Shown here piece by piece: positions 1-64,000 of a stretch of DNA of 64,000 bases. Numbering within the stretch: the stretch's first letter is position 1; every line of letters begins with the position of its first letter. The notes beneath the pieces are model-generated. The model saw nothing but the letters and a program-made list of their open reading frames with translations. It was not told where the DNA came from and ran no database searches. The stretch spans positions 64,001-128,000 of the forward strand of contig CAVSHR010000008.1 of the NCBI GenBank assembly GCA_963727625.1, written 5' to 3'. The DNA is from an uncultured delta proteobacterium. GTDB taxonomy: Bacteria; Desulfobacterota; Binatia; UBA9968. The position numbers and the translations under genes were made by a program.

Positions 1-960
1 CCGTTGACTTCACCGGCTTTATCGGCGCGGCTAGTGGCGTGCCTCGGTGAAGAGCATCTTTATTTTTATGACGCGATCTCACCGATCGTGACGGCTGAGT
101 CGATTGACATGGCCGTCGCATATCGGGCCTCGCGTTACGATATAGGCGGCGACGATTATCTCAACTTGCCGCTGACCCGCGACGAGTATATTCACTTTGT
201 CGACGCCCTGCTCGCCGCGGAACGGGTGCCGACCTACAGGTTCGAGCGCTTTGTTCCCTTCGAAGGCTGCATGCCCATCGAAGAGATGGCCGATCGTGGC
301 AAGGAGACTCTCGCGTTCGGTCCCATGCGCGCGGTGGGATTGATCGATCCGCGCACGGGACGCCGCCCTTACGCGGTGGCGCAGTTGCGCCAGGAGAATC
401 GCGAGAAGACGCTTTACAATTTGGTCGGCTTTCAAACCAAGATGACCTATCCGGAGCAGCGCCGTGTGTTCGCCTTGATCCCCGGTTTGGCCAGGGCGGA
501 ATTCGTCCGCCTCGGCAGCCTGCATCGCAACACTTTCATCAATGCGCCGCTGCATCTCTTGCCGACGCTGCAATGGCGCCAGCGCAGCACGCTATTTTTC
601 TCCGGCCAGATGACCGGAGTCGAGGGCTACATCGAATCCGCCGCCACGGGCTTGCTCGCCGGGATAAACGCGGCAAACTTGCTAGCGGGAAGGCCGCCGG
701 TGGTGCCGCCTGCGACCACCGCGCTGGGCGCGCTGTTGCGCTATATTACCGATTCCGAACGCATACGGTTTCAACCGATGAACGTGAACTTTGGCCTGAT
801 CCCGCCGCTCGCTGCACGCCTGCGCGGCAAAGCGAAAAAGGAAATGATGGCACGCCGCGCGCTCGCCGACATGGCGGCTTGGGCAAGGGAGTTGGACATT
901 TCGGCGATTCCGTCGGATGGTGATCCAAAGCGGATCGTTGAAGGACGCAAAGTCCCGTGA
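1..960 (+). CDS. trmFO: Methylenetetrahydrofolate--tRNA-(uracil-5)-methyltransferase TrmFO (5' part outside window)
   Basis: Motifs [35 protein letters not shown] and [10 protein letters not shown]; the N-terminal FAD-binding part is missing at the window edge. Confidence 0.95.
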
Positions 961-1892
961 GCCCGCGGCGCAGCGCCTTTATCGACGTCGGCACCAACAC
1001 GATTCTCTGTCTGATCGCGGAAGTCAGGGACACTGGCCGCTTTCGGGTCTTGGACGATCTGGCCGAAATCACCCGGCTCGGCCAGGGTGTCGATCGGACG
1101 CGCCGGATCAGTTCAGATGGCGAGCAGCGCAGTCTCGCCGTACTCAGGCGCTATCGTGATCAGTGTAAAAATCTCGGTGTTGACGAGATCTTCGCCGTCG
1201 GTACCAGTGCGCTGCGCGACGCCACCAATAGCGCCGAGGTGCGTGCCCGCATTCGGGCCGAGCTCGGCATCGACATACGCGTGATCTCCGGCGCCGAAGA
1301 GGCGGCATATTCATTTCTCGCCGTGCAGCGCAGCCTGTCGCTGACCGCAAAAGAAACTTTGGTCATCGATGTCGGCGGTGGCAGCACCGAGCTGGTCCGC
1401 GGCAACGAAAATGGTGTACGCCGGGCAATCAGCATCGATCTCGGTTCGGTGCGCCTGACCGAACGATTCCTTCACGCCGATCCGGTTAAGCCGGAAGAAC
1501 TGGCGCAAATGCGTGAGACCATCGATCGAGAGCTCGCGCGCTTGCCCGATCGGGATGTGGCGCCCGATGCGACGCTCACGCTGGTCGGCATCGCCGGCAC
1601 GTTTACCACGCTAGCGGCCATGGAAAAAAAACTGGCGCGCTATTCGCACGGCGAAGTTCATGGTAGTGTCTTGACGCTTGAACAAGTGCGGCGCCAGCGC
1701 AACCGGCTGGAGCGCAAATCGATCGCCGAACGGCGGCAGATGATCGGCCTCGAGCCGCAGCGAGCCGATGTAATTTTTGCCGGCGCCTTATTGATTGAAC
1801 GGATCATGGCGCGCTACCATGCTGCTCTCGTGATCGTCAGCGATCAGGGCGTGCGTTACGGTTTGCTGCACGAGGCCGCGCAGCCAAATTAG
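957..1892 (+). CDS. Ppx/GppA family exopolyphosphatase
   Basis: [31 protein letters not shown] and GVRYG motifs of the ASKHA Ppx/GppA family. Confidence 0.92.
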
Positions 1893-2007
1893 GGTTATTG
1901 ACATTTGCGGATGAATTGGAAATGATCGGCCGTTGTTTTTGGGCGACCAAAAAATTTCTAAGTGACATGGAATCATCGCCGGCTTGTCACGGAGGGAGGT
2001 GAACGCA

Positions 2008-2277
2008 ATGACCAAGGGTGAATTAATCGACGCCGTTGCCAGGAGTGCCAAGATCAGCAAACTGGCCGCCGGCGAGGCCGTGGACGCGACCTTCGAGTGC
2101 ATCACCAAAGCGATTAAAAAGAGTAAGCGCTTTCAAGTTCCCGGATTTGGGACCTTCACGGTACGCGCGCGCAAAGCCCGCAAAGGTAGAAATCCTCAAA
2201 CCGGCGCCATGATCAACATCAAGGCGAGCCGCACCGTAGGATTCAAGGCCGCGCCGGTATTGAAAAAGGGCCTGTAA
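2008..2277 (+). CDS. hup: HU family DNA-binding protein
   Basis: MTKGELIDAVA...GFGTF...RKGRNPQTG; ATG at 2008 follows a GGAGG RBS. Confidence 0.95.
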   Translation: MTKGELIDAVARSAKISKLAAGEAVDATFECITKAIKKSKRFQVPGFGTFTVRARKARKGRNPQTGAMINIKASRTVGFKAAPVLKKGL

Positions 2278-2297
2278 AATCTTCCGGTCGTCCGTTG

Positions 2298-2332
2298 AAG
2301 GCCACTACGGAAAACCGGGTGGCCTTTTTTTT
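2298..2332 (+). terminator. Rho-independent terminator after HU gene
   Basis: AAGGCCAC...GTGGCC stem followed by a T8 tract. Confidence 0.8.
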
Positions 2333-2414
2333 GCCCGGCTTGATGCCGGCGGGCTGGCCACGTAAACTAAAGCGCACTCAAAAGCGCCGAATCGTTGGTC
2401 GAGAAAGACTCGTC

Positions 2415-3332
2415 ATGTCACTGAAAACTGAAAAAATTTGGCTCGATGGTGAATTGATCCGTTGGGAGGATGCCAAAGTGCACGTGCTCTCGCACGCGCT
2501 GCACTACGGCACGGGATATTTCGAAGGCATCCGCTGCTACGCATTGGCGGACGGCCGCTCGGCAATATTTCGCCTGGCGGAACATATGCGCCGGCTCGCC
2601 GATTCCGGCAAGATCCTCGGTTTTCCCCTGCCGTACACGGAGGCACAACTCAATCAAGCGACTCTCGATGTGATACGCGCGAACAAATTAAAGGAGTGCT
2701 ACATCCGTCCATTGGCCTTTGTCGGCCTCGGCGAATTAGGCCTCTACGCGCCGATGAATCCGGTCAATGTCTCTATCGCGGTTTGGCCATGGGGTGCGTA
2801 CCTCGGCGACGAGGGGCTTCAAAATGGCATTCGCGCCAAAGTATCGTCGTACACGCGCCACCACGTCAATGTGATGATGACCAAGAGCAAGAGCACGGGC
2901 AACTATATCAATTCGGTGCTGGCCAAGCATGAAGTGAAAAAAGCCGGTTACGACGAGGCGATCATGCTCGATGTCGAGGGCTACGTGTCGGAGGCCAGCG
3001 GGGAGAATATTTTCATGGTGCGCGACCGCAAAATTAAAACCACCCCGCTCACTTCGATCCTTCCCGGTATTACCAGAGACGCGATTATTACCTTGGCCCG
3101 GGATAAAGGTTACACGGTGATTGAAGAGCGCTTTACCCGCGATGAGCTTTATACTGCCGACGAGGCCTTTTTTACCGGCACGGCGGCCGAGCTGACGCCG
3201 ATTCGCGAAGTGGACGATCGGCAAATCGGCGCCGGGCGGCGCGGGCCGGTGACCGAAGATATTCAGCAAACTTTTTTCGACGTCATCAAGGGCAAAAATC
3301 GTAAATACGAGAATTGGCTTACCTACGTCTAG
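2415..3332 (+). CDS. ilvE: Branched-chain amino acid aminotransferase
   Basis: HALHYGTGYFEGIR, YIRP, EASGENIF, ILPGITR and EAFFTGTAAE motifs; start set at ATG 2415. Confidence 0.95.
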   Translation: MSLKTEKIWLDGELIRWEDAKVHVLSHALHYGTGYFEGIRCYALADGRSAIFRLAEHMRRLADSGKILGFPLPYTEAQLNQATLDVIRANKLKECYIRPLAFVGLGELGLYAPMNPVNVSIAVWPWGAYLGDEGLQNGIRAKVSSYTRHHVNVMMTKSKSTGNYINSVLAKHEVKKAGYDEAIMLDVEGYVSEASGENIFMVRDRKIKTTPLTSILPGITRDAIITLARDKGYTVIEERFTRDELYTADEAFFTGTAAELTPIREVDDRQIGAGRRGPVTEDIQQTFFDVIKGKNRKYENWLTYV

Positions 3333-3392
3333 CGGTGCTGGGCCGCTTGTCGAGACTTTCCGCCGGGCGGCGGACGAGTTAGAACACTGCCA

Positions 3393-3764
3393 ATGCCGGA
3401 ATTCACCGATGCCACTTTACGCGTGACCATGTTGCCGCGTGATACCAACGCGCGCGGCACGATTTTCGGAGGCGTGATTCTAAGCCATATCGACTTGGCC
3501 GGTGGCATCGCCGCGTCACGGCAAGCGACGCGAAATTTTGTTACTCGGGCGATGCGCGAGGTTGAATTTATCGCCCCGGTGTATGTCGGCGACGTGGTGA
3601 GTTTTTACACTTCCGTGCTGCGTCAGGGCACAACTTCTGTTACAATAAAAGTCAGCGTCGAAGCGGAGCGCGGCAAGGATCCTCGCCGTCGGGTCAAGGT
3701 CACCGAAGCGGAGGTCATCTATGTCGCGGTGGACGAAGCCGGAAAACCACTACCGGTGAAGTAA
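3393..3764 (+). CDS. Hotdog-fold acyl-CoA thioesterase (YciA-like)
   Basis: MLPRDTNARGTIFGG and FIAPVYVGD motifs. Confidence 0.9.
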   Translation: MPEFTDATLRVTMLPRDTNARGTIFGGVILSHIDLAGGIAASRQATRNFVTRAMREVEFIAPVYVGDVVSFYTSVLRQGTTSVTIKVSVEAERGKDPRRRVKVTEAEVIYVAVDEAGKPLPVK

Positions 3765-3767
3765 ATT

Positions 3768-4616
3768 ATGCCCGAGCACTGGTTATCAAAATATTTTTGC
3801 GCTTTCGCGCTTTGTTTAGTGGCGGCGGCGAACGCCGGCGCTGAGGCGGTCACAACGATCCAGACGACACGCCCCGGCTGCTGCGGCCAGACCGATGCCG
3901 ACATCGCACGCTGGCACCAGAACGCCGACCGGCTTTACGGTCAATTCAAACCAGCCGAGGCGGTTCGCGAGCTGGAGAAAATCCTCGTGGTGGACAGCCG
4001 CAATTTTCAAGCGCTGATCAAACTAGCACGCGCGCATATCGATATGGGTGATCAGATCGCAGAGAATAGCGCCAGTGCGAACGAGCATAGGCTGAAGCAA
4101 TACGCCCTCGCCGAAGACTACGCCCGCAAAGCGGTTAATGTAGATTCCAGCTCAACCTGGGGCCACTTTTGGATCGCCGCTGCCCTTGGCAATATTGCAA
4201 TGCATTCGCCGATCGCAAAGCAGTTGGAACTTGCTGGCGAGATACGCGCGGAGATCGAGAAGGCATTGGAGCGCGATCCCAAGAACGGTTTAGCCTACCA
4301 TGTTTACGGCGTGTGGCATCGCAAGATCGCCGAGATCGGCGGCGCCAGTCGAGTTTTCGCGTCCGTGGTCTACGGGAAATCGGTTCCTTCCGGAACGCTC
4401 GAAAAATCGATCGAATATTTGAGAAAAGCCGTAGAGCTCAATCCCACCGTGATCGTATCCCGTTTGGAGCTGGCGCGCAGTCATATCGAAAAAGAACAAT
4501 GGGAACAGGCGCGGGCTTTGCTCACTTCGATTCCGGCCTTGCCGATTCAATTCTCCGACGACGCCAAGCACAAGCAAAAAGCCAAACAGCTCTTGGCCGA
4601 AATCAAGGATCGTTAG
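3768..4616 (+). CDS. Exported tetratricopeptide-repeat protein
   Basis: Signal-peptide-like N-terminus and TPR-like helical repeats (ALERDPKNGLAYH, AVELNPTVIVSRLELA). Confidence 0.75.
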   Translation: MPEHWLSKYFCAFALCLVAAANAGAEAVTTIQTTRPGCCGQTDADIARWHQNADRLYGQFKPAEAVRELEKILVVDSRNFQALIKLARAHIDMGDQIAENSASANEHRLKQYALAEDYARKAVNVDSSSTWGHFWIAAALGNIAMHSPIAKQLELAGEIRAEIEKALERDPKNGLAYHVYGVWHRKIAEIGGASRVFASVVYGKSVPSGTLEKSIEYLRKAVELNPTVIVSRLELARSHIEKEQWEQARALLTSIPALPIQFSDDAKHKQKAKQLLAEIKDR

Positions 4617-4619
4617 TTG

Positions 4620-4870
4620 CGCGGGAGCCGCCTTCATTCAAAAATCGACGCGCCTGATCATTGATCCGGTTGACCGGCGGGCGTTGGCCATGCTCGGAGA
4701 AGAGCACCAGCCGGAGCGGCTTGCCCGGGCTTTCCAGCCGATCATGCAGCAAGATCGCTTGAGACACGGAAATGTGCGTGTCCCGCTTGCCGCGAAAAAC
4801 CAGAGTGCTGGCGTGTTAATCGGCGACTTGCGGAAGCCAATTTTTCAGCTTCGGTTGTTCTTCGCCTTGG
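4620..4870 (-). pseudogene. Decayed C-terminal fragment of an S9-like alpha/beta hydrolase
   Basis: Manual minus-strand translation ...QVAD*HASTLVFRGKRDTHISVSQAILLHDRLESPGKPLRLVLFSEHGQ... resembles the 'LILHGxxD...LFPxxGH' tail; it has an internal stop and no N-terminus. Boundaries approximate. Confidence 0.45.
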
Positions 4871-5001
4871 GAATTATCCGGGCGACGCAACCAGAAGCGA
4901 GAACTGCCATGGTAAACGTTTGCCCTCTCACATCCGCTGCTACCGCATTTTCGGCGTCAACCCCCCCAAACGTTTGCACGACCGGGGCGCTTTAAGTATC
5001 A

Positions 5002-5928
5002 ATGAAACGGCTGATGATTAGAAATCTTTTCAAGCACTGGCTCCCATTCGTCCTGTTTTTGATGTTAGTTGCTTGCGGCGAGTCGGATAAGGCTGCGAAG
5101 ACGTTGCGCGTCGGCTTCGTGCCGGCTGAAGACGCGCAACAGGTGATGCAAAATGCCCAACCCTTGGTCGAGCTATTGCGCCGGCGCTTAGGGATGGAGA
5201 TCCAGCCGTTTGTCGCCACGGATTATACCGGCGTCGTCGAGGCATTGCGCGTCAACAAGTTGGATGTCGCGTTTTTGGCACCCGCCTCCTATGTTTTGGC
5301 CAAGAGTGAGGCGGACATCAAAGTGATCCTCAAGTCCGAGCGCAAGGGCCTTCCATTTTACTACGCCGCGATCATCACGCGGGCCGACAGCGGCATAAGG
5401 ACGCTCGAAGATCTGCGCGGCAAAACCTTCGCGTTTGGTGATTCGCTGTCCACCACCGGCCATGTTTTTCCGCGCAAAATGTTCCGGGAGCACGGCATCG
5501 ATCCGGTGCGCGATTTCAAAAAAATTCTCTATTCCGGCGGCCATGACGCTACCGTGTTGGCGGTGCTGAACGGTAAAGTTGACGCCGGCGCGACCTACGC
5601 GAATTCGCCGGACAGCCAGGACACGGCCTGGATGCGTTATCTGAAAGACCCCCGCGACGTTGAACAAATTCGCGCCATCGCTTTCTCGGAGCCGATACCG
5701 GCCGATAATTTAGTCGTTAGCGCCGGTCTCGACGGCGCGATTAGCAAGAAAATCGAAGAGCTATTTCTCGATCTAAGCCGCGACCCCAAAGGGAAAAAAA
5801 TGCTCCGCGACCTCTATCAGATCGACGGCTTTGTCCGCGCCAAGGATGCCGATTATGATCCGGTGCGCCAGGCCTTCGCCGACGCCGGCATTCAAATCAA
5901 GCAAGCCCTGCAAAAAATACACCCGTGA
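5002..5928 (+). CDS. phnD: Phosphonate/phosphite ABC transporter substrate-binding lipoprotein
   Basis: Lipobox LVAC; ATDYTGVVEAL, FGDSLSTTG and GGHDA motifs; adjacent to phnC. Confidence 0.85.
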   Translation: MKRLMIRNLFKHWLPFVLFLMLVACGESDKAAKTLRVGFVPAEDAQQVMQNAQPLVELLRRRLGMEIQPFVATDYTGVVEALRVNKLDVAFLAPASYVLAKSEADIKVILKSERKGLPFYYAAIITRADSGIRTLEDLRGKTFAFGDSLSTTGHVFPRKMFREHGIDPVRDFKKILYSGGHDATVLAVLNGKVDAGATYANSPDSQDTAWMRYLKDPRDVEQIRAIAFSEPIPADNLVVSAGLDGAISKKIEELFLDLSRDPKGKKMLRDLYQIDGFVRAKDADYDPVRQAFADAGIQIKQALQKIHP

Positions 5929-6704
5929 CCATCCTGGAAATCCAGCAGTTGTGCCAATCCTACAATGGCAGCACGCCGGTGTTGCGCGGCGTCAGTTTCA
6001 AGGTCGAGCAGGGTGAATTCGTGGGTATCATCGGTCTTTCCGGTTCGGGTAAATCGACGCTGCTGCGCTGCATCAACCGGCTGGTCGAGGCCGGCGCGGG
6101 TGAAATTAAAATGCCGCGCGGTCTTCTAACCGGCGCGCCGAACGGCGCGCCGATCGATCTTTCAAAGCTCGATAGCGCCGACCTGCGCCGCGTGCGCTGC
6201 AAGATCGGCATGATTTTCCAGCAATTCAATCTTGCCAAGCGATTGTCCGTTCTGGAAAACGTGCTCGCTGGCGGCCTCGGCTATCAGCCGGCGTTACGCA
6301 GCGCGCTGAGAATTTTTACCCGCGACGAGCGGCGCCTAGCGCTCACCAATCTCAAGCGCGTCGGTTTGCTTGAACACGCCTACCGGCGCGCTGATGAGCT
6401 TAGCGGCGGCGAGCAGCAGCGGGTCGCTATCGCGCGCACGTTGATGCAACGGCCGGCGCTCATTCTCGCCGATGAGCCGGTTTCGAGCCTGGATCCGAAG
6501 CTGTCGCGGGTCGTGCTCGATATTCTCAAGCGGGTCTGCCGCGAAGACGGGATCACCGCGCTGGTGAGCTTGCACACTCTCGAACTGACGCGGGAGTATG
6601 CCGACCGGGTCGTTGGCCTCAAGCAAGGCGAGGTCGTCTTCGATGGCACCACGCGCGAACTTAGCGACCTTGCGGTGGAGGCAATCTATCAGCACAAAGC
6701 ATAG
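5925..6704 (+). CDS. phnC: Phosphonate ABC transporter ATP-binding protein
   Basis: Walker A GLSGSGKS, IFQQFNL, LSGGEQQRV and ADEPVSSLDP. Confidence 0.9.
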   Translation: MTILEIQQLCQSYNGSTPVLRGVSFKVEQGEFVGIIGLSGSGKSTLLRCINRLVEAGAGEIKMPRGLLTGAPNGAPIDLSKLDSADLRRVRCKIGMIFQQFNLAKRLSVLENVLAGGLGYQPALRSALRIFTRDERRLALTNLKRVGLLEHAYRRADELSGGEQQRVAIARTLMQRPALILADEPVSSLDPKLSRVVLDILKRVCREDGITALVSLHTLELTREYADRVVGLKQGEVVFDGTTRELSDLAVEAIYQHKA

Positions 6705-8528
6705 CTAGGTGCGCGGCGCTTTGGCGCCCGGGTGAAGCCCGGTGCCGCGTTTTTCCAGAACTTCGAGGCCGTAGCGGTAGCCGGCAGCGATAATCTCGTC
6801 GATGCGGCGCCAATCAAAGATACCGAACTGGCCGACCGGTGGATTTAAATAAAGATCGGCGTCGGTTTTGACCGCTTCGATCGTGCGCAGGCTACCAACG
6901 GTGGTGGCGCGATAGAGAATATTAAAAATGTTTGGCAGATCCGGTTTTGTGGCCAGGGGATTGAACCGGCGCCAAAGGAGATTCCAGCCGGAGACGCTGT
7001 AGCTCTCTGCCAGTTGGCTTTTAAACTCGACCTGTTCGCTCACGTCGACGGCGGCGACGGTGCCCTGGCAGAGTTTTCTCATGACGTCGACGGGCAAGTT
7101 GTTCATCAAGCCGCCGTCGACAAAAATTTCGCCACGCTCAATAGCGGGTGGCCCGATACCGGGAATCGAAATGCTCGCACGAACGGCTTTCCACAGCGGG
7201 CCGCGGCGATGAACCTTCTGATCGGCGCGAGTGAGGTTGGTCGACACGCAGAAAAATTTGTCGCGCAGATCTTGTATCTCAACTGCGCCGAACATTTTTT
7301 CGAGCATGCGGTCCATGCGCTTGCCGGAGTTGAGCGCGACCAGCGGCAAGGTCAAGTTTCGCTGCGGCTCGCAGCGCGGCCATTGCTCTCGGTTCACCCG
7401 GGTCATTTCTCGCCATTGCCAGCCCAAGGCATGCTGCGCGGCGATGACCGCGCCCATGCTGGTGCCGCCGATGTAGTCGACGGGAATTCCGCATTCGTCA
7501 AGCGCGCGCAGGATGCCGACGTGAGCGAAGCCGCGGGCGCCGCCGCCACTCAGAACCAAGCCGACGGCGGCGCCTGTAAGCAGGCGCACCAGTTTGTCCA
7601 TATCGGCGTCGGCCGTTGGCACGACGTGATAGTGGGAATCGAGAGGAAACAGCGTTAGCCATCGATCGGCGCGCACACTCGGATCGAAAGCGCCATTGTG
7701 CAAGAGCGCCAATTCAAGCACCGCGCTCACTTGATGGCGCGAGAAATAGTCGGTCAGTGCTGCGCACCTGATTTTATCCGGTGCGTCGCTGGCCGCCCCA
7801 AGCAACAGAATCAGATCGGCTTGACGCAGGCATTGTTCGGTCCACGGCGACAGCTCGTTTTCGGCTTCGTAGACAACAAAGCGATGCTTGCCCTCCAGGT
7901 CATTGAGCCGGGCGGTCAGCGTGTCGTCACCCTCGGAGCGAGCATCGTCCGGCAACCCCGGCGTTCGATCGAGGCGGTTGCTCAGATGAAGCGTGCTGCC
8001 GACCTTACTCAGCGCTTCAACGAGTCGCTCGACGAAACGCCCCGCCGCCTGCGCGTCGAAAGGCAGCACGGCCAAGGTTCTGATGTTACGCTTCGACAAA
8101 GATTCGTCTGTGCCTTCGCTCTGACGCTCGGCGATTTGCACCAAAAGTTCGCCGGCCAGCTGAGGATGCTTTTTGAGCGCGTTCTCAAAGGCGGACCGGG
8201 AGAAGCGCGCTAACTCGGTATCGCGGATGGCGCGTACGGTGGCGGAGCGCGGTTTTCCGGTAAGGATCGCGAGCTCGCCGACGCTTTCGCCACGGCCGAT
8301 TTCGCGGATCGCTTCTTGAGTTCCGTCGGGCCGCGTAGTGAAAATGCGCAGCCGCCCGGAGAGTACGATGTACATGGAGTCGGCGGCGTCGCCGGCGCGA
8401 AACAAGGTTGCGCCGCCGGGTAGCAGGCGCCAGTCCAGCCCGGGGAGAAAAGTTTCGAGGGCAGCGGGACCTACCGTTAGAAATAGCGCTGCGGCCGACA
8501 GGTGCGGTATTTTTTCCGGGGGAAACAT
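6705..8528 (-). CDS. cNMP-binding domain plus patatin-like phospholipase (NTE-like)
   Basis: cNMP domain (GESVGELA...PRSATVRA); patatin GGGARG, GTSMG and DGG motifs. Confidence 0.92.
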   Translation of the reverse strand: MFPPEKIPHLSAAALFLTVGPAALETFLPGLDWRLLPGGATLFRAGDAADSMYIVLSGRLRIFTTRPDGTQEAIREIGRGESVGELAILTGKPRSATVRAIRDTELARFSRSAFENALKKHPQLAGELLVQIAERQSEGTDESLSKRNIRTLAVLPFDAQAAGRFVERLVEALSKVGSTLHLSNRLDRTPGLPDDARSEGDDTLTARLNDLEGKHRFVVYEAENELSPWTEQCLRQADLILLLGAASDAPDKIRCAALTDYFSRHQVSAVLELALLHNGAFDPSVRADRWLTLFPLDSHYHVVPTADADMDKLVRLLTGAAVGLVLSGGGARGFAHVGILRALDECGIPVDYIGGTSMGAVIAAQHALGWQWREMTRVNREQWPRCEPQRNLTLPLVALNSGKRMDRMLEKMFGAVEIQDLRDKFFCVSTNLTRADQKVHRRGPLWKAVRASISIPGIGPPAIERGEIFVDGGLMNNLPVDVMRKLCQGTVAAVDVSEQVEFKSQLAESYSVSGWNLLWRRFNPLATKPDLPNIFNILYRATTVGSLRTIEAVKTDADLYLNPPVGQFGIFDWRRIDEIIAAGYRYGLEVLEKRGTGLHPGAKAPRT

Positions 8529-8924
8529 TCTTAGCTGCTGCGACCTCGGCGGAGTCCTGGGGCAAAGTTGACGCGGTTTTCGATTATTTCATTGCTTTAT
8601 TGTCGTAGTCGCACTCTCGGACGATCGCGTGCCGAATCATGCTGCGTTCGGCTGCTCATCCCGACGCGCACAACTAACCGAATTGAAGCTTGCCTGTCAA
8701 ACGACCTGTGGCGGCGTTATTTTCGCTCTGACCCCTATCGCCGCGCCGGTTCAACAGCGTATCCGACAGGGATATCGGGCAATCGACGTTGACTTAACCA
8801 ACGATCGAATGCGGTACAGATGGCTTGTTCCGACGCAGAGCAATGCGTTATGGTTTGACCCGTTGGCGCGAACGTTTACCGACGACGGGTTAACCCAGGT
8901 CTGGTTTGGAGGGAGGAGGTTACT

Positions 8925-9863
8925 TTGGCCCAAGCAGCAAATAAAATGGAAGAGCAGGATATCCTGCTGGAGGCGCCGCGCCGACCCCGGTACGGCAAGA
9001 AATTTTTCACCGCTGTCGCCCTCGGATCGATGATTCTACTTTGGTCCTTTCAAGGGGCGAAAATCCGGCCCGGTGAGCTGGTCGAGGGCATTCCGCAAAT
9101 TTTCGCCACTCTCGAGCGCATGTTGCCACCGGACTTCACGAAAATCACGGACGCTAAGAATTATTATGCGCCTGAGGAGTTGAGCTGGACCGAGCTGCTT
9201 TTGCCAGTGCCCCTCGGCGAGGCGGGGGCACGGGCGCGCCGGCGTTGGTGGAATAATACATTTCCGCAAACGGTGGCCGGCGCGACGCTGGAGACTGTCC
9301 AGATGGCGCTCGCAGGAACGTTTTTGGCGTTGATTGCCGCTTTTCCGTTGGGCTTCCTGGCCGCGCGCAACACGACACCGCATCCGGTCGTCTATCATGC
9401 CGTGCGCGGCGCGCTCAATCTGGTGCGCACTATACCCGATCTCGCCCTTGGGCTATTGTTCGTCGCGGCGGTGGGCTTAGGGGCGTTCGCCGGCACCCTG
9501 GCCCTGGCGATTCACACCGCTACGGTGCTCGGTAAACTGTTGTCCGAATCGGCGGAAAATATCGACGAAGGAGTGGTCGAAGCAATCCGCGCCACCGGCG
9601 CCGGCTACCCGCAGATCCTTTCTTTCGCGGTGCTGCCGCAGATCTTGCCCGACCTGATTTCATTTACGTTGTACCGGCTCGAAACCAATATCCGGGCCGC
9701 TTCGGTGCTCGGATTGATCGGCGCCGGTGGCATCGGCTACCTGATGAACACGAGCTTTCGAACTTTTCAGTATCAAGAGGCGGCAGCGATTGTTTTAGTG
9801 CTGATCGGGCTGGTGATGCTGGTCGATTATCTGAGTTCGCGGTTGCGCACCCGGGTCGTCTAA
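8925..9863 (+). CDS. phnE: Phosphonate ABC transporter permease
   Basis: ETVQMALAGT, LAARN, RTIPDL, EAIRATGA (EAA loop) and LETNIRAASVLG; start is TTG 8925 after GGAGG or a slightly downstream ATG. Confidence 0.9.
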   Translation: MAQAANKMEEQDILLEAPRRPRYGKKFFTAVALGSMILLWSFQGAKIRPGELVEGIPQIFATLERMLPPDFTKITDAKNYYAPEELSWTELLLPVPLGEAGARARRRWWNNTFPQTVAGATLETVQMALAGTFLALIAAFPLGFLAARNTTPHPVVYHAVRGALNLVRTIPDLALGLLFVAAVGLGAFAGTLALAIHTATVLGKLLSESAENIDEGVVEAIRATGAGYPQILSFAVLPQILPDLISFTLYRLETNIRAASVLGLIGAGGIGYLMNTSFRTFQYQEAAAIVLVLIGLVMLVDYLSSRLRTRVV

Positions 9864-10039
9864 CGGCAATCGCCGCGTCCCAGTGGGTCGTCGGCCCCCC
9901 GCCAGCGGAGATTTGCCGACTTGATTCGCATCTGGTTTGTGCCTTTGGTGATTTCGCCGAATGTTCGCCGCGTTGTAGCGGCGGTGTCGTGGACATTTTT
10001 TTTAACCATGTGATAATCTCGCTGTGGAGAAACTCATCG

Positions 10040-10891
10040 ATGATTCGTACCGTCGGTATCGTGGCTAAATATCAGGAAGCCAAAGCGGCTCAGATGGTTC
10101 GCTGGCTGGTTCCTTGGCTTAAGAAGCGCGGCAAAAAAGTCTGCGTGGAGAACGGCCTGGTGCGCAAGGGCGCCCAGTCGTGCAGTAAGAAAATGATGGT
10201 GGCCCAGGCCGATCTGATCATTTCTCTGGGCGGCGACGGCACGCTGCTAAACATCGCGCCGTTAGTAGAGCGCCCGGAGGTGCCTATTCTCGGTGTCAAT
10301 ATGGGCGGGCTGGGCTTTATCACCGAAGTTGCCGTGGATGAATTCGAATCGGTCTTGAGCAAAACCTTGGACGGCGACTTTGAGGTCGAGAAACGCATGA
10401 CCCTCGAAGTGCGAGTACGCGGCAAAAAGCGCCGGCTCCACAGATTTCGTGTTCTGAACGACGTCGTCATCGCCAAAGGCGCACGCAGCCGCATCATCGA
10501 CCTGGAAACCTACGTCGGCGACGATTATCTTTGCACCTACCGAGCCGACGGTCTGATCATCTCGACGCCGACCGGTTCGACCGCCTATTCTCTGGCAGCC
10601 GCGGGACCGATCCTTGAACCGACTCTCGGTGCCGTGGTGCTCGCGCCCATCTGCCCGCACACGCTCACCAACCGGCCGATCGTGGTGCCGAGCAACGCCG
10701 CCATTCGGGTTACCCTGCGCTCCTTTGGCGACACGGTGATCTTGATTCCCGACGGCCAGCAGGGAGTGCGGCTGAACAACGGCGATAAGGTGGAGGCCAG
10801 GGATTACGGATTGCCGGTCTCTCTGATCAAACTGCCGTCGCGCAGCTATTACGAAATCCTGAGGGAAAAACTCAAGTGGGGAGAGCGCTAA
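10040..10891 (+). CDS. nadK: NAD kinase
   Basis: GGDGT, LNDVV and TPTGSTAYSL motifs; upstream of recN. Confidence 0.95.
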   Translation: MIRTVGIVAKYQEAKAAQMVRWLVPWLKKRGKKVCVENGLVRKGAQSCSKKMMVAQADLIISLGGDGTLLNIAPLVERPEVPILGVNMGGLGFITEVAVDEFESVLSKTLDGDFEVEKRMTLEVRVRGKKRRLHRFRVLNDVVIAKGARSRIIDLETYVGDDYLCTYRADGLIISTPTGSTAYSLAAAGPILEPTLGAVVLAPICPHTLTNRPIVVPSNAAIRVTLRSFGDTVILIPDGQQGVRLNNGDKVEARDYGLPVSLIKLPSRSYYEILREKLKWGER

Positions 10892-10903
10892 GCGAGCGGT
10901 TTT

Positions 10904-12598
10904 ATGCTACGCGAGCTCCGGATCAAGAATTTTGCCGTTATCGACGAGGTCGTGCTTGAGCTCAAATCCGGGCTGAATATTCTTACCGGTGAGACCGGCG
11001 CAGGCAAATCGATTATTCTCAACGCCCTCGGACTGATCGCCGGCGAACGCGGCGCTTCGGACATTATTCGAAACGGTGAAGACGAAGCGACGGTGGAGGC
11101 CCTTTTTGACTCCTCGCCCGCCGGAATCCAAGACATCCTCAGCGAAGCCGGGTTCCAAATCGACGACGAGCTGGTAGTCAAGCGAGTGCTCAGCCGCTCC
11201 GGGAAGAATCGCATCTATTTGAACGGCAGCCTCTGCCCGCTCGCCGTACTCGCCGCGGCCGGCGGCACTTTGGTACATATTTACGGCCAGCACGAGCAGA
11301 ACACCCTGCTGCAAGCGGAAACCCATTTGAATCTGCTCGATGCCTTTGCCGGCGTAGCAGCGGCGGCGAAGACAATGAAAGAGAGATACGGTGCTCTGGT
11401 CAAGGCTTGGGATGCGCTGCATGAAGCGCGCGAGTCGCTGGATGCGCGGCGCCGCGAGAAGGCGCTGTTCGAAACCCAGGCCGAAGAGATCGCCCAGGCG
11501 CGGCTACGAGTGGGCGAAGAGGAGGAAATCCGCGCCACCAAAGACATCTTGGCGCATAGCGAGAAGCTGCACCAGGGCTGCCGCGAGGGCGAGGAGCTGC
11601 TCTACGAAGGCGATGCCGCTCTGGTCAGCAGCCTGGGCAAGTATACCGTCCGGCTGCGTGAGCTGGCGACCATTGACAAGAACCTCAAGCCGACCGTCGA
11701 CCTGCTTGAGTCCTCGCTGGCGCAGTTGCAGGAGGCGGCCGCGCAGCTGCGCCGCTACGCCGAGCGCGTGCATTTCGATCCGCGTGCGCTGGAGCAAGTC
11801 GAAGACCGCCTAGACGAGATCCAGCGACTCAAGCGTAAATACAACGGAGGCATCGAAGATATTTTGCGCCAGCACGAAGCAATCACGGCGTCGCTGGATG
11901 GTCTGGAGCGGGGCGAGGAACAGATCGCCGGTTTGGAAAAGGCCTTCGCCGAAGCGCGCCAGGCGGCATGGGACAACGCGGAAAAAATTTCCCATGAGCG
12001 CCAGCGCGCAGCGATAAAGCTCAAGCGCGATATGGAGAGAGAAGTCAAAGCCCTCGGAATGCCGGAGACCCGATTTGAAGCACGCTTCCTCACACAAGAT
12101 GAAAGGGCCGATGAACCGCCGTTTTTTATCGCCGGCAAAAGACTCTCCGAGCGCGGTATGGATCAAGTCGAATTCTATTTCTCGCCGAACCCGGGCGAGC
12201 CGGTTAAGCCGCTGGCCAAAATCGCCTCGGGCGGCGAACTGTCGCGCCTGATGCTCGCGCTCAAAGCGCTGGTGCTGACGCCCGGAGTCGTTTCGACTCT
12301 ACTCTTCGACGAGGTCGATGCAGGCGTCGGTGGACGGGTGGCGGAGATCGTCGGGAAAAAATTAAAACAGGTGGCGGCGCACCACCAGGTCATCAGCGTG
12401 ACCCATTTGCCCCAGATCGCCGCTCTGGCCGAGAGCCACTATGTAGTCCAGAAAGCCGTGGAGAAGGGGCGCACGTTCACGCGCGTCAAACAGTTGTCCG
12501 AGCGCGAGCGCATCGCCGAGCTGGCTCGCATGCTGGGCGGCGTCAAAATCACCGAGCAAACCCGCAAACATGCCGAAGAGTTGGCGCGCGGGAAATAA
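10904..12598 (+). CDS. recN: DNA repair protein RecN
   Basis: TGETGAGKS, YGQHE, coiled coil, ASGGELSR, FDEVDAG and THLPQIA. Confidence 0.97.
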   Translation: MLRELRIKNFAVIDEVVLELKSGLNILTGETGAGKSIILNALGLIAGERGASDIIRNGEDEATVEALFDSSPAGIQDILSEAGFQIDDELVVKRVLSRSGKNRIYLNGSLCPLAVLAAAGGTLVHIYGQHEQNTLLQAETHLNLLDAFAGVAAAAKTMKERYGALVKAWDALHEARESLDARRREKALFETQAEEIAQARLRVGEEEEIRATKDILAHSEKLHQGCREGEELLYEGDAALVSSLGKYTVRLRELATIDKNLKPTVDLLESSLAQLQEAAAQLRRYAERVHFDPRALEQVEDRLDEIQRLKRKYNGGIEDILRQHEAITASLDGLERGEEQIAGLEKAFAEARQAAWDNAEKISHERQRAAIKLKRDMEREVKALGMPETRFEARFLTQDERADEPPFFIAGKRLSERGMDQVEFYFSPNPGEPVKPLAKIASGGELSRLMLALKALVLTPGVVSTLLFDEVDAGVGGRVAEIVGKKLKQVAAHHQVISVTHLPQIAALAESHYVVQKAVEKGRTFTRVKQLSERERIAELARMLGGVKITEQTRKHAEELARGK

Positions 12599-12707
12599 CC
12601 GGACTGAACAATGCGGACTGAGGGTTGAGTTTCCAGCGCGGAATTGACTTTTGCGGTGCTCTCTTTTACTTTTACCTCAGCAATCGTCACTCAGTCCTTC
12701 GGAGCGT

Positions 12708-12783
<76 letters not shown>

Positions 12784-12884
12784 ATTTACTTTCCAGCATA
12801 GTCCTAAGAAGTCCATTAACCCATTGTAGCTAAACAGTTTTTTCTGGTATAGTGTCCGGCATGGTCCGATGCCGTTCAGGTAAA

Positions 12885-12948
12885 GCTGCCCCCATATTGG
12901 GGGCAACTCTGGGGGCAACTGGGTGACCAGGAAAGTGAGTTGCCCCCA
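12885..12948. repeat. Putative integrase arm-type sites TGGGGGCA(A/G)C, left junction
   Basis: Inverted copies at 12885-12894 and 12939-12948, direct copies at 12898-12907 and 12910-12919; the same motif occurs twice next to attR. Confidence 0.75.
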
Positions 12949-12949
12949 T

Positions 12950-14183
12950 ATGCCGCTAACTGACACTGCTATTCGCTCTGCAAAGCCCCAAAGATAAAAC
13001 TTTTAAGCTTTTCGATAGCGGAGGGCTTTACCTTGAAGTAAACCCCGCCGGGGGCAAGTGGTGGCGCTGGAAGTACCGTTTTGCCGGCAAGGAGAAGCGG
13101 CTGTCGCTTGGGGTTTATCCGGATGTGAAATTGAAAGCGGCGCGGGAGAAGCGCGATGCTTCTCGCCAGCAGCTCGCCGCCGGCATCGATCCAGGCGAGG
13201 CGCGCAAGGCGGAAAAGCAGTCCCAGGCCGGTGCGGAGAGTTTCGAGGCGATCGCGCGCGAGTGGCATGGTAAGTTTTCGCCGAGCTGGGAAGCTAGTCA
13301 CAGCGAGCGCATCTTGCGGCGGCTCGAAAGGGATGTCTTTCCATGGATCGGCAAGCGGCCGATTGCCGAGATCAAAGCGGCCGAACTCTTGGCCATGCTG
13401 CGCCGGGTTGAGAGCCGGGGCGCGCTGGAGACCACCCACCGCGCCAAGCAGAACTGCGGGCAGGTGTTTCGCTACGCTGTGGCGACCGGCAGGGCCGAGC
13501 GCGATCCGACGGGCGATCTGCGCGGCGCCTTGCCCTTACCGCAGGAAAAGCACCATGCCTCGATCATCGAGCCGAAGCGCGTCGGCGCACTGCTGCGCGC
13601 GATCGACGGCTATGAAGGATTCTTTGCCACGAAGTGCGCGCTACGGCTCGCGCCGTTGGTGTTCGTGCGGCCTGGAGAATTGCGCAGGGGACAGTGGCAG
13701 GAGATCGATCTTGAGAAGGGCGAGTGGCGTATCCCTGCCGAGCGCATGAAGATGCGCGAGCAACATATCGTCCCGCTGTCGCGCCAAGCCGTCGAAATCT
13801 TGCGTGAGCTGGAGCCTCTGACGAACCGCTCGATTCCATCGAGGCCCGGCGCTCCATGTTATGTTTTCCCGAGCGCGCGAACGCGGGAGCGGCCTATGAG
13901 TGAAAATGCTGTCCTGGCAGCGTTGCGGCGTATGGGTTACACGAAGGAAGAAATGACCGGTCATGGATTCCGCAGCATGGCATCCACCTTGTTGCACGAA
14001 CAAGGCTGGAACCATCAAGCGATCGAGCGCCAGCTTGCCCATGCCGAGCGCAACGCCGTAAGCGCGGCCTACAATTTCGCCGAGCACCTGCCGGAACGGC
14101 GCAAGATGATGCAAGCTTGGGCGGATTATTTGGACAGTCTAAAAGCCGGTGCGGGGGTGATTTCGCTGTTCAAGAAGGCGTAG
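12950..14183 (+). CDS. P4-like tyrosine integrase with one extra base near codon 13 (frameshift or sequence error)
   Basis: MPLTDTAIRSAKP, then after a +1 shift KDKTFKLFDSGGLYLEV...GKEKRLSLGVYP; catalytic VRPGELR, HGFR, LAH and AAY. Span is 1234 nt, i.e. 3n+1. Confidence 0.9.
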
Positions 14184-14185
14184 GC

Positions 14186-14212
14186 ACCCTCGACCTCTTG
14201 AATGCCATTCAA
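14186..14212 (-). repeat. Inverted 27-bp copy of tRNA-Ala anticodon arm to T-stem
   Basis: ACCCTCGACCTCTTGAATGCCATTCAA is the exact reverse complement of 12735-12761. Confidence 0.9.
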
Positions 14213-14400
14213 AAATCAATCGTGACTAGATCCTAAAACAACCAGCAAAGCCCAACAATAACAAGCCCCAGGCGCTGCCTTACACGGCGGTTCTTGGGGC
14301 TTGTTGTTTCTGGTATGCGGACAAAAAGCGGACAGAGGTCGCAAACAAAAGGTCGGCGATTAACGGATCACAGTTTGCTGTATGACTTGCGCGATTGAAA

Positions 14401-14469
14401 GTAGACGCGCCGGACTCAAAATCCGGTAGGGGAAACCCTGTGCGGGTTCAAGTCCCGCCTCCGGCACCA
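14401..14469 (+). pseudogene. 5'-truncated tRNA-Leu(CAA), att-like fragment
   Basis: GTAGACGCG, anticodon arm CCGGA-CTCAAAA-TCCGG, long variable arm, GCGGG-TTCAAGT-CCCGC, CTCCGGCACCA; the 5' acceptor strand is absent. Confidence 0.9.
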
Positions 14470-14636
14470 CTTGATCCTTAGGGGTCACTGGTGACTAGAC
14501 CGAATCGAAAAAATTTTTCCTCACTTTTTGTTTGTTGCTCACCAATTGATTTGGCCGGATTAAGCTGCGGGGCGTGCGTTGCGCCTGCAACGCCGTTGCC
14601 GCTGGGAAATATGACCTGAAGTGACTTTTTCTACAC

Positions 14637-14706
14637 CCTCAACGTTCGACAAGAATGCTCTGACTCGGTGTGCCTGGGCAGGTCAGCTTGATGGAGAGGT
14701 TAGTCC
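14637..14706 (-). other. Degenerate integron attC-like site downstream of cupin gene
   Basis: Minus strand GGACTAAC-CTCTC-CATCAAGC...GTCGAAC-GTTGAGG; a GTTAGCC lies just upstream of the same gene (15241-15247, minus strand). Confidence 0.4.
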
Positions 14707-14733
14707 TTTTTGTTACATCACCTGCCCAAACGA

Positions 14734-15213
14734 TTAGTACGGGGAGCCATCCCTGTGCAAAAACTTCCACTTCCCATCAACCATCACCGCCTTGAGGTCA
14801 TCATCAGGGTAGCTGCCTTCATCGCCAGGCGTTCTGTCTCCCACTTCAAGGTAGGTAACCGCTTCCTCGGTTTCGTTGATCAATCGGTGGCCGTTGCCAG
14901 TGCCCGCCTTGAACCCAGCACACATGCCCGGCGAGAGTCTCGTTCGACCTTCGTCAGTTTGAAGAGTTGGGTGCCCCTGCAAGATGTAGACAAACTCGTC
15001 TTGCTTGGTGTGAGCGTGGCGCAGCGCCGACGCCGCCCTCGGAGCAAGCCAGGTCAGATTCACCCCGAAGTTGGTGAGACCAAACAAGTCACCCAACGGC
15101 TGCTTTTGCCTGCCTGCCATTCGGGATGCGAAGGGCTCGGGGTAGGTTGACACCTTCGTTTTTCGCGGCGCTTTATCTGCGATGACAGTAACAGGGAATG
15201 CTGGATTTGCCAT
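14734..15213 (-). CDS. Cupin domain protein
   Basis: LGDLFGLTNFGVN, SALRHAHTKQDEFVYIL and GHRLIN; AAGGAG RBS before ATG 15213. Confidence 0.88.
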   Translation of the reverse strand: MANPAFPVTVIADKAPRKTKVSTYPEPFASRMAGRQKQPLGDLFGLTNFGVNLTWLAPRAASALRHAHTKQDEFVYILQGHPTLQTDEGRTRLSPGMCAGFKAGTGNGHRLINETEEAVTYLEVGDRTPGDEGSYPDDDLKAVMVDGKWKFLHRDGSPY

Positions 15214-15522
15214 GCGTTGCTCCTTGTCGACGCCTATAAGGGCTAACTCGGGAGTACAGTGACGAGTATATTGCCGATTGCAAAACATCCCAGCGAGATA
15301 GGAGTTGTCAATCGATTTTCGTCGGCCTTTATTTCAACATAGCTGCAACGCACATCTCCCCCAAGAAATTGAATTGATCGACGCAATGAATCGAACTAGC
15401 AGAATTAATTCGTCGGAGAAAAAATTCAATTACACAATTACGCTCGCGGCGGTGAGCGGCCGCAGCAAGTTAGTCTGAGCCAGATGGTCCTATCAAAAGT
15501 TTTGTTGTGCCGCCTTTCCCGC

Positions 15523-15918
15523 CTACTTCGTCCATGCCACATTCTCAATCACGACGCGATATCCGTCGAGATCTTCAAATGTCTTGCCATGAGCATCCCA
15601 ATAGGGATTGTAGGACCGCACGCTTCAAAACCCAGCGGCAAGCATGCGATCACAGGCATGCTCCCATTCATTCTTGTCCGCGATGTAAAACACCAACAAA
15701 TGATCCATTGCTGGCGCCGTGCCGATGTGGTGCCCCCGTTGCGACATGAATTCCAGATGGTAGGGGTGCTGCGGATGTCCGAGAATCACCCCGTCGAAGC
15801 CTTCATGATTCACAAACTCGGCGAGACTGCTCACGCCGAGGCCCTGTTCGTACATGCCGGCAATTGCGGACACCTTGTCCGTTGTGCGAGCGACACGCAT
15901 AATATGTACAGGATTCAT
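15523..15918 (-). pseudogene. VOC/glyoxalase (YycE-like) gene with internal TGA
   Basis: The frame continues after the TGA at 15625 as SVRSYNPYWDAHGKTFEDLDGYRVVI, the typical family C-terminus. Confidence 0.8.
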
Positions 15919-15970
15919 AGTTCGCACCTCCTCGTAGCGGCATTACTTTTATTGCCGCGCACGTCCCACG

Positions 15971-17221
15971 CTATGCGTCACCTGCACGCACGACCACACG
16001 CCCGGTCATATACGGGTGCACCGAGCAGTGGTAATCATAGATGCCAGGCCGATCAAACTGACGGTGAAAACTTGCTCCCGGCAGCAACAAGTCTGTTCCC
16101 TTTGCACCGTCCTCGTACTCAAGCCCATGCGGTGCGCCGTCGTCATTGATCCAGGTGACGCGTTCCCCCGGAGCTATCGTGACCTGCGATGGCGTGAATG
16201 CAAAGTTAATGATCGATACCTTAGCGCCGCTGCTCGCCATTTTCGTCGCGGTGCCTTGGACAACAACCTTACGCGGCGCATTGCCCACTGCGATTGTTTT
16301 CGTCTGACCGGTAAGGAGATTGATGATGCTCAGATCGTTCGAGCCCTCATTGGTCACATACGCTTTCTTGCCATCACCGGAGGCGGTCGCCCAGTGCGGT
16401 TGTTTGCCTACCGCGACGCTGCGCACCGGCTTGTTGGTCGCCGGGTCGAACAATAGCAGCTCGCCCGACCCTTGCACGACGATTAGGCCGAACGCCGAGC
16501 CGCTCGGGTAACCAACGTAATGGGGCGATACGCCCGTTGGAATCTCTGCGATGATCTTTTGCGACGCTGGATCCAGAACCTGGACTGAGCTAACTCCGGC
16601 TTGCGTAAAGTAGAACCGCTTTCCATCGTAACTAAATTCCCCGTCGCGGGGCGTCTTCTCAACCGCCACGGTGCTAACAACCGTGCGCTTTGCCAGGTCG
16701 ATGCGGGCGAGCCCATAGTGCCCTGGTTCCTGCACCGTGACGTACGCGAACTTGCCGTCGGGACTGATCGCAACCGTATGAGGTTTAGGGAGGGACATTG
16801 TAGCAACCACTGTTAGTGTGGAAGTATCAATGAAGTCTATGCGGTTGTCGCCGTTAACCGTGACCACCAGCAGCCGGTTGTCAGGCGTGAGCGCCACTCC
16901 GTTCGGCGCCTTGCCAACATCGATCGTCTTAACCACTTTGTCGGTCGCCGTGTCGATCACGTCAAGCGACGAAGAGCCGTCGCCGCTGACATATACCTTG
17001 CGACCGTCCTGCGTTATCGCCATGCCATGCGGACCCGCGGAAACCGGGACGGTCGTAACCACGGCCCCCGCCTCTATATCGATTACGCTCACCGTGTTGT
17101 CTTTGAAATTGCTGACATAGGCCTTCGGCCCTGCAGCGAGAGCGGCAGTTGCCACCAAGGTAGTCAAAATAGCCGCAACATATGAGAGCCGGCCCAGCCG
17201 GTATTGAAATATTGGAAACAT
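15971..17221 (-). CDS. Secreted YVTN beta-propeller protein fused to a C-terminal cupredoxin domain
   Basis: Signal peptide; repeats AYVSN..DNTVSVID and AYVTNEGSNDLSII; type-1 copper ligands H...CSVHPYM. Confidence 0.9.
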   Translation of the reverse strand: MFPIFQYRLGRLSYVAAILTTLVATAALAAGPKAYVSNFKDNTVSVIDIEAGAVVTTVPVSAGPHGMAITQDGRKVYVSGDGSSSLDVIDTATDKVVKTIDVGKAPNGVALTPDNRLLVVTVNGDNRIDFIDTSTLTVVATMSLPKPHTVAISPDGKFAYVTVQEPGHYGLARIDLAKRTVVSTVAVEKTPRDGEFSYDGKRFYFTQAGVSSVQVLDPASQKIIAEIPTGVSPHYVGYPSGSAFGLIVVQGSGELLLFDPATNKPVRSVAVGKQPHWATASGDGKKAYVTNEGSNDLSIINLLTGQTKTIAVGNAPRKVVVQGTATKMASSGAKVSIINFAFTPSQVTIAPGERVTWINDDGAPHGLEYEDGAKGTDLLLPGASFHRQFDRPGIYDYHCSVHPYMTGRVVVRAGDA

Positions 17222-17278
17222 GGGAACCTCCTTATTGCGTTAAAGTAATAACTGCGCACCGCGATTGCTTTACCGCGT

Positions 17279-17305
17279 ATACCACGCACCGGCTGCTTTT
17301 ATTCC
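17279..17305 (-). promoter_or_regulatory. Putative ECF sigma promoter
   Basis: GGAATA-N17-GTAT upstream of the YVTN-cupredoxin gene; same spacing as two other copies. Confidence 0.55.
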
Positions 17306-17591
17306 CGGCCACGATGTTGTCAGCAACAAATGCGGAGCTAGCAACGAGTCGAGGCGGAACGTCGGTTCCGTTGCAATGAAGTTTTGAGTATTATCGGCGG
17401 GACATATTCATGACTGATCCAAAAACAAGCATGGTTCAAAAACTTACGCCATGAAATGACTTTGGGGACGTCTGCAAACTCACGCGCACTTCATTTTGCC
17501 TGATCTCAAGTTCGCAGGATTATGTTGATGGAGCATTCAACTCAATGTGAAATTGAGTCATTCCGAACAAAGAACAATTTGACGATGATCT

Positions 17592-18359
17592 TTATGATAG
17601 GGCTGACAACTGTGCTTTCAGTATTTGGGTGAATTTTTCAAGCTGGCTTTTTTCGAGATCAGACACAACCCAAAAAGTCATGCGCAATTGGTTCCAGTTA
17701 AAAATATTGTATCCCCGACGTGTGACCGCAGTATCGCCATCTACACTTTCGCCTGATGGCCAAATAAATACATTAATGAGGTGTTTATCGCGTTGGTAAA
17801 CCAGCGCAGCGACCGGTCTGTTGTTGAGATAATCAAGGCGTCCGCCCACTAATGGAAATCCCTGGGCAGCCAGATTCGCCACTGGCGGTGAAAAATCTAA
17901 CTTGCCATTGAACCACGGCTTAACCGTGTGTTGATCCGATGAAGGAACGTCGGTTAAATGGTTGGCCATTAGGGAACGAGCATGGCTGGAGATCACTTCC
18001 TGGGCCAGGGTTCCCTCGGGAGAAGGTCCGCGGAAAAACGGGACCAGAGTCAAAATTACAAGCGCAGCGGCGGCTATGGGACTTGCGACTCGGGCCCACG
18101 ACCAAAGCGATTTCCGAAGCGACGGATCGTCCTTGGCGGCCCGCTGTAAAGCGCGCTGAATGCGCTTCTGGAGATCCGGCGGCGCATTGAAATAGACCGA
18201 GTTCATCCTTAGCCCATCGCGAATGACTTGGCGGTTTTTATAGCGCTCCGAGCAAGGGGCACACGCATGAAGATGATCTTCGACCTCCAAGTTGCGCATC
18301 AAATCCATTTCTCCGTCGATGTATGCGTCGATTAGGGTTTGTGCGTTTGTACAGTCCAC
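17592..18359 (-). CDS. Zinc-binding membrane anti-sigma factor
   Basis: HLHACAPC (HxxxCxxC ZAS motif), one TM helix, and periplasmic SSDQHTVKPWFNGKLDFSPPV; GTG start at 18359. Confidence 0.9.
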   Translation of the reverse strand: MDCTNAQTLIDAYIDGEMDLMRNLEVEDHLHACAPCSERYKNRQVIRDGLRMNSVYFNAPPDLQKRIQRALQRAAKDDPSLRKSLWSWARVASPIAAAALVILTLVPFFRGPSPEGTLAQEVISSHARSLMANHLTDVPSSDQHTVKPWFNGKLDFSPPVANLAAQGFPLVGGRLDYLNNRPVAALVYQRDKHLINVFIWPSGESVDGDTAVTRRGYNIFNWNQLRMTFWVVSDLEKSQLEKFTQILKAQLSALS

Positions 18360-18360
18360 C

Positions 18361-18891
18361 TTAGGGCTTCTCCTTAAGCCGAGCGCACAAAATTCGCTTG
18401 AGCCGAGCTCGCGCACGCGCCAGTCGCGACATGACTGTACCCAAAGGAACTTTGGTCATTTCCGCTATTTGCTTATAAGAGAATTCTTCCAGATCACGCA
18501 AGACTATTATCTCCCGAAAGTCAGCCGGTAATTGCTCCAGCGATTCTTTGAGCATCTCCACGTCGCGGCTCTTAAGCACCAACGCCGCGGGATTCAATGT
18601 GTCATCCTCGGCCGTTTGTATTTCCTCATCCAACTCGGTCGTACTATTGTACCCACGATTTTGTTGCAGCCAAGTGTAACAAGTGTTGCGCACGATGGTG
18701 AGTAACCAGGCGCGAGCGTCCGTCCCGCGAAAACCGTCGAAGAATTTAAACGCGCGCAAGTATGCCTCTTGCACCATATCCTCTGCATCGTGCTCATTGC
18801 GCGTCAACCAGCGAGCTAAGTTGTATGCAGTATTCATATAAGGCAAGACGGTTTGCTCAAAACGCGCCAGTTTATCTTTATCTTTCCACAA
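18361..18891 (-). CDS. ECF RNA polymerase sigma factor
   Basis: DAEDMVQEAYLRA, WLLTIVRN and region 4 SYKQIAE...GTVMSRLARAR. Confidence 0.95.
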   Translation of the reverse strand: MWKDKDKLARFEQTVLPYMNTAYNLARWLTRNEHDAEDMVQEAYLRAFKFFDGFRGTDARAWLLTIVRNTCYTWLQQNRGYNSTTELDEEIQTAEDDTLNPAALVLKSRDVEMLKESLEQLPADFREIIVLRDLEEFSYKQIAEMTKVPLGTVMSRLARARARLKRILCARLKEKP

Positions 18892-18894
18892 TTA

Positions 18895-18921
18895 AGACTC
18901 GCCCTCCCTCCTTTTTATTCC
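18895..18921 (-). promoter_or_regulatory. Putative autoregulatory ECF promoter (near-leaderless)
   Basis: GGAATA-N17-GTCT ending a few nt before the sigma start codon. Confidence 0.6.
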
Positions 18922-19083
18922 TGGGGAACCCGAGAAAAACGGATACGGCTTATTGCTTGGGCATTGGTCGGCGCGGAGTGTATTAGGCACTGTGAGAAAA
19001 GTCAATGAAGGTGAAATCGGTTTCTAATGAATTGTTCCGCAAATGCCCCGCGAAGGGACGTTTTCAGAAAAGTTTTCATCGCG

Positions 19084-19110
19084 GGAATATTTTCGGGTGC
19101 TTCTTTGTCA
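19084..19110 (+). promoter_or_regulatory. Putative divergent ECF promoter
   Basis: GGAATA-N17-GTCA pointing toward a short stop-interrupted frame and the MFS gene. Confidence 0.5.
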
Positions 19111-19581
19111 ACGGAGCATATACAACGAATTGATCGCGATCGAGGTGGTTAGGATGAAGAACAGGAGATAGTCGTTGCAGATGCGTTTCTACGGAGAGTT
19201 ATTGGTTTGGTAGGCCCGTCTGCGCGTGGTCATGACGGAGCAGTGATCTCTAAAGAAGGCTTAAAAGATGGGAGTCTCTGCCAAATTCAATTCCTGGCAT
19301 TGCACGAAGTTACTCTGATCGAGCCTGTTGCAATGCTAAACCCAAACCATGACATCGACTCTTCGTTTCCTGCTCCGCCGAGCCGCGGGCAAGAACAAGA
19401 TACAGACCGAAAGAATCGAGGCAGAGCATAGGAGTGCCTCGGATTGCAAGGAATAAATTCATGTTGTGAGAGACCTGGGAGAAGGCGCGAGTTCTTTTCC
19501 AAATCGTCGCGCCGCGCCTATGACAAGATTGTTACCTCTCAAACGAAACCAATACGCCTCACTCGATAGAGGAACTCGACA

Positions 19582-20913
19582 ATGAAGAGTATTCATGATC
19601 ATGAACTGTTAAGAAGTTCATCGGCCTGGGCTCCACTGCGTAAACCACTTTTTCGAGCGCTCTGGATTTCCTCTCTTACGTCAAGCATCGGCACCTGGAT
19701 GCACGAAGTTGGCGCCGCGTGGCTCATGACCTCGCTGACGCTGTCACCTATGATGGTGGCGCTCTTACACACCGCGGCGAGCCTCCCCATGTTTCTGCTG
19801 GCCCTCCCTGCGGGAGCGATTGCCGACATGTTGGATCGGCGCAAAATCTTACTATTCACACAGGGCTGGATGCTCGCTTCAGCGGCAGTGCTTTGTGTGG
19901 TTACGGCTTTGGGTGTGATCACTCCGTGGTTGTTACTCATTCTGACATTCGCCCTTGGTGTCGGCGCGGCAATGAATGCCCCTGCGTGGCAGTCGACGAT
20001 CCCCGAGTTTGTCCCTGCTGCGAATATTCCGGCCGCAGTGGCTCTAACCGGTCTGGGCTTGAACTTAGCGCGCGCTGTGGGACCGGCAATTGGCGGAGCC
20101 ATAGTGAAAGGGGTCGGAGCTTGGGCGGTCTTTCTTTTGAATGCTGCTTCGTTTCTCGGAGTGATAGTGGTCCTCTTTTGCTGGCGCGGCACATCAGAGC
20201 AGAAGCCATCACCGGCCAGTCCCGTAATGAGTAACATCGGTGAAGGAATCCAATACGCTTTACACGAACCGGGTCTGCGCGCAGTGCTGGTTCGTGTCAG
20301 TCTTTTCGTACCATTTGCAAGCGCCTTGTGGGCTTTGGTGCCACTACTGGCCCGCCACGATCTAGCACTGAATTGCTCCGACTATGGAGCCCTTTTTGGC
20401 TGCTTGGGCATAGGCTCAGTGATGGGTGCCCTATTTCTCCCCAAGTTACGTTGCCACTTTGCCACTGACACCCTTGTGGGCAGCGCCACCATTCTGTTTG
20501 CGGCAGCGACAGCAGCGTTGGCCGAGGTCCGTCATTTTGGATTGTTATGTTTGGTGTTGATGGTCGGGGGCATGGCATGGATTACCTTGATGTCCGCTTT
20601 CAATGTAGCAACCCAGATGGCGGTACCGTCATGGATCAGGGCTCGGGCGCGAGCCTTATATCTCTTGGTCTTCCACGGTTGCATGACTGTTGGAGGCGTG
20701 TTTTGGGGCGTGCTAACCGAGCATGCGGGAGTCTCTGCCTCGCTCCTAGGCGCAGCGGCAGGAATGGTCGTGGGTGTCGCGGCTATTAGGCTGTGTCCGC
20801 TACCGGAATCAGGGATGAGTTCTACGACTCACCGGCCGGAGCCGACTCGCGAAAGTATGGGCCTATCATCCGTGGCAGCTGGTGCTTATGGGCATCGGTC
20901 AAATATGGGTTAG
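19582..20913 (+). CDS. MFS transporter (MFS_3-like)
   Basis: FRALWISSLTSSIGTWM, GAIADMLDRRK and NLARAVGPAIGG; about 12 hydrophobic segments. Confidence 0.9.
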   Translation: MKSIHDHELLRSSSAWAPLRKPLFRALWISSLTSSIGTWMHEVGAAWLMTSLTLSPMMVALLHTAASLPMFLLALPAGAIADMLDRRKILLFTQGWMLASAAVLCVVTALGVITPWLLLILTFALGVGAAMNAPAWQSTIPEFVPAANIPAAVALTGLGLNLARAVGPAIGGAIVKGVGAWAVFLLNAASFLGVIVVLFCWRGTSEQKPSPASPVMSNIGEGIQYALHEPGLRAVLVRVSLFVPFASALWALVPLLARHDLALNCSDYGALFGCLGIGSVMGALFLPKLRCHFATDTLVGSATILFAAATAALAEVRHFGLLCLVLMVGGMAWITLMSAFNVATQMAVPSWIRARARALYLLVFHGCMTVGGVFWGVLTEHAGVSASLLGAAAGMVVGVAAIRLCPLPESGMSSTTHRPEPTRESMGLSSVAAGAYGHRSNMG

Positions 20914-21269
20914 AGCACTCCATTGAGTAAACAAATTGCGAACAGAATGGTTGAACGCGAAAAGTACCATTCACTTTAGCTGGACGGTAAAAAAAGGAAA
21001 ATGATGCCGGTCGCGGCCTCAGCGAACAGAGTTTAGTTCGATCCTCCCGAGAAATGTCAAGAATCGTCGGCCGTGATTCGGCCAGCGTTACTAATCAATT
21101 GGTTGGATTCAGTTGATCGAGAAATAAAGGCACTTTCAAAAAACATCGAAACAGATTTTCCGCGTTTTCGCCGGGCGCGAAGCATCGACGGTTGGAGTGC
21201 GCGTGGAACGACGGTGAGAGGCGTTCTCACTTTGTTGAGGGGGTTAGATAAAATGCTGTCTGGTTTGAC

Positions 21270-21364
21270 TGTGTGACTTACACATTTTCTTACACAGTCA
21301 CATAATTTACAAAAATAAAACTAATACTATTAAATAGTTAACGTTAGACGCGCCGGACTCAAAA
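21270..21364 (+). repeat. 95-bp att-like repeat, copy 1 (arm repeats, AT-rich spacer, tRNA-Leu core)
   Basis: TGTGTGACTTACACATTTTCTTACACAGTCA-N33-ATAGTTAAC-GTTAGACGCGCCGGACTCAAAA; the last 20 nt are identical to 14402-14421. Confidence 0.85.
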
Positions 21365-21439
21365 GTTATCCTTTGTCGGGCAAATCTGTCCGGGCTAAAC
21401 ACAAACACGGGGAGCGAATCCTATAACTGAACCAGCAAT

Positions 21440-21473
21440 GCGAGCGTGGCGGAATGGCAGACGCAGTGGACTC
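21440..21473 (+). pseudogene. tRNA-Leu 5' exon (to first anticodon base)
   Basis: GCGAGCGTGGCGGAATGGCAGACGCAGTGGACTC directly followed by a group I intron; TATAAC lies at 21422. Confidence 0.8.
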
Positions 21474-21660
21474 AAACCAAACTTGAGTGCTTGTGCGGGA
21501 AACCGCCGATGTAGAACTGCTCAAAGTCGGGGAAGCCTGTAACATGGTAATCCCGAGCCAAGCCCCTTAAGCAGGGGAAGGTGTAGAGACTAGACGGGCA
21601 GCACCTAAGTAACGGATTCGATCCGCGATATGGTGAAGGGATAGTCCAGACTCCAAACCG
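21474..21660 (+). ncRNA. Group I intron core (tRNA-Leu type), 3' end apparently missing
   Basis: P1 ACTCAA/TTGAGT; P3 CTGCTC/GGGCAG; P4 TCGGG/CCCGA; R element GTAGAGACTAGA; S element AAGGGATAGTCC (P7 GACTA/TAGTC). Confidence 0.88.
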
Positions 21661-21736
21661 GTTGTCATAACATCAGGCATGAGACATCAACGTGCATTGA
21701 ATCGGAAGTCCATTTCGCTCACGTCCGACCGAGCGA

Positions 21737-22351
21737 CTAATCGCAGCAAGTATCGCCACGTAGGGCTTCGATTCCTTCTTTAGCGATGATCGGAACCATC
21801 GCCAAAGCGGCTACTGGATCAGCCCACCACCAACCAAATAGAGCGTAAAGTCCGAGGCCGAGCACAAGGATTGCTGACAAATAAGCGCAAATGTCGGTCT
21901 GCCTAGAATCGGCGTGCATGGCTTGGCTCTTGATCGACGAAGCCACTTTGCGTTTGGCCGATGCGAGAAGGGGCATCACGATTAAGGATAAGATTGCCAC
22001 ACCGATACCAACATAACTTTTTTCCGGTGCCTCGCGAAACCACAGAGTCGTTACAGCATCGATCGCAACGTACGCGGCGAGCGCTAAAAAGCTGAAGCCG
22101 ACCAGTTTTAAGGCGATCTGCTCCCGATGTTCCCCGGAAACCAGACGCCACAGCAACACCGCTCCCGATGAGACTTCGATCACCGAATCAATGCCAAAGC
22201 CGACAAGCGCAACGCTCCCTGCAACGATACCGGCGCCGATAGATATGATGGCCTCGAGTGAGTTCCAGCCAATCGTGAGATATTCGAGTCTGCGCCCACG
22301 TCGGACAATAGCAGCACGGGGATTTTCTTGAGTTACAACTTCTATGCTCAT
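21737..22351 (-). CDS. Cation transporter (short CDF-like)
   Basis: WNSLEA, GSVALVGFGIDSVIE, ADSRQT and GWWWADPVAA; six TM segments. Confidence 0.85.
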   Translation of the reverse strand: MSIEVVTQENPRAAIVRRGRRLEYLTIGWNSLEAIISIGAGIVAGSVALVGFGIDSVIEVSSGAVLLWRLVSGEHREQIALKLVGFSFLALAAYVAIDAVTTLWFREAPEKSYVGIGVAILSLIVMPLLASAKRKVASSIKSQAMHADSRQTDICAYLSAILVLGLGLYALFGWWWADPVAALAMVPIIAKEGIEALRGDTCCD

Positions 22352-22520
22352 TTTTGAAATGTATCAGTCAGCACATAAACGGAGCAATACCGCTTGCAAG
22401 ACGATCTCTGTTCCGCACTAGATTGTTGCCCCTTGACCTGAATTTTGGTTTAAAGTTTTACATACCTTGTTAAAAACGGATGGCCACAATCATGGCACGG
22501 GCGGTGTCGGCGTCGGTGGA

Positions 22521-22559
22521 CCGTAATGGCTAAGGGTTCAACTCCCTCCGCCCGCACCA
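22521..22559 (+). pseudogene. tRNA-Leu-like 3' fragment (variable arm, T arm, acceptor, CCA)
   Basis: AGGG-TTCAACT-CCCT-CCGCCCGC-ACCA; CGCCCGC pairs 6/7 with GCGAGCG at 21440. Confidence 0.7.
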
Positions 22560-22632
22560 TCCTTTCTTACGGTCTTCCTTTTACCTCTGCTCTCTCCTAG
22601 AGCGGGCGGGTGCGAATAGCCAGTCAGTCCGT

Positions 22633-24933
22633 TTAGCTGGAGAACGCGAATTGATTCTCTCTGAATAGCTGTATGCATGCATCGGCGACGGCTACGTCAT
22701 AACTGCTGCCCCGGTGTGCCGAGATTTCCTCAAGGGCTCTCTCTATCCCGAGACCGGGCCGATACGGGCGGTGCGAGGCCATCGCCTCGACGGTGTCTGC
22801 CACTGCAAGGATTTTCGCGCCAATCAGGATCTCCGGGTCTTTCAGTCCGCGCGGATAGCCGGACCCGTCAAGCCGTTCGTGATGCTGATAAACGATTTGC
22901 GCAATCGGCCACGGGAAATCGATTTCCTTGAGGATGCTGTAACCCGCCTCGGCGTGGGTCTTGATCAGTTCATATTCCAATGAGGTGAGGCGCGAAGGTT
23001 TTGAGAGAATTTCGGCTGGCACCGTGAGTTTTCCAAGATCATGCACAATCCCGGCGAGACGAATGCCGTTAATCTCGTCCTCGGCTAGATTGAGTTTGCG
23101 AGCAATGGCCTCGGCAAGTTCAGCTACCCTGCGTTGGTGTCCCGCCGTGTAGGGGTCGCGCATATCTACGGTGGCAGCCATCGCGGATATAGTCCCTTCC
23201 ATACTACGTTTCAGACGTTCAGCGCTTTGCGCATGTGCCGCCCTAACCCTCAAGGTCGCTATGCCGAAGGCGAGATCATCCGCGAGCTCGCCGAGTAACC
23301 GGACTTCTTCTTGATCGAAGCCGTTCCGTTCCGCTGCATAGATGCTAAGCGCCCCGAACACACTGCCATTGTTTTGGAGCGGAGCGGCCAGCACCGAACC
23401 GTAACCAGTCCTGATCGCGTCATCTCGCCACGACGCATACCCTGGATCTTCAAGAACGTTCTGCACCAGTTGAATGCTTCGCGTCCGAATGGCTTTACCG
23501 ACAGGACCGCTCCCGAGTTCATTATCAGCCCAACTTCTTGTTTTACATGGTTCCGGGCAGCCGTCATCGTAGCCCCATTGGGCAACCTGCCGCACAGTCT
23601 TCTCGGCGTCACCCTCGGCATAGCCGATGCAGGCAACACGATAGCCGGCGATGTCAACAATAATGCGGCACAGTTCGCGCACCAGATCGTTTTCGTCTAT
23701 TGCGTGAATGATAGCATCGTTACAATGACTCAAGGCCGTCAATGCCCGGGTCAGTTTCCGCTGCGTAACCTCGGCCCCTTTGCGCTCGGTAACATCGCGA
23801 AAGAACCACACCCGCCCGTAATACGTGGAATCCGCGCCGAACATGCCGGAAGAATAGCGATCGATGGTTCGACCGTCCTTCAGCTCGATTTCTTCGTGGC
23901 TGGTCTCATCTTTGTGTTCGTAGAGAAATTGGACTCTCGTGACAAACGCCGCCGGATCGCTGACCTGCCCTCTGACGTTTTGCAACACCGGCGCGTCTAT
24001 GCCGGCGATTACCATCTCCTCAGGCACCTTCCACAAATCGACAAACTGCCGATTGTACGAAATGATCTCTGCCTGCTCGTTGACAACCAGGATGGCGTCC
24101 GGGGAAACCTGCTGCTGGGTCGTGAGCACAGCGTTCTTGAATTGCAACTCGTGCAGGATCTGCTGGCGACCCGTGATATCCCGGGCGTTAATGATAATCC
24201 CGCCGATCAGCGGATCATCGAGCACATTCTTGGTGATCGTCTCAAGCAGCAACCAATTTCCATTCTTATGCCGGTAGCGAAGTTCCGCACTGTTATTAGA
24301 TGTTCCCACCGTGTTTGCGGCAGGCGCTAGCATGGTCAGCGCAACGGTCAAATCGTCCGGGCACAAAAATTCCCTGATGTCGCGATTGAGGAATTCCGAG
24401 GGTTCGTATCCCAGGATTCGTTCGACGTTCGGGTTGGCGTAGGTGATCGTGCCCCGGCTGTCGACAATTGCAATCAAATCTGAACTGTTTTCGATCAAAG
24501 CTCGAAAGCGCCGATCATGATCAGCCACAGCCAGCTCGGATCGGTTGCGCTCGGTCGAGTCGCGCAAAACGAGTTGGAAACCTTTTTCATTTTCGTGGCG
24601 GTAAGAGGTTACAGTAATTTCAACGTCAACCGAGGTGCCATCTGCTTTTAGCAGTCGATCTTCAAAGCGGACTAGCCCGATCTTGCAGGCTTGGAGTTCT
24701 TTGATGCTCGCGTGAACCCTCTCCAGGGACGTTGGCGGAATGAAATCGAACACGGACTGCCCCACGATTTTCGCGGGGTGCGTAACTCCGAGCAGTTTCG
24801 CGCAAGCGTCATTGACAAGCACGATTTTTCCGTTCGTTTGGATAAGAATTCCGTCAGGAGAGAGTTCAAATAGGTGATGATAACGGTCATCTGATTCCCG
24901 CAGTAATCTGGCGCTAAGCTTTTCGGCATACAT
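22633..24933 (-). CDS. PAS-PAS-PAS-GAF-HD-GYP cyclic di-GMP phosphodiesterase
   Basis: PAS starts FELSPDGI, IENSSDLI and VSPDAILV; GAF domain; RDPYTAGHQRRV, HDLGK and HHERLDGSGYP. Confidence 0.93.
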   Translation of the reverse strand: MYAEKLSARLLRESDDRYHHLFELSPDGILIQTNGKIVLVNDACAKLLGVTHPAKIVGQSVFDFIPPTSLERVHASIKELQACKIGLVRFEDRLLKADGTSVDVEITVTSYRHENEKGFQLVLRDSTERNRSELAVADHDRRFRALIENSSDLIAIVDSRGTITYANPNVERILGYEPSEFLNRDIREFLCPDDLTVALTMLAPAANTVGTSNNSAELRYRHKNGNWLLLETITKNVLDDPLIGGIIINARDITGRQQILHELQFKNAVLTTQQQVSPDAILVVNEQAEIISYNRQFVDLWKVPEEMVIAGIDAPVLQNVRGQVSDPAAFVTRVQFLYEHKDETSHEEIELKDGRTIDRYSSGMFGADSTYYGRVWFFRDVTERKGAEVTQRKLTRALTALSHCNDAIIHAIDENDLVRELCRIIVDIAGYRVACIGYAEGDAEKTVRQVAQWGYDDGCPEPCKTRSWADNELGSGPVGKAIRTRSIQLVQNVLEDPGYASWRDDAIRTGYGSVLAAPLQNNGSVFGALSIYAAERNGFDQEEVRLLGELADDLAFGIATLRVRAAHAQSAERLKRSMEGTISAMAATVDMRDPYTAGHQRRVAELAEAIARKLNLAEDEINGIRLAGIVHDLGKLTVPAEILSKPSRLTSLEYELIKTHAEAGYSILKEIDFPWPIAQIVYQHHERLDGSGYPRGLKDPEILIGAKILAVADTVEAMASHRPYRPGLGIERALEEISAHRGSSYDVAVADACIQLFRENQFAFSS

Positions 24934-25380
24934 ATCGACTCTCTTGCTGCACCAGAGTCGTAGCGAAGAGCAGATTAAATATGTGTTGGTGCTGAGGCAT
25001 TAACTATCAAGTTTCCAGAAACCCACGAAACCAATTGAACTAGGATGAGCGTGCTTGCAAACTTAGGAAATCCGGTATGCGGCACGGTAACAAAGACGTC
25101 TATAACAACGCAGGCGCAAAGGTCGCGCCAAAAGACTTAAACCGCCAAGCATCTAAATTATCGACATTAATCCTTCGGTCGGGGGACCGGTATAACAGTT
25201 ACAATGACGAAATCTTCTATTTTTTGTACATATATGGACGAGATGAACTCGTATGGGCTGAAATTTCCCCCTGAATGTGCAGCTGTGAAGTGCGCGGCGA
25301 ATGCGAACGGTTCCCGTTTCTTTACAGATTTTCTTGTTCTGAACCTGTTGTAGGTTCGTAATGAGGCAGTTCAACTGGCT

Positions 25381-25475
25381 TGTGAGACTTACACATTTTC
25401 TTACACAGTCAGATTTTAATTTTCGAATATATTAATTATTACAGATAGTTAACATCAGAAGCAGAAGACTCAAAA
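25381..25475 (+). repeat. 95-bp att-like repeat, copy 2 (degenerate tRNA-Leu core)
   Basis: TGTGAGACTTACACATTTTCTTACACAGTCA-N33-ATAGTTAAC-ATCAGAAGCAGAAGACTCAAAA; ungapped alignment to copy 1. Confidence 0.85.
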
Positions 25476-25511
25476 TCTGATGCGGTCAGTTTGACCAACC
25501 TCAAGCGGGGT

Positions 25512-25540
25512 GGGAGCTATTGATTGCTAATCAATTGGTC
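25512..25540 (+). repeat. tRNA-Lys-like anticodon-arm fragment (related copies at 21091-21103 and 28388-28406)
   Basis: GGGAGCT-ATTGA-TTGCTAA-TCAAT-TGGTC forms a 5-bp stem with a 7-nt loop plus a variable-loop sequence; 17/19 match to 28388-28406. tRNA identity is inferred. Confidence 0.5.
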
Positions 25541-25632
25541 CCTCACAATCAATGGAAATCAAAAGACTTTTTTACGACTGTCCATGAATTTGTCCGTGGG
25601 ACTCCCGTGCGTTCCAACCAATTGCGCAAACA

Positions 25633-25923
25633 GCCTATGAGTGAGAACGCCATACTGGCGGCACTGCGGCGGATGGGTTACCCGAAAGAGAAATGACCGG
25701 CCATGGATTCCGCAGCATGGCGTCGACGCTGCTGCACGAACAAGGCTGGAATCATCAAGCGATCGAGCGCCAGCTTGCCCATGCCGAGCGCAACGCCGTA
25801 AGCGCGGCCTACAATTTCGCCGAGCACCTGCCGGAGCGGCGCAAGATGATGCAGGCTTGGGCGGATTATCTGGACGGGCTAAAAGCTGGGGCGGAATTGA
25901 TACCGTTGTTTAGGAAGGCGTAA
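25633..25923 (+). pseudogene. 3' fragment of a second copy of the P4-like integrase
   Basis: Near-identical to 13892-14183 (MTGHGFRSMASTLLHEQGW...WADYLD); no N-terminus and a 1-nt deletion near 25690. Confidence 0.9.
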
Positions 25924-26035
25924 GCCGGTCGATGTGAATCTAAATTCCCCCGATGAGGACTATCGGAAGATTCACGAGGAGATTCAGGAAGCCAGGCGAT
26001 GGTTGGCCGCGAAGAAAGATAAGCCGATCATCCAC

Positions 26036-26240
26036 TAATATGCGCTGCACCAGCTGTGCATGGCTCGCTACTTCTTGCGCGACTTTCACGGCGTCCAGCG
26101 CCAAAACCCGAATGCGATTACGGCGAATGTACTCTTGGGCGCGGGTAGGAATAGATTTCCATACCTGGGCGGGGTCGCGGCTTTGATGCTGCACGAAGAC
26201 GGTTCCGCCGGGGAATCAGGCCATCGAGCGGATATCGCGG
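26036..26240 (-). pseudogene. Internal fragment resembling 2-oxoacid:ferredoxin oxidoreductase
   Basis: GGTVFVQHQSRDPAQVWKSIPTRAQEYIRRNRIRVLALDAVKVAQEVAS; no start or end context. Boundaries approximate. Confidence 0.45.
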
Positions 26241-26434
26241 CTGCCGAGTCCGGCGGCGCCGTGGAGCGGGTATTGGGCACGGGTCAGGCGGTTTTCGTCA
26301 AACCTGCGAGAATTGCAGGCTAGATTTTTTAGCATTAAGGCAGTTTATAGGCGAAGCAAAACTAAAGGCCAAGCCATCTTAGTTCATGGCAGACGGCAAA
26401 CACTTTCAATCGTAAAGACCGCTGACGCGTTAGC

Positions 26435-28144
26435 TCACGGCACAAGCCCTGCAGCCTTCAGGGCTTTGTAGATCGTATAACCTCCGGACAGGTTCCTTGA
26501 GTGATACCCGTGCTGGGTTAGAAAACGGCTGGCGAAATACGCACGCTGTCCGACCGCGCAACACACCCAGATGTCGCGATCTTTTGGCAGCTCGGCGTAA
26601 CGGGAGCGCAGTTGGGAGAGCGGCAGGTTGATCGCCTTGGGTATGTGCCCGCGGCTAAACTCGTCGCCTTCGCGCACGTCGAGCAATAATGCGTCGGTGC
26701 GGTCAAGCTCCAGCCAATCTGCCACGGGCATGTCGCCATTCAGAACGTTCTCGGCAAGCATGCCGGCGAGGTTGACCGGGTCCTTGGCGGCGCCAAACTG
26801 CGGCGAGTAGCATAGCTCGGCCTCAGCCAGATCGTGCACCGTGCCGTGGAATTGAATTGCCGTGGCGATGACATCGATGCGCTTCTCCACGCCTTCAAAC
26901 CCCACCGCTTGTGCGCCGAGGATACGGCCGTCGGGCACGGAGAATACGAGTTTGAGATGGATCTGCCGCGCGCCGGGATAGTAGCCGGCGTGATGCCCCG
27001 GGTGAAGGTAGACTTTCTCGAAGCCCGTGACGCCGGCGCGTCGCAGTCCTTTCTCGCTCGCGCCGGTCGACGCGACGGTCAGACCCAACACGCCTACCAC
27101 GGCGGTCGCCTGCACGCCGCGGAACTGCGTCGTGCGCCCGGCGATCGACTCGGCGGCTACTCGTCCTTGCCGATTTGCCGGTCCCGCGAGAGGCAGCACC
27201 GTTTCTTGACCCGTAAGCACGTCTTGCACTTCAACGACGTCGCCCACCGCCCAGATACGGGGGTCGGTCGTGCGCATCTGCGCATCGACGACTATCCCGC
27301 CGCGCGGGCCGATCTCTAAACCGGCGTCCTTGGCAAGCGCGGTCTCGGGCCGCACCCCGATGGCCAGAATGACGAGATCTGCCGGCAAGCGTGCGCCGCT
27401 CTCTGCGACGACAACCAAGCCGGCGCCGTCGTGCTCTTCGATGCGCGCAAGCCCGTCGCCCAAACAGAGCTGCACGCCCTTAACAGCAAGGTGTTCCATC
27501 AGCGGCGCCGCCATCTCGGGGTCGAGCGGCGGCATGACCTGGGGCAGCTTCTCCAATACCGTGACGGCCAGCTCGCGATGGATCAAATTTTCGACCATCT
27601 CCAAGCCGATGAACCCGCCGCCGACCACAACGGCGGTCTTGGCGCTATGATCCGTAATCCACGAACGGATGCGGCGGGAGTCCGGGATCGTGCGCACGGC
27701 GAATACGCCGGGCAAATCTACGCCCGGGAGCTGGGGTCGAATCGGCGCGGCGCCGGGCGACAGGACAAGCGCATCGTAGTGCTCCGTGCGCCTGTGGCCT
27801 GTGCGGAGATCGCGCACGTTAATCGTGCCGGCGCTGCGGTCGATGCCAGTGGCCTCGGTATCGGTATGCACCTCGATATTGAAACGCTCATGAAACATTT
27901 CTCGCGACGCCACCAGCAGGCTGCTCTCATCAGAAATGACGTTGCCGACGTAGTACGGCAGCCCGCAGTTCGCGAACGAGACATACGGACCGCGGTCGAT
28001 CAAGACGATCTCGCTGGACTCGTCGAGCCGCCTCAACCGTGCCGCGCAGGAGGCGCCGCCCGCGACACCCCCGACAATGAGTACGCGACGGGGTGTCTCA
28101 CTGTTACGCGAAGCGGTTGACTGGGGGTCAGTTTGCTGGATCAT
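26435..28144 (-). CDS. CoA-disulfide reductase-like FAD oxidoreductase with rhodanese domain
   Basis: GGVAGGAS, SFANCGLPY, GGGFIGLE, YSPQFG and C-terminal LLDVRE...GHIP...CAVGQR; ATG 28144. Confidence 0.92.
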   Translation of the reverse strand: MIQQTDPQSTASRNSETPRRVLIVGGVAGGASCAARLRRLDESSEIVLIDRGPYVSFANCGLPYYVGNVISDESSLLVASREMFHERFNIEVHTDTEATGIDRSAGTINVRDLRTGHRRTEHYDALVLSPGAAPIRPQLPGVDLPGVFAVRTIPDSRRIRSWITDHSAKTAVVVGGGFIGLEMVENLIHRELAVTVLEKLPQVMPPLDPEMAAPLMEHLAVKGVQLCLGDGLARIEEHDGAGLVVVAESGARLPADLVILAIGVRPETALAKDAGLEIGPRGGIVVDAQMRTTDPRIWAVGDVVEVQDVLTGQETVLPLAGPANRQGRVAAESIAGRTTQFRGVQATAVVGVLGLTVASTGASEKGLRRAGVTGFEKVYLHPGHHAGYYPGARQIHLKLVFSVPDGRILGAQAVGFEGVEKRIDVIATAIQFHGTVHDLAEAELCYSPQFGAAKDPVNLAGMLAENVLNGDMPVADWLELDRTDALLLDVREGDEFSRGHIPKAINLPLSQLRSRYAELPKDRDIWVCCAVGQRAYFASRFLTQHGYHSRNLSGGYTIYKALKAAGLVP

Positions 28145-28434
28145 GCAACCTCCGATTGAAGGCAGTGTGCGTATCGTAAATCCAGTACAGGCGAAAACAG
28201 CTTCTTGGCTGCCATCGAGAACGCTCTGCAGTGAGCAGCAATCTGACGACCGTCCTGCCAAGTCCTCGCCTTCGCTCTGTGAGCTGCATCATAGAAACCG
28301 GCCGATCCCCTTGAATTGGATTTCCCTTCAATTGTCCCTCACAGGCTGCTGTTCCATGTCATGGCGAATCAAGCATTCGAGAGTTACTTGATTGCTAACC
28401 AAGTGGGCTTTCTGATCACAAGCATTCCAATCGA

Positions 28435-29152
28435 TCATTTGTTCCACACCTCAGCAGTCAGCGGCAGCTCATTGAGTTCAGCACGCGCGTCGCGCCAGGT
28501 GGGGTAATGCTTCTCAAGGAGTTCGATGAAGCGATCGCTGTGCGTCGGCGCCACGCAGATGCACCATTTCGTGCACGATCACGTATTCGAGCAGGTCTTT
28601 CGGCTTCTTCACCAGTTCGGTGTTGAGGCGGATGTGGCCGGCGCGGTGGTTGCAGCTTCCCCACTTGGTTTTCATCCGTTGCAGGAAATAGCCGGTGACT
28701 TTCACTTTCAGCTTCGGCTCCCATTTCTTGATGAGGGCAGGCACGGCTTCATGCAGCAGCGACTTGTGCCAGTCGTGAATGCATCTTGGCGCGCTTGGCC
28801 GCATCGCTGCCGGGGCGCACCGTGAGAGTGATGCGTTTGTGGTCGAGCGAAACGAAAGGCTTGGCGTCCCGGTAAACGACGGTCAGGAGGTGGCGCCGCC
28901 CCCAGAGATAGTGGCTCTCGCGTTCGACGAACTGGCGAGGTGTTTCCCGTGCTTGGCTTCGCAGATTTGTCTGCTGCTCGCGAATCCAGCCCAGCTTGGA
29001 GATCGCATAGGCGCGGGCGACATCTAGACGGGTTGCTGTGGGTGCCGACATTGTCACTCGCCCGTCCGGCGGATGGACAGAGAGGTGGACGTTCTTGATG
29101 TCCTTCCGCGTCACCCGATGGAAAGCTCTCCGAGCTGGATGGTCTCGGTCAT
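28435..29152 (-). pseudogene. M48/YgjP-like metallopeptidase following hsdR (frameshifted)
   Basis: RKDIKNVHLSVHPPDG, MKTKWGSC and YVIVHEMVH lie in different frames; TGATG overlap with hsdR. Confidence 0.85.
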
Positions 29153-32100
29153 CAGTAGCCCGGTTGGTTCTTGACGATCTCGAAAATGCGCCAGCGTGGC
29201 CTCGCGGTCGCGATTGAGGAGCGGAAACAGCGCGTTCAGGACCTGCGTCTCGCGCGTGTGGTCGCCCTTCCAGCCGGCAGGCGCCCGCTCGCGCATCAGG
29301 CGGTCGATTTCCAGAGCCAGCTTGACCAGCTCATCTCCGTAGCTGGCGTGCGGCTCGGCCACCCCGCTGGCCACGGTGCGTCCAGCCGCGAGGATCCGCG
29401 GCAGATTGTTGAAGAGCACCGTGGCCTCGCGCTTGCCGTGCAGCGCCGCAGGCACCCCGCCGTCGGGTTGTTTTCGCGCCATGCCGCTTCACCAGCTCCT
29501 CCGCCTTCTTGAGGAACGCCTCATAGGCCGCGGCGTCGGCGCGGCTCTGCTTGATGAGATCATCCAGCAGCTTCGACATCTCCGCGTAAAACCTTGGGTC
29601 GGTGAGCTGGTCGCGGATGATGGTCTTGCGGACGTTGTTGATGATGCCCTCGGCAATCGCGTTGCGCGACAGCTTGCCCTTCTCATTCAGTTTGCGGGCG
29701 ATGGCGTCGTGGATGCCGGTCTCGATGATCAGCTCGGTGAGCGACAGCGAATTGAGGTTGCCCATATCCGCCGCCGGGTCGGCTTGAACGTAGGTGTTGA
29801 GCAGGTGCCGCATGTCGGCCTCGTAGGGCTTGATGTCCAGCTCCTCGCCCGAGTGCTTTTTGATGGCGGCGCGGGTGTCGCTATAGAACTCCACCTCTTT
29901 CTGCAACGCTGCGGTCTCGGCATCGGAGTAACCCGCCTCGGTGAGGTCCTGCGCGATGTCGGCGTAGGCGCGCACGAACGTGGCCACGGCCTTGTAGAAG
30001 GAAATGCGCAGCGGTTCGGTGTCGGCCAGTGCCTGAGGGTCTGCGGCGTCGCCGCAGAAATAAAGAAGATACTGCTCCATCTCACGCGGTGGCGAGCACC
30101 GGCTCGCAGAGATAGCGGAGCGCCTCGCGGGCGGCATCGAGTTGCTTCCGGCCTTCCTTCAGCCAGTCCTTCAGCTCGATGTTGTTGGTGCCGCCGTTGC
30201 CCTCGTCGATGTCCAGCTCGTCGGAGTTATAGACCGCAATGGCTTCCTGCACGTCCTCGAACAGCTTCTTGAAATCGACGATGTGGCCGTAGTCCTTGTC
30301 GTCGCCATCGAGGCGGTTGGTGCGGCAGATGGCTTGGAAGAGGTTGTGATCGTGCAACTCGTTATCGAGGTAGATGTAGGTGCAGCTCGGCGCGTCGAAG
30401 CCGGTCAGGAGCTTGCTCACCACGATCAGGAGCTTGAGTTGGCGGGCTCCTCGATGAAACGGCGCTTGGCTTCGTCCTCGTAGGCTCTTGGTCGTCTGGC
30501 CCCTTCTTCAGGACATGCTTGGTGTAGGTGTCGAACTTGTAGCGTTCGTCGCTGTTGGCCGGTTCGCGGGAAATAGCGTTGTGGTTCGGCTCGTAGGACG
30601 TGATGATCCCGCAGTATGTCCCGAAGGACGTGTTCTGGAACAGCCGGTAGTAGTGGCAAGCGTCGTAGATCGAGTCCGCCACCAAAATTGCCGTGCCCCG
30701 GTCGTTGTTCAGCCGTGGCTTGAGGCTGAAGTCCTCGATGACGCTGGCAATGATGCGCTGCTTGCGCTCGCCCGCGCTCATCAGCTCCTCCATGGTCGCC
30801 CAGCGTTTGCGGAGGACAGCTTTCTGAAAATTGTTCAGCGTCTTGGTCTTTTGCGCGAAGTAATCCTCGATGGCTTTCGGCGAAGTGAGTCGCTGGGGAA
30901 CGTCGCGGGCCTCATATTTCAGGTCGAGAATCACTCCATCTGCCACGCCCTCATGGAACTTGTAGGTGTGGATGTAGGTGCCGAAGATGTCGCGGGTTCT
31001 TAGCTTAACAGCGTCCTTTTTCAACAGCGGCGTGCCGGTGAAGCCGAGGAAAATCGCGTTTTCCAGCCACCGCTTCATTTGCCTGTTCATGTCACCGCCC
31101 TGGGTGCGGTGGCATTCATCCACGAATACGTAGAACCGGCCGTGAACGTGCGGCGGTGGGCCTGTAAGGTCAGCGGGGTCGAACTTGTGGATAAGCGCGC
31201 ACAGCAGCCGGGGCAGAGTGGCTCCCAGTTTGGCGACAAACTCCGCCCGCGACGCGATGCGCGGCGGTGGCGAGTTTTCGCCGATGACTCCGGCATTCTT
31301 CATCACGCCCTCGATCTGTTTGTCGAGCTCGTCGCGGTCGGTAACAACAAGAATGCGGGCCTCGGGGTCGTACTCCAGCAGCCACTTGGCGAGCAGCACC
31401 ATGAGGATGCTCTTGCCGCTGCCCTGCGTGTGCCAGATGACGCCGCCCTCGCGCTTGCGGATGCGTTCCTGCGCTGCCTTCACGCCAGCAAATTGATGCG
31501 GGCGCGGCACTTTCTTGATGCCGTCGTCGAAGATGATGAAGTTGCGAATGAGGTCGAGCAAGCGGGACTTCTCGCACATCTCGGCCAGCGGCCGGTCCAG
31601 CAGGGCGCCAGCGGTGAGCGCGGCGGTATTCGCCGCCTTCCACTCGACGAAGAACTCCTCCCTGGTGGTGACAGTGCCGTAGCGCAGCCCCTGTGAATCG
31701 CTGCCCGCGAAGACGAGCTGCACCGTCGGGAAGAAGCCCTTGTTGAAAATCTCCTCCTGGTTGGTGATGAGCTGGCGCACGCCGTCCGCGATCTCGACCG
31801 AGCTGCGCTTCAGCTCGATGACGCCGATGGCGATGCCATTCAGGTAAAGGACGAGGTCGGGCCGCCGCTCGTAGCCGCCGCGCAAGGTCACTTCCTCGGC
31901 GAGGGCGAAGTCGTTGTTCTCCGGGTGCTCCCAATCCACCAGATGCACCTGATCGTTCGGCTTTCCGGCGGCAATCTGCACCGACACGCCATAGCGCAGC
32001 AGTTGGTAGGTGCGCAGATTGGCCTGATAGAGGGTGATGCCGGTGGCATCCGCAGCGGCCATCAGCTTTTGCAGGGCGGCGGAGATGTGCGCCTCGGAAT

Positions 32101-32275
32101 AGCCGCGCCGCTTCAGGTTCGCCCGGAGCAGGTCCGCCTCGATGCAACGGTTGTTGTCCCGCTTGTTCCACTCGCCGAGGTAATCGTAGCCGAGGCAATC
32201 AGGCCGGGCCTTGTCCGTGAACAAATCGATGACGCGGTTCTGCGTCTTGCGTTCGGAGCGGGGTTGTTCAGGCAT
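29152..32275 (-). pseudogene. hsdR: Type I restriction endonuclease subunit R (frameshifts in C-terminal third)
   Basis: [48 protein letters not shown] and QAICRTNR; frame changes after ~30490. Confidence 0.92.
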
Positions 32276-32528
32276 GGGATTCCTTGAGTGAAATGCACCG
32301 CAGCCTCCCGGCGAGGAGTTCCTGCATCATGCCCTGTTTAGCCGGATGGCTGATCTGTTCCCCCGAATATTTGCATTTCGTCAGACAGTCGGTGAGAAGA
32401 TTCTCCTTGATTTTGCTGTTGTCCAGCCGGTCGGTCCAATCGCCGAGGTAACGGTAATAGAGTTTGTCGCGCAAAAGGGCGGCGACTCGGTTTTGTGTCA
32501 CGCGTTTTGGCCTCCCGGCTACGTTCAT
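32268..32528 (-). pseudogene. Chimeric remnant: HsdR-like N-terminus fused to HsdS-like C-terminus
   Basis: RVTQNRVAALL...YLGDWTDR resembles the HsdR start ([11 protein letters not shown]...YLGEW); [14 protein letters not shown] resembles the HsdS end (KQAMMQELLTGRTRL). Confidence 0.75.
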
Positions 32529-32533
32529 GCGAT

Positions 32534-33748
32534 TCAGCTTTTTTTCCCGGAGGTCTTCTTCGGTTTTGGTTTGAAGCTGGGGATGACACGGCGCATGAAC
32601 TCATCAAACAGCGGCACAGTAAACGCCATGTCGCCATGCTCTGGACTGTAAATCATCCCCTTCTTGATGAGACTGGCACGCACTGGTCCTAGCGTCGTTA
32701 TTTTAGCGCCGAGCGTTTCGGCGATGTCGCCGGTTCGGTATGGCCCCGCTCCAAGTTCAGCCATTGCGCGCAGATAGTCCTTTTCGCGTGGCGTAAGTCG
32801 GTCAAAGCGAACTCGGAAAAAGTTTTGATCCAATCGGTCTTGGACAATGGTGCTGGCCTCGCGCGTGATTTTCAGAGTGATCGGCGTTGCCGGTGCATGA
32901 TTCCACGCTTGATATCCCCATTCTTGAATGAAGTACGGATAGCCTTTGGTCAGGCGGACAATCTCTTTCAGTGCAGCGGCCTCAAACTCCACCCCTGCCA
33001 CCTTGACCGGGTCCTGCAATGCCTTGATTGCGTCGGGTTCCGACAATGCGCCGATGTCGGGGAAGTTAAAGAGCCGCTCGGCATATGATTTCGATTCGCC
33101 CGCCAGTCCGGGAAGTATCGGCAACCCCGCGCCAATCAGCACCAAGGGCAATTGGCGTTGCTGCATCCGATGCATCGCCATGATCAACGCGCTCAACTCC
33201 GCCGTTGTGAAATACTGAATTTCGTCAATCAGTATGGCCACCGCAACCTGCCGTTCTTCCGCCGCTTCAGCGACGGCGACAAACAGATTGGGCAAATCAA
33301 CTTCCAGATCCCCGCTGTCGGCTGTTCCTTTTTCCGGTTCGATGTCGAGGCTAAATTCAAGGTCGCCATAGGATACCTTGACCGCAGTGATAAAACTCTT
33401 CAGCACGCCAATACCCCGCCGCACCTTGTCGCCGGCAGCCTTGATCCGGTCTAATTCGAACAGCAGTCGACGCAGATGCGGCGCGAGCAGCGTCGCCAGC
33501 CGTTTGTCTTCGTGCGCCTCAATTAAGATCGTGCGATACCCCTCGGCTTGCGCTAGGCGCTCAATCTCAATAAGCAACACTGTCTTGCCAACCCCCCGCA
33601 GGCCGGTCAGAAGAATGCTTTTCTCCGGGCGTTTTATCTTGACTCGTCCGAGTAGAACCCTTGCCTGCTCCAGAACGCTGTCGCGGCCGGCCAGTTCTGG
33701 CGGCGGCGATCCCGCTCCCGGTGAAAATGGGTTCTTAATCCTGTCCAT
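32534..33748 (-). CDS. AAA_16/archaeal-type ATPase with C-terminal winged-helix-like region
   Basis: NPFSPGAG..P.LAGR, Walker A GLRGVGKT, Walker B ILIDEIQ, GYPYFIQ; intact 404-aa ORF. Confidence 0.85.
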   Translation of the reverse strand: MDRIKNPFSPGAGSPPPELAGRDSVLEQARVLLGRVKIKRPEKSILLTGLRGVGKTVLLIEIERLAQAEGYRTILIEAHEDKRLATLLAPHLRRLLFELDRIKAAGDKVRRGIGVLKSFITAVKVSYGDLEFSLDIEPEKGTADSGDLEVDLPNLFVAVAEAAEERQVAVAILIDEIQYFTTAELSALIMAMHRMQQRQLPLVLIGAGLPILPGLAGESKSYAERLFNFPDIGALSEPDAIKALQDPVKVAGVEFEAAALKEIVRLTKGYPYFIQEWGYQAWNHAPATPITLKITREASTIVQDRLDQNFFRVRFDRLTPREKDYLRAMAELGAGPYRTGDIAETLGAKITTLGPVRASLIKKGMIYSPEHGDMAFTVPLFDEFMRRVIPSFKPKPKKTSGKKS

Positions 33749-33818
33749 GGTGGTTTTCCAGTTTATACCGATTTATTCACGTTTATACGGCCAGCACCGT
33801 ATACATGCGTATACTTTG

Positions 33819-35066
33819 CTACACCAGTCTGGTCCTCCCAGTGAGGAGTTCCTGCATCATGGCTTGCTTGAGGGCGCGGGTCTTCTCCCGCCGCTGCTCC
33901 AGCGCCGCCAGCTCCGCGTCCATGTCCGTCAGCACCTCGGCGATGGCGGTTTGTTCGGGGGGGTGAGGCGGCTGGGAACCGAGGGCTCTTAACTTTGGGG
34001 GCGTCAAACGGGTGATGGCATTTCGCTCAATTGCGACTTGACGCGATCTGCCGAAATTGCACAGAATGATAATGAAATACGTGGCGAATGATGCCGACTA
34101 TCGAGAGCGAAGATCGCAACAACTGGAAAGAGAGGTTGATGTTCATTCATTCGGCTTCCAAGCGCATAACCTGCGTTGCAGCGATCGTAGAGTCAGCAGA
34201 AGGTCGCTCTATCTTACATCGCAGCGAGCATAGATCTTGAAAGTTCATCGTACTGAATGCGTTGGCGGTGGACATGTCGAGCAGCCCGAAGCGGATGTTC
34301 ATTGACGTGACATACAAGAGTCGTTGCCTCCTAGCTTGGGGAAAAGTCGTCCCCTCTTGGATCTATCCTGCGAATCTCATGAAGCCGTCTTCACCTCCCA
34401 CTCGCCGTGGAAGCCGGGGAGGCGGGTTTGGCCGGTGAGGAGTTGCTGCATGGCGGCCTGTTTGAGGTCGCGCTTCTTGGCGATGAGCCGGTCCAGCCCG
34501 CCCAGCAGCCCATCCACATCGCTCAACGCCGTCGCGATGGCGCGTTGTTCGGGCGAGGGACGGCGACAGTGGAATCGAAGATCTCGCCAAATCTGCACCA
34601 ACGTTTGGCTGCGGAGCGCCGCCCGGCCGCATCTCTGATCATTCGAGCGCAGATCGTGGAACTGAAGTAAGCAACTAGATATCCGCGACTCAGTGCCGCT
34701 TTGCTGTAGCGCGAATAATCGCGACTGACTTGCTATTGCGCCTTGGCCCGGAAGTTACTGCTCACGACGCCAACTATGCCAAGCGAGCTGCAATCGAAAT
34801 CGAGTATGTCGCCGGCTTTGATCTTGGCATCCGCCAAGCCGGTTAGAGGCCTCGCTGGTGATGTAGTGCGTTTCATTAGAATCGAGATTGCCCTCTGCGA
34901 TATGGCCAGCCTTGATGAACGGGATGCACTCTGCCGGTGTCCACGTCAGCCTAGTTACTGCTTCGGTAACCGTTCTCGAACAACCGATTCTGCCAAGCGT
35001 AGAGACCTCCCACTCCTCCGGGATGACGCCGACCTCGGTCTGTTTGTAGCCGGGTTTCACTTCCAT
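33819..35066 (-). pseudogene. hsdS: Type I restriction-modification specificity subunit (heavily frameshifted)
   Basis: GYKQTEVGVIPEEWEV; central EQRAIATALSDVD...KQAAMQQLLTG; terminal EQTAIAEVL...KQAMMQELLTG. Neither TRD can be read in one frame. Confidence 0.88.
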
Positions 35067-37558
35067 ACCGCTCCCATCTTTTTGAGGTGTTCGTCCACGC
35101 GGGCGGCGAGCGTCGCCACTTCATCGGTGAGCTGCGGCAGCGGGGTGGCGTAGCGTTCGGCGAGTTGGCGGATGCGGCCGGTGAGGGTTTGCGAGACGCG
35201 GTCCAGCTCGCCCTGCACGGCGGCGGCGAGCGTGGCCAGCCATTTGTCGTCCACCACGAGGGTCTTGATTTCGTCCTCGGTGAGCGTGGGGTATTTGGCG
35301 TCGAGCTTGGCTTCGAGGTCTTCCTGCGCGGCTTTGAGCCGGGCCTTGGCGTCGGCCTGCTGGTCGAGCAACGCGGCGTAGTCTTCGAGGGCCTGGCGTT
35401 CCTCGGCGTAGTCCGGGTCGCGGCCGATTTCCTTGAGGCGGGCCTTCACGGCTTTGGCGGTGATTTTCTGCTTCTCGCCCTCGCCTTCGATGACTTCCGC
35501 GAGCAGCCCTTCCTCGCCGCTTTGCTCCTCGCGCTTTTCGTCGAGCTGCTGCTCGATGCCGGCGAGTTCGGCTTCGAGGGCGGCGATGGCATCCCGCTCG
35601 GCGGCGAAATAGCGGGCGATGAGAATGGCGGCGGGGACGAGGTCGGACTTGAAGCGGCGCTTGCCCTTCTTGAAGTCTTCCTTCTCGGGCCAGACGAGTT
35701 TGCTTTCCTTGTTTTTGACCTGACGGATTTCGCGGGGCTGCGCGCCCGCCTTCCACCCGGCATCGGCGATGAGGTAGCAATCGTCCTGCATGGTCTCGGC
35801 CCAGTAGTCCATGAGGTGCTGATAGACATCGTAGGCGTCGAGCAGCGGCGCGGTCTTGAAGGTGGCGAGCAGGTCCTCGGCGATGGTTTCGATGAGCGGC
35901 TTGGGATGGCCGTCCTGGGCGAAGCCTTTGAGCTGCGGCGTGCTGGCCTTTTTCCATTTGGTGAAGAGCTTGGTGGCGGACTCGTTGAAGGCGGTGAACT
36001 CGGCGTGGCCGAAGATGGCGGGCTTCACTTCGGCGATGGGGAGCTTCAGCTGCAGAGTAGCCGGGGCGGTTAGCGTTCTTGAACAAGGCGGCGCGCATGC
36101 CGGGCATGATTTTCCAGTAGTTGCCGAGGGCATCGAGGTCGCGCTCGGGGATGCCGCCGCGCAGGTGGCCGTCGATGTCCTGCAAGTCCTCCGGCTCGGT
36201 GCTGTCGATGTAGCGCGGGAGGTTGAGGTTGTAGTCGTTCTTCGGGTCGGCGATTTCCTCGACGGGCACCATGCGGGCGTAGCGCGGGTCGCTTTCATCC
36301 TGCCGGGTGAAGGTGTCCACGATCTTGTGGATGTCCTGCTCGCGGAGGCGGTTCTTCGGGCCGTCCTTCTTGAAGCCCTTGGAGGCATCAATCATGAAGA
36401 TGCCCTTGCGGGCGGTGGCGTTTTCCTTGTCGAGCACGACGATGCAGGCCGGGATGCCGGTGCCGTAAAAGAGATTGGCGGGCAGGCCGATGATGGCCTT
36501 GAGGTAGCCGCGAGCGGACGAGCTGCTGGCGGATGACGGCCTCGGCATTGCCCCGAAAGAGGACGCCGTGCGGCAGAATGCAGGCGCCTTTGCCCGTGCT
36601 CTTCAGCGAGCGGATGATGTGCAGGAGGTAGGCGTAGTCGCCCTGCTTCTTCGGCGGCACGCCCCAGTTGAAGCGCTGGAATTTGTCGCCTTTGCCGCTC
36701 TCGCCCAGGCTGAGGCCGGTGGACCAGCGTCTTGTCCGAGAAGGGCGGATTGGCGACGACGTAGTCGTAGGTGCGGAGCTGCTCGCCGTCCTTGAACTTG
36801 GGATCGAAGAGCGTGTTGCCCGAGAGCACGTTGGCCGTCGGGAAGTCGTGCAGGATCATGTTCATGCGGGCGAGACCGGCGGTGGTCACGTCCTTCTCCT
36901 GCCCTTCGAGGGTGATGTGCGTGCCGGCCTCGGCGGCGACCTTGAGCAAGCAGCGAACCAGAGCCGCAGGTGGGGTCGTAGGCGGTGGTGGCCGCTTTGG
37001 AGTTGGCCGGCGAGATGCCGATGGCCTTGGCCATGATGCGGCTGACTTCGGACGGGGTGTAGAACTGGCCCTTGCTCTTGCCGCTCTCGGTGGCGAAGTG
37101 CCGCATGAGATACTCGTAGGCATCGCCAAGGATGTCGTCGTTCTCGGCGCGGTTCTTCGAGAAATCGAGCGCGGGGTTCTCGAAGATGGCGATGAGGTTG
37201 GCGAGCTTCTCGACCATCTGCTGGCCCGTCGCCGAGCTTGGTCGGATCGTTGAAGTCGGGGAAGTCGCTACGGGCGAGGCGGGAGTTGGCGTCGATCAGC
37301 GGCTGGATGACCTGGGTGTTGATCTTGTTCGCCGATGTCGCTGTTGCCCTTGAGCGCGACCATGTCCTTGAAGCTCGCTCCCTTCGGAATGACGACCGGC
37401 GGAGCGAAGTCGTCGGAGTCGCCGTATTTGTCGGAGACATATTTGATGAACAGCATGAACAGGACGTAGTCCTTGTATTGGCTGGCATCCATGCCGCCGC
37501 GCAGTTCGTCGCAGGAGGCCCAGAGGGAGGAGTAGAGGTCGGATTTCTTGACGGCCAT
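35057..37558 (-). pseudogene. hsdM: Type I restriction-modification methyltransferase, long form (frameshifted)
   Basis: MAVKKSDLYSSLWASCDELRGGMD, GQFYTP, YDPTCGSG, NPPF, PHGVLFRG and YNLNLPRYI are spread over several frames. Confidence 0.92.
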
Positions 37559-37779
37559 TGGCGCCTGAATTCCTTTGTTACAGTCTGCGGTTCGGGAAAC
37601 GGTGCCAGGACGGGTCAAAAATTCACGCACGGTAAAAATAGACTTTTTGGGAAGCGGGCCGCGTAAGTCCGGTTTAGTAGTTGGTTTGCCGATTTGGCTT
37701 TTCCGCCTTCCCCTACTATTTACTGTAACGTCCGGTATAATCCAAGGAGATTTGACCAGGATAATCGAGGAGGAAACGC

Positions 37780-38991
37780 ATGGCTCGACATTTCTCGACC
37801 AAAGACTTCTTCCGGCAGATTCCGAATGCGCTGCTCGCCCGCTATTTTCAAGCGCGGAGGGTGTTCTTGGATCTGGATTTCTCGGCGATGAAGGAGACCA
37901 GCCGGACGGGTTGTTCGACGGCGTGGTTGGCCCTGCCGGAGACCAGCGCCACGAGATGGACGCAGAGTTTCGCGAGATTTTCGAGCTGAGCTGTGAAAAG
38001 GGCTTCCGGGCGATCATTGACGAGGCGGAGTGGCATCTTGGCGACGATCCGGACGCCCGCCACGAGCTCATCGGCTCAGCTTTCGGCGCTATCCAATCAC
38101 TTCGAGCGGGCGATGGTCACTTTTCTGGACCACAATGAATACTGGAAGGGCGCGACGCTTTTCTATCACGCGGACACACTGCCCTATTGGCGCAAGCGCA
38201 AAAACTTTCCTCATGTCCCAGCAAATGTGGACGAGGCGAACCTCCAAGCACTGGCGGGGCTGATCCGCACCTATTTTCACCACACCGAAGGCCGGGGCAA
38301 TAACTGTGTGGTCGAGCCGTTCCGCCGTGGCGAGCTGGATTACTTCTTTGCTTACCCTGAGGACTATTCGCAGCATACCATCGAATGGGTCAACGGCGAG
38401 TTTGCCACCCGGCCGCACAACCCGGCGTTTGAAGTGATCTGCGTCTATTCGCAAAAAGACGGCACGCTCGACTTGAACTTTCGAGGGGCGAAGAAAGCCG
38501 TCGAACCGTTGCAGGGCATGTTCGCGACGGCGATCCTCAAGCTGCCGGGGCTTCCTGCCGACCCGAAGGACGACCGGGTGTACGACCTCAATCCGCTGCG
38601 CAACAAAAGTTTCGATTTCACCTGGGACCCGGCGAGCGGCATTGAGGAAGTGGCAGTGAAGAAGCTGCGGCTATCCTCCAAGATGACCAAAGGCGAGCGA
38701 ATCACCTTGGAGACCGATGCAATGAACGATCCGGGTTCGATCTACGACCTGCTGGAAAAGGTCAGTAAATCTAATCCGTTACACCTCTACAACGTGACGC
38801 AAGCGGAGATCGGCGCCTTGGTTGCCATGGATAATAAAAAACCGGCGAAATCGGTGACCATCCGAATCACGTTTCCAAACTCCTGTTCGCTCAAATACGA
38901 CGAGCTGGATTTGAAGCTTCGCGACATGCTGCACGCCTCCGGCATCGAACCGCGCGAGCCGGCAGAAGAAGAGAAAGCTTCAGACGAATGA
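37780..38991 (+). CDS. Hypothetical island protein OrfA (~400 aa, frameshifts in 5' part)
   Basis: GAGGAGG RBS, then MARHFSTKDFFRQIP; the protein-like sequence continues through two or three frame changes to ...ITFPNSCSLKYD; overlaps the OrfB start. Confidence 0.7.
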
Positions 38992-39776
38992 CGCCTGAGT
39001 CCGCTTTGATCGAGCTGCTTGTCCGTGTCGGTGCGCGGGACGGTGCGGCGGTTTTTGTCAGCGGCGAAGAACTGAGCCAGTGGCCGGTGCCTGCGGTCGC
39101 GGCCCTGAAATCGCAGAAGCTGCTCGTCAAGACGCGGCCGGCGAGAAGCGTGGTGTGTCCCGGCTGCGAGCGGGAGTGTGTCATGCCCGTGCATACGCTC
39201 CCCCGCGCCGGCAGCGCGGCGGTATCGTTCGTCGTGTGCGACAAACGCGACGACATCAATCGCGTGCCGGTTTCCGCTGAACGGCTGACGCAATGGCGGT
39301 GCGACGCTGAAGCTGTATGCGGGTTCATTACCAAGAGTCTCGGATTGCGCCGGAGCGAGCAGCATTCTACCGAGCTGGCGCTTTGGAACATCGGAATTGC
39401 CCGAGGCGAAAAGCGCAGCCAGATATTGACGCTCAGAGCGGATAGTGAGCTAAGCCTCGTTGCGGGCGACAAAGCCGTGCCGCTGGCGGAACTCGTTAGC
39501 TTCGGTGACGGCAGATATTCGGTTGACGCCTCGACGGCCCGCGAACTGGTGGACGCGGCGAGCACGGCGGACCCTCGCTACACGCCAAGCAACGCGAGGC
39601 GCGAAGCGCGGAAACTCGACACTCAGGCGATGTACGAGGAATGGCGGAAAGCGTACCGGCAACTGAAACGGCAACACCCCCATATGTCCGATGTATGGTA
39701 TTCGCGGCAAATTGCCAAGATGGATATTGCCACTCGCCGTAACTCGGACACGGTCCGAAAGCACATGAAGAAATAA
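38988..39776 (+). CDS. Hypothetical island protein OrfB (Cys cluster, possible C-terminal HTH)
   Basis: ATGA overlap with OrfA; CPGCEREC...C motif; basic helical C-terminus. Confidence 0.75.
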   Translation: MTPESALIELLVRVGARDGAAVFVSGEELSQWPVPAVAALKSQKLLVKTRPARSVVCPGCERECVMPVHTLPRAGSAAVSFVVCDKRDDINRVPVSAERLTQWRCDAEAVCGFITKSLGLRRSEQHSTELALWNIGIARGEKRSQILTLRADSELSLVAGDKAVPLAELVSFGDGRYSVDASTARELVDAASTADPRYTPSNARREARKLDTQAMYEEWRKAYRQLKRQHPHMSDVWYSRQIAKMDIATRRNSDTVRKHMKK

Positions 39777-39781
39777 AAAAG
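39766..39781 (+). repeat. 16-bp direct repeat TGAAGAAATAAAAAAG, copy 1
   Basis: Identical to 41083-41098; contains the OrfB stop codon. Confidence 0.8.
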
Positions 39782-39914
39782 ATTGAACTTGGGATAAGGC
39801 GAGAATAATCAACATCGAGTACCACGAGCGCTTCGGAAGCACGGCGCGAAATCCGACTTGCGATCTGCTTGGAGCAGTGACGGTGAATCGAAAACGCCAG
39901 AAAGAAGGAGTCCA

Positions 39915-40469
39915 TTGAGCCAAAGTACAACTAACGATCTGCTGATTCTGCGGGCCGTGCGTTTCGCAGCCGAGCGCCACCGTAACCAACGGAGAAAAGA
40001 CGAAGAAGCTTCGCCCTATATCAATCACCCGATCTCGGTTTCTTTATTGCTGGCCGACGTGGGGGGCATTACAGACCCCGAGATCCTGGCGGCGGCGATT
40101 CTTCACGACACCATCGAAGACACCCGCACCACGCCCGCCGAGTTGCAGGAAGCCTTCGGCGCCAGAGTCCGCGGTATTGTCGATGAGGTGACCGACGACA
40201 AGAGCCTCGCCAAAGAAGTACGCAAGCAGCTCCAGATCGAACATGCGCGCCATCTCTCGCCCGGCGCGGCGCTGATCAAACTGGGCGATAAGATTTCCAA
40301 CGTGCTCGACGTGGCCAACTCGCCACCGACCGGATGGAGTCTTGACCGGCGCAAGGAATATCTCGACTGGGCCGAGGCAGTGGTTCAGAGCTGTCCGAAA
40401 GTCAATTCAGAGCTGGAGAGCTACTTCGCGAGGGTTCTCGGAGAGTGCCGGCAAAAGCTCGACGTCTAG
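39915..40469 (+). CDS. Stand-alone HD-domain (p)ppGpp hydrolase-like protein (SAH/Mesh1-like)
   Basis: FAAERHRNQRRK, PYINHP, LHDTIEDT, VTDDK and KLGDKISN; AAGGAG RBS before TTG 39915. Confidence 0.88.
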   Translation: MSQSTTNDLLILRAVRFAAERHRNQRRKDEEASPYINHPISVSLLLADVGGITDPEILAAAILHDTIEDTRTTPAELQEAFGARVRGIVDEVTDDKSLAKEVRKQLQIEHARHLSPGAALIKLGDKISNVLDVANSPPTGWSLDRRKEYLDWAEAVVQSCPKVNSELESYFARVLGECRQKLDV

Positions 40470-40611
40470 GCGGCGGTCGCGGAACCCCCCCTTGACCGAG
40501 CTTGACTCTGGTCTAGCGGACGAAATAGGCTGCGGGTTAGAAGCGAAATCGGCCAACCGATATCTGTCGCCACCTGCGGTGGCTCGCAAGTTTTGAGTGA
40601 TTAGGTGCCAC

Positions 40612-41085
40612 TTGCCTACTGAGATCGAACGGAAATTTCTTGTTACGGGAACCGAGTGGCGCCAAGCCAACGGCGTTCGCTTTAGTCAGGGTTACTTGAA
40701 CCGGGATAAAGAGAGAACGGTCAGAGTCCGTTTGGCTGGGGAACAGGCCTTTCTTACCATCAAGGGCCTCACTACGGGAGCGTCACGGTCGGAGTTCGAA
40801 TACCAAATCCCGGTTGCCGACGCCGAGCAGTTATTGAAGTTATGTGACGGTCCAATCATTCAAAAGGTGAGATATTCAGTCGTTTACAAGGGCTTCAAGT
40901 GGGAAGTTGACGAGTTCTTGGGCGAAAATGCAGGGCTGGTAATTGCGGAAGTAGAACTAGAAAGTGAAGGCCAGCAATTCGACCGTCCAGTCTGGTTGGG
41001 GCGCGAAGTCTCTGATGATCCGCGCTACTTCAACTCGAATCTTGCTACAAACCCCTACAGTGCTTGGCGTGGACTTCCGGCTTGA
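40612..41085 (+). CDS. CYTH domain protein (triphosphate tunnel enzyme)
   Basis: EIERKFLV, QGYL, VRVR, LTIKG, WEVDEF and AEVEL. Confidence 0.92.
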   Translation: MPTEIERKFLVTGTEWRQANGVRFSQGYLNRDKERTVRVRLAGEQAFLTIKGLTTGASRSEFEYQIPVADAEQLLKLCDGPIIQKVRYSVVYKGFKWEVDEFLGENAGLVIAEVELESEGQQFDRPVWLGREVSDDPRYFNSNLATNPYSAWRGLPA

Positions 41086-41098
41086 AGAAATAAAAAAG
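41083..41098 (+). repeat. 16-bp direct repeat TGAAGAAATAAAAAAG, copy 2
   Basis: Begins at the CYTH stop codon; followed by the hairpin TTGGGCG-N9-CGCCCAA. Confidence 0.8.
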
Positions 41099-41670
41099 TT
41101 GGGCGGAATTTTTTCGCCCAATATCCCGCACACTATCCCGCTGTTTTCCTAGCGTTTCTTAGCCGATATTCGATCACACGCGGTGCTTTGGCGCCACTTC
41201 GCGCGCCGTCCAACCCGTTGACTCCACTGCTAGCCCAACTTTCTCAACTCGGATCGGAATGAAGTTTTTTAGCGGGTATGAAGGCGAAAAAGCTTCGTGA
41301 TTTCAAGGGGTGAGAGTTTCAAAGCGGCTGTAGTGTAGACCAAGTATCTTTTCAAGGGAAAGTTTTTGCGTACAATCAGACACCAAGATGTATTTACGCT
41401 GCAATCGGAGATTGAAGGACGGCAAAGAGCATTGCTATTGGAACATCGTCGAGAGTAAACGCTGCGCTGGGGGCAAGGTGGTGCAGCGCCAAGTGTTGTA
41501 TCTGGGCGAGCTCAACGACAGCCAGCACCAATCGTGGTACCGGGTGATTGAAGCCTTCGATGAGCAAAGCCAACAGCGCACGCAGCTGGCGTTATTCCCG
41601 GCGGAAAAGGAGTTGCCCGCGCACGCCGAGGGTTACGCAGTGCAGGTGCGTCTTGAGGCGATGGAGCTTA

Positions 41671-42766
41671 CTAAGGAGGCCACAATTTAGAGACTACGCA
41701 GCGGCGGCATAGCAGGTATCGGGTGCCTGAAAGAATGAGCGAACGATTTCAGGACTCTTTTGTAAGTATCGCAGTCTTCCCACCACAGCTCGATGCAAGT
41801 CACGCGGGCCGTGAACCAGGGTGCGACCCACGCCGTTGTTTTTCACATCATTCCAGACAAACTCGTCAGGGTTGAGTTCCGGTGAGTACGGAGGCAAAAA
41901 GAACAACTTTAGTTTTTCACTCAGTGAATCGACGTAGCTCCTCACGCTTTTGGAGCGATGAGAAGGATGACCATCCACGATTAGGAAAGCCGCACGTCGC
42001 CGGCCCTGCATTAACCGCTTAAGAAATTCTATGAACACCCGGGCACCCACGCCCCCGCGCACGACCATGAACCGCAGAGATCCCTTCGGGCTGATCGCCG
42101 AGATCATGTTCAGGCTAAAGCGCTGCCCGGTTACCCTGACCACAGGAGTCTTCCCCCTGGGGGCCCAAGTCGTCCCGCTATGGAAATCCGAACGAACCCC
42201 AGACTCATCCTCAAAAAATATCTCAGCACCTTCACGCTTCGCCATGGCACGAATTTTCGGATACTCCCTTTTGAGCCATTGCTCCACTAAGGACGGATTC
42301 TGCTGGTAAGCACGAAACAGCGGCTTCTGACAGGTCAGTCCTAACTGAGCCAGCAGTCTTCCAATCGAGCTCAGGCTCAACCGCATCCTAAACTTTCGAT
42401 AAACCACGGTCCTGATTTGGGAACGCGTCCACAGGGCGAAAGGAAGCTTCAATTGAAGCGGGTTTTTCATAGTCACCGTATTATAGATCCATTGGATTTG
42501 CCTGCCCGTAAGCCGTTTCGGTCGACCCGTACCCTTGCGGGCTCGAAGGGCGTCCCAGCCGCCCACCCGATAACTGGCTAGCCATACGAATATCCGATTC
42601 GCATATAGGCCCATCTCGCGCGCCACTACCGTAGGAGCTTGCCCTCCTTGTACGGCCTTGACCGCTTTGAATCTTATTTCTTCGAGCTTTGCATGGCTTA
42701 GCTTGCGTCCGTCGATATTCATCGATCGAACCATAACACATAGTTACTAAATTATGAACTGATTAG
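41671..42766 (-). mobile_element. IS630-family insertion sequence
   Basis: TA duplication (41669-70 and 42767-68); imperfect IRs CTAAGGAGGCCACAATTTAG versus CTAATCAGTTCATAATTTAG (15/20). Confidence 0.92.
41694..42722 (-). CDS. IS630 transposase (intact)
   Basis: FEDESG, IVDGHPSH and LPPYSPELNPDEFVW. Confidence 0.95.
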   Translation of the reverse strand: MNIDGRKLSHAKLEEIRFKAVKAVQGGQAPTVVAREMGLYANRIFVWLASYRVGGWDALRARKGTGRPKRLTGRQIQWIYNTVTMKNPLQLKLPFALWTRSQIRTVVYRKFRMRLSLSSIGRLLAQLGLTCQKPLFRAYQQNPSLVEQWLKREYPKIRAMAKREGAEIFFEDESGVRSDFHSGTTWAPRGKTPVVRVTGQRFSLNMISAISPKGSLRFMVVRGGVGARVFIEFLKRLMQGRRRAAFLIVDGHPSHRSKSVRSYVDSLSEKLKLFFLPPYSPELNPDEFVWNDVKNNGVGRTLVHGPRDLHRAVVGRLRYLQKSPEIVRSFFQAPDTCYAAAA

Positions 42767-43900
42767 TAATCGGCCGCGCCAGTTTGGCGCGTGCTGGTTG
42801 GCTTGTCATCTCTACGAGCAGTTGGGCCTGGAGCAGTTCTGGAAGGATCGTTTGCCCGATAGTCGTGAGGGCACTTGTTGGCAGCATGTTGTTCAGACGT
42901 TGGTGTGTTACGGGCTGATTGATCCGGGCAGCGAGTGGCGATTGCACCGGCTGTGGTATGAGCAGAGCGCGATGGGCGATCTGTTGGGCGAGGACTTTGC
43001 GCTGGTGGAGAAAAATGCCCTATATCGCTGTCTGGACAAAGTGATCGAGCATAAGCAAGCCCTGTTTAGTCATCTCACCGAGCGCTGGCAGGATCTGTTT
43101 GGCGCCAAGTTCGATGTGCTGCTCTACGATCTGACCAGCACCTATTTTGAGTCCAGCCGACCCGATGACGAGAACGACAAGCGGCGCTACGGCTACAGCC
43201 GCGACAAGCGTTCGGACTGCGTCCAAGTGGTCATCGCATTGGTGGTGACACCGGACGGTTTTCCGTTGGCCTACGAAGTGCTGGCGGGCAACACCTCGGA
43301 GCGGACCACGCTTAAGGATTTTTTAACCAAGATTGAAACTCAGTACGGCAAAGCCCAACGCATCTGGGTGATGGATCGCGGTGTTCCCACCGAGAAAATC
43401 CTCACCGAGATGCGCCAGAGCGATCCGCCGGTGTATTATCTGGTGGGCACGCCCAAAGCGAGACTGAGTAAATTGGAACAAGAGCTAGTTGCGCTGCCCT
43501 GGCAAGCGGTGCGGTGCGGTGTCGAAGTGAAACTGTTAGCCCAGGAGCAAGAACTCTACGTGTTGGCCAAGAGTATCGATCGAGTCAACAAAGAACGCTC
43601 GATGCGCCAAAGGCAGCTCAGAGCGCTGTTCAAGCGGCTCAAAGAACTGCATGGGATGAAATTTAACAAAAGCCAAGCCTTGCTGCTCAAACTGGGAGCG
43701 GCCAAGGGAAAATATCGGGCGGCCTGGCGGCTGATTGACATCGTCCTACCTGAAGCCAAAAAACGCGCGGGCAAAATCGCTTTGGCGATTGTGTTGATGT
43801 TGACACTCGTGGGCCTAAAGGCGTAGATTATTCCCCAATCGAGCATTTAGCCAAGACTATAGCGTTATCGAGATTCGATTGGCGGAAGGTTAGCTTCGGT

Positions 43901-44665
43901 ATGTTTACGACTGCTTTTGATGCGGGTGGCAGTAAAGATGATCAGGATTTTATTGTCCTAGCTGGCTTCATAGCGCCGGCAGATGCCTGGATTGAATTTG
44001 ATCGTTACTGGCGCGATCGCTTAGCGCAAGAGGGATTAAACTACTTTCATATGGTGGATTTTGCTCAATTCGCGGGAGAATTCAAAGTCGGGTGGAGAGA
44101 TAACGAACCTCGTCGGCGAGCCTTGTTACGGAATCTGATAGAGCTTATTGAGCGCTATGCATCGCGGAAATTTGGTGCTGTCGTGCCGATTGAAGCTTTT
44201 AAACGTCAGTCTCCACCAGAGGGATGGGAAACGTATGACCTGTGTCCTTATTCGCTGGCGGCAATGCATACTGCGGCAAATGTGATGCGTTGGTGTATCC
44301 GCGACGGGTCGCCGCAATTCGAAAACATTAGCTTTATTTTTGAAGATGGTGATACGGGCGGCAAGGGGCGAGTCGAAAAGCAGTTTAAGGTTAACTTGGA
44401 TATGAGGCCTTTATTTAAACCTAAAAAGGATACACCGAACAACAAGACAGGCATGATAAAACCGATGTGGACTCCGCTTCATGCTGCTGATTTTTTGGCT
44501 TATGAAGTTTTTAAGTTTTGCAAAGAGTTTCAGGCTGGAAAACTTACGACCGAAAAATTACGATGGGGGTTGAAAGAATGTCAGAAAGCTCAGGGCGATA
44601 TAATGGTAATAGATGACAGCAATCTAGTCGAGGTTCGAATGCAAGCGCAACGTAGAAAACCGTGA
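43901..44665 (+). CDS. DUF3800-like (RNase H-fold) protein, IS1595 passenger
   Basis: N-terminal AFDAGG, FHMVDF and C-terminal PLHAADFLAY match the DExG...QxAD pattern. Confidence 0.7.
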   Translation: MFTTAFDAGGSKDDQDFIVLAGFIAPADAWIEFDRYWRDRLAQEGLNYFHMVDFAQFAGEFKVGWRDNEPRRRALLRNLIELIERYASRKFGAVVPIEAFKRQSPPEGWETYDLCPYSLAAMHTAANVMRWCIRDGSPQFENISFIFEDGDTGGKGRVEKQFKVNLDMRPLFKPKKDTPNNKTGMIKPMWTPLHAADFLAYEVFKFCKEFQAGKLTTEKLRWGLKECQKAQGDIMVIDDSNLVEVRMQAQRRKP

Positions 44666-44691
44666 ACCTGCGGCTGTACAGAAAATCGCTA

Positions 44692-44841
44692 TCAAAGCAG
44701 TGTGTTGGCCAAGACAAAGGTCAATAGCCAGATGGCACCAAAGATAATCCAATATATCCGCTTCTGTTTGCCTTCGGACCCATACGCGGCCCAGGCGAAT
44801 GAAGAACTGAGAATAAATAGAGCGATGAAAAGATATTTCAC
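44692..44841 (-). CDS. Small 49-aa two-TM protein, IS1595 passenger
   Basis: Manual translation MKYLFIALFILSSSFAWAAYGSEGKQKRIYWIIFGAIWLLTFVLANTLL; starts 4 nt after the previous stop; below the ORF-track cutoff. Confidence 0.5.
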   Translation of the reverse strand: MKYLFIALFILSSSFAWAAYGSEGKQKRIYWIIFGAIWLLTFVLANTLL

Positions 44842-44845
44842 CGAG

Positions 44846-45118
44846 CTACGCGCAAGGCTTCGTGATTCGGAAAAAGACTGCCTGACCAGATTCTTTTATT
44901 CGGCGGAATCCCTGAACGTAGTGGTCAATAGCGTACTTGATTTGGCTATCAAAATCAGTCGTGCAAAACGAGCATCTCAAGCCTTTGGTTTTCCAGTCCA
45001 CTTGTTGCAATTTCTCATTGGAAATATCCAAGGTTACTTCAGTGCCGCACTGCTTGCACTCAAGCGAGATATATCTCAAATCGTCGTAAGAGATGCGAAG
45101 TTGACGCTCTTCGGTCAT
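44846..45118 (-). CDS. Small zinc-ribbon protein, IS1595 passenger
   Basis: CKQC...CSFC; ATGA overlap with the upstream small ORF. Confidence 0.65.
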   Translation of the reverse strand: MTEERQLRISYDDLRYISLECKQCGTEVTLDISNEKLQQVDWKTKGLRCSFCTTDFDSQIKYAIDHYVQGFRRIKESGQAVFFRITKPCA

Positions 45119-45255
45119 TTCCGTTTTTTCTTTGCAGGCGTAGGAGCAAGAGCGACTTTAACGGCCTTCTTAAACTTTCCCATGTCGGCGTTTTTGAGGG
45201 TCTCGCGGAGTCGGTCGTCTTCTTTTCTTGTAGCGGGAGTTATGGTGGTAGCCAC
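45115..45255 (-). CDS. Small basic 46-aa protein downstream of IS1595 transposase
   Basis: Manual translation MATTITPATRKEDDRLRETLKNADMGKFKKAVKVALAPTPAKKKRK; coupled to the next ORF. Confidence 0.45.
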   Translation of the reverse strand: MATTITPATRKEDDRLRETLKNADMGKFKKAVKVALAPTPAKKKRK

Positions 45256-45287
45256 CCCGATACTTTAGCGCAGAGAGTCTTATATGT

Positions 45288-46187
45288 CTACTTGCTGCAC
45301 GTCGTTACGAGATCCTTAAAAGCGTCAGCGTTCTTTCGTTGATTGTGCCGCCAAGTAAATTCGTTGACGTACATAGGGAGATATTCTTTACTGACATGAT
45401 GAAACTGGCCCATAATTCCACGCTTCAAGAGCGACCAGAAAGAATCGATGCTCGCAGTGTGAACGAGGCCACGCACGTATTCATGGGCGCTGTGGTTTAC
45501 GGAATCGTGGGGATAATCTGGCCTCAAATCTTCGTATTGAGGCGCGTCATCGGTAGCAACGAGCGAAACTCTTTCGCTGACGGTGCTCCGAACGAAACGA
45601 TCAAGAGTTTTCTTGGTGGTATTCTCGACAACCTTGGCAACGACCATGCCTTTACGAGCGATAGCGCCGATCACGGCGACCTTGCCGGCAGGGCCACGCC
45701 CATCTTGCTTCTTGCTCCAGTGGCGATTCTTGTTTTTCCCGCCGACGTAGGTTTCATCAACTTCAACTTCGCCAGTGAGAGGCGGGGTGTAGGTAAGATC
45801 GCCGTGCATTGCCGCACGCCAGCGCATGCACATATACCAGCTAGTACGGTAGTCAGATCCAGAATCTTCACCAAAGATAACGCGATGAACCTGCAAGGCG
45901 CTGACTCCCTTCTTACCGACGAGCATCAAGTAGCCGACCTTAAACCAAAGTTTCAAAGGCTTCTTGGTATCTTGAAAGAACGTTCCGGTAAGAACCGAAA
46001 AGCGGTATCCGTTGCGACCGCCACAAGCTTTACAGACCCAGTTAAACGGGCGTGCTTTCAGCGTGTAGACCTTGGCGTTATCGCAACGTGGGCAATGCAC
46101 ACCTTTCGGCCAGCGCATCTCAACCAAAAAAAGGCGGCAAGACTCTTCGGTGGGAAATTGCTTGTCGAAGGCATCAATTGTTTTCAT
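45288..46187 (-). CDS. IS1595 transposase (intact)
   Basis: RWPKGVHCPRC zinc ribbon, VEVDETYVGG, TDD, VNHS and IDSFWSLLKR. Confidence 0.95.
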   Translation of the reverse strand: MKTIDAFDKQFPTEESCRLFLVEMRWPKGVHCPRCDNAKVYTLKARPFNWVCKACGGRNGYRFSVLTGTFFQDTKKPLKLWFKVGYLMLVGKKGVSALQVHRVIFGEDSGSDYRTSWYMCMRWRAAMHGDLTYTPPLTGEVEVDETYVGGKNKNRHWSKKQDGRGPAGKVAVIGAIARKGMVVAKVVENTTKKTLDRFVRSTVSERVSLVATDDAPQYEDLRPDYPHDSVNHSAHEYVRGLVHTASIDSFWSLLKRGIMGQFHHVSKEYLPMYVNEFTWRHNQRKNADAFKDLVTTCSK

Positions 46188-46923
46188 GCTCCAAAGGTAG
46201 CAAATTTATGAACGAGTGTCAACATCAACATAATCACCTTCGCTTTCTCGTTCCGGCTCAATCGGCAAAAGCTGAGAGAAGTACGCCGGCGCGAGGGCCG
46301 CTATCTATTACGGACCAATCTGACGGGCCGAGAGCCGGCGCAACTCTGGCAGTTCTACATCCAACTGGTCGAGATCGAAGCGACCTTCAAAAACTTAAAA
46401 GACGATCTGCAATTGCGGCCGATTTACCACCAGCTTCAACACCGCATCGAAGCGCATATCTTTGTCGCCTTTATGGCCTACTGCCTCAACGTTACGCTCA
46501 AGGCGCGCCTGCGGCCTGTGGCCGCTGGGCTGACCCCGCGCGCGGTGCTCGATAAGTTTGCCACCATGCAAATGTTGGACGTGAAGTTTCCCACCACTGA
46601 CGGGCGCATGTTGATCCTTAGCCGTTACACTGAGCCTGACACCGATCACAAACTTTTCTTAGAACAGCTCAAGCTCAGGATACCGCCCCAGCCGCCACCA
46701 CGAATCACCGCCCGTGGCCAACGCGTACACTGACGACAGAAAGCCCGATGTAGTGCAGACCTTTTGACTGTGCAGGTTGATTTTGTTGGCTTTTTAGATC
46801 GACTACCCTTCCAGTTGGGAAGGTTGGGCTAGACCACACGGGACGAAGCGCCGAGTCCAGATATTTCACCGCCCAAATCGCCCATCGACCGTCGCCATTA
46901 TCACGTTCCAAAGGAGTGTAACG

Positions 46924-47139
46924 ATGGCGCATACGATCTTGAGACTTCCCGAGGTAAAGCGAAGCACAGGGCTATCCCGCAGTACGATTTATCTCAAAAT
47001 CGCCCAGGACACATTTCCAAAGCCAATTCCCCTGGGGTCGCGGGCTGTGGGTTGGCTGGAAGCGGAGATCCAGGACTGGTTGCAGCGGCGCATCGACGCG
47101 AGCCGTAATAGTCGAGAGCAGCAAAGTCTCCGTAAATAG
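46924..47139 (+). CDS. AlpA family regulator / recombination directionality factor
   Basis: ILRLPEVKRSTGLSRSTIY...FPKPIPLGSRAVGWLEAEI; AAGGAG RBS. Confidence 0.93.
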   Translation: MAHTILRLPEVKRSTGLSRSTIYLKIAQDTFPKPIPLGSRAVGWLEAEIQDWLQRRIDASRNSREQQSLRK

Positions 47140-47165
47140 TGACTTTGGACAGGGAGCCGCGACCA

Positions 47166-48329
47166 ATGCAAACGCACAACCCAAGTAACGAACGGATCAA
47201 GCGACAGTATTTCGCTTACCTGAAGGAGGCCAAACGCCATAGTGAGGCAACCGTGGACGCAGTGGCTAAAGCTTTGGCTCGGTTCGAGGCCGACACCAAG
47301 TATCGCGACTTCAAGGCTTTCCATATGAGCAGGCGATCGCTTTCAAGAACCGCCTGGCGCAACAGGACAGTCAAGTTGACCGGCGAGAAATTGAGCAAGG
47401 CGACCTTGCACGCGACGCTTGCGGATTTGAAACGGTTCTTTCAATGGTTGGCCGGGCAGCCGGGCTACAAGTCCCGGCTGCAGATATTCGGACGCGGACT
47501 ATTTCAACTTGTCCGAGAAAGACACGCGAATCGCGACTGCACAGCGCGAAAAGAAATTCCCGACCTTGGAGCAGGTCAAGCATGTCATTGCAGCAATGCC
47601 GAGCAACTCCGAGATCGAGCGGCGCGATCGTGCGCTTATAGCTTTTACGCTACTGACCGGGGCGCGGGACAGTGCCATCGCATCGATGAAACTGAAGCAC
47701 GTCGATCTAGCGGCTGGATGCGTCTACCAAGACGCCCGCGAAGTGAACACCAAGTTCAGTAAAACCTTCACGACGTACTTTTTCCCCGTCGGCGACGAAA
47801 TTCGCCAAATCGTCGAGCGATTGGGTGAACTACCTGCGGCAAGAAAAGTTATGGGGTAATGACGACCCGCTGTTTCCGGCGACCCGGGTTGCAGTCGGCG
47901 TGGAGCGCCGATTCCGAGTGGTTGGTATAGAGCGCAAACATTGGAGCAGCGCGACGGCGATCCGTAAAATCTTTCGCGAAGCGTTTCAAACCGCCGGCCT
48001 GCCCTACTTCAATCCGCATAGCTTACGCAACACACTGGTCCAGCTCGGCGAGACTGTGTGCAAGACGCCCGAGGAGTTCAAAGCCTGGAGCCAGAATCTC
48101 GGCCACGAACAAGTGCTCACGACCTTTTGCAGTTATGGCCAGGTAGCGAGCGCGCGGCAGGCTGAGATCATGCGAGATGTCGCCAAGCCGAAGCGGGACG
48201 GAGCGAGCCGACGCTGCGGAATTTGCGAAAGCTGTAGCCCGGGAGTTGGCAGCGCAGAAGCGCGTCGGAATCAAAAAAACTATGAGCAGGGGCGTTGGTG
48301 CGGGGGCAACTTTGGGGGCAGCAGGGTAA
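47166..48329 (+). pseudogene. Second tyrosine recombinase (multiple frameshifts; end approximate)
   Basis: HNPSNERIKRQYF, RDRALIAFTLLTGARD, PHSLR, NLGHE and CSYG occur in successive frames. Confidence 0.85.
48302..48322 (+). repeat. Putative integrase arm-type sites, right junction
   Basis: GGGGGCAAC-TTT-GGGGGCAGC, the same motif as at 12885-12948. Confidence 0.75.
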
Positions 48330-48377
48330 TTTCACTATTATAAATTTATGTATTTTCAATGACTTATCGTGGAAAAG

Positions 48378-48401
48378 CGATTCCCTTCGGCCCACCAATT
48401 T
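48378..48401 (+). repeat. attR core CGATTCCCTTCGGC-CCACCAATTT
   Basis: Copy of the tRNA-Ala 3' end with a 1-nt deletion. Confidence 0.9.
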
Positions 48402-48464
48402 CACCTTCAGTTTTCCGCTATAAATATCTGAGTTAACGCTGGCCGCCTAGAGGCTGTTTGTCAA

Positions 48465-49136
48465 TTACTGGACCAAGTCGGAGCTGGTGACGGTGTTGAT
48501 AAACGCGCTCTCGCGCTTGGTATAGGCACGGTATTCATTGCCGAGGCGGTGATAGGGGTCTCGCGAGGTAATTTTCAGTATTTGCCCTTTCAGCTCGACA
48601 GCAATGCGCGCCTTGCCGGCGGGATCCTCAAGGCTGAATGTGCCGGCATTCTTGTTTAGGCCAGCCGCTTTGAAACCGACGGACTCACCGAGCGCCGCGA
48701 CCGTTTCTAACGGATCTTTGGCCGATATTTTTACTAGGTACCAATAGTCGTTGACAAACGGTTCCTCTTCAAAGAAGCGCGCGACCTCAATGGCTTTGAT
48801 GATTCCGGCCGCGTTGAAGGCAACACTCACGATCGCACGAGTGTTTGTCGGCACGACTCCCGCAGTGATCGGCAGGGCGCCTGGACCCTGTCGGCGATCG
48901 GAAATTTCAAACTGCCGGTCGGCAAATTGATAGATCCAGCGGTTACGATCGCCGCCGTGCTCGGCGCCGAAGATGCTCTCGACTTGGTTCTTGTCGGATT
49001 GTCCGATCCTGATTCTGGCGACTTTGTCCTCGACGGAAACTTGCGAAATGAATTCGGGCGATGAAGCGCAGCCATAAACAGCCAGGATCGCCACAATGGA
49101 TATTAGGAGATGTTCTTGCCGGTGCATGATCCGCAT
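48465..49136 (-). CDS. Putative lipoprotein (BamE/SmpA-like N-terminal region)
   Basis: VYGC lipobox; IRIGQSDKNQVESIFG...WIY. Confidence 0.6.
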   Translation of the reverse strand: MRIMHRQEHLLISIVAILAVYGCASSPEFISQVSVEDKVARIRIGQSDKNQVESIFGAEHGGDRNRWIYQFADRQFEISDRRQGPGALPITAGVVPTNTRAIVSVAFNAAGIIKAIEVARFFEEEPFVNDYWYLVKISAKDPLETVAALGESVGFKAAGLNKNAGTFSLEDPAGKARIAVELKGQILKITSRDPYHRLGNEYRAYTKRESAFINTVTSSDLVQ

Positions 49137-49187
49137 CGCTAAGGAAGCCTTTTTGTCAATTTGCCGAGAACGTCGTTCGGTGGTTTG

Positions 49188-50471
49188 CTATTGTACCGTC
49201 GGCGCCGCGCCGAAATAGTTCTTCCAGGCCAGGGTCAAGAGATCGTTGGATAGCACCATGGGGCGATTCTCGTATTTGCACAGATCGACGCAACGGAGAA
49301 TCAAGTCACGCGGCTCGCAACCGCGCAGCGGGCGTTTATCCGCTTTATAGAGGCGAAAGGCAAAATCAAGATATTTGGGGTCATAGTCAAAGCCGCTTTG
49401 CCGGACGAATTGTTCGAAGATTTTCGCATACATATCACGATCCGGAGCGTTGACGTACAGACGGTAGCCCATGCGGCGTAAGAAAGCATCGTCCACCAGA
49501 TCACTGGGGTCGAGGTTGGTGGCAAAGATTAGCAGCTGCTCAAAGGGTACTTCGATCTTTTTGCCGGTATGCAGGGTGAGATAATCGATACGTCCTTCGA
49601 GAGGCACAATCCAGCGGTTGAGGAGGTCGTGGGGATCCACGCGCTGGCGGCCGAAATCGTCGATAACCAGTGTGCCGCCGTTGGATTTCATTTGAAACGG
49701 CGCCTCATAAAAGCGCACGGAGTTGCTGTAGATCAAGTCCATGGTCTCGATGGTCATTTCGCCGCCCACGATAACAACCGGCCGCTTGATCCTGATCCAG
49801 CGCTCGTCGTAGCGATCGATTCCGGTAACTGGAACCGGCTGATGGTTATGCAGGTCGAAAACTTTAATTACCTGGCTATCGACTTCGATAGCGTGGGGAA
49901 TCCAGATTTCGCCATGTTGAGCGCCGTGTAACGCCGTGGCGATGGTGGTCTTGCCGTTGCCGGAGGGGCCGGTCATGAACAGGCTGCGGCGCGAATTGGC
50001 GACGAGCCCGAGTGTCTGCACCGTGCTCTCGGGAAGCACCAGTCCTGACATGGCTAGGCGCACGTCCTCGGGTTGAATCGGTTCGCGCGCGGCGCTCTGG
50101 CGTAAGACCATCTCGTTATAAGCCGGCAAGGACACCGGCGCCGGACCGATGTAACCGTTCATATCAAGCAATTGTTGAGCGCGCTGCCAGCCGCGGTCGA
50201 GCATGCCGTAACGATTGTTGCCGTAGCTTATCAGGCCACGAATTTCAACGAATTTTTCGCGATAGAGATGCTGCAACAGTTCTTCGGTTACGGGCATCGC
50301 TAACCTGAGTTTTTCCGCTGCTCTTTCGGTGGTGCAATTAGCGTCGGCGTAAACGGTCTTCAGTGCCAGGTCGGCGAGAAAGCCGAAATCAAGTTGGGTG
50401 TTTTCAACTTTCAAGGGGATCGGTGGAACAAACATTGGCGCTGCAGATACGGTTGGCTCTGGTTTGCTCAT
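49188..50471 (-). CDS. Uncharacterised AAA-family ATPase
   Basis: GPSGNGKT, LVIDDFGR, FATN and DDAFLRR; N-terminal wHTH-like region. Confidence 0.8.
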   Translation of the reverse strand: MSKPEPTVSAAPMFVPPIPLKVENTQLDFGFLADLALKTVYADANCTTERAAEKLRLAMPVTEELLQHLYREKFVEIRGLISYGNNRYGMLDRGWQRAQQLLDMNGYIGPAPVSLPAYNEMVLRQSAAREPIQPEDVRLAMSGLVLPESTVQTLGLVANSRRSLFMTGPSGNGKTTIATALHGAQHGEIWIPHAIEVDSQVIKVFDLHNHQPVPVTGIDRYDERWIRIKRPVVIVGGEMTIETMDLIYSNSVRFYEAPFQMKSNGGTLVIDDFGRQRVDPHDLLNRWIVPLEGRIDYLTLHTGKKIEVPFEQLLIFATNLDPSDLVDDAFLRRMGYRLYVNAPDRDMYAKIFEQFVRQSGFDYDPKYLDFAFRLYKADKRPLRGCEPRDLILRCVDLCKYENRPMVLSNDLLTLAWKNYFGAAPTVQ

Positions 50472-50787
50472 GATTCGCTAAAAACCTCCGATTTTACAGG
50501 ATCAGGACGGCATTTCGGCTACTGCTTGAAGCATGACCGCCTTGCCGACTCACAAGCCTTTATTTTAGGAGCTAACAGCCGCTTTAGCAATCAAAACCAG
50601 GGGTTTGAAGTGAATTTCCCGTTCCAGCTACCTGGAAGGCATGCTGGGGCACAAAAGGTGCCGTGGCGGTGCCTTTCCAGCGTGCGCCGATCCACCCCCC
50701 CTGATCTGAGCCGGTAGCGCCTGCAGTGGCCGCGCATTGAAGCGCAAATACGCTTGTGTTATAAATCGCTTGTTTAAGGGGAGTTCT

Positions 50788-50991
50788 ATGAAAGCAGCTA
50801 TCCATCCGGAATATAAGAGTTCGACCATTACTTGCGCCTGCGGCCATGTGGTGGAGACGCGTTCAACGGTGGGCAATCTCCACGTGGAAATTTGCTCCAA
50901 CTGCCACCCCTTCTTCACCGGCAAACAAAAATTGCTAGACTCAGCGGGTCGAGTAGAGAAATTTAGAAAGAAATACGGCCTGAAGAACTGA
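50788..50991 (+). CDS. rpmE: 50S ribosomal protein L31 (zinc-binding type)
   Basis: [23 protein letters not shown] and GRVEKF. Confidence 0.97.
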
Positions 50992-51044
50992 GACCAGCGG
51001 AGGACTGAGGCTGAATGTGAGTTACTAGGGAATTGCGGTACCTG

Positions 51045-51086
51045 AAAGGGCAAAGGGTGGCTATATAATCCCTTTGCCCTTTTTTT
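51045..51086 (+). terminator. Rho-independent terminator after rpmE
   Basis: AAAGGGCAAAGGG...CCCTTTGCCC followed by T7. Confidence 0.8.
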
Positions 51087-51125
51087 ATTCCGGTAATTCC
51101 ATTTTTCTATAATTGTGAACCGGCC

Positions 51126-52229
51126 ATGCTTGATAAACTAGCTGAAGTTGAGAATCGCTACGTGGAGCTGGAAAGGATGATGTTGGATCCCCAGCTCTTA
51201 AGCCAGCAGCGGGAATACTCCAAACTTGCCAAGGAGCGCGCCGAGTTGGAGGAGATCGTCAGTTGTTTCCGCGAATGGCGCAAGGTCGAGCAGGAAATCC
51301 AGGAAAACCGCCAGCTTCTCGACGAGACTGACGAAGCGATTCGCGAGCTGGCGAAAGAAGAGATGACGACTTTGCGCGAACGCAAAGAAGCGCTCGAAAC
51401 TCGCCTGAAAATGCTGATTCTGCCGAAGGATCCTAACGACGCGAAGAACGTGATCGTGGAAATCCGCGCGGGTACCGGCGGCGATGAAGCGGCACTGTTC
51501 GCGGCGGAGCTTTTCCGTATGTACAGCCGGTACGCCGAGTCGCGGCGCTGGCGGGTGGAGATGATGAGCTCGAACCCGACGGGATTGGGCGGGTACAAAG
51601 AAATCATCATAAGCATCGAGGGCAAAGGCGCCTATTCGAGACTCAAATTCGAGGGTGGCGTGCACCGCGTTCAGCGTGTGCCGGTGACCGAAGGTTCGGG
51701 ACGCATACACACCTCGGCGGTGACCGTCGCGGTATTGGCTGAAGCCGACGAAGTGGAAATTGCCATCGATCCCAAAGAGTTGCGTATCGATGTCTTTCGT
51801 TCGTCGGGTCCGGGTGGGCAAAGCGTCAACACGACGGATTCGGCGGTGCGGATCACACATATTCCCACGAGCATAGTGATTTCCTGTCAGGACGAAAAGT
51901 CGCAGCACAAAAACCGCGCCAAGGGTATGAAGATTTTGCGCGCCCGCTTGTTGGAACGAAAGCAGGAAGAGCAACGCTCGGAAATCGCGGCTACGCGCAA
52001 GTTGATGGTTGGCAGCGGCGACCGCAGCGAGCGGATTCGAACCTACAACTTTCCGCAGGGGCGGCTGACCGATCATCGGATCAATTTTACCCTGTATAAG
52101 TTGGAACGGGTGATGGAGGGAGAGCTTGACGAAGTCATCGATGCGCTGATTACCCATTACCAAGCCGAAGTGCTGCGCGCGACTGGATCGGCCGAGCAGA
52201 ATGGAAAACCAGTCAACCGAAACGATTGA
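51126..52229 (+). CDS. prfA: Peptide chain release factor 1
   Basis: GTGGDEA, PVT anticodon loop and GPGGQSVN. Confidence 0.97.
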
Positions 52230-53103
52230 AGCGCCGGCAACGCGACTCTCCGTGGTTCTGCGAGAGGGCGCGTGGCGTTTGCATGCCAGCGGCATCGACA
52301 GCGCGGCTCTCGATGCCGAGCTGCTGCTCGGGCATGTTCTCGAGATCTCCCGAGAACAGTTGGCGACCGCGACCGATAGAGTCCTTAGCCCCTCGAAATT
52401 GCAAGATTACCAGCGCCTTTTGGCGCGGCGCTGCGGTCATGAGCCAGTGGCCTACATCATCGGCAGGCGCGAATTTTGGTCGCTGGATTTTCAGATCACG
52501 CCGGCGGTGCTGATCCCGCGTCCGGAGACTGAACGCTTGGTTGAAATTGTCATCGAGCTGGCTGGCGAAGCAGGCTCTGGGCGACCGCTCCGAATTGTCG
52601 ATATCGGCACCGGCAGCGGCGCCGTTGCGGTCGCGCTGGCGAGCGAGTTGGCAAACGCGGAAATTTTTGCGACGGATATCTCCGCCGAGGCTCTCGCTGT
52701 CGCGGTGGCAAATGCGGCGAGAAATTGCGTCGCCGGCAAAATTGAATTTGCTCACGGTGATCTTTTTGCCGGGTTACCGACGGATCAGCTTTTCGATTTC
52801 ATCGTGTCGAATCCCCCCTATGTTCGCCGCGCTGAAATTGATCGGCTCGATCTTGAGGTGAGCCGTTGGGAACCGCGTGGTGCGTTGGACGGGGGGTTGG
52901 ACGGCCTCGATTTTTATCTGGGCATTGCGGCGCAGTCTTGTCAATATTTATGCCCGAATGGCGCCGTAGTTGTCGAAATCGGTGACGGCATGGGCGAGGC
53001 AGTGGCGGCGCTCTTCAAAGACAGCGCCGGCTGCGCCAGAGTCGAGATTCACAAGGATTACGCTGGAATCGATCGCGTCGTGGTGGCGCGCAAGAGCGTT
53101 TAG
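52201..53103 (+). CDS. prmC: Release factor glutamine methyltransferase
   Basis: [15 protein letters not shown] and SNPPY; follows prfA. Confidence 0.95.
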
Positions 53104-53133
53104 AGATCGAGCTCGGCTCAAGGAAACTCGCTG

Positions 53134-54402
53134 GTGGATAAGATCATCATTCAAGGCGGCAAGAGTCTTACCGGGGAAATCACCGCGAGCGGCTCGAAAA
53201 ACGCCGCGCTGCCGGTGTTGATCTCCTCGTTGCTCACAGCGGAGCCCTGCGTGTACCGCCGTATACCCCATCTGGCCGACATCCGCACGACGTTGAAACT
53301 CCTCGCCGGTTTGGGCGTGACAGTCGAGCAGCAACGCTGGCTCCAGGGCGCGGATGATTTAACGCTTGAAGCCGACGGCATCGACAAATGCGAAGCGCCT
53401 TATGATTTGGTTAAAATCATGCGCGCGTCGTTCTTGGTGTTGGGGCCGCTGCTGGCGCGCTTCGGCCAGGCGCGGGTTTCGACGCCGGGCGGTTGCGCCA
53501 TCGGCGCGCGGCCGATCAATCTCCATCTCAAGGGTTTGGAAGCGATGGGCGCGGCCATCGAGCAAAGCCACGGCTACGTGGAAGCCAAGGCGGCTCGATT
53601 GCGCGGCGCGAAAATTTATCTCGATCTACCCTCCGTCGGTGCCACCGAAAATCTCATGATGGCGGCGACGCTCGCCGAAGGCACCACGGTGATCGAAAAC
53701 GCGGCTAAAGAACCTGAGATCGAGGACCTGGCCAACGCTCTCAACGCGATGGGCGGCAGGGTGCAAGGTGCGGGCAGCGATATCGTTCAGATCGACGGCG
53801 TGCGGGCGCTGCATGGCGTGACCCATGACACTATTCCCGACCGTATTGAAGCCGGCAGTTTTGTTATTGCCGCCGCGCTCAACGGACGGGATGTGTTGGT
53901 AAGAGACGCCCGCGCCGAACATCTCGATGCATTTCTCATCAAGCTCAAGGAGGCCGGTATGCGGCTTGCCGCTGATGGCGCAGGGATCCGGGTGCAGCGC
54001 AGCGGCCCGATCAAGAGCGTCGATGTGACTACCCTGGCTTATCCTGGCTTTCCGACCGATCTCCAAGCGCAGATGATGGTGTTGATGGCGGTGGCCGACG
54101 GCGTGAGCGTGATCACTGAAACGATCTTCGAAAATCGTTTTATGCACGTCCTGGAGCTTGACCGCATGGGCGCGCAGATCAAGCTGGAAGGTAATCGCGC
54201 CGTGGTGCGCGGCGTGAAGGAGCTGTCGGGCGCGCCGGTGATGGCCAGCGACTTACGGGCGAGCGTTGCTTTGATACTCGCCGGTCTGGTCGCCAACGGC
54301 ACCACCGAAGTGGCGCGCGTCTATCATCTGGACCGCGGCTACGAATATATCGAAAGAAAATTGTCACAATTGGGCGCAGCCATAGAGCGCGTGCCGGGCT
54401 AG
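53134..54402 (+). CDS. murA: UDP-N-acetylglucosamine 1-carboxyvinyltransferase
   Basis: [31 protein letters not shown] and HLDRGY. Confidence 0.97.
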
Positions 54403-54471
54403 AATGCGATCAATCGTTCAAGGTTCAATGGTTCAAAGCGATTGCGCAAGCGCCGAGATTCGGTTTTAGGG

Positions 54472-55758
54472 ATGAAAATCAGACTGGTCAAAACTACCGA
54501 TGCGGCATTCAAGCCGTTTATCGGCCGGATTCTCGCGCGACGGGGCACGCGCGATGGCGCAGTCGAGCGCCGCGTAGCCGAGATCGTCGCTGCGGTGCAA
54601 AAACAAGGAGACCGAGCCCTGCTACGCTATACCGAACGTTTCGATCACGTACGCCTCAGCCGAGCGACCATGGAAGTCCAGCCAGCCGAGATCGAGCGCG
54701 CTTTGGCCAATGTGCCAGGTAAGGACTTGGCGACTTTGCGATTCGCCGCCAAGCGGATCGCCGCGTTTCACCGCCGCCAACTGCAGAAAAGCTGGGAATA
54801 TCGCGACCCGCTCGGCGCCCGGCTCGGCCAAAGGATCACGCCGCTGGAGCGCGTCGGCGTTTATGTGCCGGGCGGCAAAGCGTCTTATCCATCGACCGTG
54901 TTGATGAACACGATTCCCGCGAGAGTCGCGGGAGTCAACGAAATCATCATGACCTCGCCCATCGGCGCCAGCGGCGACATCATTCTTGCCGCGGCGCATA
55001 TCGCCGGTGTCGATCGGATCTTTCGCGTCGGCGGAGCGCAAGCGGTCGCGGCTTTGGCTTTCGGCACCCAAGCGATTCCCAAGGTCGACAAGATCGTCGG
55101 ACCGGGCAATCTTTATGTTGCCACCGCCAAACGGCTGGTGTTCGGAGAGGTGAGCATCGACTCGATCGCCGGGCCGAGTGAGATCCTGCTCTTGGCCGAC
55201 GCGTCGGCCGATCCGCTCCATGTCGCCGCCGATATGCTGTCGCAGGCCGAGCATGACGAGTTGGCAGCGGCGCTGTGCGTGACCGGGTCGATGGCGACGG
55301 CACGGAAGATTCAAAACGCCATCGAAAAACAGCTGCTGAGCACGAAACGACAGGCAATCAGTCTCCAGTCGCTGGCGAAATACGGCGCGATTATCGTCGC
55401 GCGCGGCACAAAGGAGATGGTCGAGCTGGCCAACGCGATCGCGCCGGAGCATATCGAGTTGATCGTTAAACAGCCGCGAAAGCTGGCCAAACAGATCCGC
55501 AACGCCGGCGCAATATTTTTGGGGCCTTATTCGGCGCCGCCGCTGGGCGATTATCTCGCCGGCCCTAATCACGTCTTGCCCACCGGCGGCACCGCACGGT
55601 TTTTTTCGCCACTCGGTACCTATGATTTTCTCAAGCGCACCACCGTGATTCAGGCGGAACGGCGCGCGCTGCGCAGTCTGGCGCCGAAACTCATCCAGCT
55701 GGCGCGTCTCGAGGGGCTCTACGATCACGCGCATTCAGTGGAAGTTCGATTCAAGTAG
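54472..55758 (+). CDS. hisD: Histidinol dehydrogenase
   Basis: [28 protein letters not shown] and GPNHVLPT. Confidence 0.97.
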
Positions 55759-55771
55759 GCGAGGAGCATTT

Positions 55772-56359
55772 ATGGGACGAAGCACAAAAGTTGCTCGCAA
55801 GACCAAGGAGACCGATATTACGGTTACTTTAGAAATCGACGGGTCCGGCCAAGCCGAGATCGAAACCGGCATGCCGTTTTTCAATCATATGCTCGATAGC
55901 TTCAGCCGCCACGGCTTTTTCAATATCACCGTTCGAGCGAAGGGCGATCTCGATGTCGACCTGCATCACACGGTGGAGGACGTCGGCTTGGTGTTGGGCC
56001 AGGCGTTCAAGGACGCGTTGGGCCAAAAGCACGGCATCCGGCGCTTCGGTGAGGCCAGTTGCCCGCTCGACGAAACTCTCGCCAAAGTGGTCGTCGACCT
56101 GAGCGGCCGGCCCTATCTTTCTTACAACGTCAAGATCCGTCCCGGCCGCGTCGGCGATTTCGACACCGACTTGCCGCACGAGTTTTTCGCCGCTTTCGCC
56201 AATCAGCTCGGCATGAACCTGCATATCGACGTGCCGCGCGGCGAAAACCCGCATCACATCATCGAGGCTTGCTTCAAGGCGTTCGCCCGCGCCATGGACA
56301 TGGCGACGCAGCTCGATCCGCGCGTGCAGGGCGCGCTCTCGACCAAAGGGACGCTGTAG
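55772..56359 (+). CDS. hisB: Imidazoleglycerol-phosphate dehydratase
   Basis: RKTKET, HHTVED and NPHHIIE. Confidence 0.97.
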
Positions 56360-56393
56360 AAATTGAGTTCAGTTCGTTCCAGGCGAAAAATCT

Positions 56394-57011
56394 ATGATTG
56401 CAGTGATCGATTACGGCATGGGCAACCTGCGCAGCGTGCAAAAGGGGCTGGAGCGCACCGGCTCGGTGGCTGAGATCACCCGCGATTTGGCCAAGATTCA
56501 AACGGCGCGCGGCGTGGTTTTGCCCGGCGTCGGCGCCTTCAGCGCCTGCATGGAAAACCTCGGCAAGTTCGGCTTGATCGAACCAATTTGCGAGATCGTC
56601 CGGCGGCAAACACCGTTCCTGGGCATCTGTCTCGGGTTCCAGTTGCTTTTTTCCGAGAGCGAGGAGTTCGGCCGTCAGAAAGGGCTAAATCTGTTTCCCG
56701 GAAAAGTGGTCGGCTTTCACGCCAAAGAAAATCTCAAAGTGCCGCATATGGGCTGGAATCGCATCGAGAAAAAATTGGACTCGCCGTTTCTCGACGGGCT
56801 TTCGAGCGGTGATTACGTTTACTTCGTGCACTCGTTCTACGTCGTGCCCGGCGACAACTCGATCGTCGCCACGACCACGGAGTATGGCGATTCATTCGTC
56901 TCCAGCATCGCGACCGAGTCCCTGTTCGCCTGTCAATTTCATCCGGAAAAGAGCCAGGAGCTGGGGCTGCGCATTCTCGCCAACTTTGGTCGTTTTGTAA
57001 ATTCGAATTAA
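56394..57011 (+). CDS. hisH: Imidazole glycerol phosphate synthase glutaminase subunit
   Basis: DYGMGNL, PGVG, GICLG, PHMGW and QFHPEKS. Confidence 0.97.
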   Translation: MIAVIDYGMGNLRSVQKGLERTGSVAEITRDLAKIQTARGVVLPGVGAFSACMENLGKFGLIEPICEIVRRQTPFLGICLGFQLLFSESEEFGRQKGLNLFPGKVVGFHAKENLKVPHMGWNRIEKKLDSPFLDGLSSGDYVYFVHSFYVVPGDNSIVATTTEYGDSFVSSIATESLFACQFHPEKSQELGLRILANFGRFVNSN

Positions 57012-57015
57012 GTTC

Positions 57016-57738
57016 ATGCTGATCATTCCCGCGATCGATCTCAAAGATGGCCGCTGCGTGCGCCTGTTTCAGGGGGAAATGGACAAGGAAACCGTCTATT
57101 TTGAAAATCCCGTCGACGCCGCGAAACATTGGGCCGCCGAGGGCGCAACTTTTTTACACATCGTCGATCTGAACGGCGCCGTCGAAGCCCGGCCGGTGCA
57201 TACCAAAGAAGTCGCAGCGATTGCCAAACAACCGGGATTGTCAGTGGAGCTCGGCGGCGGGCTAAGGTCGATCGAAGCCGTCGAGGCTGCGCTTGAGCTC
57301 GGCGTGGCACGGGTCGTGATCGGCACCGCCGCCTACGACAACGCCGAATTTTTCCGCGTTCTGTGCAAAAAATTCCCTGGAAAAATAGTCGTCGGCATCG
57401 ACGCGCGCCAGGGCAAAGTGGCGGTCAAGGGCTGGACGGAAACCACCGCGATGGCGTCCGTCGAGCTGGCTAAGCGCTGCGAAGGTGCTGGCGCGGCGCG
57501 GATCATCTACACCGATATCAGCCGCGATGGCACGCGCGACGGCGTGAACCTCGACGAAACGCTAAAAATCGCTGAGGCCGTACGAATTCCCGTCATTGCA
57601 TCAGGTGGCGTGGCGACGCTGGACGACATTCGCAAGCTTTTGTCGCTGGAGAAAGACGGCGTCGAGGGCGTGATCGTGGGGAAAGCGCTGTATGCGGGGG
57701 CGTTTACATTGCGGGATGGGTTAAACGCTATGAGCTGA
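57016..57738 (+). CDS. hisA: ProFAR isomerase
   Basis: IPAIDLKDGRCVRL, HIVDL, GGGLR, TDISRDG and ASGG. Confidence 0.96.
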   Translation: MLIIPAIDLKDGRCVRLFQGEMDKETVYFENPVDAAKHWAAEGATFLHIVDLNGAVEARPVHTKEVAAIAKQPGLSVELGGGLRSIEAVEAALELGVARVVIGTAAYDNAEFFRVLCKKFPGKIVVGIDARQGKVAVKGWTETTAMASVELAKRCEGAGAARIIYTDISRDGTRDGVNLDETLKIAEAVRIPVIASGGVATLDDIRKLLSLEKDGVEGVIVGKALYAGAFTLRDGLNAMS

Positions 57739-57976
57739 TGCGATCTCGGCGAATGGCGATATCCGGTGTCTGCACAAGTCGCGTCCCGCTGAGTAGTCAG
57801 CGTTTTCAATACAACGCTCAACCATAGGACTCAGGGGACTACGAACAGTTTCATGGTCGCACTTCATGGCACACGAAGTCGGGCGGGCGAAACAGGCGCA
57901 CGGCTTCGCCCTATCGGTGAAGATTGCCCGGCCAAGGCCATTTGGCAATTTCGCAAAAAGATGAATATATGAAGAA

Positions 57977-59305
57977 ATGAACTCCAACAGCTCAGACAAA
58001 ACCGCGAAGCAACCGCCGCTGTCGCTCCCTTTTTACTACGGCTGGCTTGTCGTAGCGCTCTGTTTTTTAACCACTTTGACCAGCGCAGGTGTGCGCTCAT
58101 CGCCGTCGGTTCTGATCCATCCGCTAGAAGCGGAATTCGGTTGGAGCCGCACGCTCATCGCCTCGGCGATCAGTATGAATCTATTGTTGTTTGGCATTGC
58201 TGCGCCGATTACCGGAATTTTGATCGATCGCTTCGGCCCACGCAAAATCATGATGGGGAGCCTGACCCTGCTCATTTTGGGGGTCAGCGGCACTATCGTC
58301 ATGACCCAATTTTGGCAATTTTTTTTAGTCTGGGGCGTCATTGTTGGGGTGGGCGCCGGCGGCGTGGGCTCGGTATTGACGGCAACGGTGGGCAACCGCT
58401 GGTTCGTCGCCAAGCGCGGCCTCGCCCTGGGGATTCTTGGCAGCGCCAGCTCGACCGGTCAGCTTATTTTTCTTCCTCTATTCATGGCGATGATCACCTA
58501 CGCCGGCTGGCGCCTGGGATCGATGACCCTGATCATCGTCGCCTTGCTTATCCTGCCGTTGATTTTTTTCTTTATGCGCGACGATCCATCTGAGGTTGGA
58601 TTAGAACCTTACGGTGCCGGTGATCCGGACGCGGCAAAAGCTGGCGCAACATCTTTGCGCGGCATGCCGGCGAAAAACGCCACGATCACGGTCAAGGAAG
58701 TGATTGGCCATCCGACTTTTTGGCTGCTCGCTGGAAGTTTTTTCGTTTGCGGCGGCACCGCCAATGGTCTGATCGGCACACACCTGATACCGCACGAAAT
58801 CGAGATCGGTATTCCGCAAATCGCCGCCGCGTCGGTGCTCGCCATCATGGGCGGACTGAATATGGTCGGGACGATTTTTTCCGGTTGGATGGTCGATCGG
58901 GTCAAACCGCAGCGCTGGCTCGCGCTGGTGTTTACGCTGCGCGGCGTGTCACTGCTGATCTTGCCCTTTGTCAGGGACTTCAGTGGCTTGGTATATTTTG
59001 CGATTATCTATGGTTTCGATTGGTTCGCTACGGTGCCCCCAACTATGGCGATCACCGCCGATACCTTCGGCCGGCAGAACGTCGGCAGGGTTTACGGCTT
59101 GATTTTTATGTCGCATCAAATCGGCGCGGCGATCATGGCGTCGACTGCGGGCGCGATGCGCACCTGGATGGGCGACTACCAGCTTGCGTTTCTTTCCGGG
59201 GGCGTGATTGCGATGATGGCGGCGGGGTTGGCGTTGCAGATCAAGACCCAACCGCGGGAAGCCGTGAGCCCGCCTCCGGCGGGAGCGCAGCCTGCGAGAG
59301 CGTAA
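57977..59305 (+). CDS. MFS transporter
   Basis: FYYGW, DRFGPRK, RWFVAKRGLA and DWFATVPPT; about 12 TM segments. Confidence 0.9.
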   Translation: MNSNSSDKTAKQPPLSLPFYYGWLVVALCFLTTLTSAGVRSSPSVLIHPLEAEFGWSRTLIASAISMNLLLFGIAAPITGILIDRFGPRKIMMGSLTLLILGVSGTIVMTQFWQFFLVWGVIVGVGAGGVGSVLTATVGNRWFVAKRGLALGILGSASSTGQLIFLPLFMAMITYAGWRLGSMTLIIVALLILPLIFFFMRDDPSEVGLEPYGAGDPDAAKAGATSLRGMPAKNATITVKEVIGHPTFWLLAGSFFVCGGTANGLIGTHLIPHEIEIGIPQIAAASVLAIMGGLNMVGTIFSGWMVDRVKPQRWLALVFTLRGVSLLILPFVRDFSGLVYFAIIYGFDWFATVPPTMAITADTFGRQNVGRVYGLIFMSHQIGAAIMASTAGAMRTWMGDYQLAFLSGGVIAMMAAGLALQIKTQPREAVSPPPAGAQPARA

Positions 59306-59384
59306 GCGAAAAGTTTGTAGTTGCTGGTTTTCAGTTCCTGGTTAATACGGCCGCAAATAGAAACCAGGAAGCAGGAACATTGAG

Positions 59385-59801
59385 TCAGTCGGATTCGGTA
59401 AAGTTGGACACGCGCCACTGGCCGGCTTCCCGGCGCGCGGTGACCAGCCATTTCCTGGTGAAAGCTGTCCCGTCGTCGGACTGAATGGTGCCCTCGTAGA
59501 GAAAGGTGGCCCGCTCGGGTCCTTCTTTTTTCTCCAATAATTTATAATTAATTCGCGGCTTGTGCGTCGATGCGTCGATTTTTTGGCCGACGGTGAGACG
59601 CTGCTCTTCGTTCAATTTGTGCAGCGCAAGACTGACCGCGAGGGCCTTTGCCTTGGCGAGATCGATATTGACGTAATGTTGATCGACAAATTCTTCGACC
59701 ACACCCTTCGCCGTGTTGAGGTCGTGGCCGCAGGCGCCGATGGAAAATATTAACAGCGAAATGCCGAGCAGAATAGGACAGTACCGTTTGAGAAATTTCA
59801 T
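59385..59801 (-). CDS. Putative lipoprotein
   Basis: MKFLKRY plus hydrophobic stretch plus GAC lipobox. Confidence 0.65.
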   Translation of the reverse strand: MKFLKRYCPILLGISLLIFSIGACGHDLNTAKGVVEEFVDQHYVNIDLAKAKALAVSLALHKLNEEQRLTVGQKIDASTHKPRINYKLLEKKEGPERATFLYEGTIQSDDGTAFTRKWLVTARREAGQWRVSNFTESD

Positions 59802-59809
59802 AGCTTTAC

Positions 59810-60598
59810 TTAACGGACATGCTTCATGAGCCAAGCCAGCGATTCTTCGACCGCTGCTTGCATAACCGCCGGGTTGGAGAGCCGGTGATCGGTGTCTTTG
59901 AGAATCGACAAACGCTTCGAGTTGTCCAGGCAGCTGTTGAGTTCATAGGCCTCCTCGACGGGCACGATTTCATCGGCGTCGCCGTGCAGGATCAAAACCG
60001 GACAGCTGACGTTGCGCGCCGCCGCTGCCACGTCCAGCCGATCTAGATCTTCAAGCAGCGAAACGTTCAAACGCTGGCCGTTGTAGTGAGTGAAGCCGCG
60101 CTCGCGCCACTCTTGCAGCTGGGCGGCGGTCAGTATGCGGCGCGGAAATCTTTCTGGATGGAGCGGCGCGGCGACGGTCACCAAACCGGTCACCGCCGGT
60201 TCTTGGGCTGCGAACAACAATGCGACCGTGCCACCCATGCTCGAGCCGAGAATCGCAGTCTTACCTGGGCGGTGGCTTTGGACCACGGCATAACCCGCCT
60301 TGAGATCGTCGACCTCGCCGCTGTAGGTGATGTCTTCAAACTTGCCGCTCGACTCGCCGACATAGGAAAAATCAAAGCGCAGGGTCAATACACCACTTTG
60401 CGCGAGCTTCCGTCCCAAGAAAACGAGTTTTTCGCTATTCTTGTTCGAGTCCATGCCGTGGCAGAGAATGACCGCGCCGGTGGAATTTTCCGCCGATGGA
60501 TGATGCAGCACGCCGCTCAGGGTGTCGCCGCGGCGGTTGCGAAAGCTGATTTTTTCTTCGCGCACAAATCTTTTCTCGTTCGTTTCCATTTTAGCCAT
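59810..60598 (-). CDS. Alpha/beta hydrolase
   Basis: LCHG, RFDF, GSSMG, LHGDADEIV and DH catalytic motifs. Confidence 0.9.
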   Translation of the reverse strand: MAKMETNEKRFVREEKISFRNRRGDTLSGVLHHPSAENSTGAVILCHGMDSNKNSEKLVFLGRKLAQSGVLTLRFDFSYVGESSGKFEDITYSGEVDDLKAGYAVVQSHRPGKTAILGSSMGGTVALLFAAQEPAVTGLVTVAAPLHPERFPRRILTAAQLQEWRERGFTHYNGQRLNVSLLEDLDRLDVAAAARNVSCPVLILHGDADEIVPVEEAYELNSCLDNSKRLSILKDTDHRLSNPAVMQAAVEESLAWLMKHVR

Positions 60599-60688
60599 AA
60601 CATTTCCGCTCGGGTGCGGAAAGCAGACCGAGGAGATTTCGTTATTTAGCCTGGCATGTTATTCTCGGGTTATTAGGGAACGAAGTCC

Positions 60689-61597
60689 GTGGACGCGCTC
60701 ATTCACCAATACACCGAGCATTTGCGCGGCGAGCGTAACGTGTCGCCGCATACGCTCAGAAACTATTTGAGCGATCTGGCGCAATTCGGCGGGTTTTTGC
60801 GCGAGCGTGAGTTTTGTCTCGACTCGCACGGCTTGGTCGACCCGCGCAAGATCGATGTGCATATCCTACGTGCGTATCTGGCGGCTCTAGCGAAAGATCG
60901 GAAAAAGAGCTCCGTCGGCAGAAAGCTCGCCGCGTTAAAGGGATTTTTCCGCTATCTGGTAAACGCCCGTAAGCTCGATAAGGATCCGTTGCTGCTGATT
61001 CACGCGCCCAAACAAGAGAAGCCGCTGCCGGCGTTTCTTTCCGTCGACGATGTCTTCCTGCTCCTAGGCGGGATCAAAATCGACAACGGTCTCGACATAC
61101 GCGACCGGGCGGCGTTGGAGGTTTTTTATTCAACCGGGATTCGGGTGAGCGAGCTGGTCGGTTTGAACTGGGCCGATGTCGATTTCCAACTGGGAATCAT
61201 TCGCGTGGTCGGCAAAGGTTCGAAAGAACGGATCGTGCCGATCGGAGAGATTGCCTTACAGGCCTTGCGCGATTACGGCCGGGAGCAGCGTCAAAAATGG
61301 CATTTTAGCGCCAAGGGTGAAACCGCGGTTTACTTGAATAATCGCGGTCAACGAATCACCACGCGGAGCGTGGCGCGCGTCGTGGAAAAACATTTGAAGC
61401 GGGCCGGCATCCAAGTCAAAATGGGGCCGCACGGGTTGCGGCACAGTTTTGCCACTCACTTGCTCAACAGCGGTGCCGACTTGCGCGTGATTCAGGAACT
61501 GCTGGGCCACGCCAGTTTATCGACGACCCAAAAATATACCCATTTAAATCTGGACGCGTTGACCGCGGTCTATGACAAGGCACATCCGAGAGCCTAG
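60689..61597 (+). CDS. xerC: Tyrosine recombinase XerC
   Basis: SPHTLRNY, GIRVSEL, GKGSKER, PHGLRHSFATHLL and LLGHASLSTTQKY; upstream of hslVU. Confidence 0.93.
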   Translation: MDALIHQYTEHLRGERNVSPHTLRNYLSDLAQFGGFLREREFCLDSHGLVDPRKIDVHILRAYLAALAKDRKKSSVGRKLAALKGFFRYLVNARKLDKDPLLLIHAPKQEKPLPAFLSVDDVFLLLGGIKIDNGLDIRDRAALEVFYSTGIRVSELVGLNWADVDFQLGIIRVVGKGSKERIVPIGEIALQALRDYGREQRQKWHFSAKGETAVYLNNRGQRITTRSVARVVEKHLKRAGIQVKMGPHGLRHSFATHLLNSGADLRVIQELLGHASLSTTQKYTHLNLDALTAVYDKAHPRA

Positions 61598-61703
61598 AGA
61601 ACGCACGAGGCTTGAGGCGACAGGCATGAGAAAGACAGGGGAAGCCAACTGAATTTAATTACTCATGTCTCAGGCCTCGTGCCTCGCGCCCAGGAATTCG
61701 AAA

Positions 61704-62234
61704 ATGTTTGAAGGCACGACCATATTGGCGATCCGGCACGGCGGCAAAGTCGTGGTGGTGGGCGATGGGCAGGTGAGTTTGGGCCAGACCGTGATGAAGC
61801 GTAGCGCGCGCAAGGTGCGCAAGCTGCATCATGACAGGGTCATCGCCGGTTTCGCCGGCGCGACGGCGGATGCTTTCACGTTATTCGAAAAGTTTGACGC
61901 CAAGCTGGAACAGTTCAACGGCAACCTCAAGCGCGCGGCGGTCGAATTGGCCAAAGATTGGCGCACCGATCGCGTGCTGCGCCGGCTCGAGGCGCTGATG
62001 GTGATTGCCGACATCGACGATTTACTGGTCATCTCCGGCGCGGGCGATGTCATTGAGCCGGACGACGGCGTTATCGCTATCGGTTCGGGAGGCAACTATG
62101 CGCTGGCTGCGGCGCGAGTCCTGGTCAAGCACACGCAGTTGGATGCCCGGGTCATCGCCGAGGAAGCGATGCGCGTCGCCGCCGGTATCTGCGTTTACAC
62201 CAACGATCAGCTTACCTTCGAAGAGTTGCCCTAG
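61704..62234 (+). CDS. hslV: ATP-dependent protease subunit HslV
   Basis: [19 protein letters not shown] and IGSGG. Confidence 0.97.
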
Positions 62235-62439
62235 GGGGCGGGGCCGCTTACGGCCAATTTCAGTCGCCACCGGAGTTTCGCGCGCCGCGCCTTGAGCGGC
62301 TTATAATTAGCCGCGCCACCAAGACTCCATCCGGATCCAACTCAGCCGAAATTCCGGGGTTTTTTGGCAAGCCGCGCAGCTTGCGGGGACCGGCGAATGA
62401 TTGCTTTTCCTGGAGGAATTGTTAGGAGTGAGTATTCCT

Positions 62440-64000
<1,561 letters not shown>

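Follow-up and report, generated by a model that had tools for sequence, protein, structure and literature searches.

Integrons are organized around an IntI/attI/Pc platform and attC hairpins. Among streptococcal ICE/IME, the CIMEs are decay products in which the att sites persist and the integration genes are gone, and new elements enter a resident attR, resulting in tandems, as described in a part of PMC5704250. For the Prochlorococcus tycheposons, part of 10.1101/2020.12.28.424599 describes serial integration at one tRNA that drives older elements inward, and islands with broken integrases and partial tRNAs scattered throughout.

Here, a 64,000-nucleotide stretch of a draft bacterial genome was analysed (the window; positions refer to it unless a contig is named). 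The window contained an island of ~35.6 kb in tRNA-Ala(GGC) (12784-48403), with a P4-type integrase on the tRNA side. Within the island, 14402-25475 was a fragment, two modules long and apparently truncated at both outer ends, of a tandem array whose target is the anticodon loop of tRNA-Leu(CAA), with the core GACTCAAAA. The locus is probably a decayed mosaic, in which site-specifically integrated elements accreted in series and later decayed, as in CIMEs or tycheposons.

In the respects covered by that part of the source, the window resembled CIMEs in its modules without integration genes, in the retention of att sites and in the tandem build-up. Unlike CIMEs, the array was located inside the island of another tRNA, away from its target gene, and an intact partner element was absent. 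Furthermore, the arm family and the intron-bearing tRNA described below were specific to the clade of the window, and mobilization is only putative here. The likeness to tycheposons, also limited to the part of the source concerned, consisted of serial integration at one tRNA and of fragmented integrases and partial tRNAs, whereas no replication/integration module of the tycheposon type was seen in the window, its tRNA-Leu pieces were in a tRNA-Ala island and the organisms are unrelated. With integrons, the locus shared a chain of units with recombination sites between them, and a first-pass annotation of this DNA had proposed an integron-like platform. This proposal was not supported. The window had no IntI/attI/Pc platform, no IntI-type integrase next to attI and no attC hairpins; its sites were tRNA-derived cores with one-sided arms, and its units were multi-gene modules with their own regulators, in both orientations.

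The host island in tRNA-Ala(GGC)

The host island had its left attachment site in the intact tRNA-Ala(GGC) (12708..12783, + strand; ARAGORN, Rfam tRNA 67.2 bits), and the alignment of the core flank ended at about 12784 in most of the listed relatives. The right attachment site (48378..48403, +) repeated the tRNA 3' end and AATTT (24/25, one base missing) and was preceded by two copies of GGGGGCA (48302, 48314). In one relative (G017), tRNA-Ala was 144 nt away from the homologue of 49187-50489. The arm region between tRNA and integrase (12784..12949, +) contained TGTCCG/GTCCG (12853, 12864) and two copies of GGGGGCAAC (12899, 12911). In comparison with two other genomes (G019 and G021), this region was by eye far better kept than the integrase gene (77% nucleotide identity).

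The P4-type tyrosine integrase (12950..14183, +) matched Pfam Phage_int_M (8.4e-41), Phage_integrase (7e-24) and, partially, Arm-DNA-bind_3. Three-frame translation indicated a frame change past about codon 14, within a CCCCAAA run near 12990, which an error in the assembly could explain, and the longest clean ORF was 13125-14183.

A conserved unit of 150 nt (14186..14335, +) consisted of an inverted tRNA-Ala piece (14186-14212), a hairpin of ~22 bp and two copies of CGGACA (14317-14334). The inverted tRNA-Ala fragment annotated at 14186 was an exact match, being the 27-nt reverse complement of nt 27-53 of tRNA-Ala(GGC). Other copies of the unit were located on contigs C12, C4 and C2 of the same genome, and ten more full or near-full copies were found (eight loci fetched from five relatives and this genome). 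CGGACA(A)...GGACA was kept in 12/12 aligned copies, with GCGGACA at 14317 and 14328 in the window. The consensus contained a 22-pair hairpin within 28 predicted pairs, five of which were changed on both sides. The GC content of modules 1 and 2 (14-26 kb) was 48-58%, compared to 55-62% in the core flank.

Leu(CAA) sites and their arms

TAGACGCGCCGGACTCAAAA occurred exactly twice within the window, at 14402 and 21345. In site A (14402..14472, +), the Leu core led into the 3'-terminal 67 nt of tRNA-Leu(CAA), with CTT after them. Positions 14403-14472 were identical (70/70) to C9:101404-101473 (tRNA nt 20-86 and three flank bases), and C9:101385-101470 was the sole tRNA-Leu(CAA) gene of this genome. 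Site A had a T before AGAC, as in the arm consensus; the tRNA has a C there. The left arm of site A was missing. The element-side flank after site A (14473..14529, +) was also present in two related genomes, directly downstream of the intact tRNA-Leu(CAA) of G014 (84% over 118 nt that include the tRNA part) and at an internal junction of G047 (82% over 126 nt). The native tRNA-Leu on C9 of this genome has a different flank.

The module ends had a conserved arm of ~130 nt (two copies of CTTACACA, an AT-rich spacer and ATAGTTAA), followed by the core. Arms were scored with R1, a sequence model from five arms. Site B (21239..21364, +) comprised a Leu arm with two copies of CTTACACA (21277 and 21289), ATAGTTAAC and a 20-nt core ending in GACTCAAAA, and scored 105 bits. 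Its arm was homologous to the attR arm on C9 (nhmmer E 5e-12). Site C (25181..25475, +) comprised an extended Leu arm, again with CTTACACA twice (25388 and 25400), and the core GACTCAAAA (25467-25475), followed by non-tRNA sequence with neither a tRNA nor a segment Y (see below) continuing it; it scored 99 bits over 25348-25475. The arms of sites C and B were homologous (nhmmer E 1.8e-5; 31 nt at 97% identity). The stretch 25181-25452 was 86% identical to an arm in G047, where the core, a tRNA-Leu 3' part and a flank of the site A type follow contiguously.

CTTACACA occurred in 4/5 aligned arms, and the mean column identity of the arm alignment (A2, including B, C and the C9 attR) was 77%. Blocks of 23 nt (GACTTACACATTTTCTTACACAG) were identical in 4/5 otherwise differing arms and were also present in locus L052 of G047. 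The conservation of these binding-site-like blocks suggests that the arms were under selection until recently.

The first-pass annotation was partly confirmed in what it had observed: the Ala piece, the Leu cores, the short repeats and the absence of an intact recombinase stood, and its Lys-like cores did not (see below). The repeat of the Leu core at 14402 and 21345 was exact, and site A was larger than claimed (70 nt). The degenerate Leu site at 25455-25475 was real, keeping GACTCAAAA (25467) behind a B-homologous arm. The paired arm-like repeats were present and conserved rather than due to chance (12/12 unit copies; 4/5 arms).

Modules 1 and 2 and the intron-bearing tRNA

Module 1 started with the tRNA-Leu 3' part and the element flank. 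Based on Pfam, its cargo encoded a cupin (14734-15288, −), a YycE-like VOC protein (15625-15927, −), a beta-propeller/cupredoxin protein (15971-17221, −), a zf-HC2 anti-sigma factor (17592-18416, −), an ECF sigma factor (18361-18891, −) and an MFS_3 protein (19582-20913, +). The propeller and sigma/anti-sigma genes had relatives with 72-82% nucleotide identity in G024 and G006, and no Leu arms were found in these two genomes with model R1.

Module 2 started with segment Y and a tRNA-Leu(CAA) with a group I intron, which is broken here. Segment Y (21365..21439, +), the element-side flank before the intron-bearing tRNA, was recognized by alignment with two copies in G047 and one in G005, an unpublished genome; about 150 nt of the relatives' version were absent from the window. 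The tRNA 5' exon (21440-21473, last base C34) and the intron together spanned 21440..21664 (+). The intron matched the full Rfam model Intron_gpI (1-253) with 45.1 bits (E 8e-9), not reaching the gathering score of 50, and had lost its 3' end and 3' splice site. The intron-tRNA was 83-91% identical to the copies in G005 and G047. A segment of ~870 bp (21665..22532, −) occupied the place of the intron 3' end and of the first part of the 3' exon, where G005 and G047 have only ~83 nt. It contained a cation-efflux (CDF) ORF of 204 aa (21737-22351, −; Pfam Cation_efflux 7.8e-14), and contigs of X2 and X4 connected 21659 with 22533/22534. A relic of the T-arm and acceptor end (..CACCA) of the 3' exon (22533..22559, +) matched the 3' exon region in G005 and in G047 at 77-86% and resembled a tRNA 3' end weakly in Rfam (E 0.41). 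Module 2 also encoded a PAS-GAF-HD(GYP-type) signalling protein of 766 aa (22633..24933, −; Pfam HD_5 1.4e-39, PAS, GAF). Both exon pieces (21440-21473 and 22533-22559) and the far island end (48378-48403) are additions to the first-pass annotation.

A tRNA-Leu group I intron type located at nt 34/35 of the anticodon loop is known from 72 cases, all in Proteobacteria (10.1101/2020.01.27.920355). Like this type, the intron described here lay between nt 34 and 35 and had a C at −1 pairing with a G in P1; the intact G005 and G047 copies also shared the G preceding the 3' splice site. Unlike the published type, the window copy had no 3' splice site. That study does not put its introns beside att sites of integrative elements, whereas here they adjoin.

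The order of core, segment Y and intron-tRNA was found behind other arms in G047 and downstream of the native tRNA-Leu 5' half in G005, which joins Y at CTCAAAA. In the latter, the sole complete tRNA-Leu(CAA) found was the element's intron-bearing copy. A cut native tRNA-Leu(CAA) with an intron-bearing replacement on the element resembles the tRNA-dependent lysogeny of actinobacteriophages. Unlike in those phages, the units are island modules with no integrase encoded alongside, the replacement tRNA contains a group I intron and is broken in the window, and dependence is only putative. Module 2 would mark the point at which an incoming element was joined to the core that closes module 1.

Arrays in related genomes and candidate integrases

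The same arm family closed integrase-less modules at real tRNA-Leu(CAA) genes on C9 of this genome, in G014 and in G047. In G014, two modules of 3.6 and 2.9 kb lay behind an intact tRNA-Leu(CAA), both ending with arm, core and tRNA 3' part, and three further tRNA-Leu 3' fragments were located on another contig. G047 contained an array of ~24 kb behind tRNA-Leu(CAA) with eight further GACTCA[AG]A sites, three of them preceded by an R1-scored arm. Model R1 detected three further arms in G047 (68-82 bits). Three intron copies of G047 scored in Rfam and a fourth, partial, was found by BLAST.

The first-pass annotation had suggested examining whether content changes at the sites. Compared with G014 and G047, only att-flanking segments were common (tRNA-Leu parts, arms, the flank after site A and the intron-tRNA), and the cargo was unrelated. 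Its interpretation of the sites as recombination joints of tRNA-targeting integrative elements, of the blocks as separate modules and of tandem accretion agrees with these arrays; its integron-like platform with cassettes moving in trans today was not supported. The Leu piece would have entered the tRNA-Ala island as cargo or through later rearrangement.

The sole recombinase remnant in the cargo blocks of the window was a truncated P4-type integrase (25613-25923). None of the 16 PF00589 matches of this genome was within the C9 island or modules 1 and 2, none of the 11 in G014 was in the array stretches, and 1 of the 19 in G047 was in the array, as a 150-aa fragment. This genome had no intact cognate integrase; a related candidate, a 366-aa integrase convergent with an intact tRNA-Leu(CAA), was located in G007. 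No Leu-type arm was detected in G007 with model R1, and its integrase is tied to the arms solely via the target. The C9 island held a relic of 35-45 residues of the tRNA-Leu(CAA)-adjacent integrase family.

The recurrence of integrase-less modules in every array seen, none with an intact integrase, fits trans mobilization better than repeated independent loss, and the modules may move in trans. The modules could then be integrase-less cassettes of the cis-mobilizable type, with arm and core still recognized by a trans integrase from a related incoming element and with the Leu sites inside another island as extra landing pads. We regard this as a rather unlikely alternative to accretion and decay. 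In its favour, arms in three genomes from two genera keep identical 23-nt blocks and ATAGTTA although the adjacent cargo is unrelated, and site B has the structure that would result from an incoming element using the core at which a resident module ends. The candidate integrase family was also common in the order (37/123 genomes; 12/30 other genus genomes) and convergent with a tRNA in 9/9 loci examined of the 25 returned, one of them in an unpublished genome (G094). However, a homologue of this family was absent from the genome studied at E<=1e-8, and the arm family was rare (3/31 genus genomes). The arm copies were only 62-77% alike, with no near-identical pair, so recent movement was not visible, and the window copies were damaged (left arm of A missing, intron-tRNA broken, C without tRNA or Y continuation).

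The Leu sites are most likely inert scars now, because the genome has no cognate integrase, the intron-tRNA is broken and the left arm is missing; a role as landing pads inside the tRNA-Ala island was not supported. The excision joints 14421->21365 and 21364->25476 were not seen in runs holding only 5-11% of the sampled words, and their absence therefore carries little weight.

Module 3 and the integrity of the assembly

A CoA-disulfide-reductase-like flavoprotein with a rhodanese domain was encoded in module 3 (26435..28261, −; Pfam Pyr_redox_2 1e-60, Rhodanese 6e-17). The stretch 26394-28181 was 99.66% identical to C12:431098-432885 (1788 bp), and several IS copies in the island were identical to copies on C4. 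These duplicates favour a rival view in which the sites are unrelated to the tRNA-Ala island, and a tRNA-Leu locus fragment and island debris were brought here by rearrangement of a general kind (through IS, or by homologous exchange from one island to another) or were joined in the assembly. The assembly is a draft of 15 contigs with 6.3% estimated contamination, and no att partner was recognizable at either outer junction, with X preceding A and Z following C. Usable relatives of outer flank X (14330-14405) were found in 0/30 genus genomes, and outer flank Z (25476-25640) had none, with one weak match among the 30. We nevertheless consider an origin that is not site-specific improbable. Inside the piece, the joints at B and in the C arm were exactly like those in the arrays of relatives, and metagenome contigs from other public runs matched site B as assembled with 100% identity (X1, 21294-21490, across the core junction; X3, 21195-21345, stopping there). 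An assembly whose contigs reach hundreds of kilobases would also not be misled by repeats as short as 20-70 nt.

Two copies of TGTCC (25579, 25591) preceded the end of a second P4-type integrase (25579..25923 in total, +). The remnant 25613-25923 corresponded to the last ~100 codons, with a frame change inside; in tblastn against the window integrase, it matched aa 250-276 (70%) and aa 271-352 (89%) in two frames. The frame changes seen in both integrases may stem from errors in assembling this draft genome.

The three "Lys-like cores" of the first-pass annotation were rejected as tRNA-Lys, with no likeness to either tRNA-Lys of this genome. Their best local scores against all 49 tRNAs (13, 15 and 11) were at or just above the 95th percentiles of shuffles (13, 14 and 13), and two of them were a direct repeat. 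The first repeat copy (25514-25538) was included in a degenerate tRNA-like relic (25495..25540, +) with a weak likeness to tRNA-Thr(CGT) (score 16; shuffle 95th percentile 14 and maximum 18, with shuffles on the similar stretch 25500-25555). The second copy (28381..28406, +) matched the first in 22/26 positions. The segment from 25.5 to 28.4 kb would be left over from an independent P4-type element, whose integrase is deleted and whose 26-nt flanking repeats are imperfect. The direct-repeat motif was rare, with four sites genome-wide (<=3 mismatches) compared to none in each of five shuffles of a 410-kb contig.

Joints derived from tRNA-Leu(CAA) and their arms

Three joints derived from tRNA-Leu(CAA) were found in the window: site A (14402–14472), site B (21239–21364) and site C (25181–25475). 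Site A was identical at 70 of 70 positions (14403–14472) to the sole tRNA-Leu(CAA) gene of the source genome G000 (contig C9, 101385–101470), spanning nucleotides 20–86 of the gene and three flanking bases. As proposed in the first-pass annotation, the 20-nt Leu core had exactly two window copies (14402 and 21345), and the degenerate third copy was real: site C kept GACTCAAAA (25467) behind an arm homologous to that of site B. These arms, conserved segments of approximately 130 nt before the core, matched each other with an nhmmer E value of 1.8e-5 and had in common a 31-nt block that was 97% identical. The core motif GACTCAAAA itself lay at 14413, 21356 and 25467. The inverted tRNA-Ala piece of that annotation was also confirmed as exact (14186–14212, 27 nt), and its short paired repeats were all present in the window and kept in relatives. 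A chance origin of the sites was rejected, given the exact matches over 27, 70 and 20 nt and the homologous arms. We conclude that the sites are genuine joints and that this stretch is correctly read as modular.

Common to the aligned arms were GACTTACACATTTTCTTACACAG, ATAGTTAA and GACTCAAAA, with an AT-rich spacer between the first two. The bases immediately left of the core varied, and the right side was either tRNA or element flank, a pattern that places the crossover in the tRNA-Leu anticodon loop. At site A, the base before AGAC was T, as in the arms, versus C in the tRNA; from this we infer that an arm formerly stood left of site A and was later lost. The sequence past site C was neither tRNA nor segment Y, the element flank found ahead of the intron-bearing tRNA described below. 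As empty-site flanks, X (14330–14405, before A) had matches in none of the 30 other genus genomes and Z (25476–25640, after C) in one of the 30, over 22 nt only.

A pattern scan of genome contigs with the exact 23-nt arm block returned three stretches in two records and led to G047, a genome of the same family as G000 and of a different genus. With R1, a sequence model built from five Leu arms, arms were detected in three of the 31 genomes of the genus, the match in G012 being weak. In three genomes, modules without an integrase end in this arm family of tRNA-Leu(CAA) elements, which had not been described before.

Arrays at tRNA-Leu(CAA) in the source genome and relatives

On C9, a 64-nt copy of the 3′ part of tRNA-Leu(CAA) lay 13.4 kb downstream of the gene, and the approximately 150 nt ahead of this copy had homology with arms B and C. 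The resulting 13.4-kb island (locus L001, C9:100800–115800, at 585–14127) carried an RND efflux system, MerR and IS genes. No integrase was found among the 13 ORFs scanned, and an integrase relic of 35–45 residues was located at about L001 3308–3436. The island also contained an exact 45-nt 3′ fragment of tRNA-Thr(CGT) (L001 1284–1328).

In the relative G014, the intact tRNA-Leu(CAA) was followed by two small modules, each ended by a Leu arm, a core and a tRNA 3′ part; the cargo was a P-type ATPase in one module and cytochrome b561 with dihaem cytochromes in the other. Three more tRNA-Leu(CAA) 3′ fragments, spaced 5.2–5.8 kb, occurred on a second contig (C13, 224616–235733) and probably continue the array, which runs off the end of contig C31. 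None of the 11 PF00589 matches of this genome fell within the array stretches. Behind the tRNA-Leu(CAA) of G047, approximately 24 kb contained a further eight core-like sites, together with three arms that scored 68–82 bits with R1 though absent from its building set. The cargo of this array was metabolic, with a single integrase fragment. G047 also had a C-type arm (86% identity over 272 nt), a core, a tRNA 3′ part and an A-type flank in one contiguous run; the ends of the A-to-C segment of the window are thus those that such a run has when it is opened at the core.

The check suggested in the first-pass annotation, whether gene content changes at the sites, came out as asked: similarity of the window to G014 and G047 was limited to the pieces of tRNA-Leu, the arms, the flank behind A and the intron-bearing tRNA. 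The arrays of G014, G047 and C9 were situated at their target gene. The window array was situated in the tRNA-Ala island, 1.6 kb from tRNA-Ala, and the tRNA-Leu(CAA) of G000 is on another contig.

An intron-bearing tRNA-Leu(CAA) beside the core

Site B was directly followed by segment Y, a tRNA-Leu(CAA) 5′ exon (21440–21473) and a group I intron. The window intron matched Rfam Intron_gpI over the full model length (E 8e-9), but its 45.1 bits fell short of the gathering score of 50; the introns of G047 (three copies) and of the unpublished genome G005 covered the full length with 39–43 bits, also below the gathering score. With exons and splice positions read from alignments, the intron followed C34, with C at −1. 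The Leu.3Cg group I intron type described by Williams is inserted after nucleotide 34, with a C at −1 paired with G in P1 and a G before the 3′ splice site (10.1101/2020.01.27.920355). Judged by its sequence, the intron in tRNA-Leu(CAA) is probably of this type.

The unit of core, Y and intron-bearing tRNA occurred twice in G047 behind other left flanks (L055, 14094–14703 and 17037–17462) and once in G005 (L043, 6718–7277), and in both genomes the 3′ exon was complete and complementary to the 5′ exon in its anticodon stem, variable arm, T-arm and acceptor. The window copy (21365–22559) was broken: approximately 150 nt of spacer were missing, and approximately 870 bp with a cation-efflux ORF had taken the place of the intron 3′ end and of most of the 3′ exon, leaving no 3′ splice site and a relic T-arm and acceptor (22533–22559). 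Contigs from two public runs (X2 and X4) joined 21659 to 22533/22534, as intact relatives would. Excision was rejected as an explanation for these joints, which come from relatives with an intact intron-bearing tRNA.

In G005, the native tRNA-Leu(CAA) was interrupted at CTCAAAA, where its 5′ half (C111:6718–6756) ran on into Y. Behind Y came an intact tRNA-Leu(CAA) with the intron, and no other tRNA-Leu(CAA) match was present in the assembly; no integrase was found on contig C111. With the native gene cut and the sole complete copy bearing the intron, the element appears to cut the host gene and to bring a replacement. Such a putative tRNA-disrupting integration with a replacement tRNA was seen in this single unpublished genome, and the cut host gene and element-supplied replacement are like tRNA-dependent lysogeny as outlined in PMC10865867. 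The DNA of the 5′ exon and the first intron bases still read GACTCAAA in the window and GACTCAGA in relatives; that the intron shields the core from further integration is only an idea. The position of the intron-bearing tRNA-Leu(CAA) directly beside an attachment core points to a possible mobile-element context for Leu.3Cg introns.

Candidate integrases

The blocks had been described as devoid of an intact recombinase, in agreement with our results: no integrase was encoded between 14.4 and 25.5 kb, none of the 16 PF00589 matches of G000 fell in the Leu modules, and module 3 (25.5–28.4 kb) held only an integrase end. The integrase fragment adjoining the G047 tRNA-Leu belongs to a family that was present across the order (37 of 123 genomes) and in 12 of the 30 other genomes of the genus. 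The family had no member in G000 at E ≤ 1e-8, where it was represented solely by the relic in the C9 island. In the relative G007, a 366-aa member (L071, 703–1803) was convergent with an intact tRNA-Leu(CAA), 85 nt away. Nine of the 25 loci returned for the family were examined (L071, L072, L075, L076, L078, L081, L085, L086 and L088, the last from the unpublished genome G094), and all nine encoded tyrosine integrases of approximately 370–390 aa convergent with a tRNA gene at the integrase 3′ end. Across the order, the tRNA genes at these loci had eight different anticodons: Leu-CAA, Leu-TAA, Ser-CGA, Ala-CGC, Lys-CTT, Thr-CGT, Ala-GGC (two loci) and Val-CAC. The R1 scan found no such arm in G007, so the integrase family and the CTTACACA arms are linked by target and neighbourhood only.

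Origin of the modules

Module 1 (14402–21364) begins with the core, the tRNA 3′ part and an element flank, and finishes with arm B and a core. Module 2 (21365–25475) begins with Y and the intron-bearing tRNA, and finishes with arm C and a core. This layout gives site B the form of an incoming element recombining with the core that ends a resident element. In outline, accretion at the end core of a resident element has been described for decayed streptococcal elements (PMC5704250), and the same scheme, in which an incoming element joins the resident's end, for tycheposon islands (10.1101/2020.12.28.424599). For this chain of modules, the best-supported mechanism, and a fairly probable one, is site-specific accretion of one element after another, with decay and rearrangement afterwards.

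Mobilisation of the modules in trans would fit the repeated lack of integrases and the conservation of the arm blocks. In the window, however, the parts were damaged, and neither a cognate integrase nor any recent copy was found, which makes such mobilisation unlikely here. No A/B or B/C excision joint was present among the contigs of four public runs, in which 5–11% of the sampled words occurred and contigs only were searched; this absence speaks neither for nor against excision. A more elaborate scheme may be imagined, in which a clade family of integrase-less modules with a conserved one-sided arm and a Leu core is moved in trans by tRNA-convergent integrases with genes elsewhere, the carried core giving a secondary landing pad to any island that acquires a module. 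Some members would disrupt the host tRNA and bring a replacement split by an intron, which would be located within the core and might protect it from more integration. We regard this scheme as quite improbable. As in an accretion array, the units between sites A and C were bounded by att sites of one target gene and had no integration genes. In contrast to tandem accretion and cis-mobilisable elements, the window array was off its target gene, with no cognate integrase in G000.

Integrons have an IntI-type integrase with an adjacent attI and a cassette promoter, and attC hairpins that delimit mostly single, promoterless ORFs in one orientation. The window integrase was P4-type by Pfam, the sites consisted of an arm and a tRNA core rather than attC hairpins, and the modules were multi-gene, with two to six genes on both strands, including a sigma/anti-sigma pair. 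The earlier view of a chain of modules at tRNA-derived sites stands as regards the joints and the modularity, and is not supported as regards the integron-like platform. The chain of tRNA scraps in the window is to be read as the debris of ordinary site-specific accretion and not as a new integron-like system.

Host island at tRNA-Ala

The single tRNA gene detected with ARAGORN in the window (G000:C8:64001–128000) was tRNA-Ala(GGC) (12708–12783). When the core flank (10000–12784) was compared with 40 relatives, the alignment ended at the tRNA-Ala 3′ end in most of the genomes listed. The island was absent in G017, where tRNA-Ala was 144 nt from a homologue of 49187–50489. At the far end, a direct repeat (48378–48403) matched the tRNA-Ala 3′ end plus AATTT at 24 of 25 nt and therefore delimits the host island to about 12784–48403. 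Two copies of GGGGGCA preceded this repeat, and two copies of GGGGGCAAC adjoined tRNA-Ala. The tRNA-derived modules occupied the left third of the island.

The integrase beside tRNA-Ala (12950/13125–14183, plus strand) was a P4-type tyrosine integrase with Phage_int_M and Phage_integrase domains by Pfam, in the same orientation as the tRNA. The segment 12784–48403 showed both tested features of a tRNA-borne genomic island with a P4-type integrase. The first approximately 14 codons of the integrase were out of frame, with the apparent change in a CCCCAAA run near 12990. Since G000 is a 15-contig draft with 6.3% estimated contamination, single-base frame changes were not taken as proof of decay.

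The island also contained a fragmented type I restriction-modification locus (28514–38071), with two ORFs for a YgjP-like protein, at least three for HsdR, and pieces of HsdM. The fragments reflect either pseudogenes or frame errors of the assembly. Two IS-type segments (41229–43783 and 46240–46840; DDE_3, DDE_Tnp_1) were 99–100% identical to C4:965510–967558, with an IS1595-type transposase gene between them (45288–46187). Fragments of a second tyrosine recombinase, comprising a SAM-like N-terminal domain and the first half of the catalytic domain, lay just before the right attachment site (47139–47820), and a 306-aa open frame with a full integrase domain was found at about 61 kb (61073–61549).

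Module 3

Module 3 is different in kind from the Leu modules. It comprised a tRNA-like relic, two copies of TGTCC, an integrase end, a small ORF and a CoA-disulfide-reductase-like gene, and was closed by a direct repeat with 22 of 26 matching positions (25514–25538 and 28381–28406). The motif of this repeat had only four sites genome-wide. The repeat copies correspond to two of the three cores (21091, 25520 and 28388) initially taken for tRNA-Lys fragments, an assignment that did not hold: all three were unlike the tRNA-Lys genes of G000, and their best scores against 49 tRNAs were at the edge of shuffled controls. The segment 25495–25540 weakly resembled the 5′ two-thirds of tRNA-Thr(CGT). 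The integrase end was what remained of a second P4-type integrase, namely its last approximately 100 codons (89% identity to the window integrase beside tRNA-Ala), with an apparent frame change near 25690. A 1788-bp segment with the reductase gene (26394–28181) was 99.66% identical to C12:431098–432885. The C12 reductase copy was 4 kb from a 5′-truncated, frame-shifted copy of the P4-type integrase and a 150-nt unit (C12:425894–427181).

A 150-nt unit with an inverted tRNA-Ala piece

The inverted 27-nt tRNA-Ala piece was the start of a 150-nt unit (14186–14335) composed of the tRNA-Ala piece, a hairpin of approximately 22 bp and CGGACAAAAG.CGGACA. The unit followed the stop codon of the P4-type integrase gene in the window, on C12 (427016–427181) and in G019, and the remains of that gene in G003. 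Further copies were at C4:194863–194986, C2:799225–799348 and in the fetched loci L058–L065 and L097. It stood alone, with no integrase hit, at 10 places in eight fetched loci, and these stand-alone copies had no tRNA nearby except for two unrelated tRNAs 4 kb off in one locus. In the window and in G003, the core of the unit had the opposite orientation to tRNA-Ala, and the island repeat uses the tRNA 3′ end; neither the attP of the P4-type integrase nor an attR scar of tRNA-Ala elements fitted. Given the inverted core, the unit is not a simple attR scar, and it is also not the site that the island itself used. The hairpin was conserved, some pairs being changed on both sides, and the tRNA-like part of some copies extended into the T-arm. 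This structured unit carrying an antisense tRNA-Ala piece is multi-copy in the genus.
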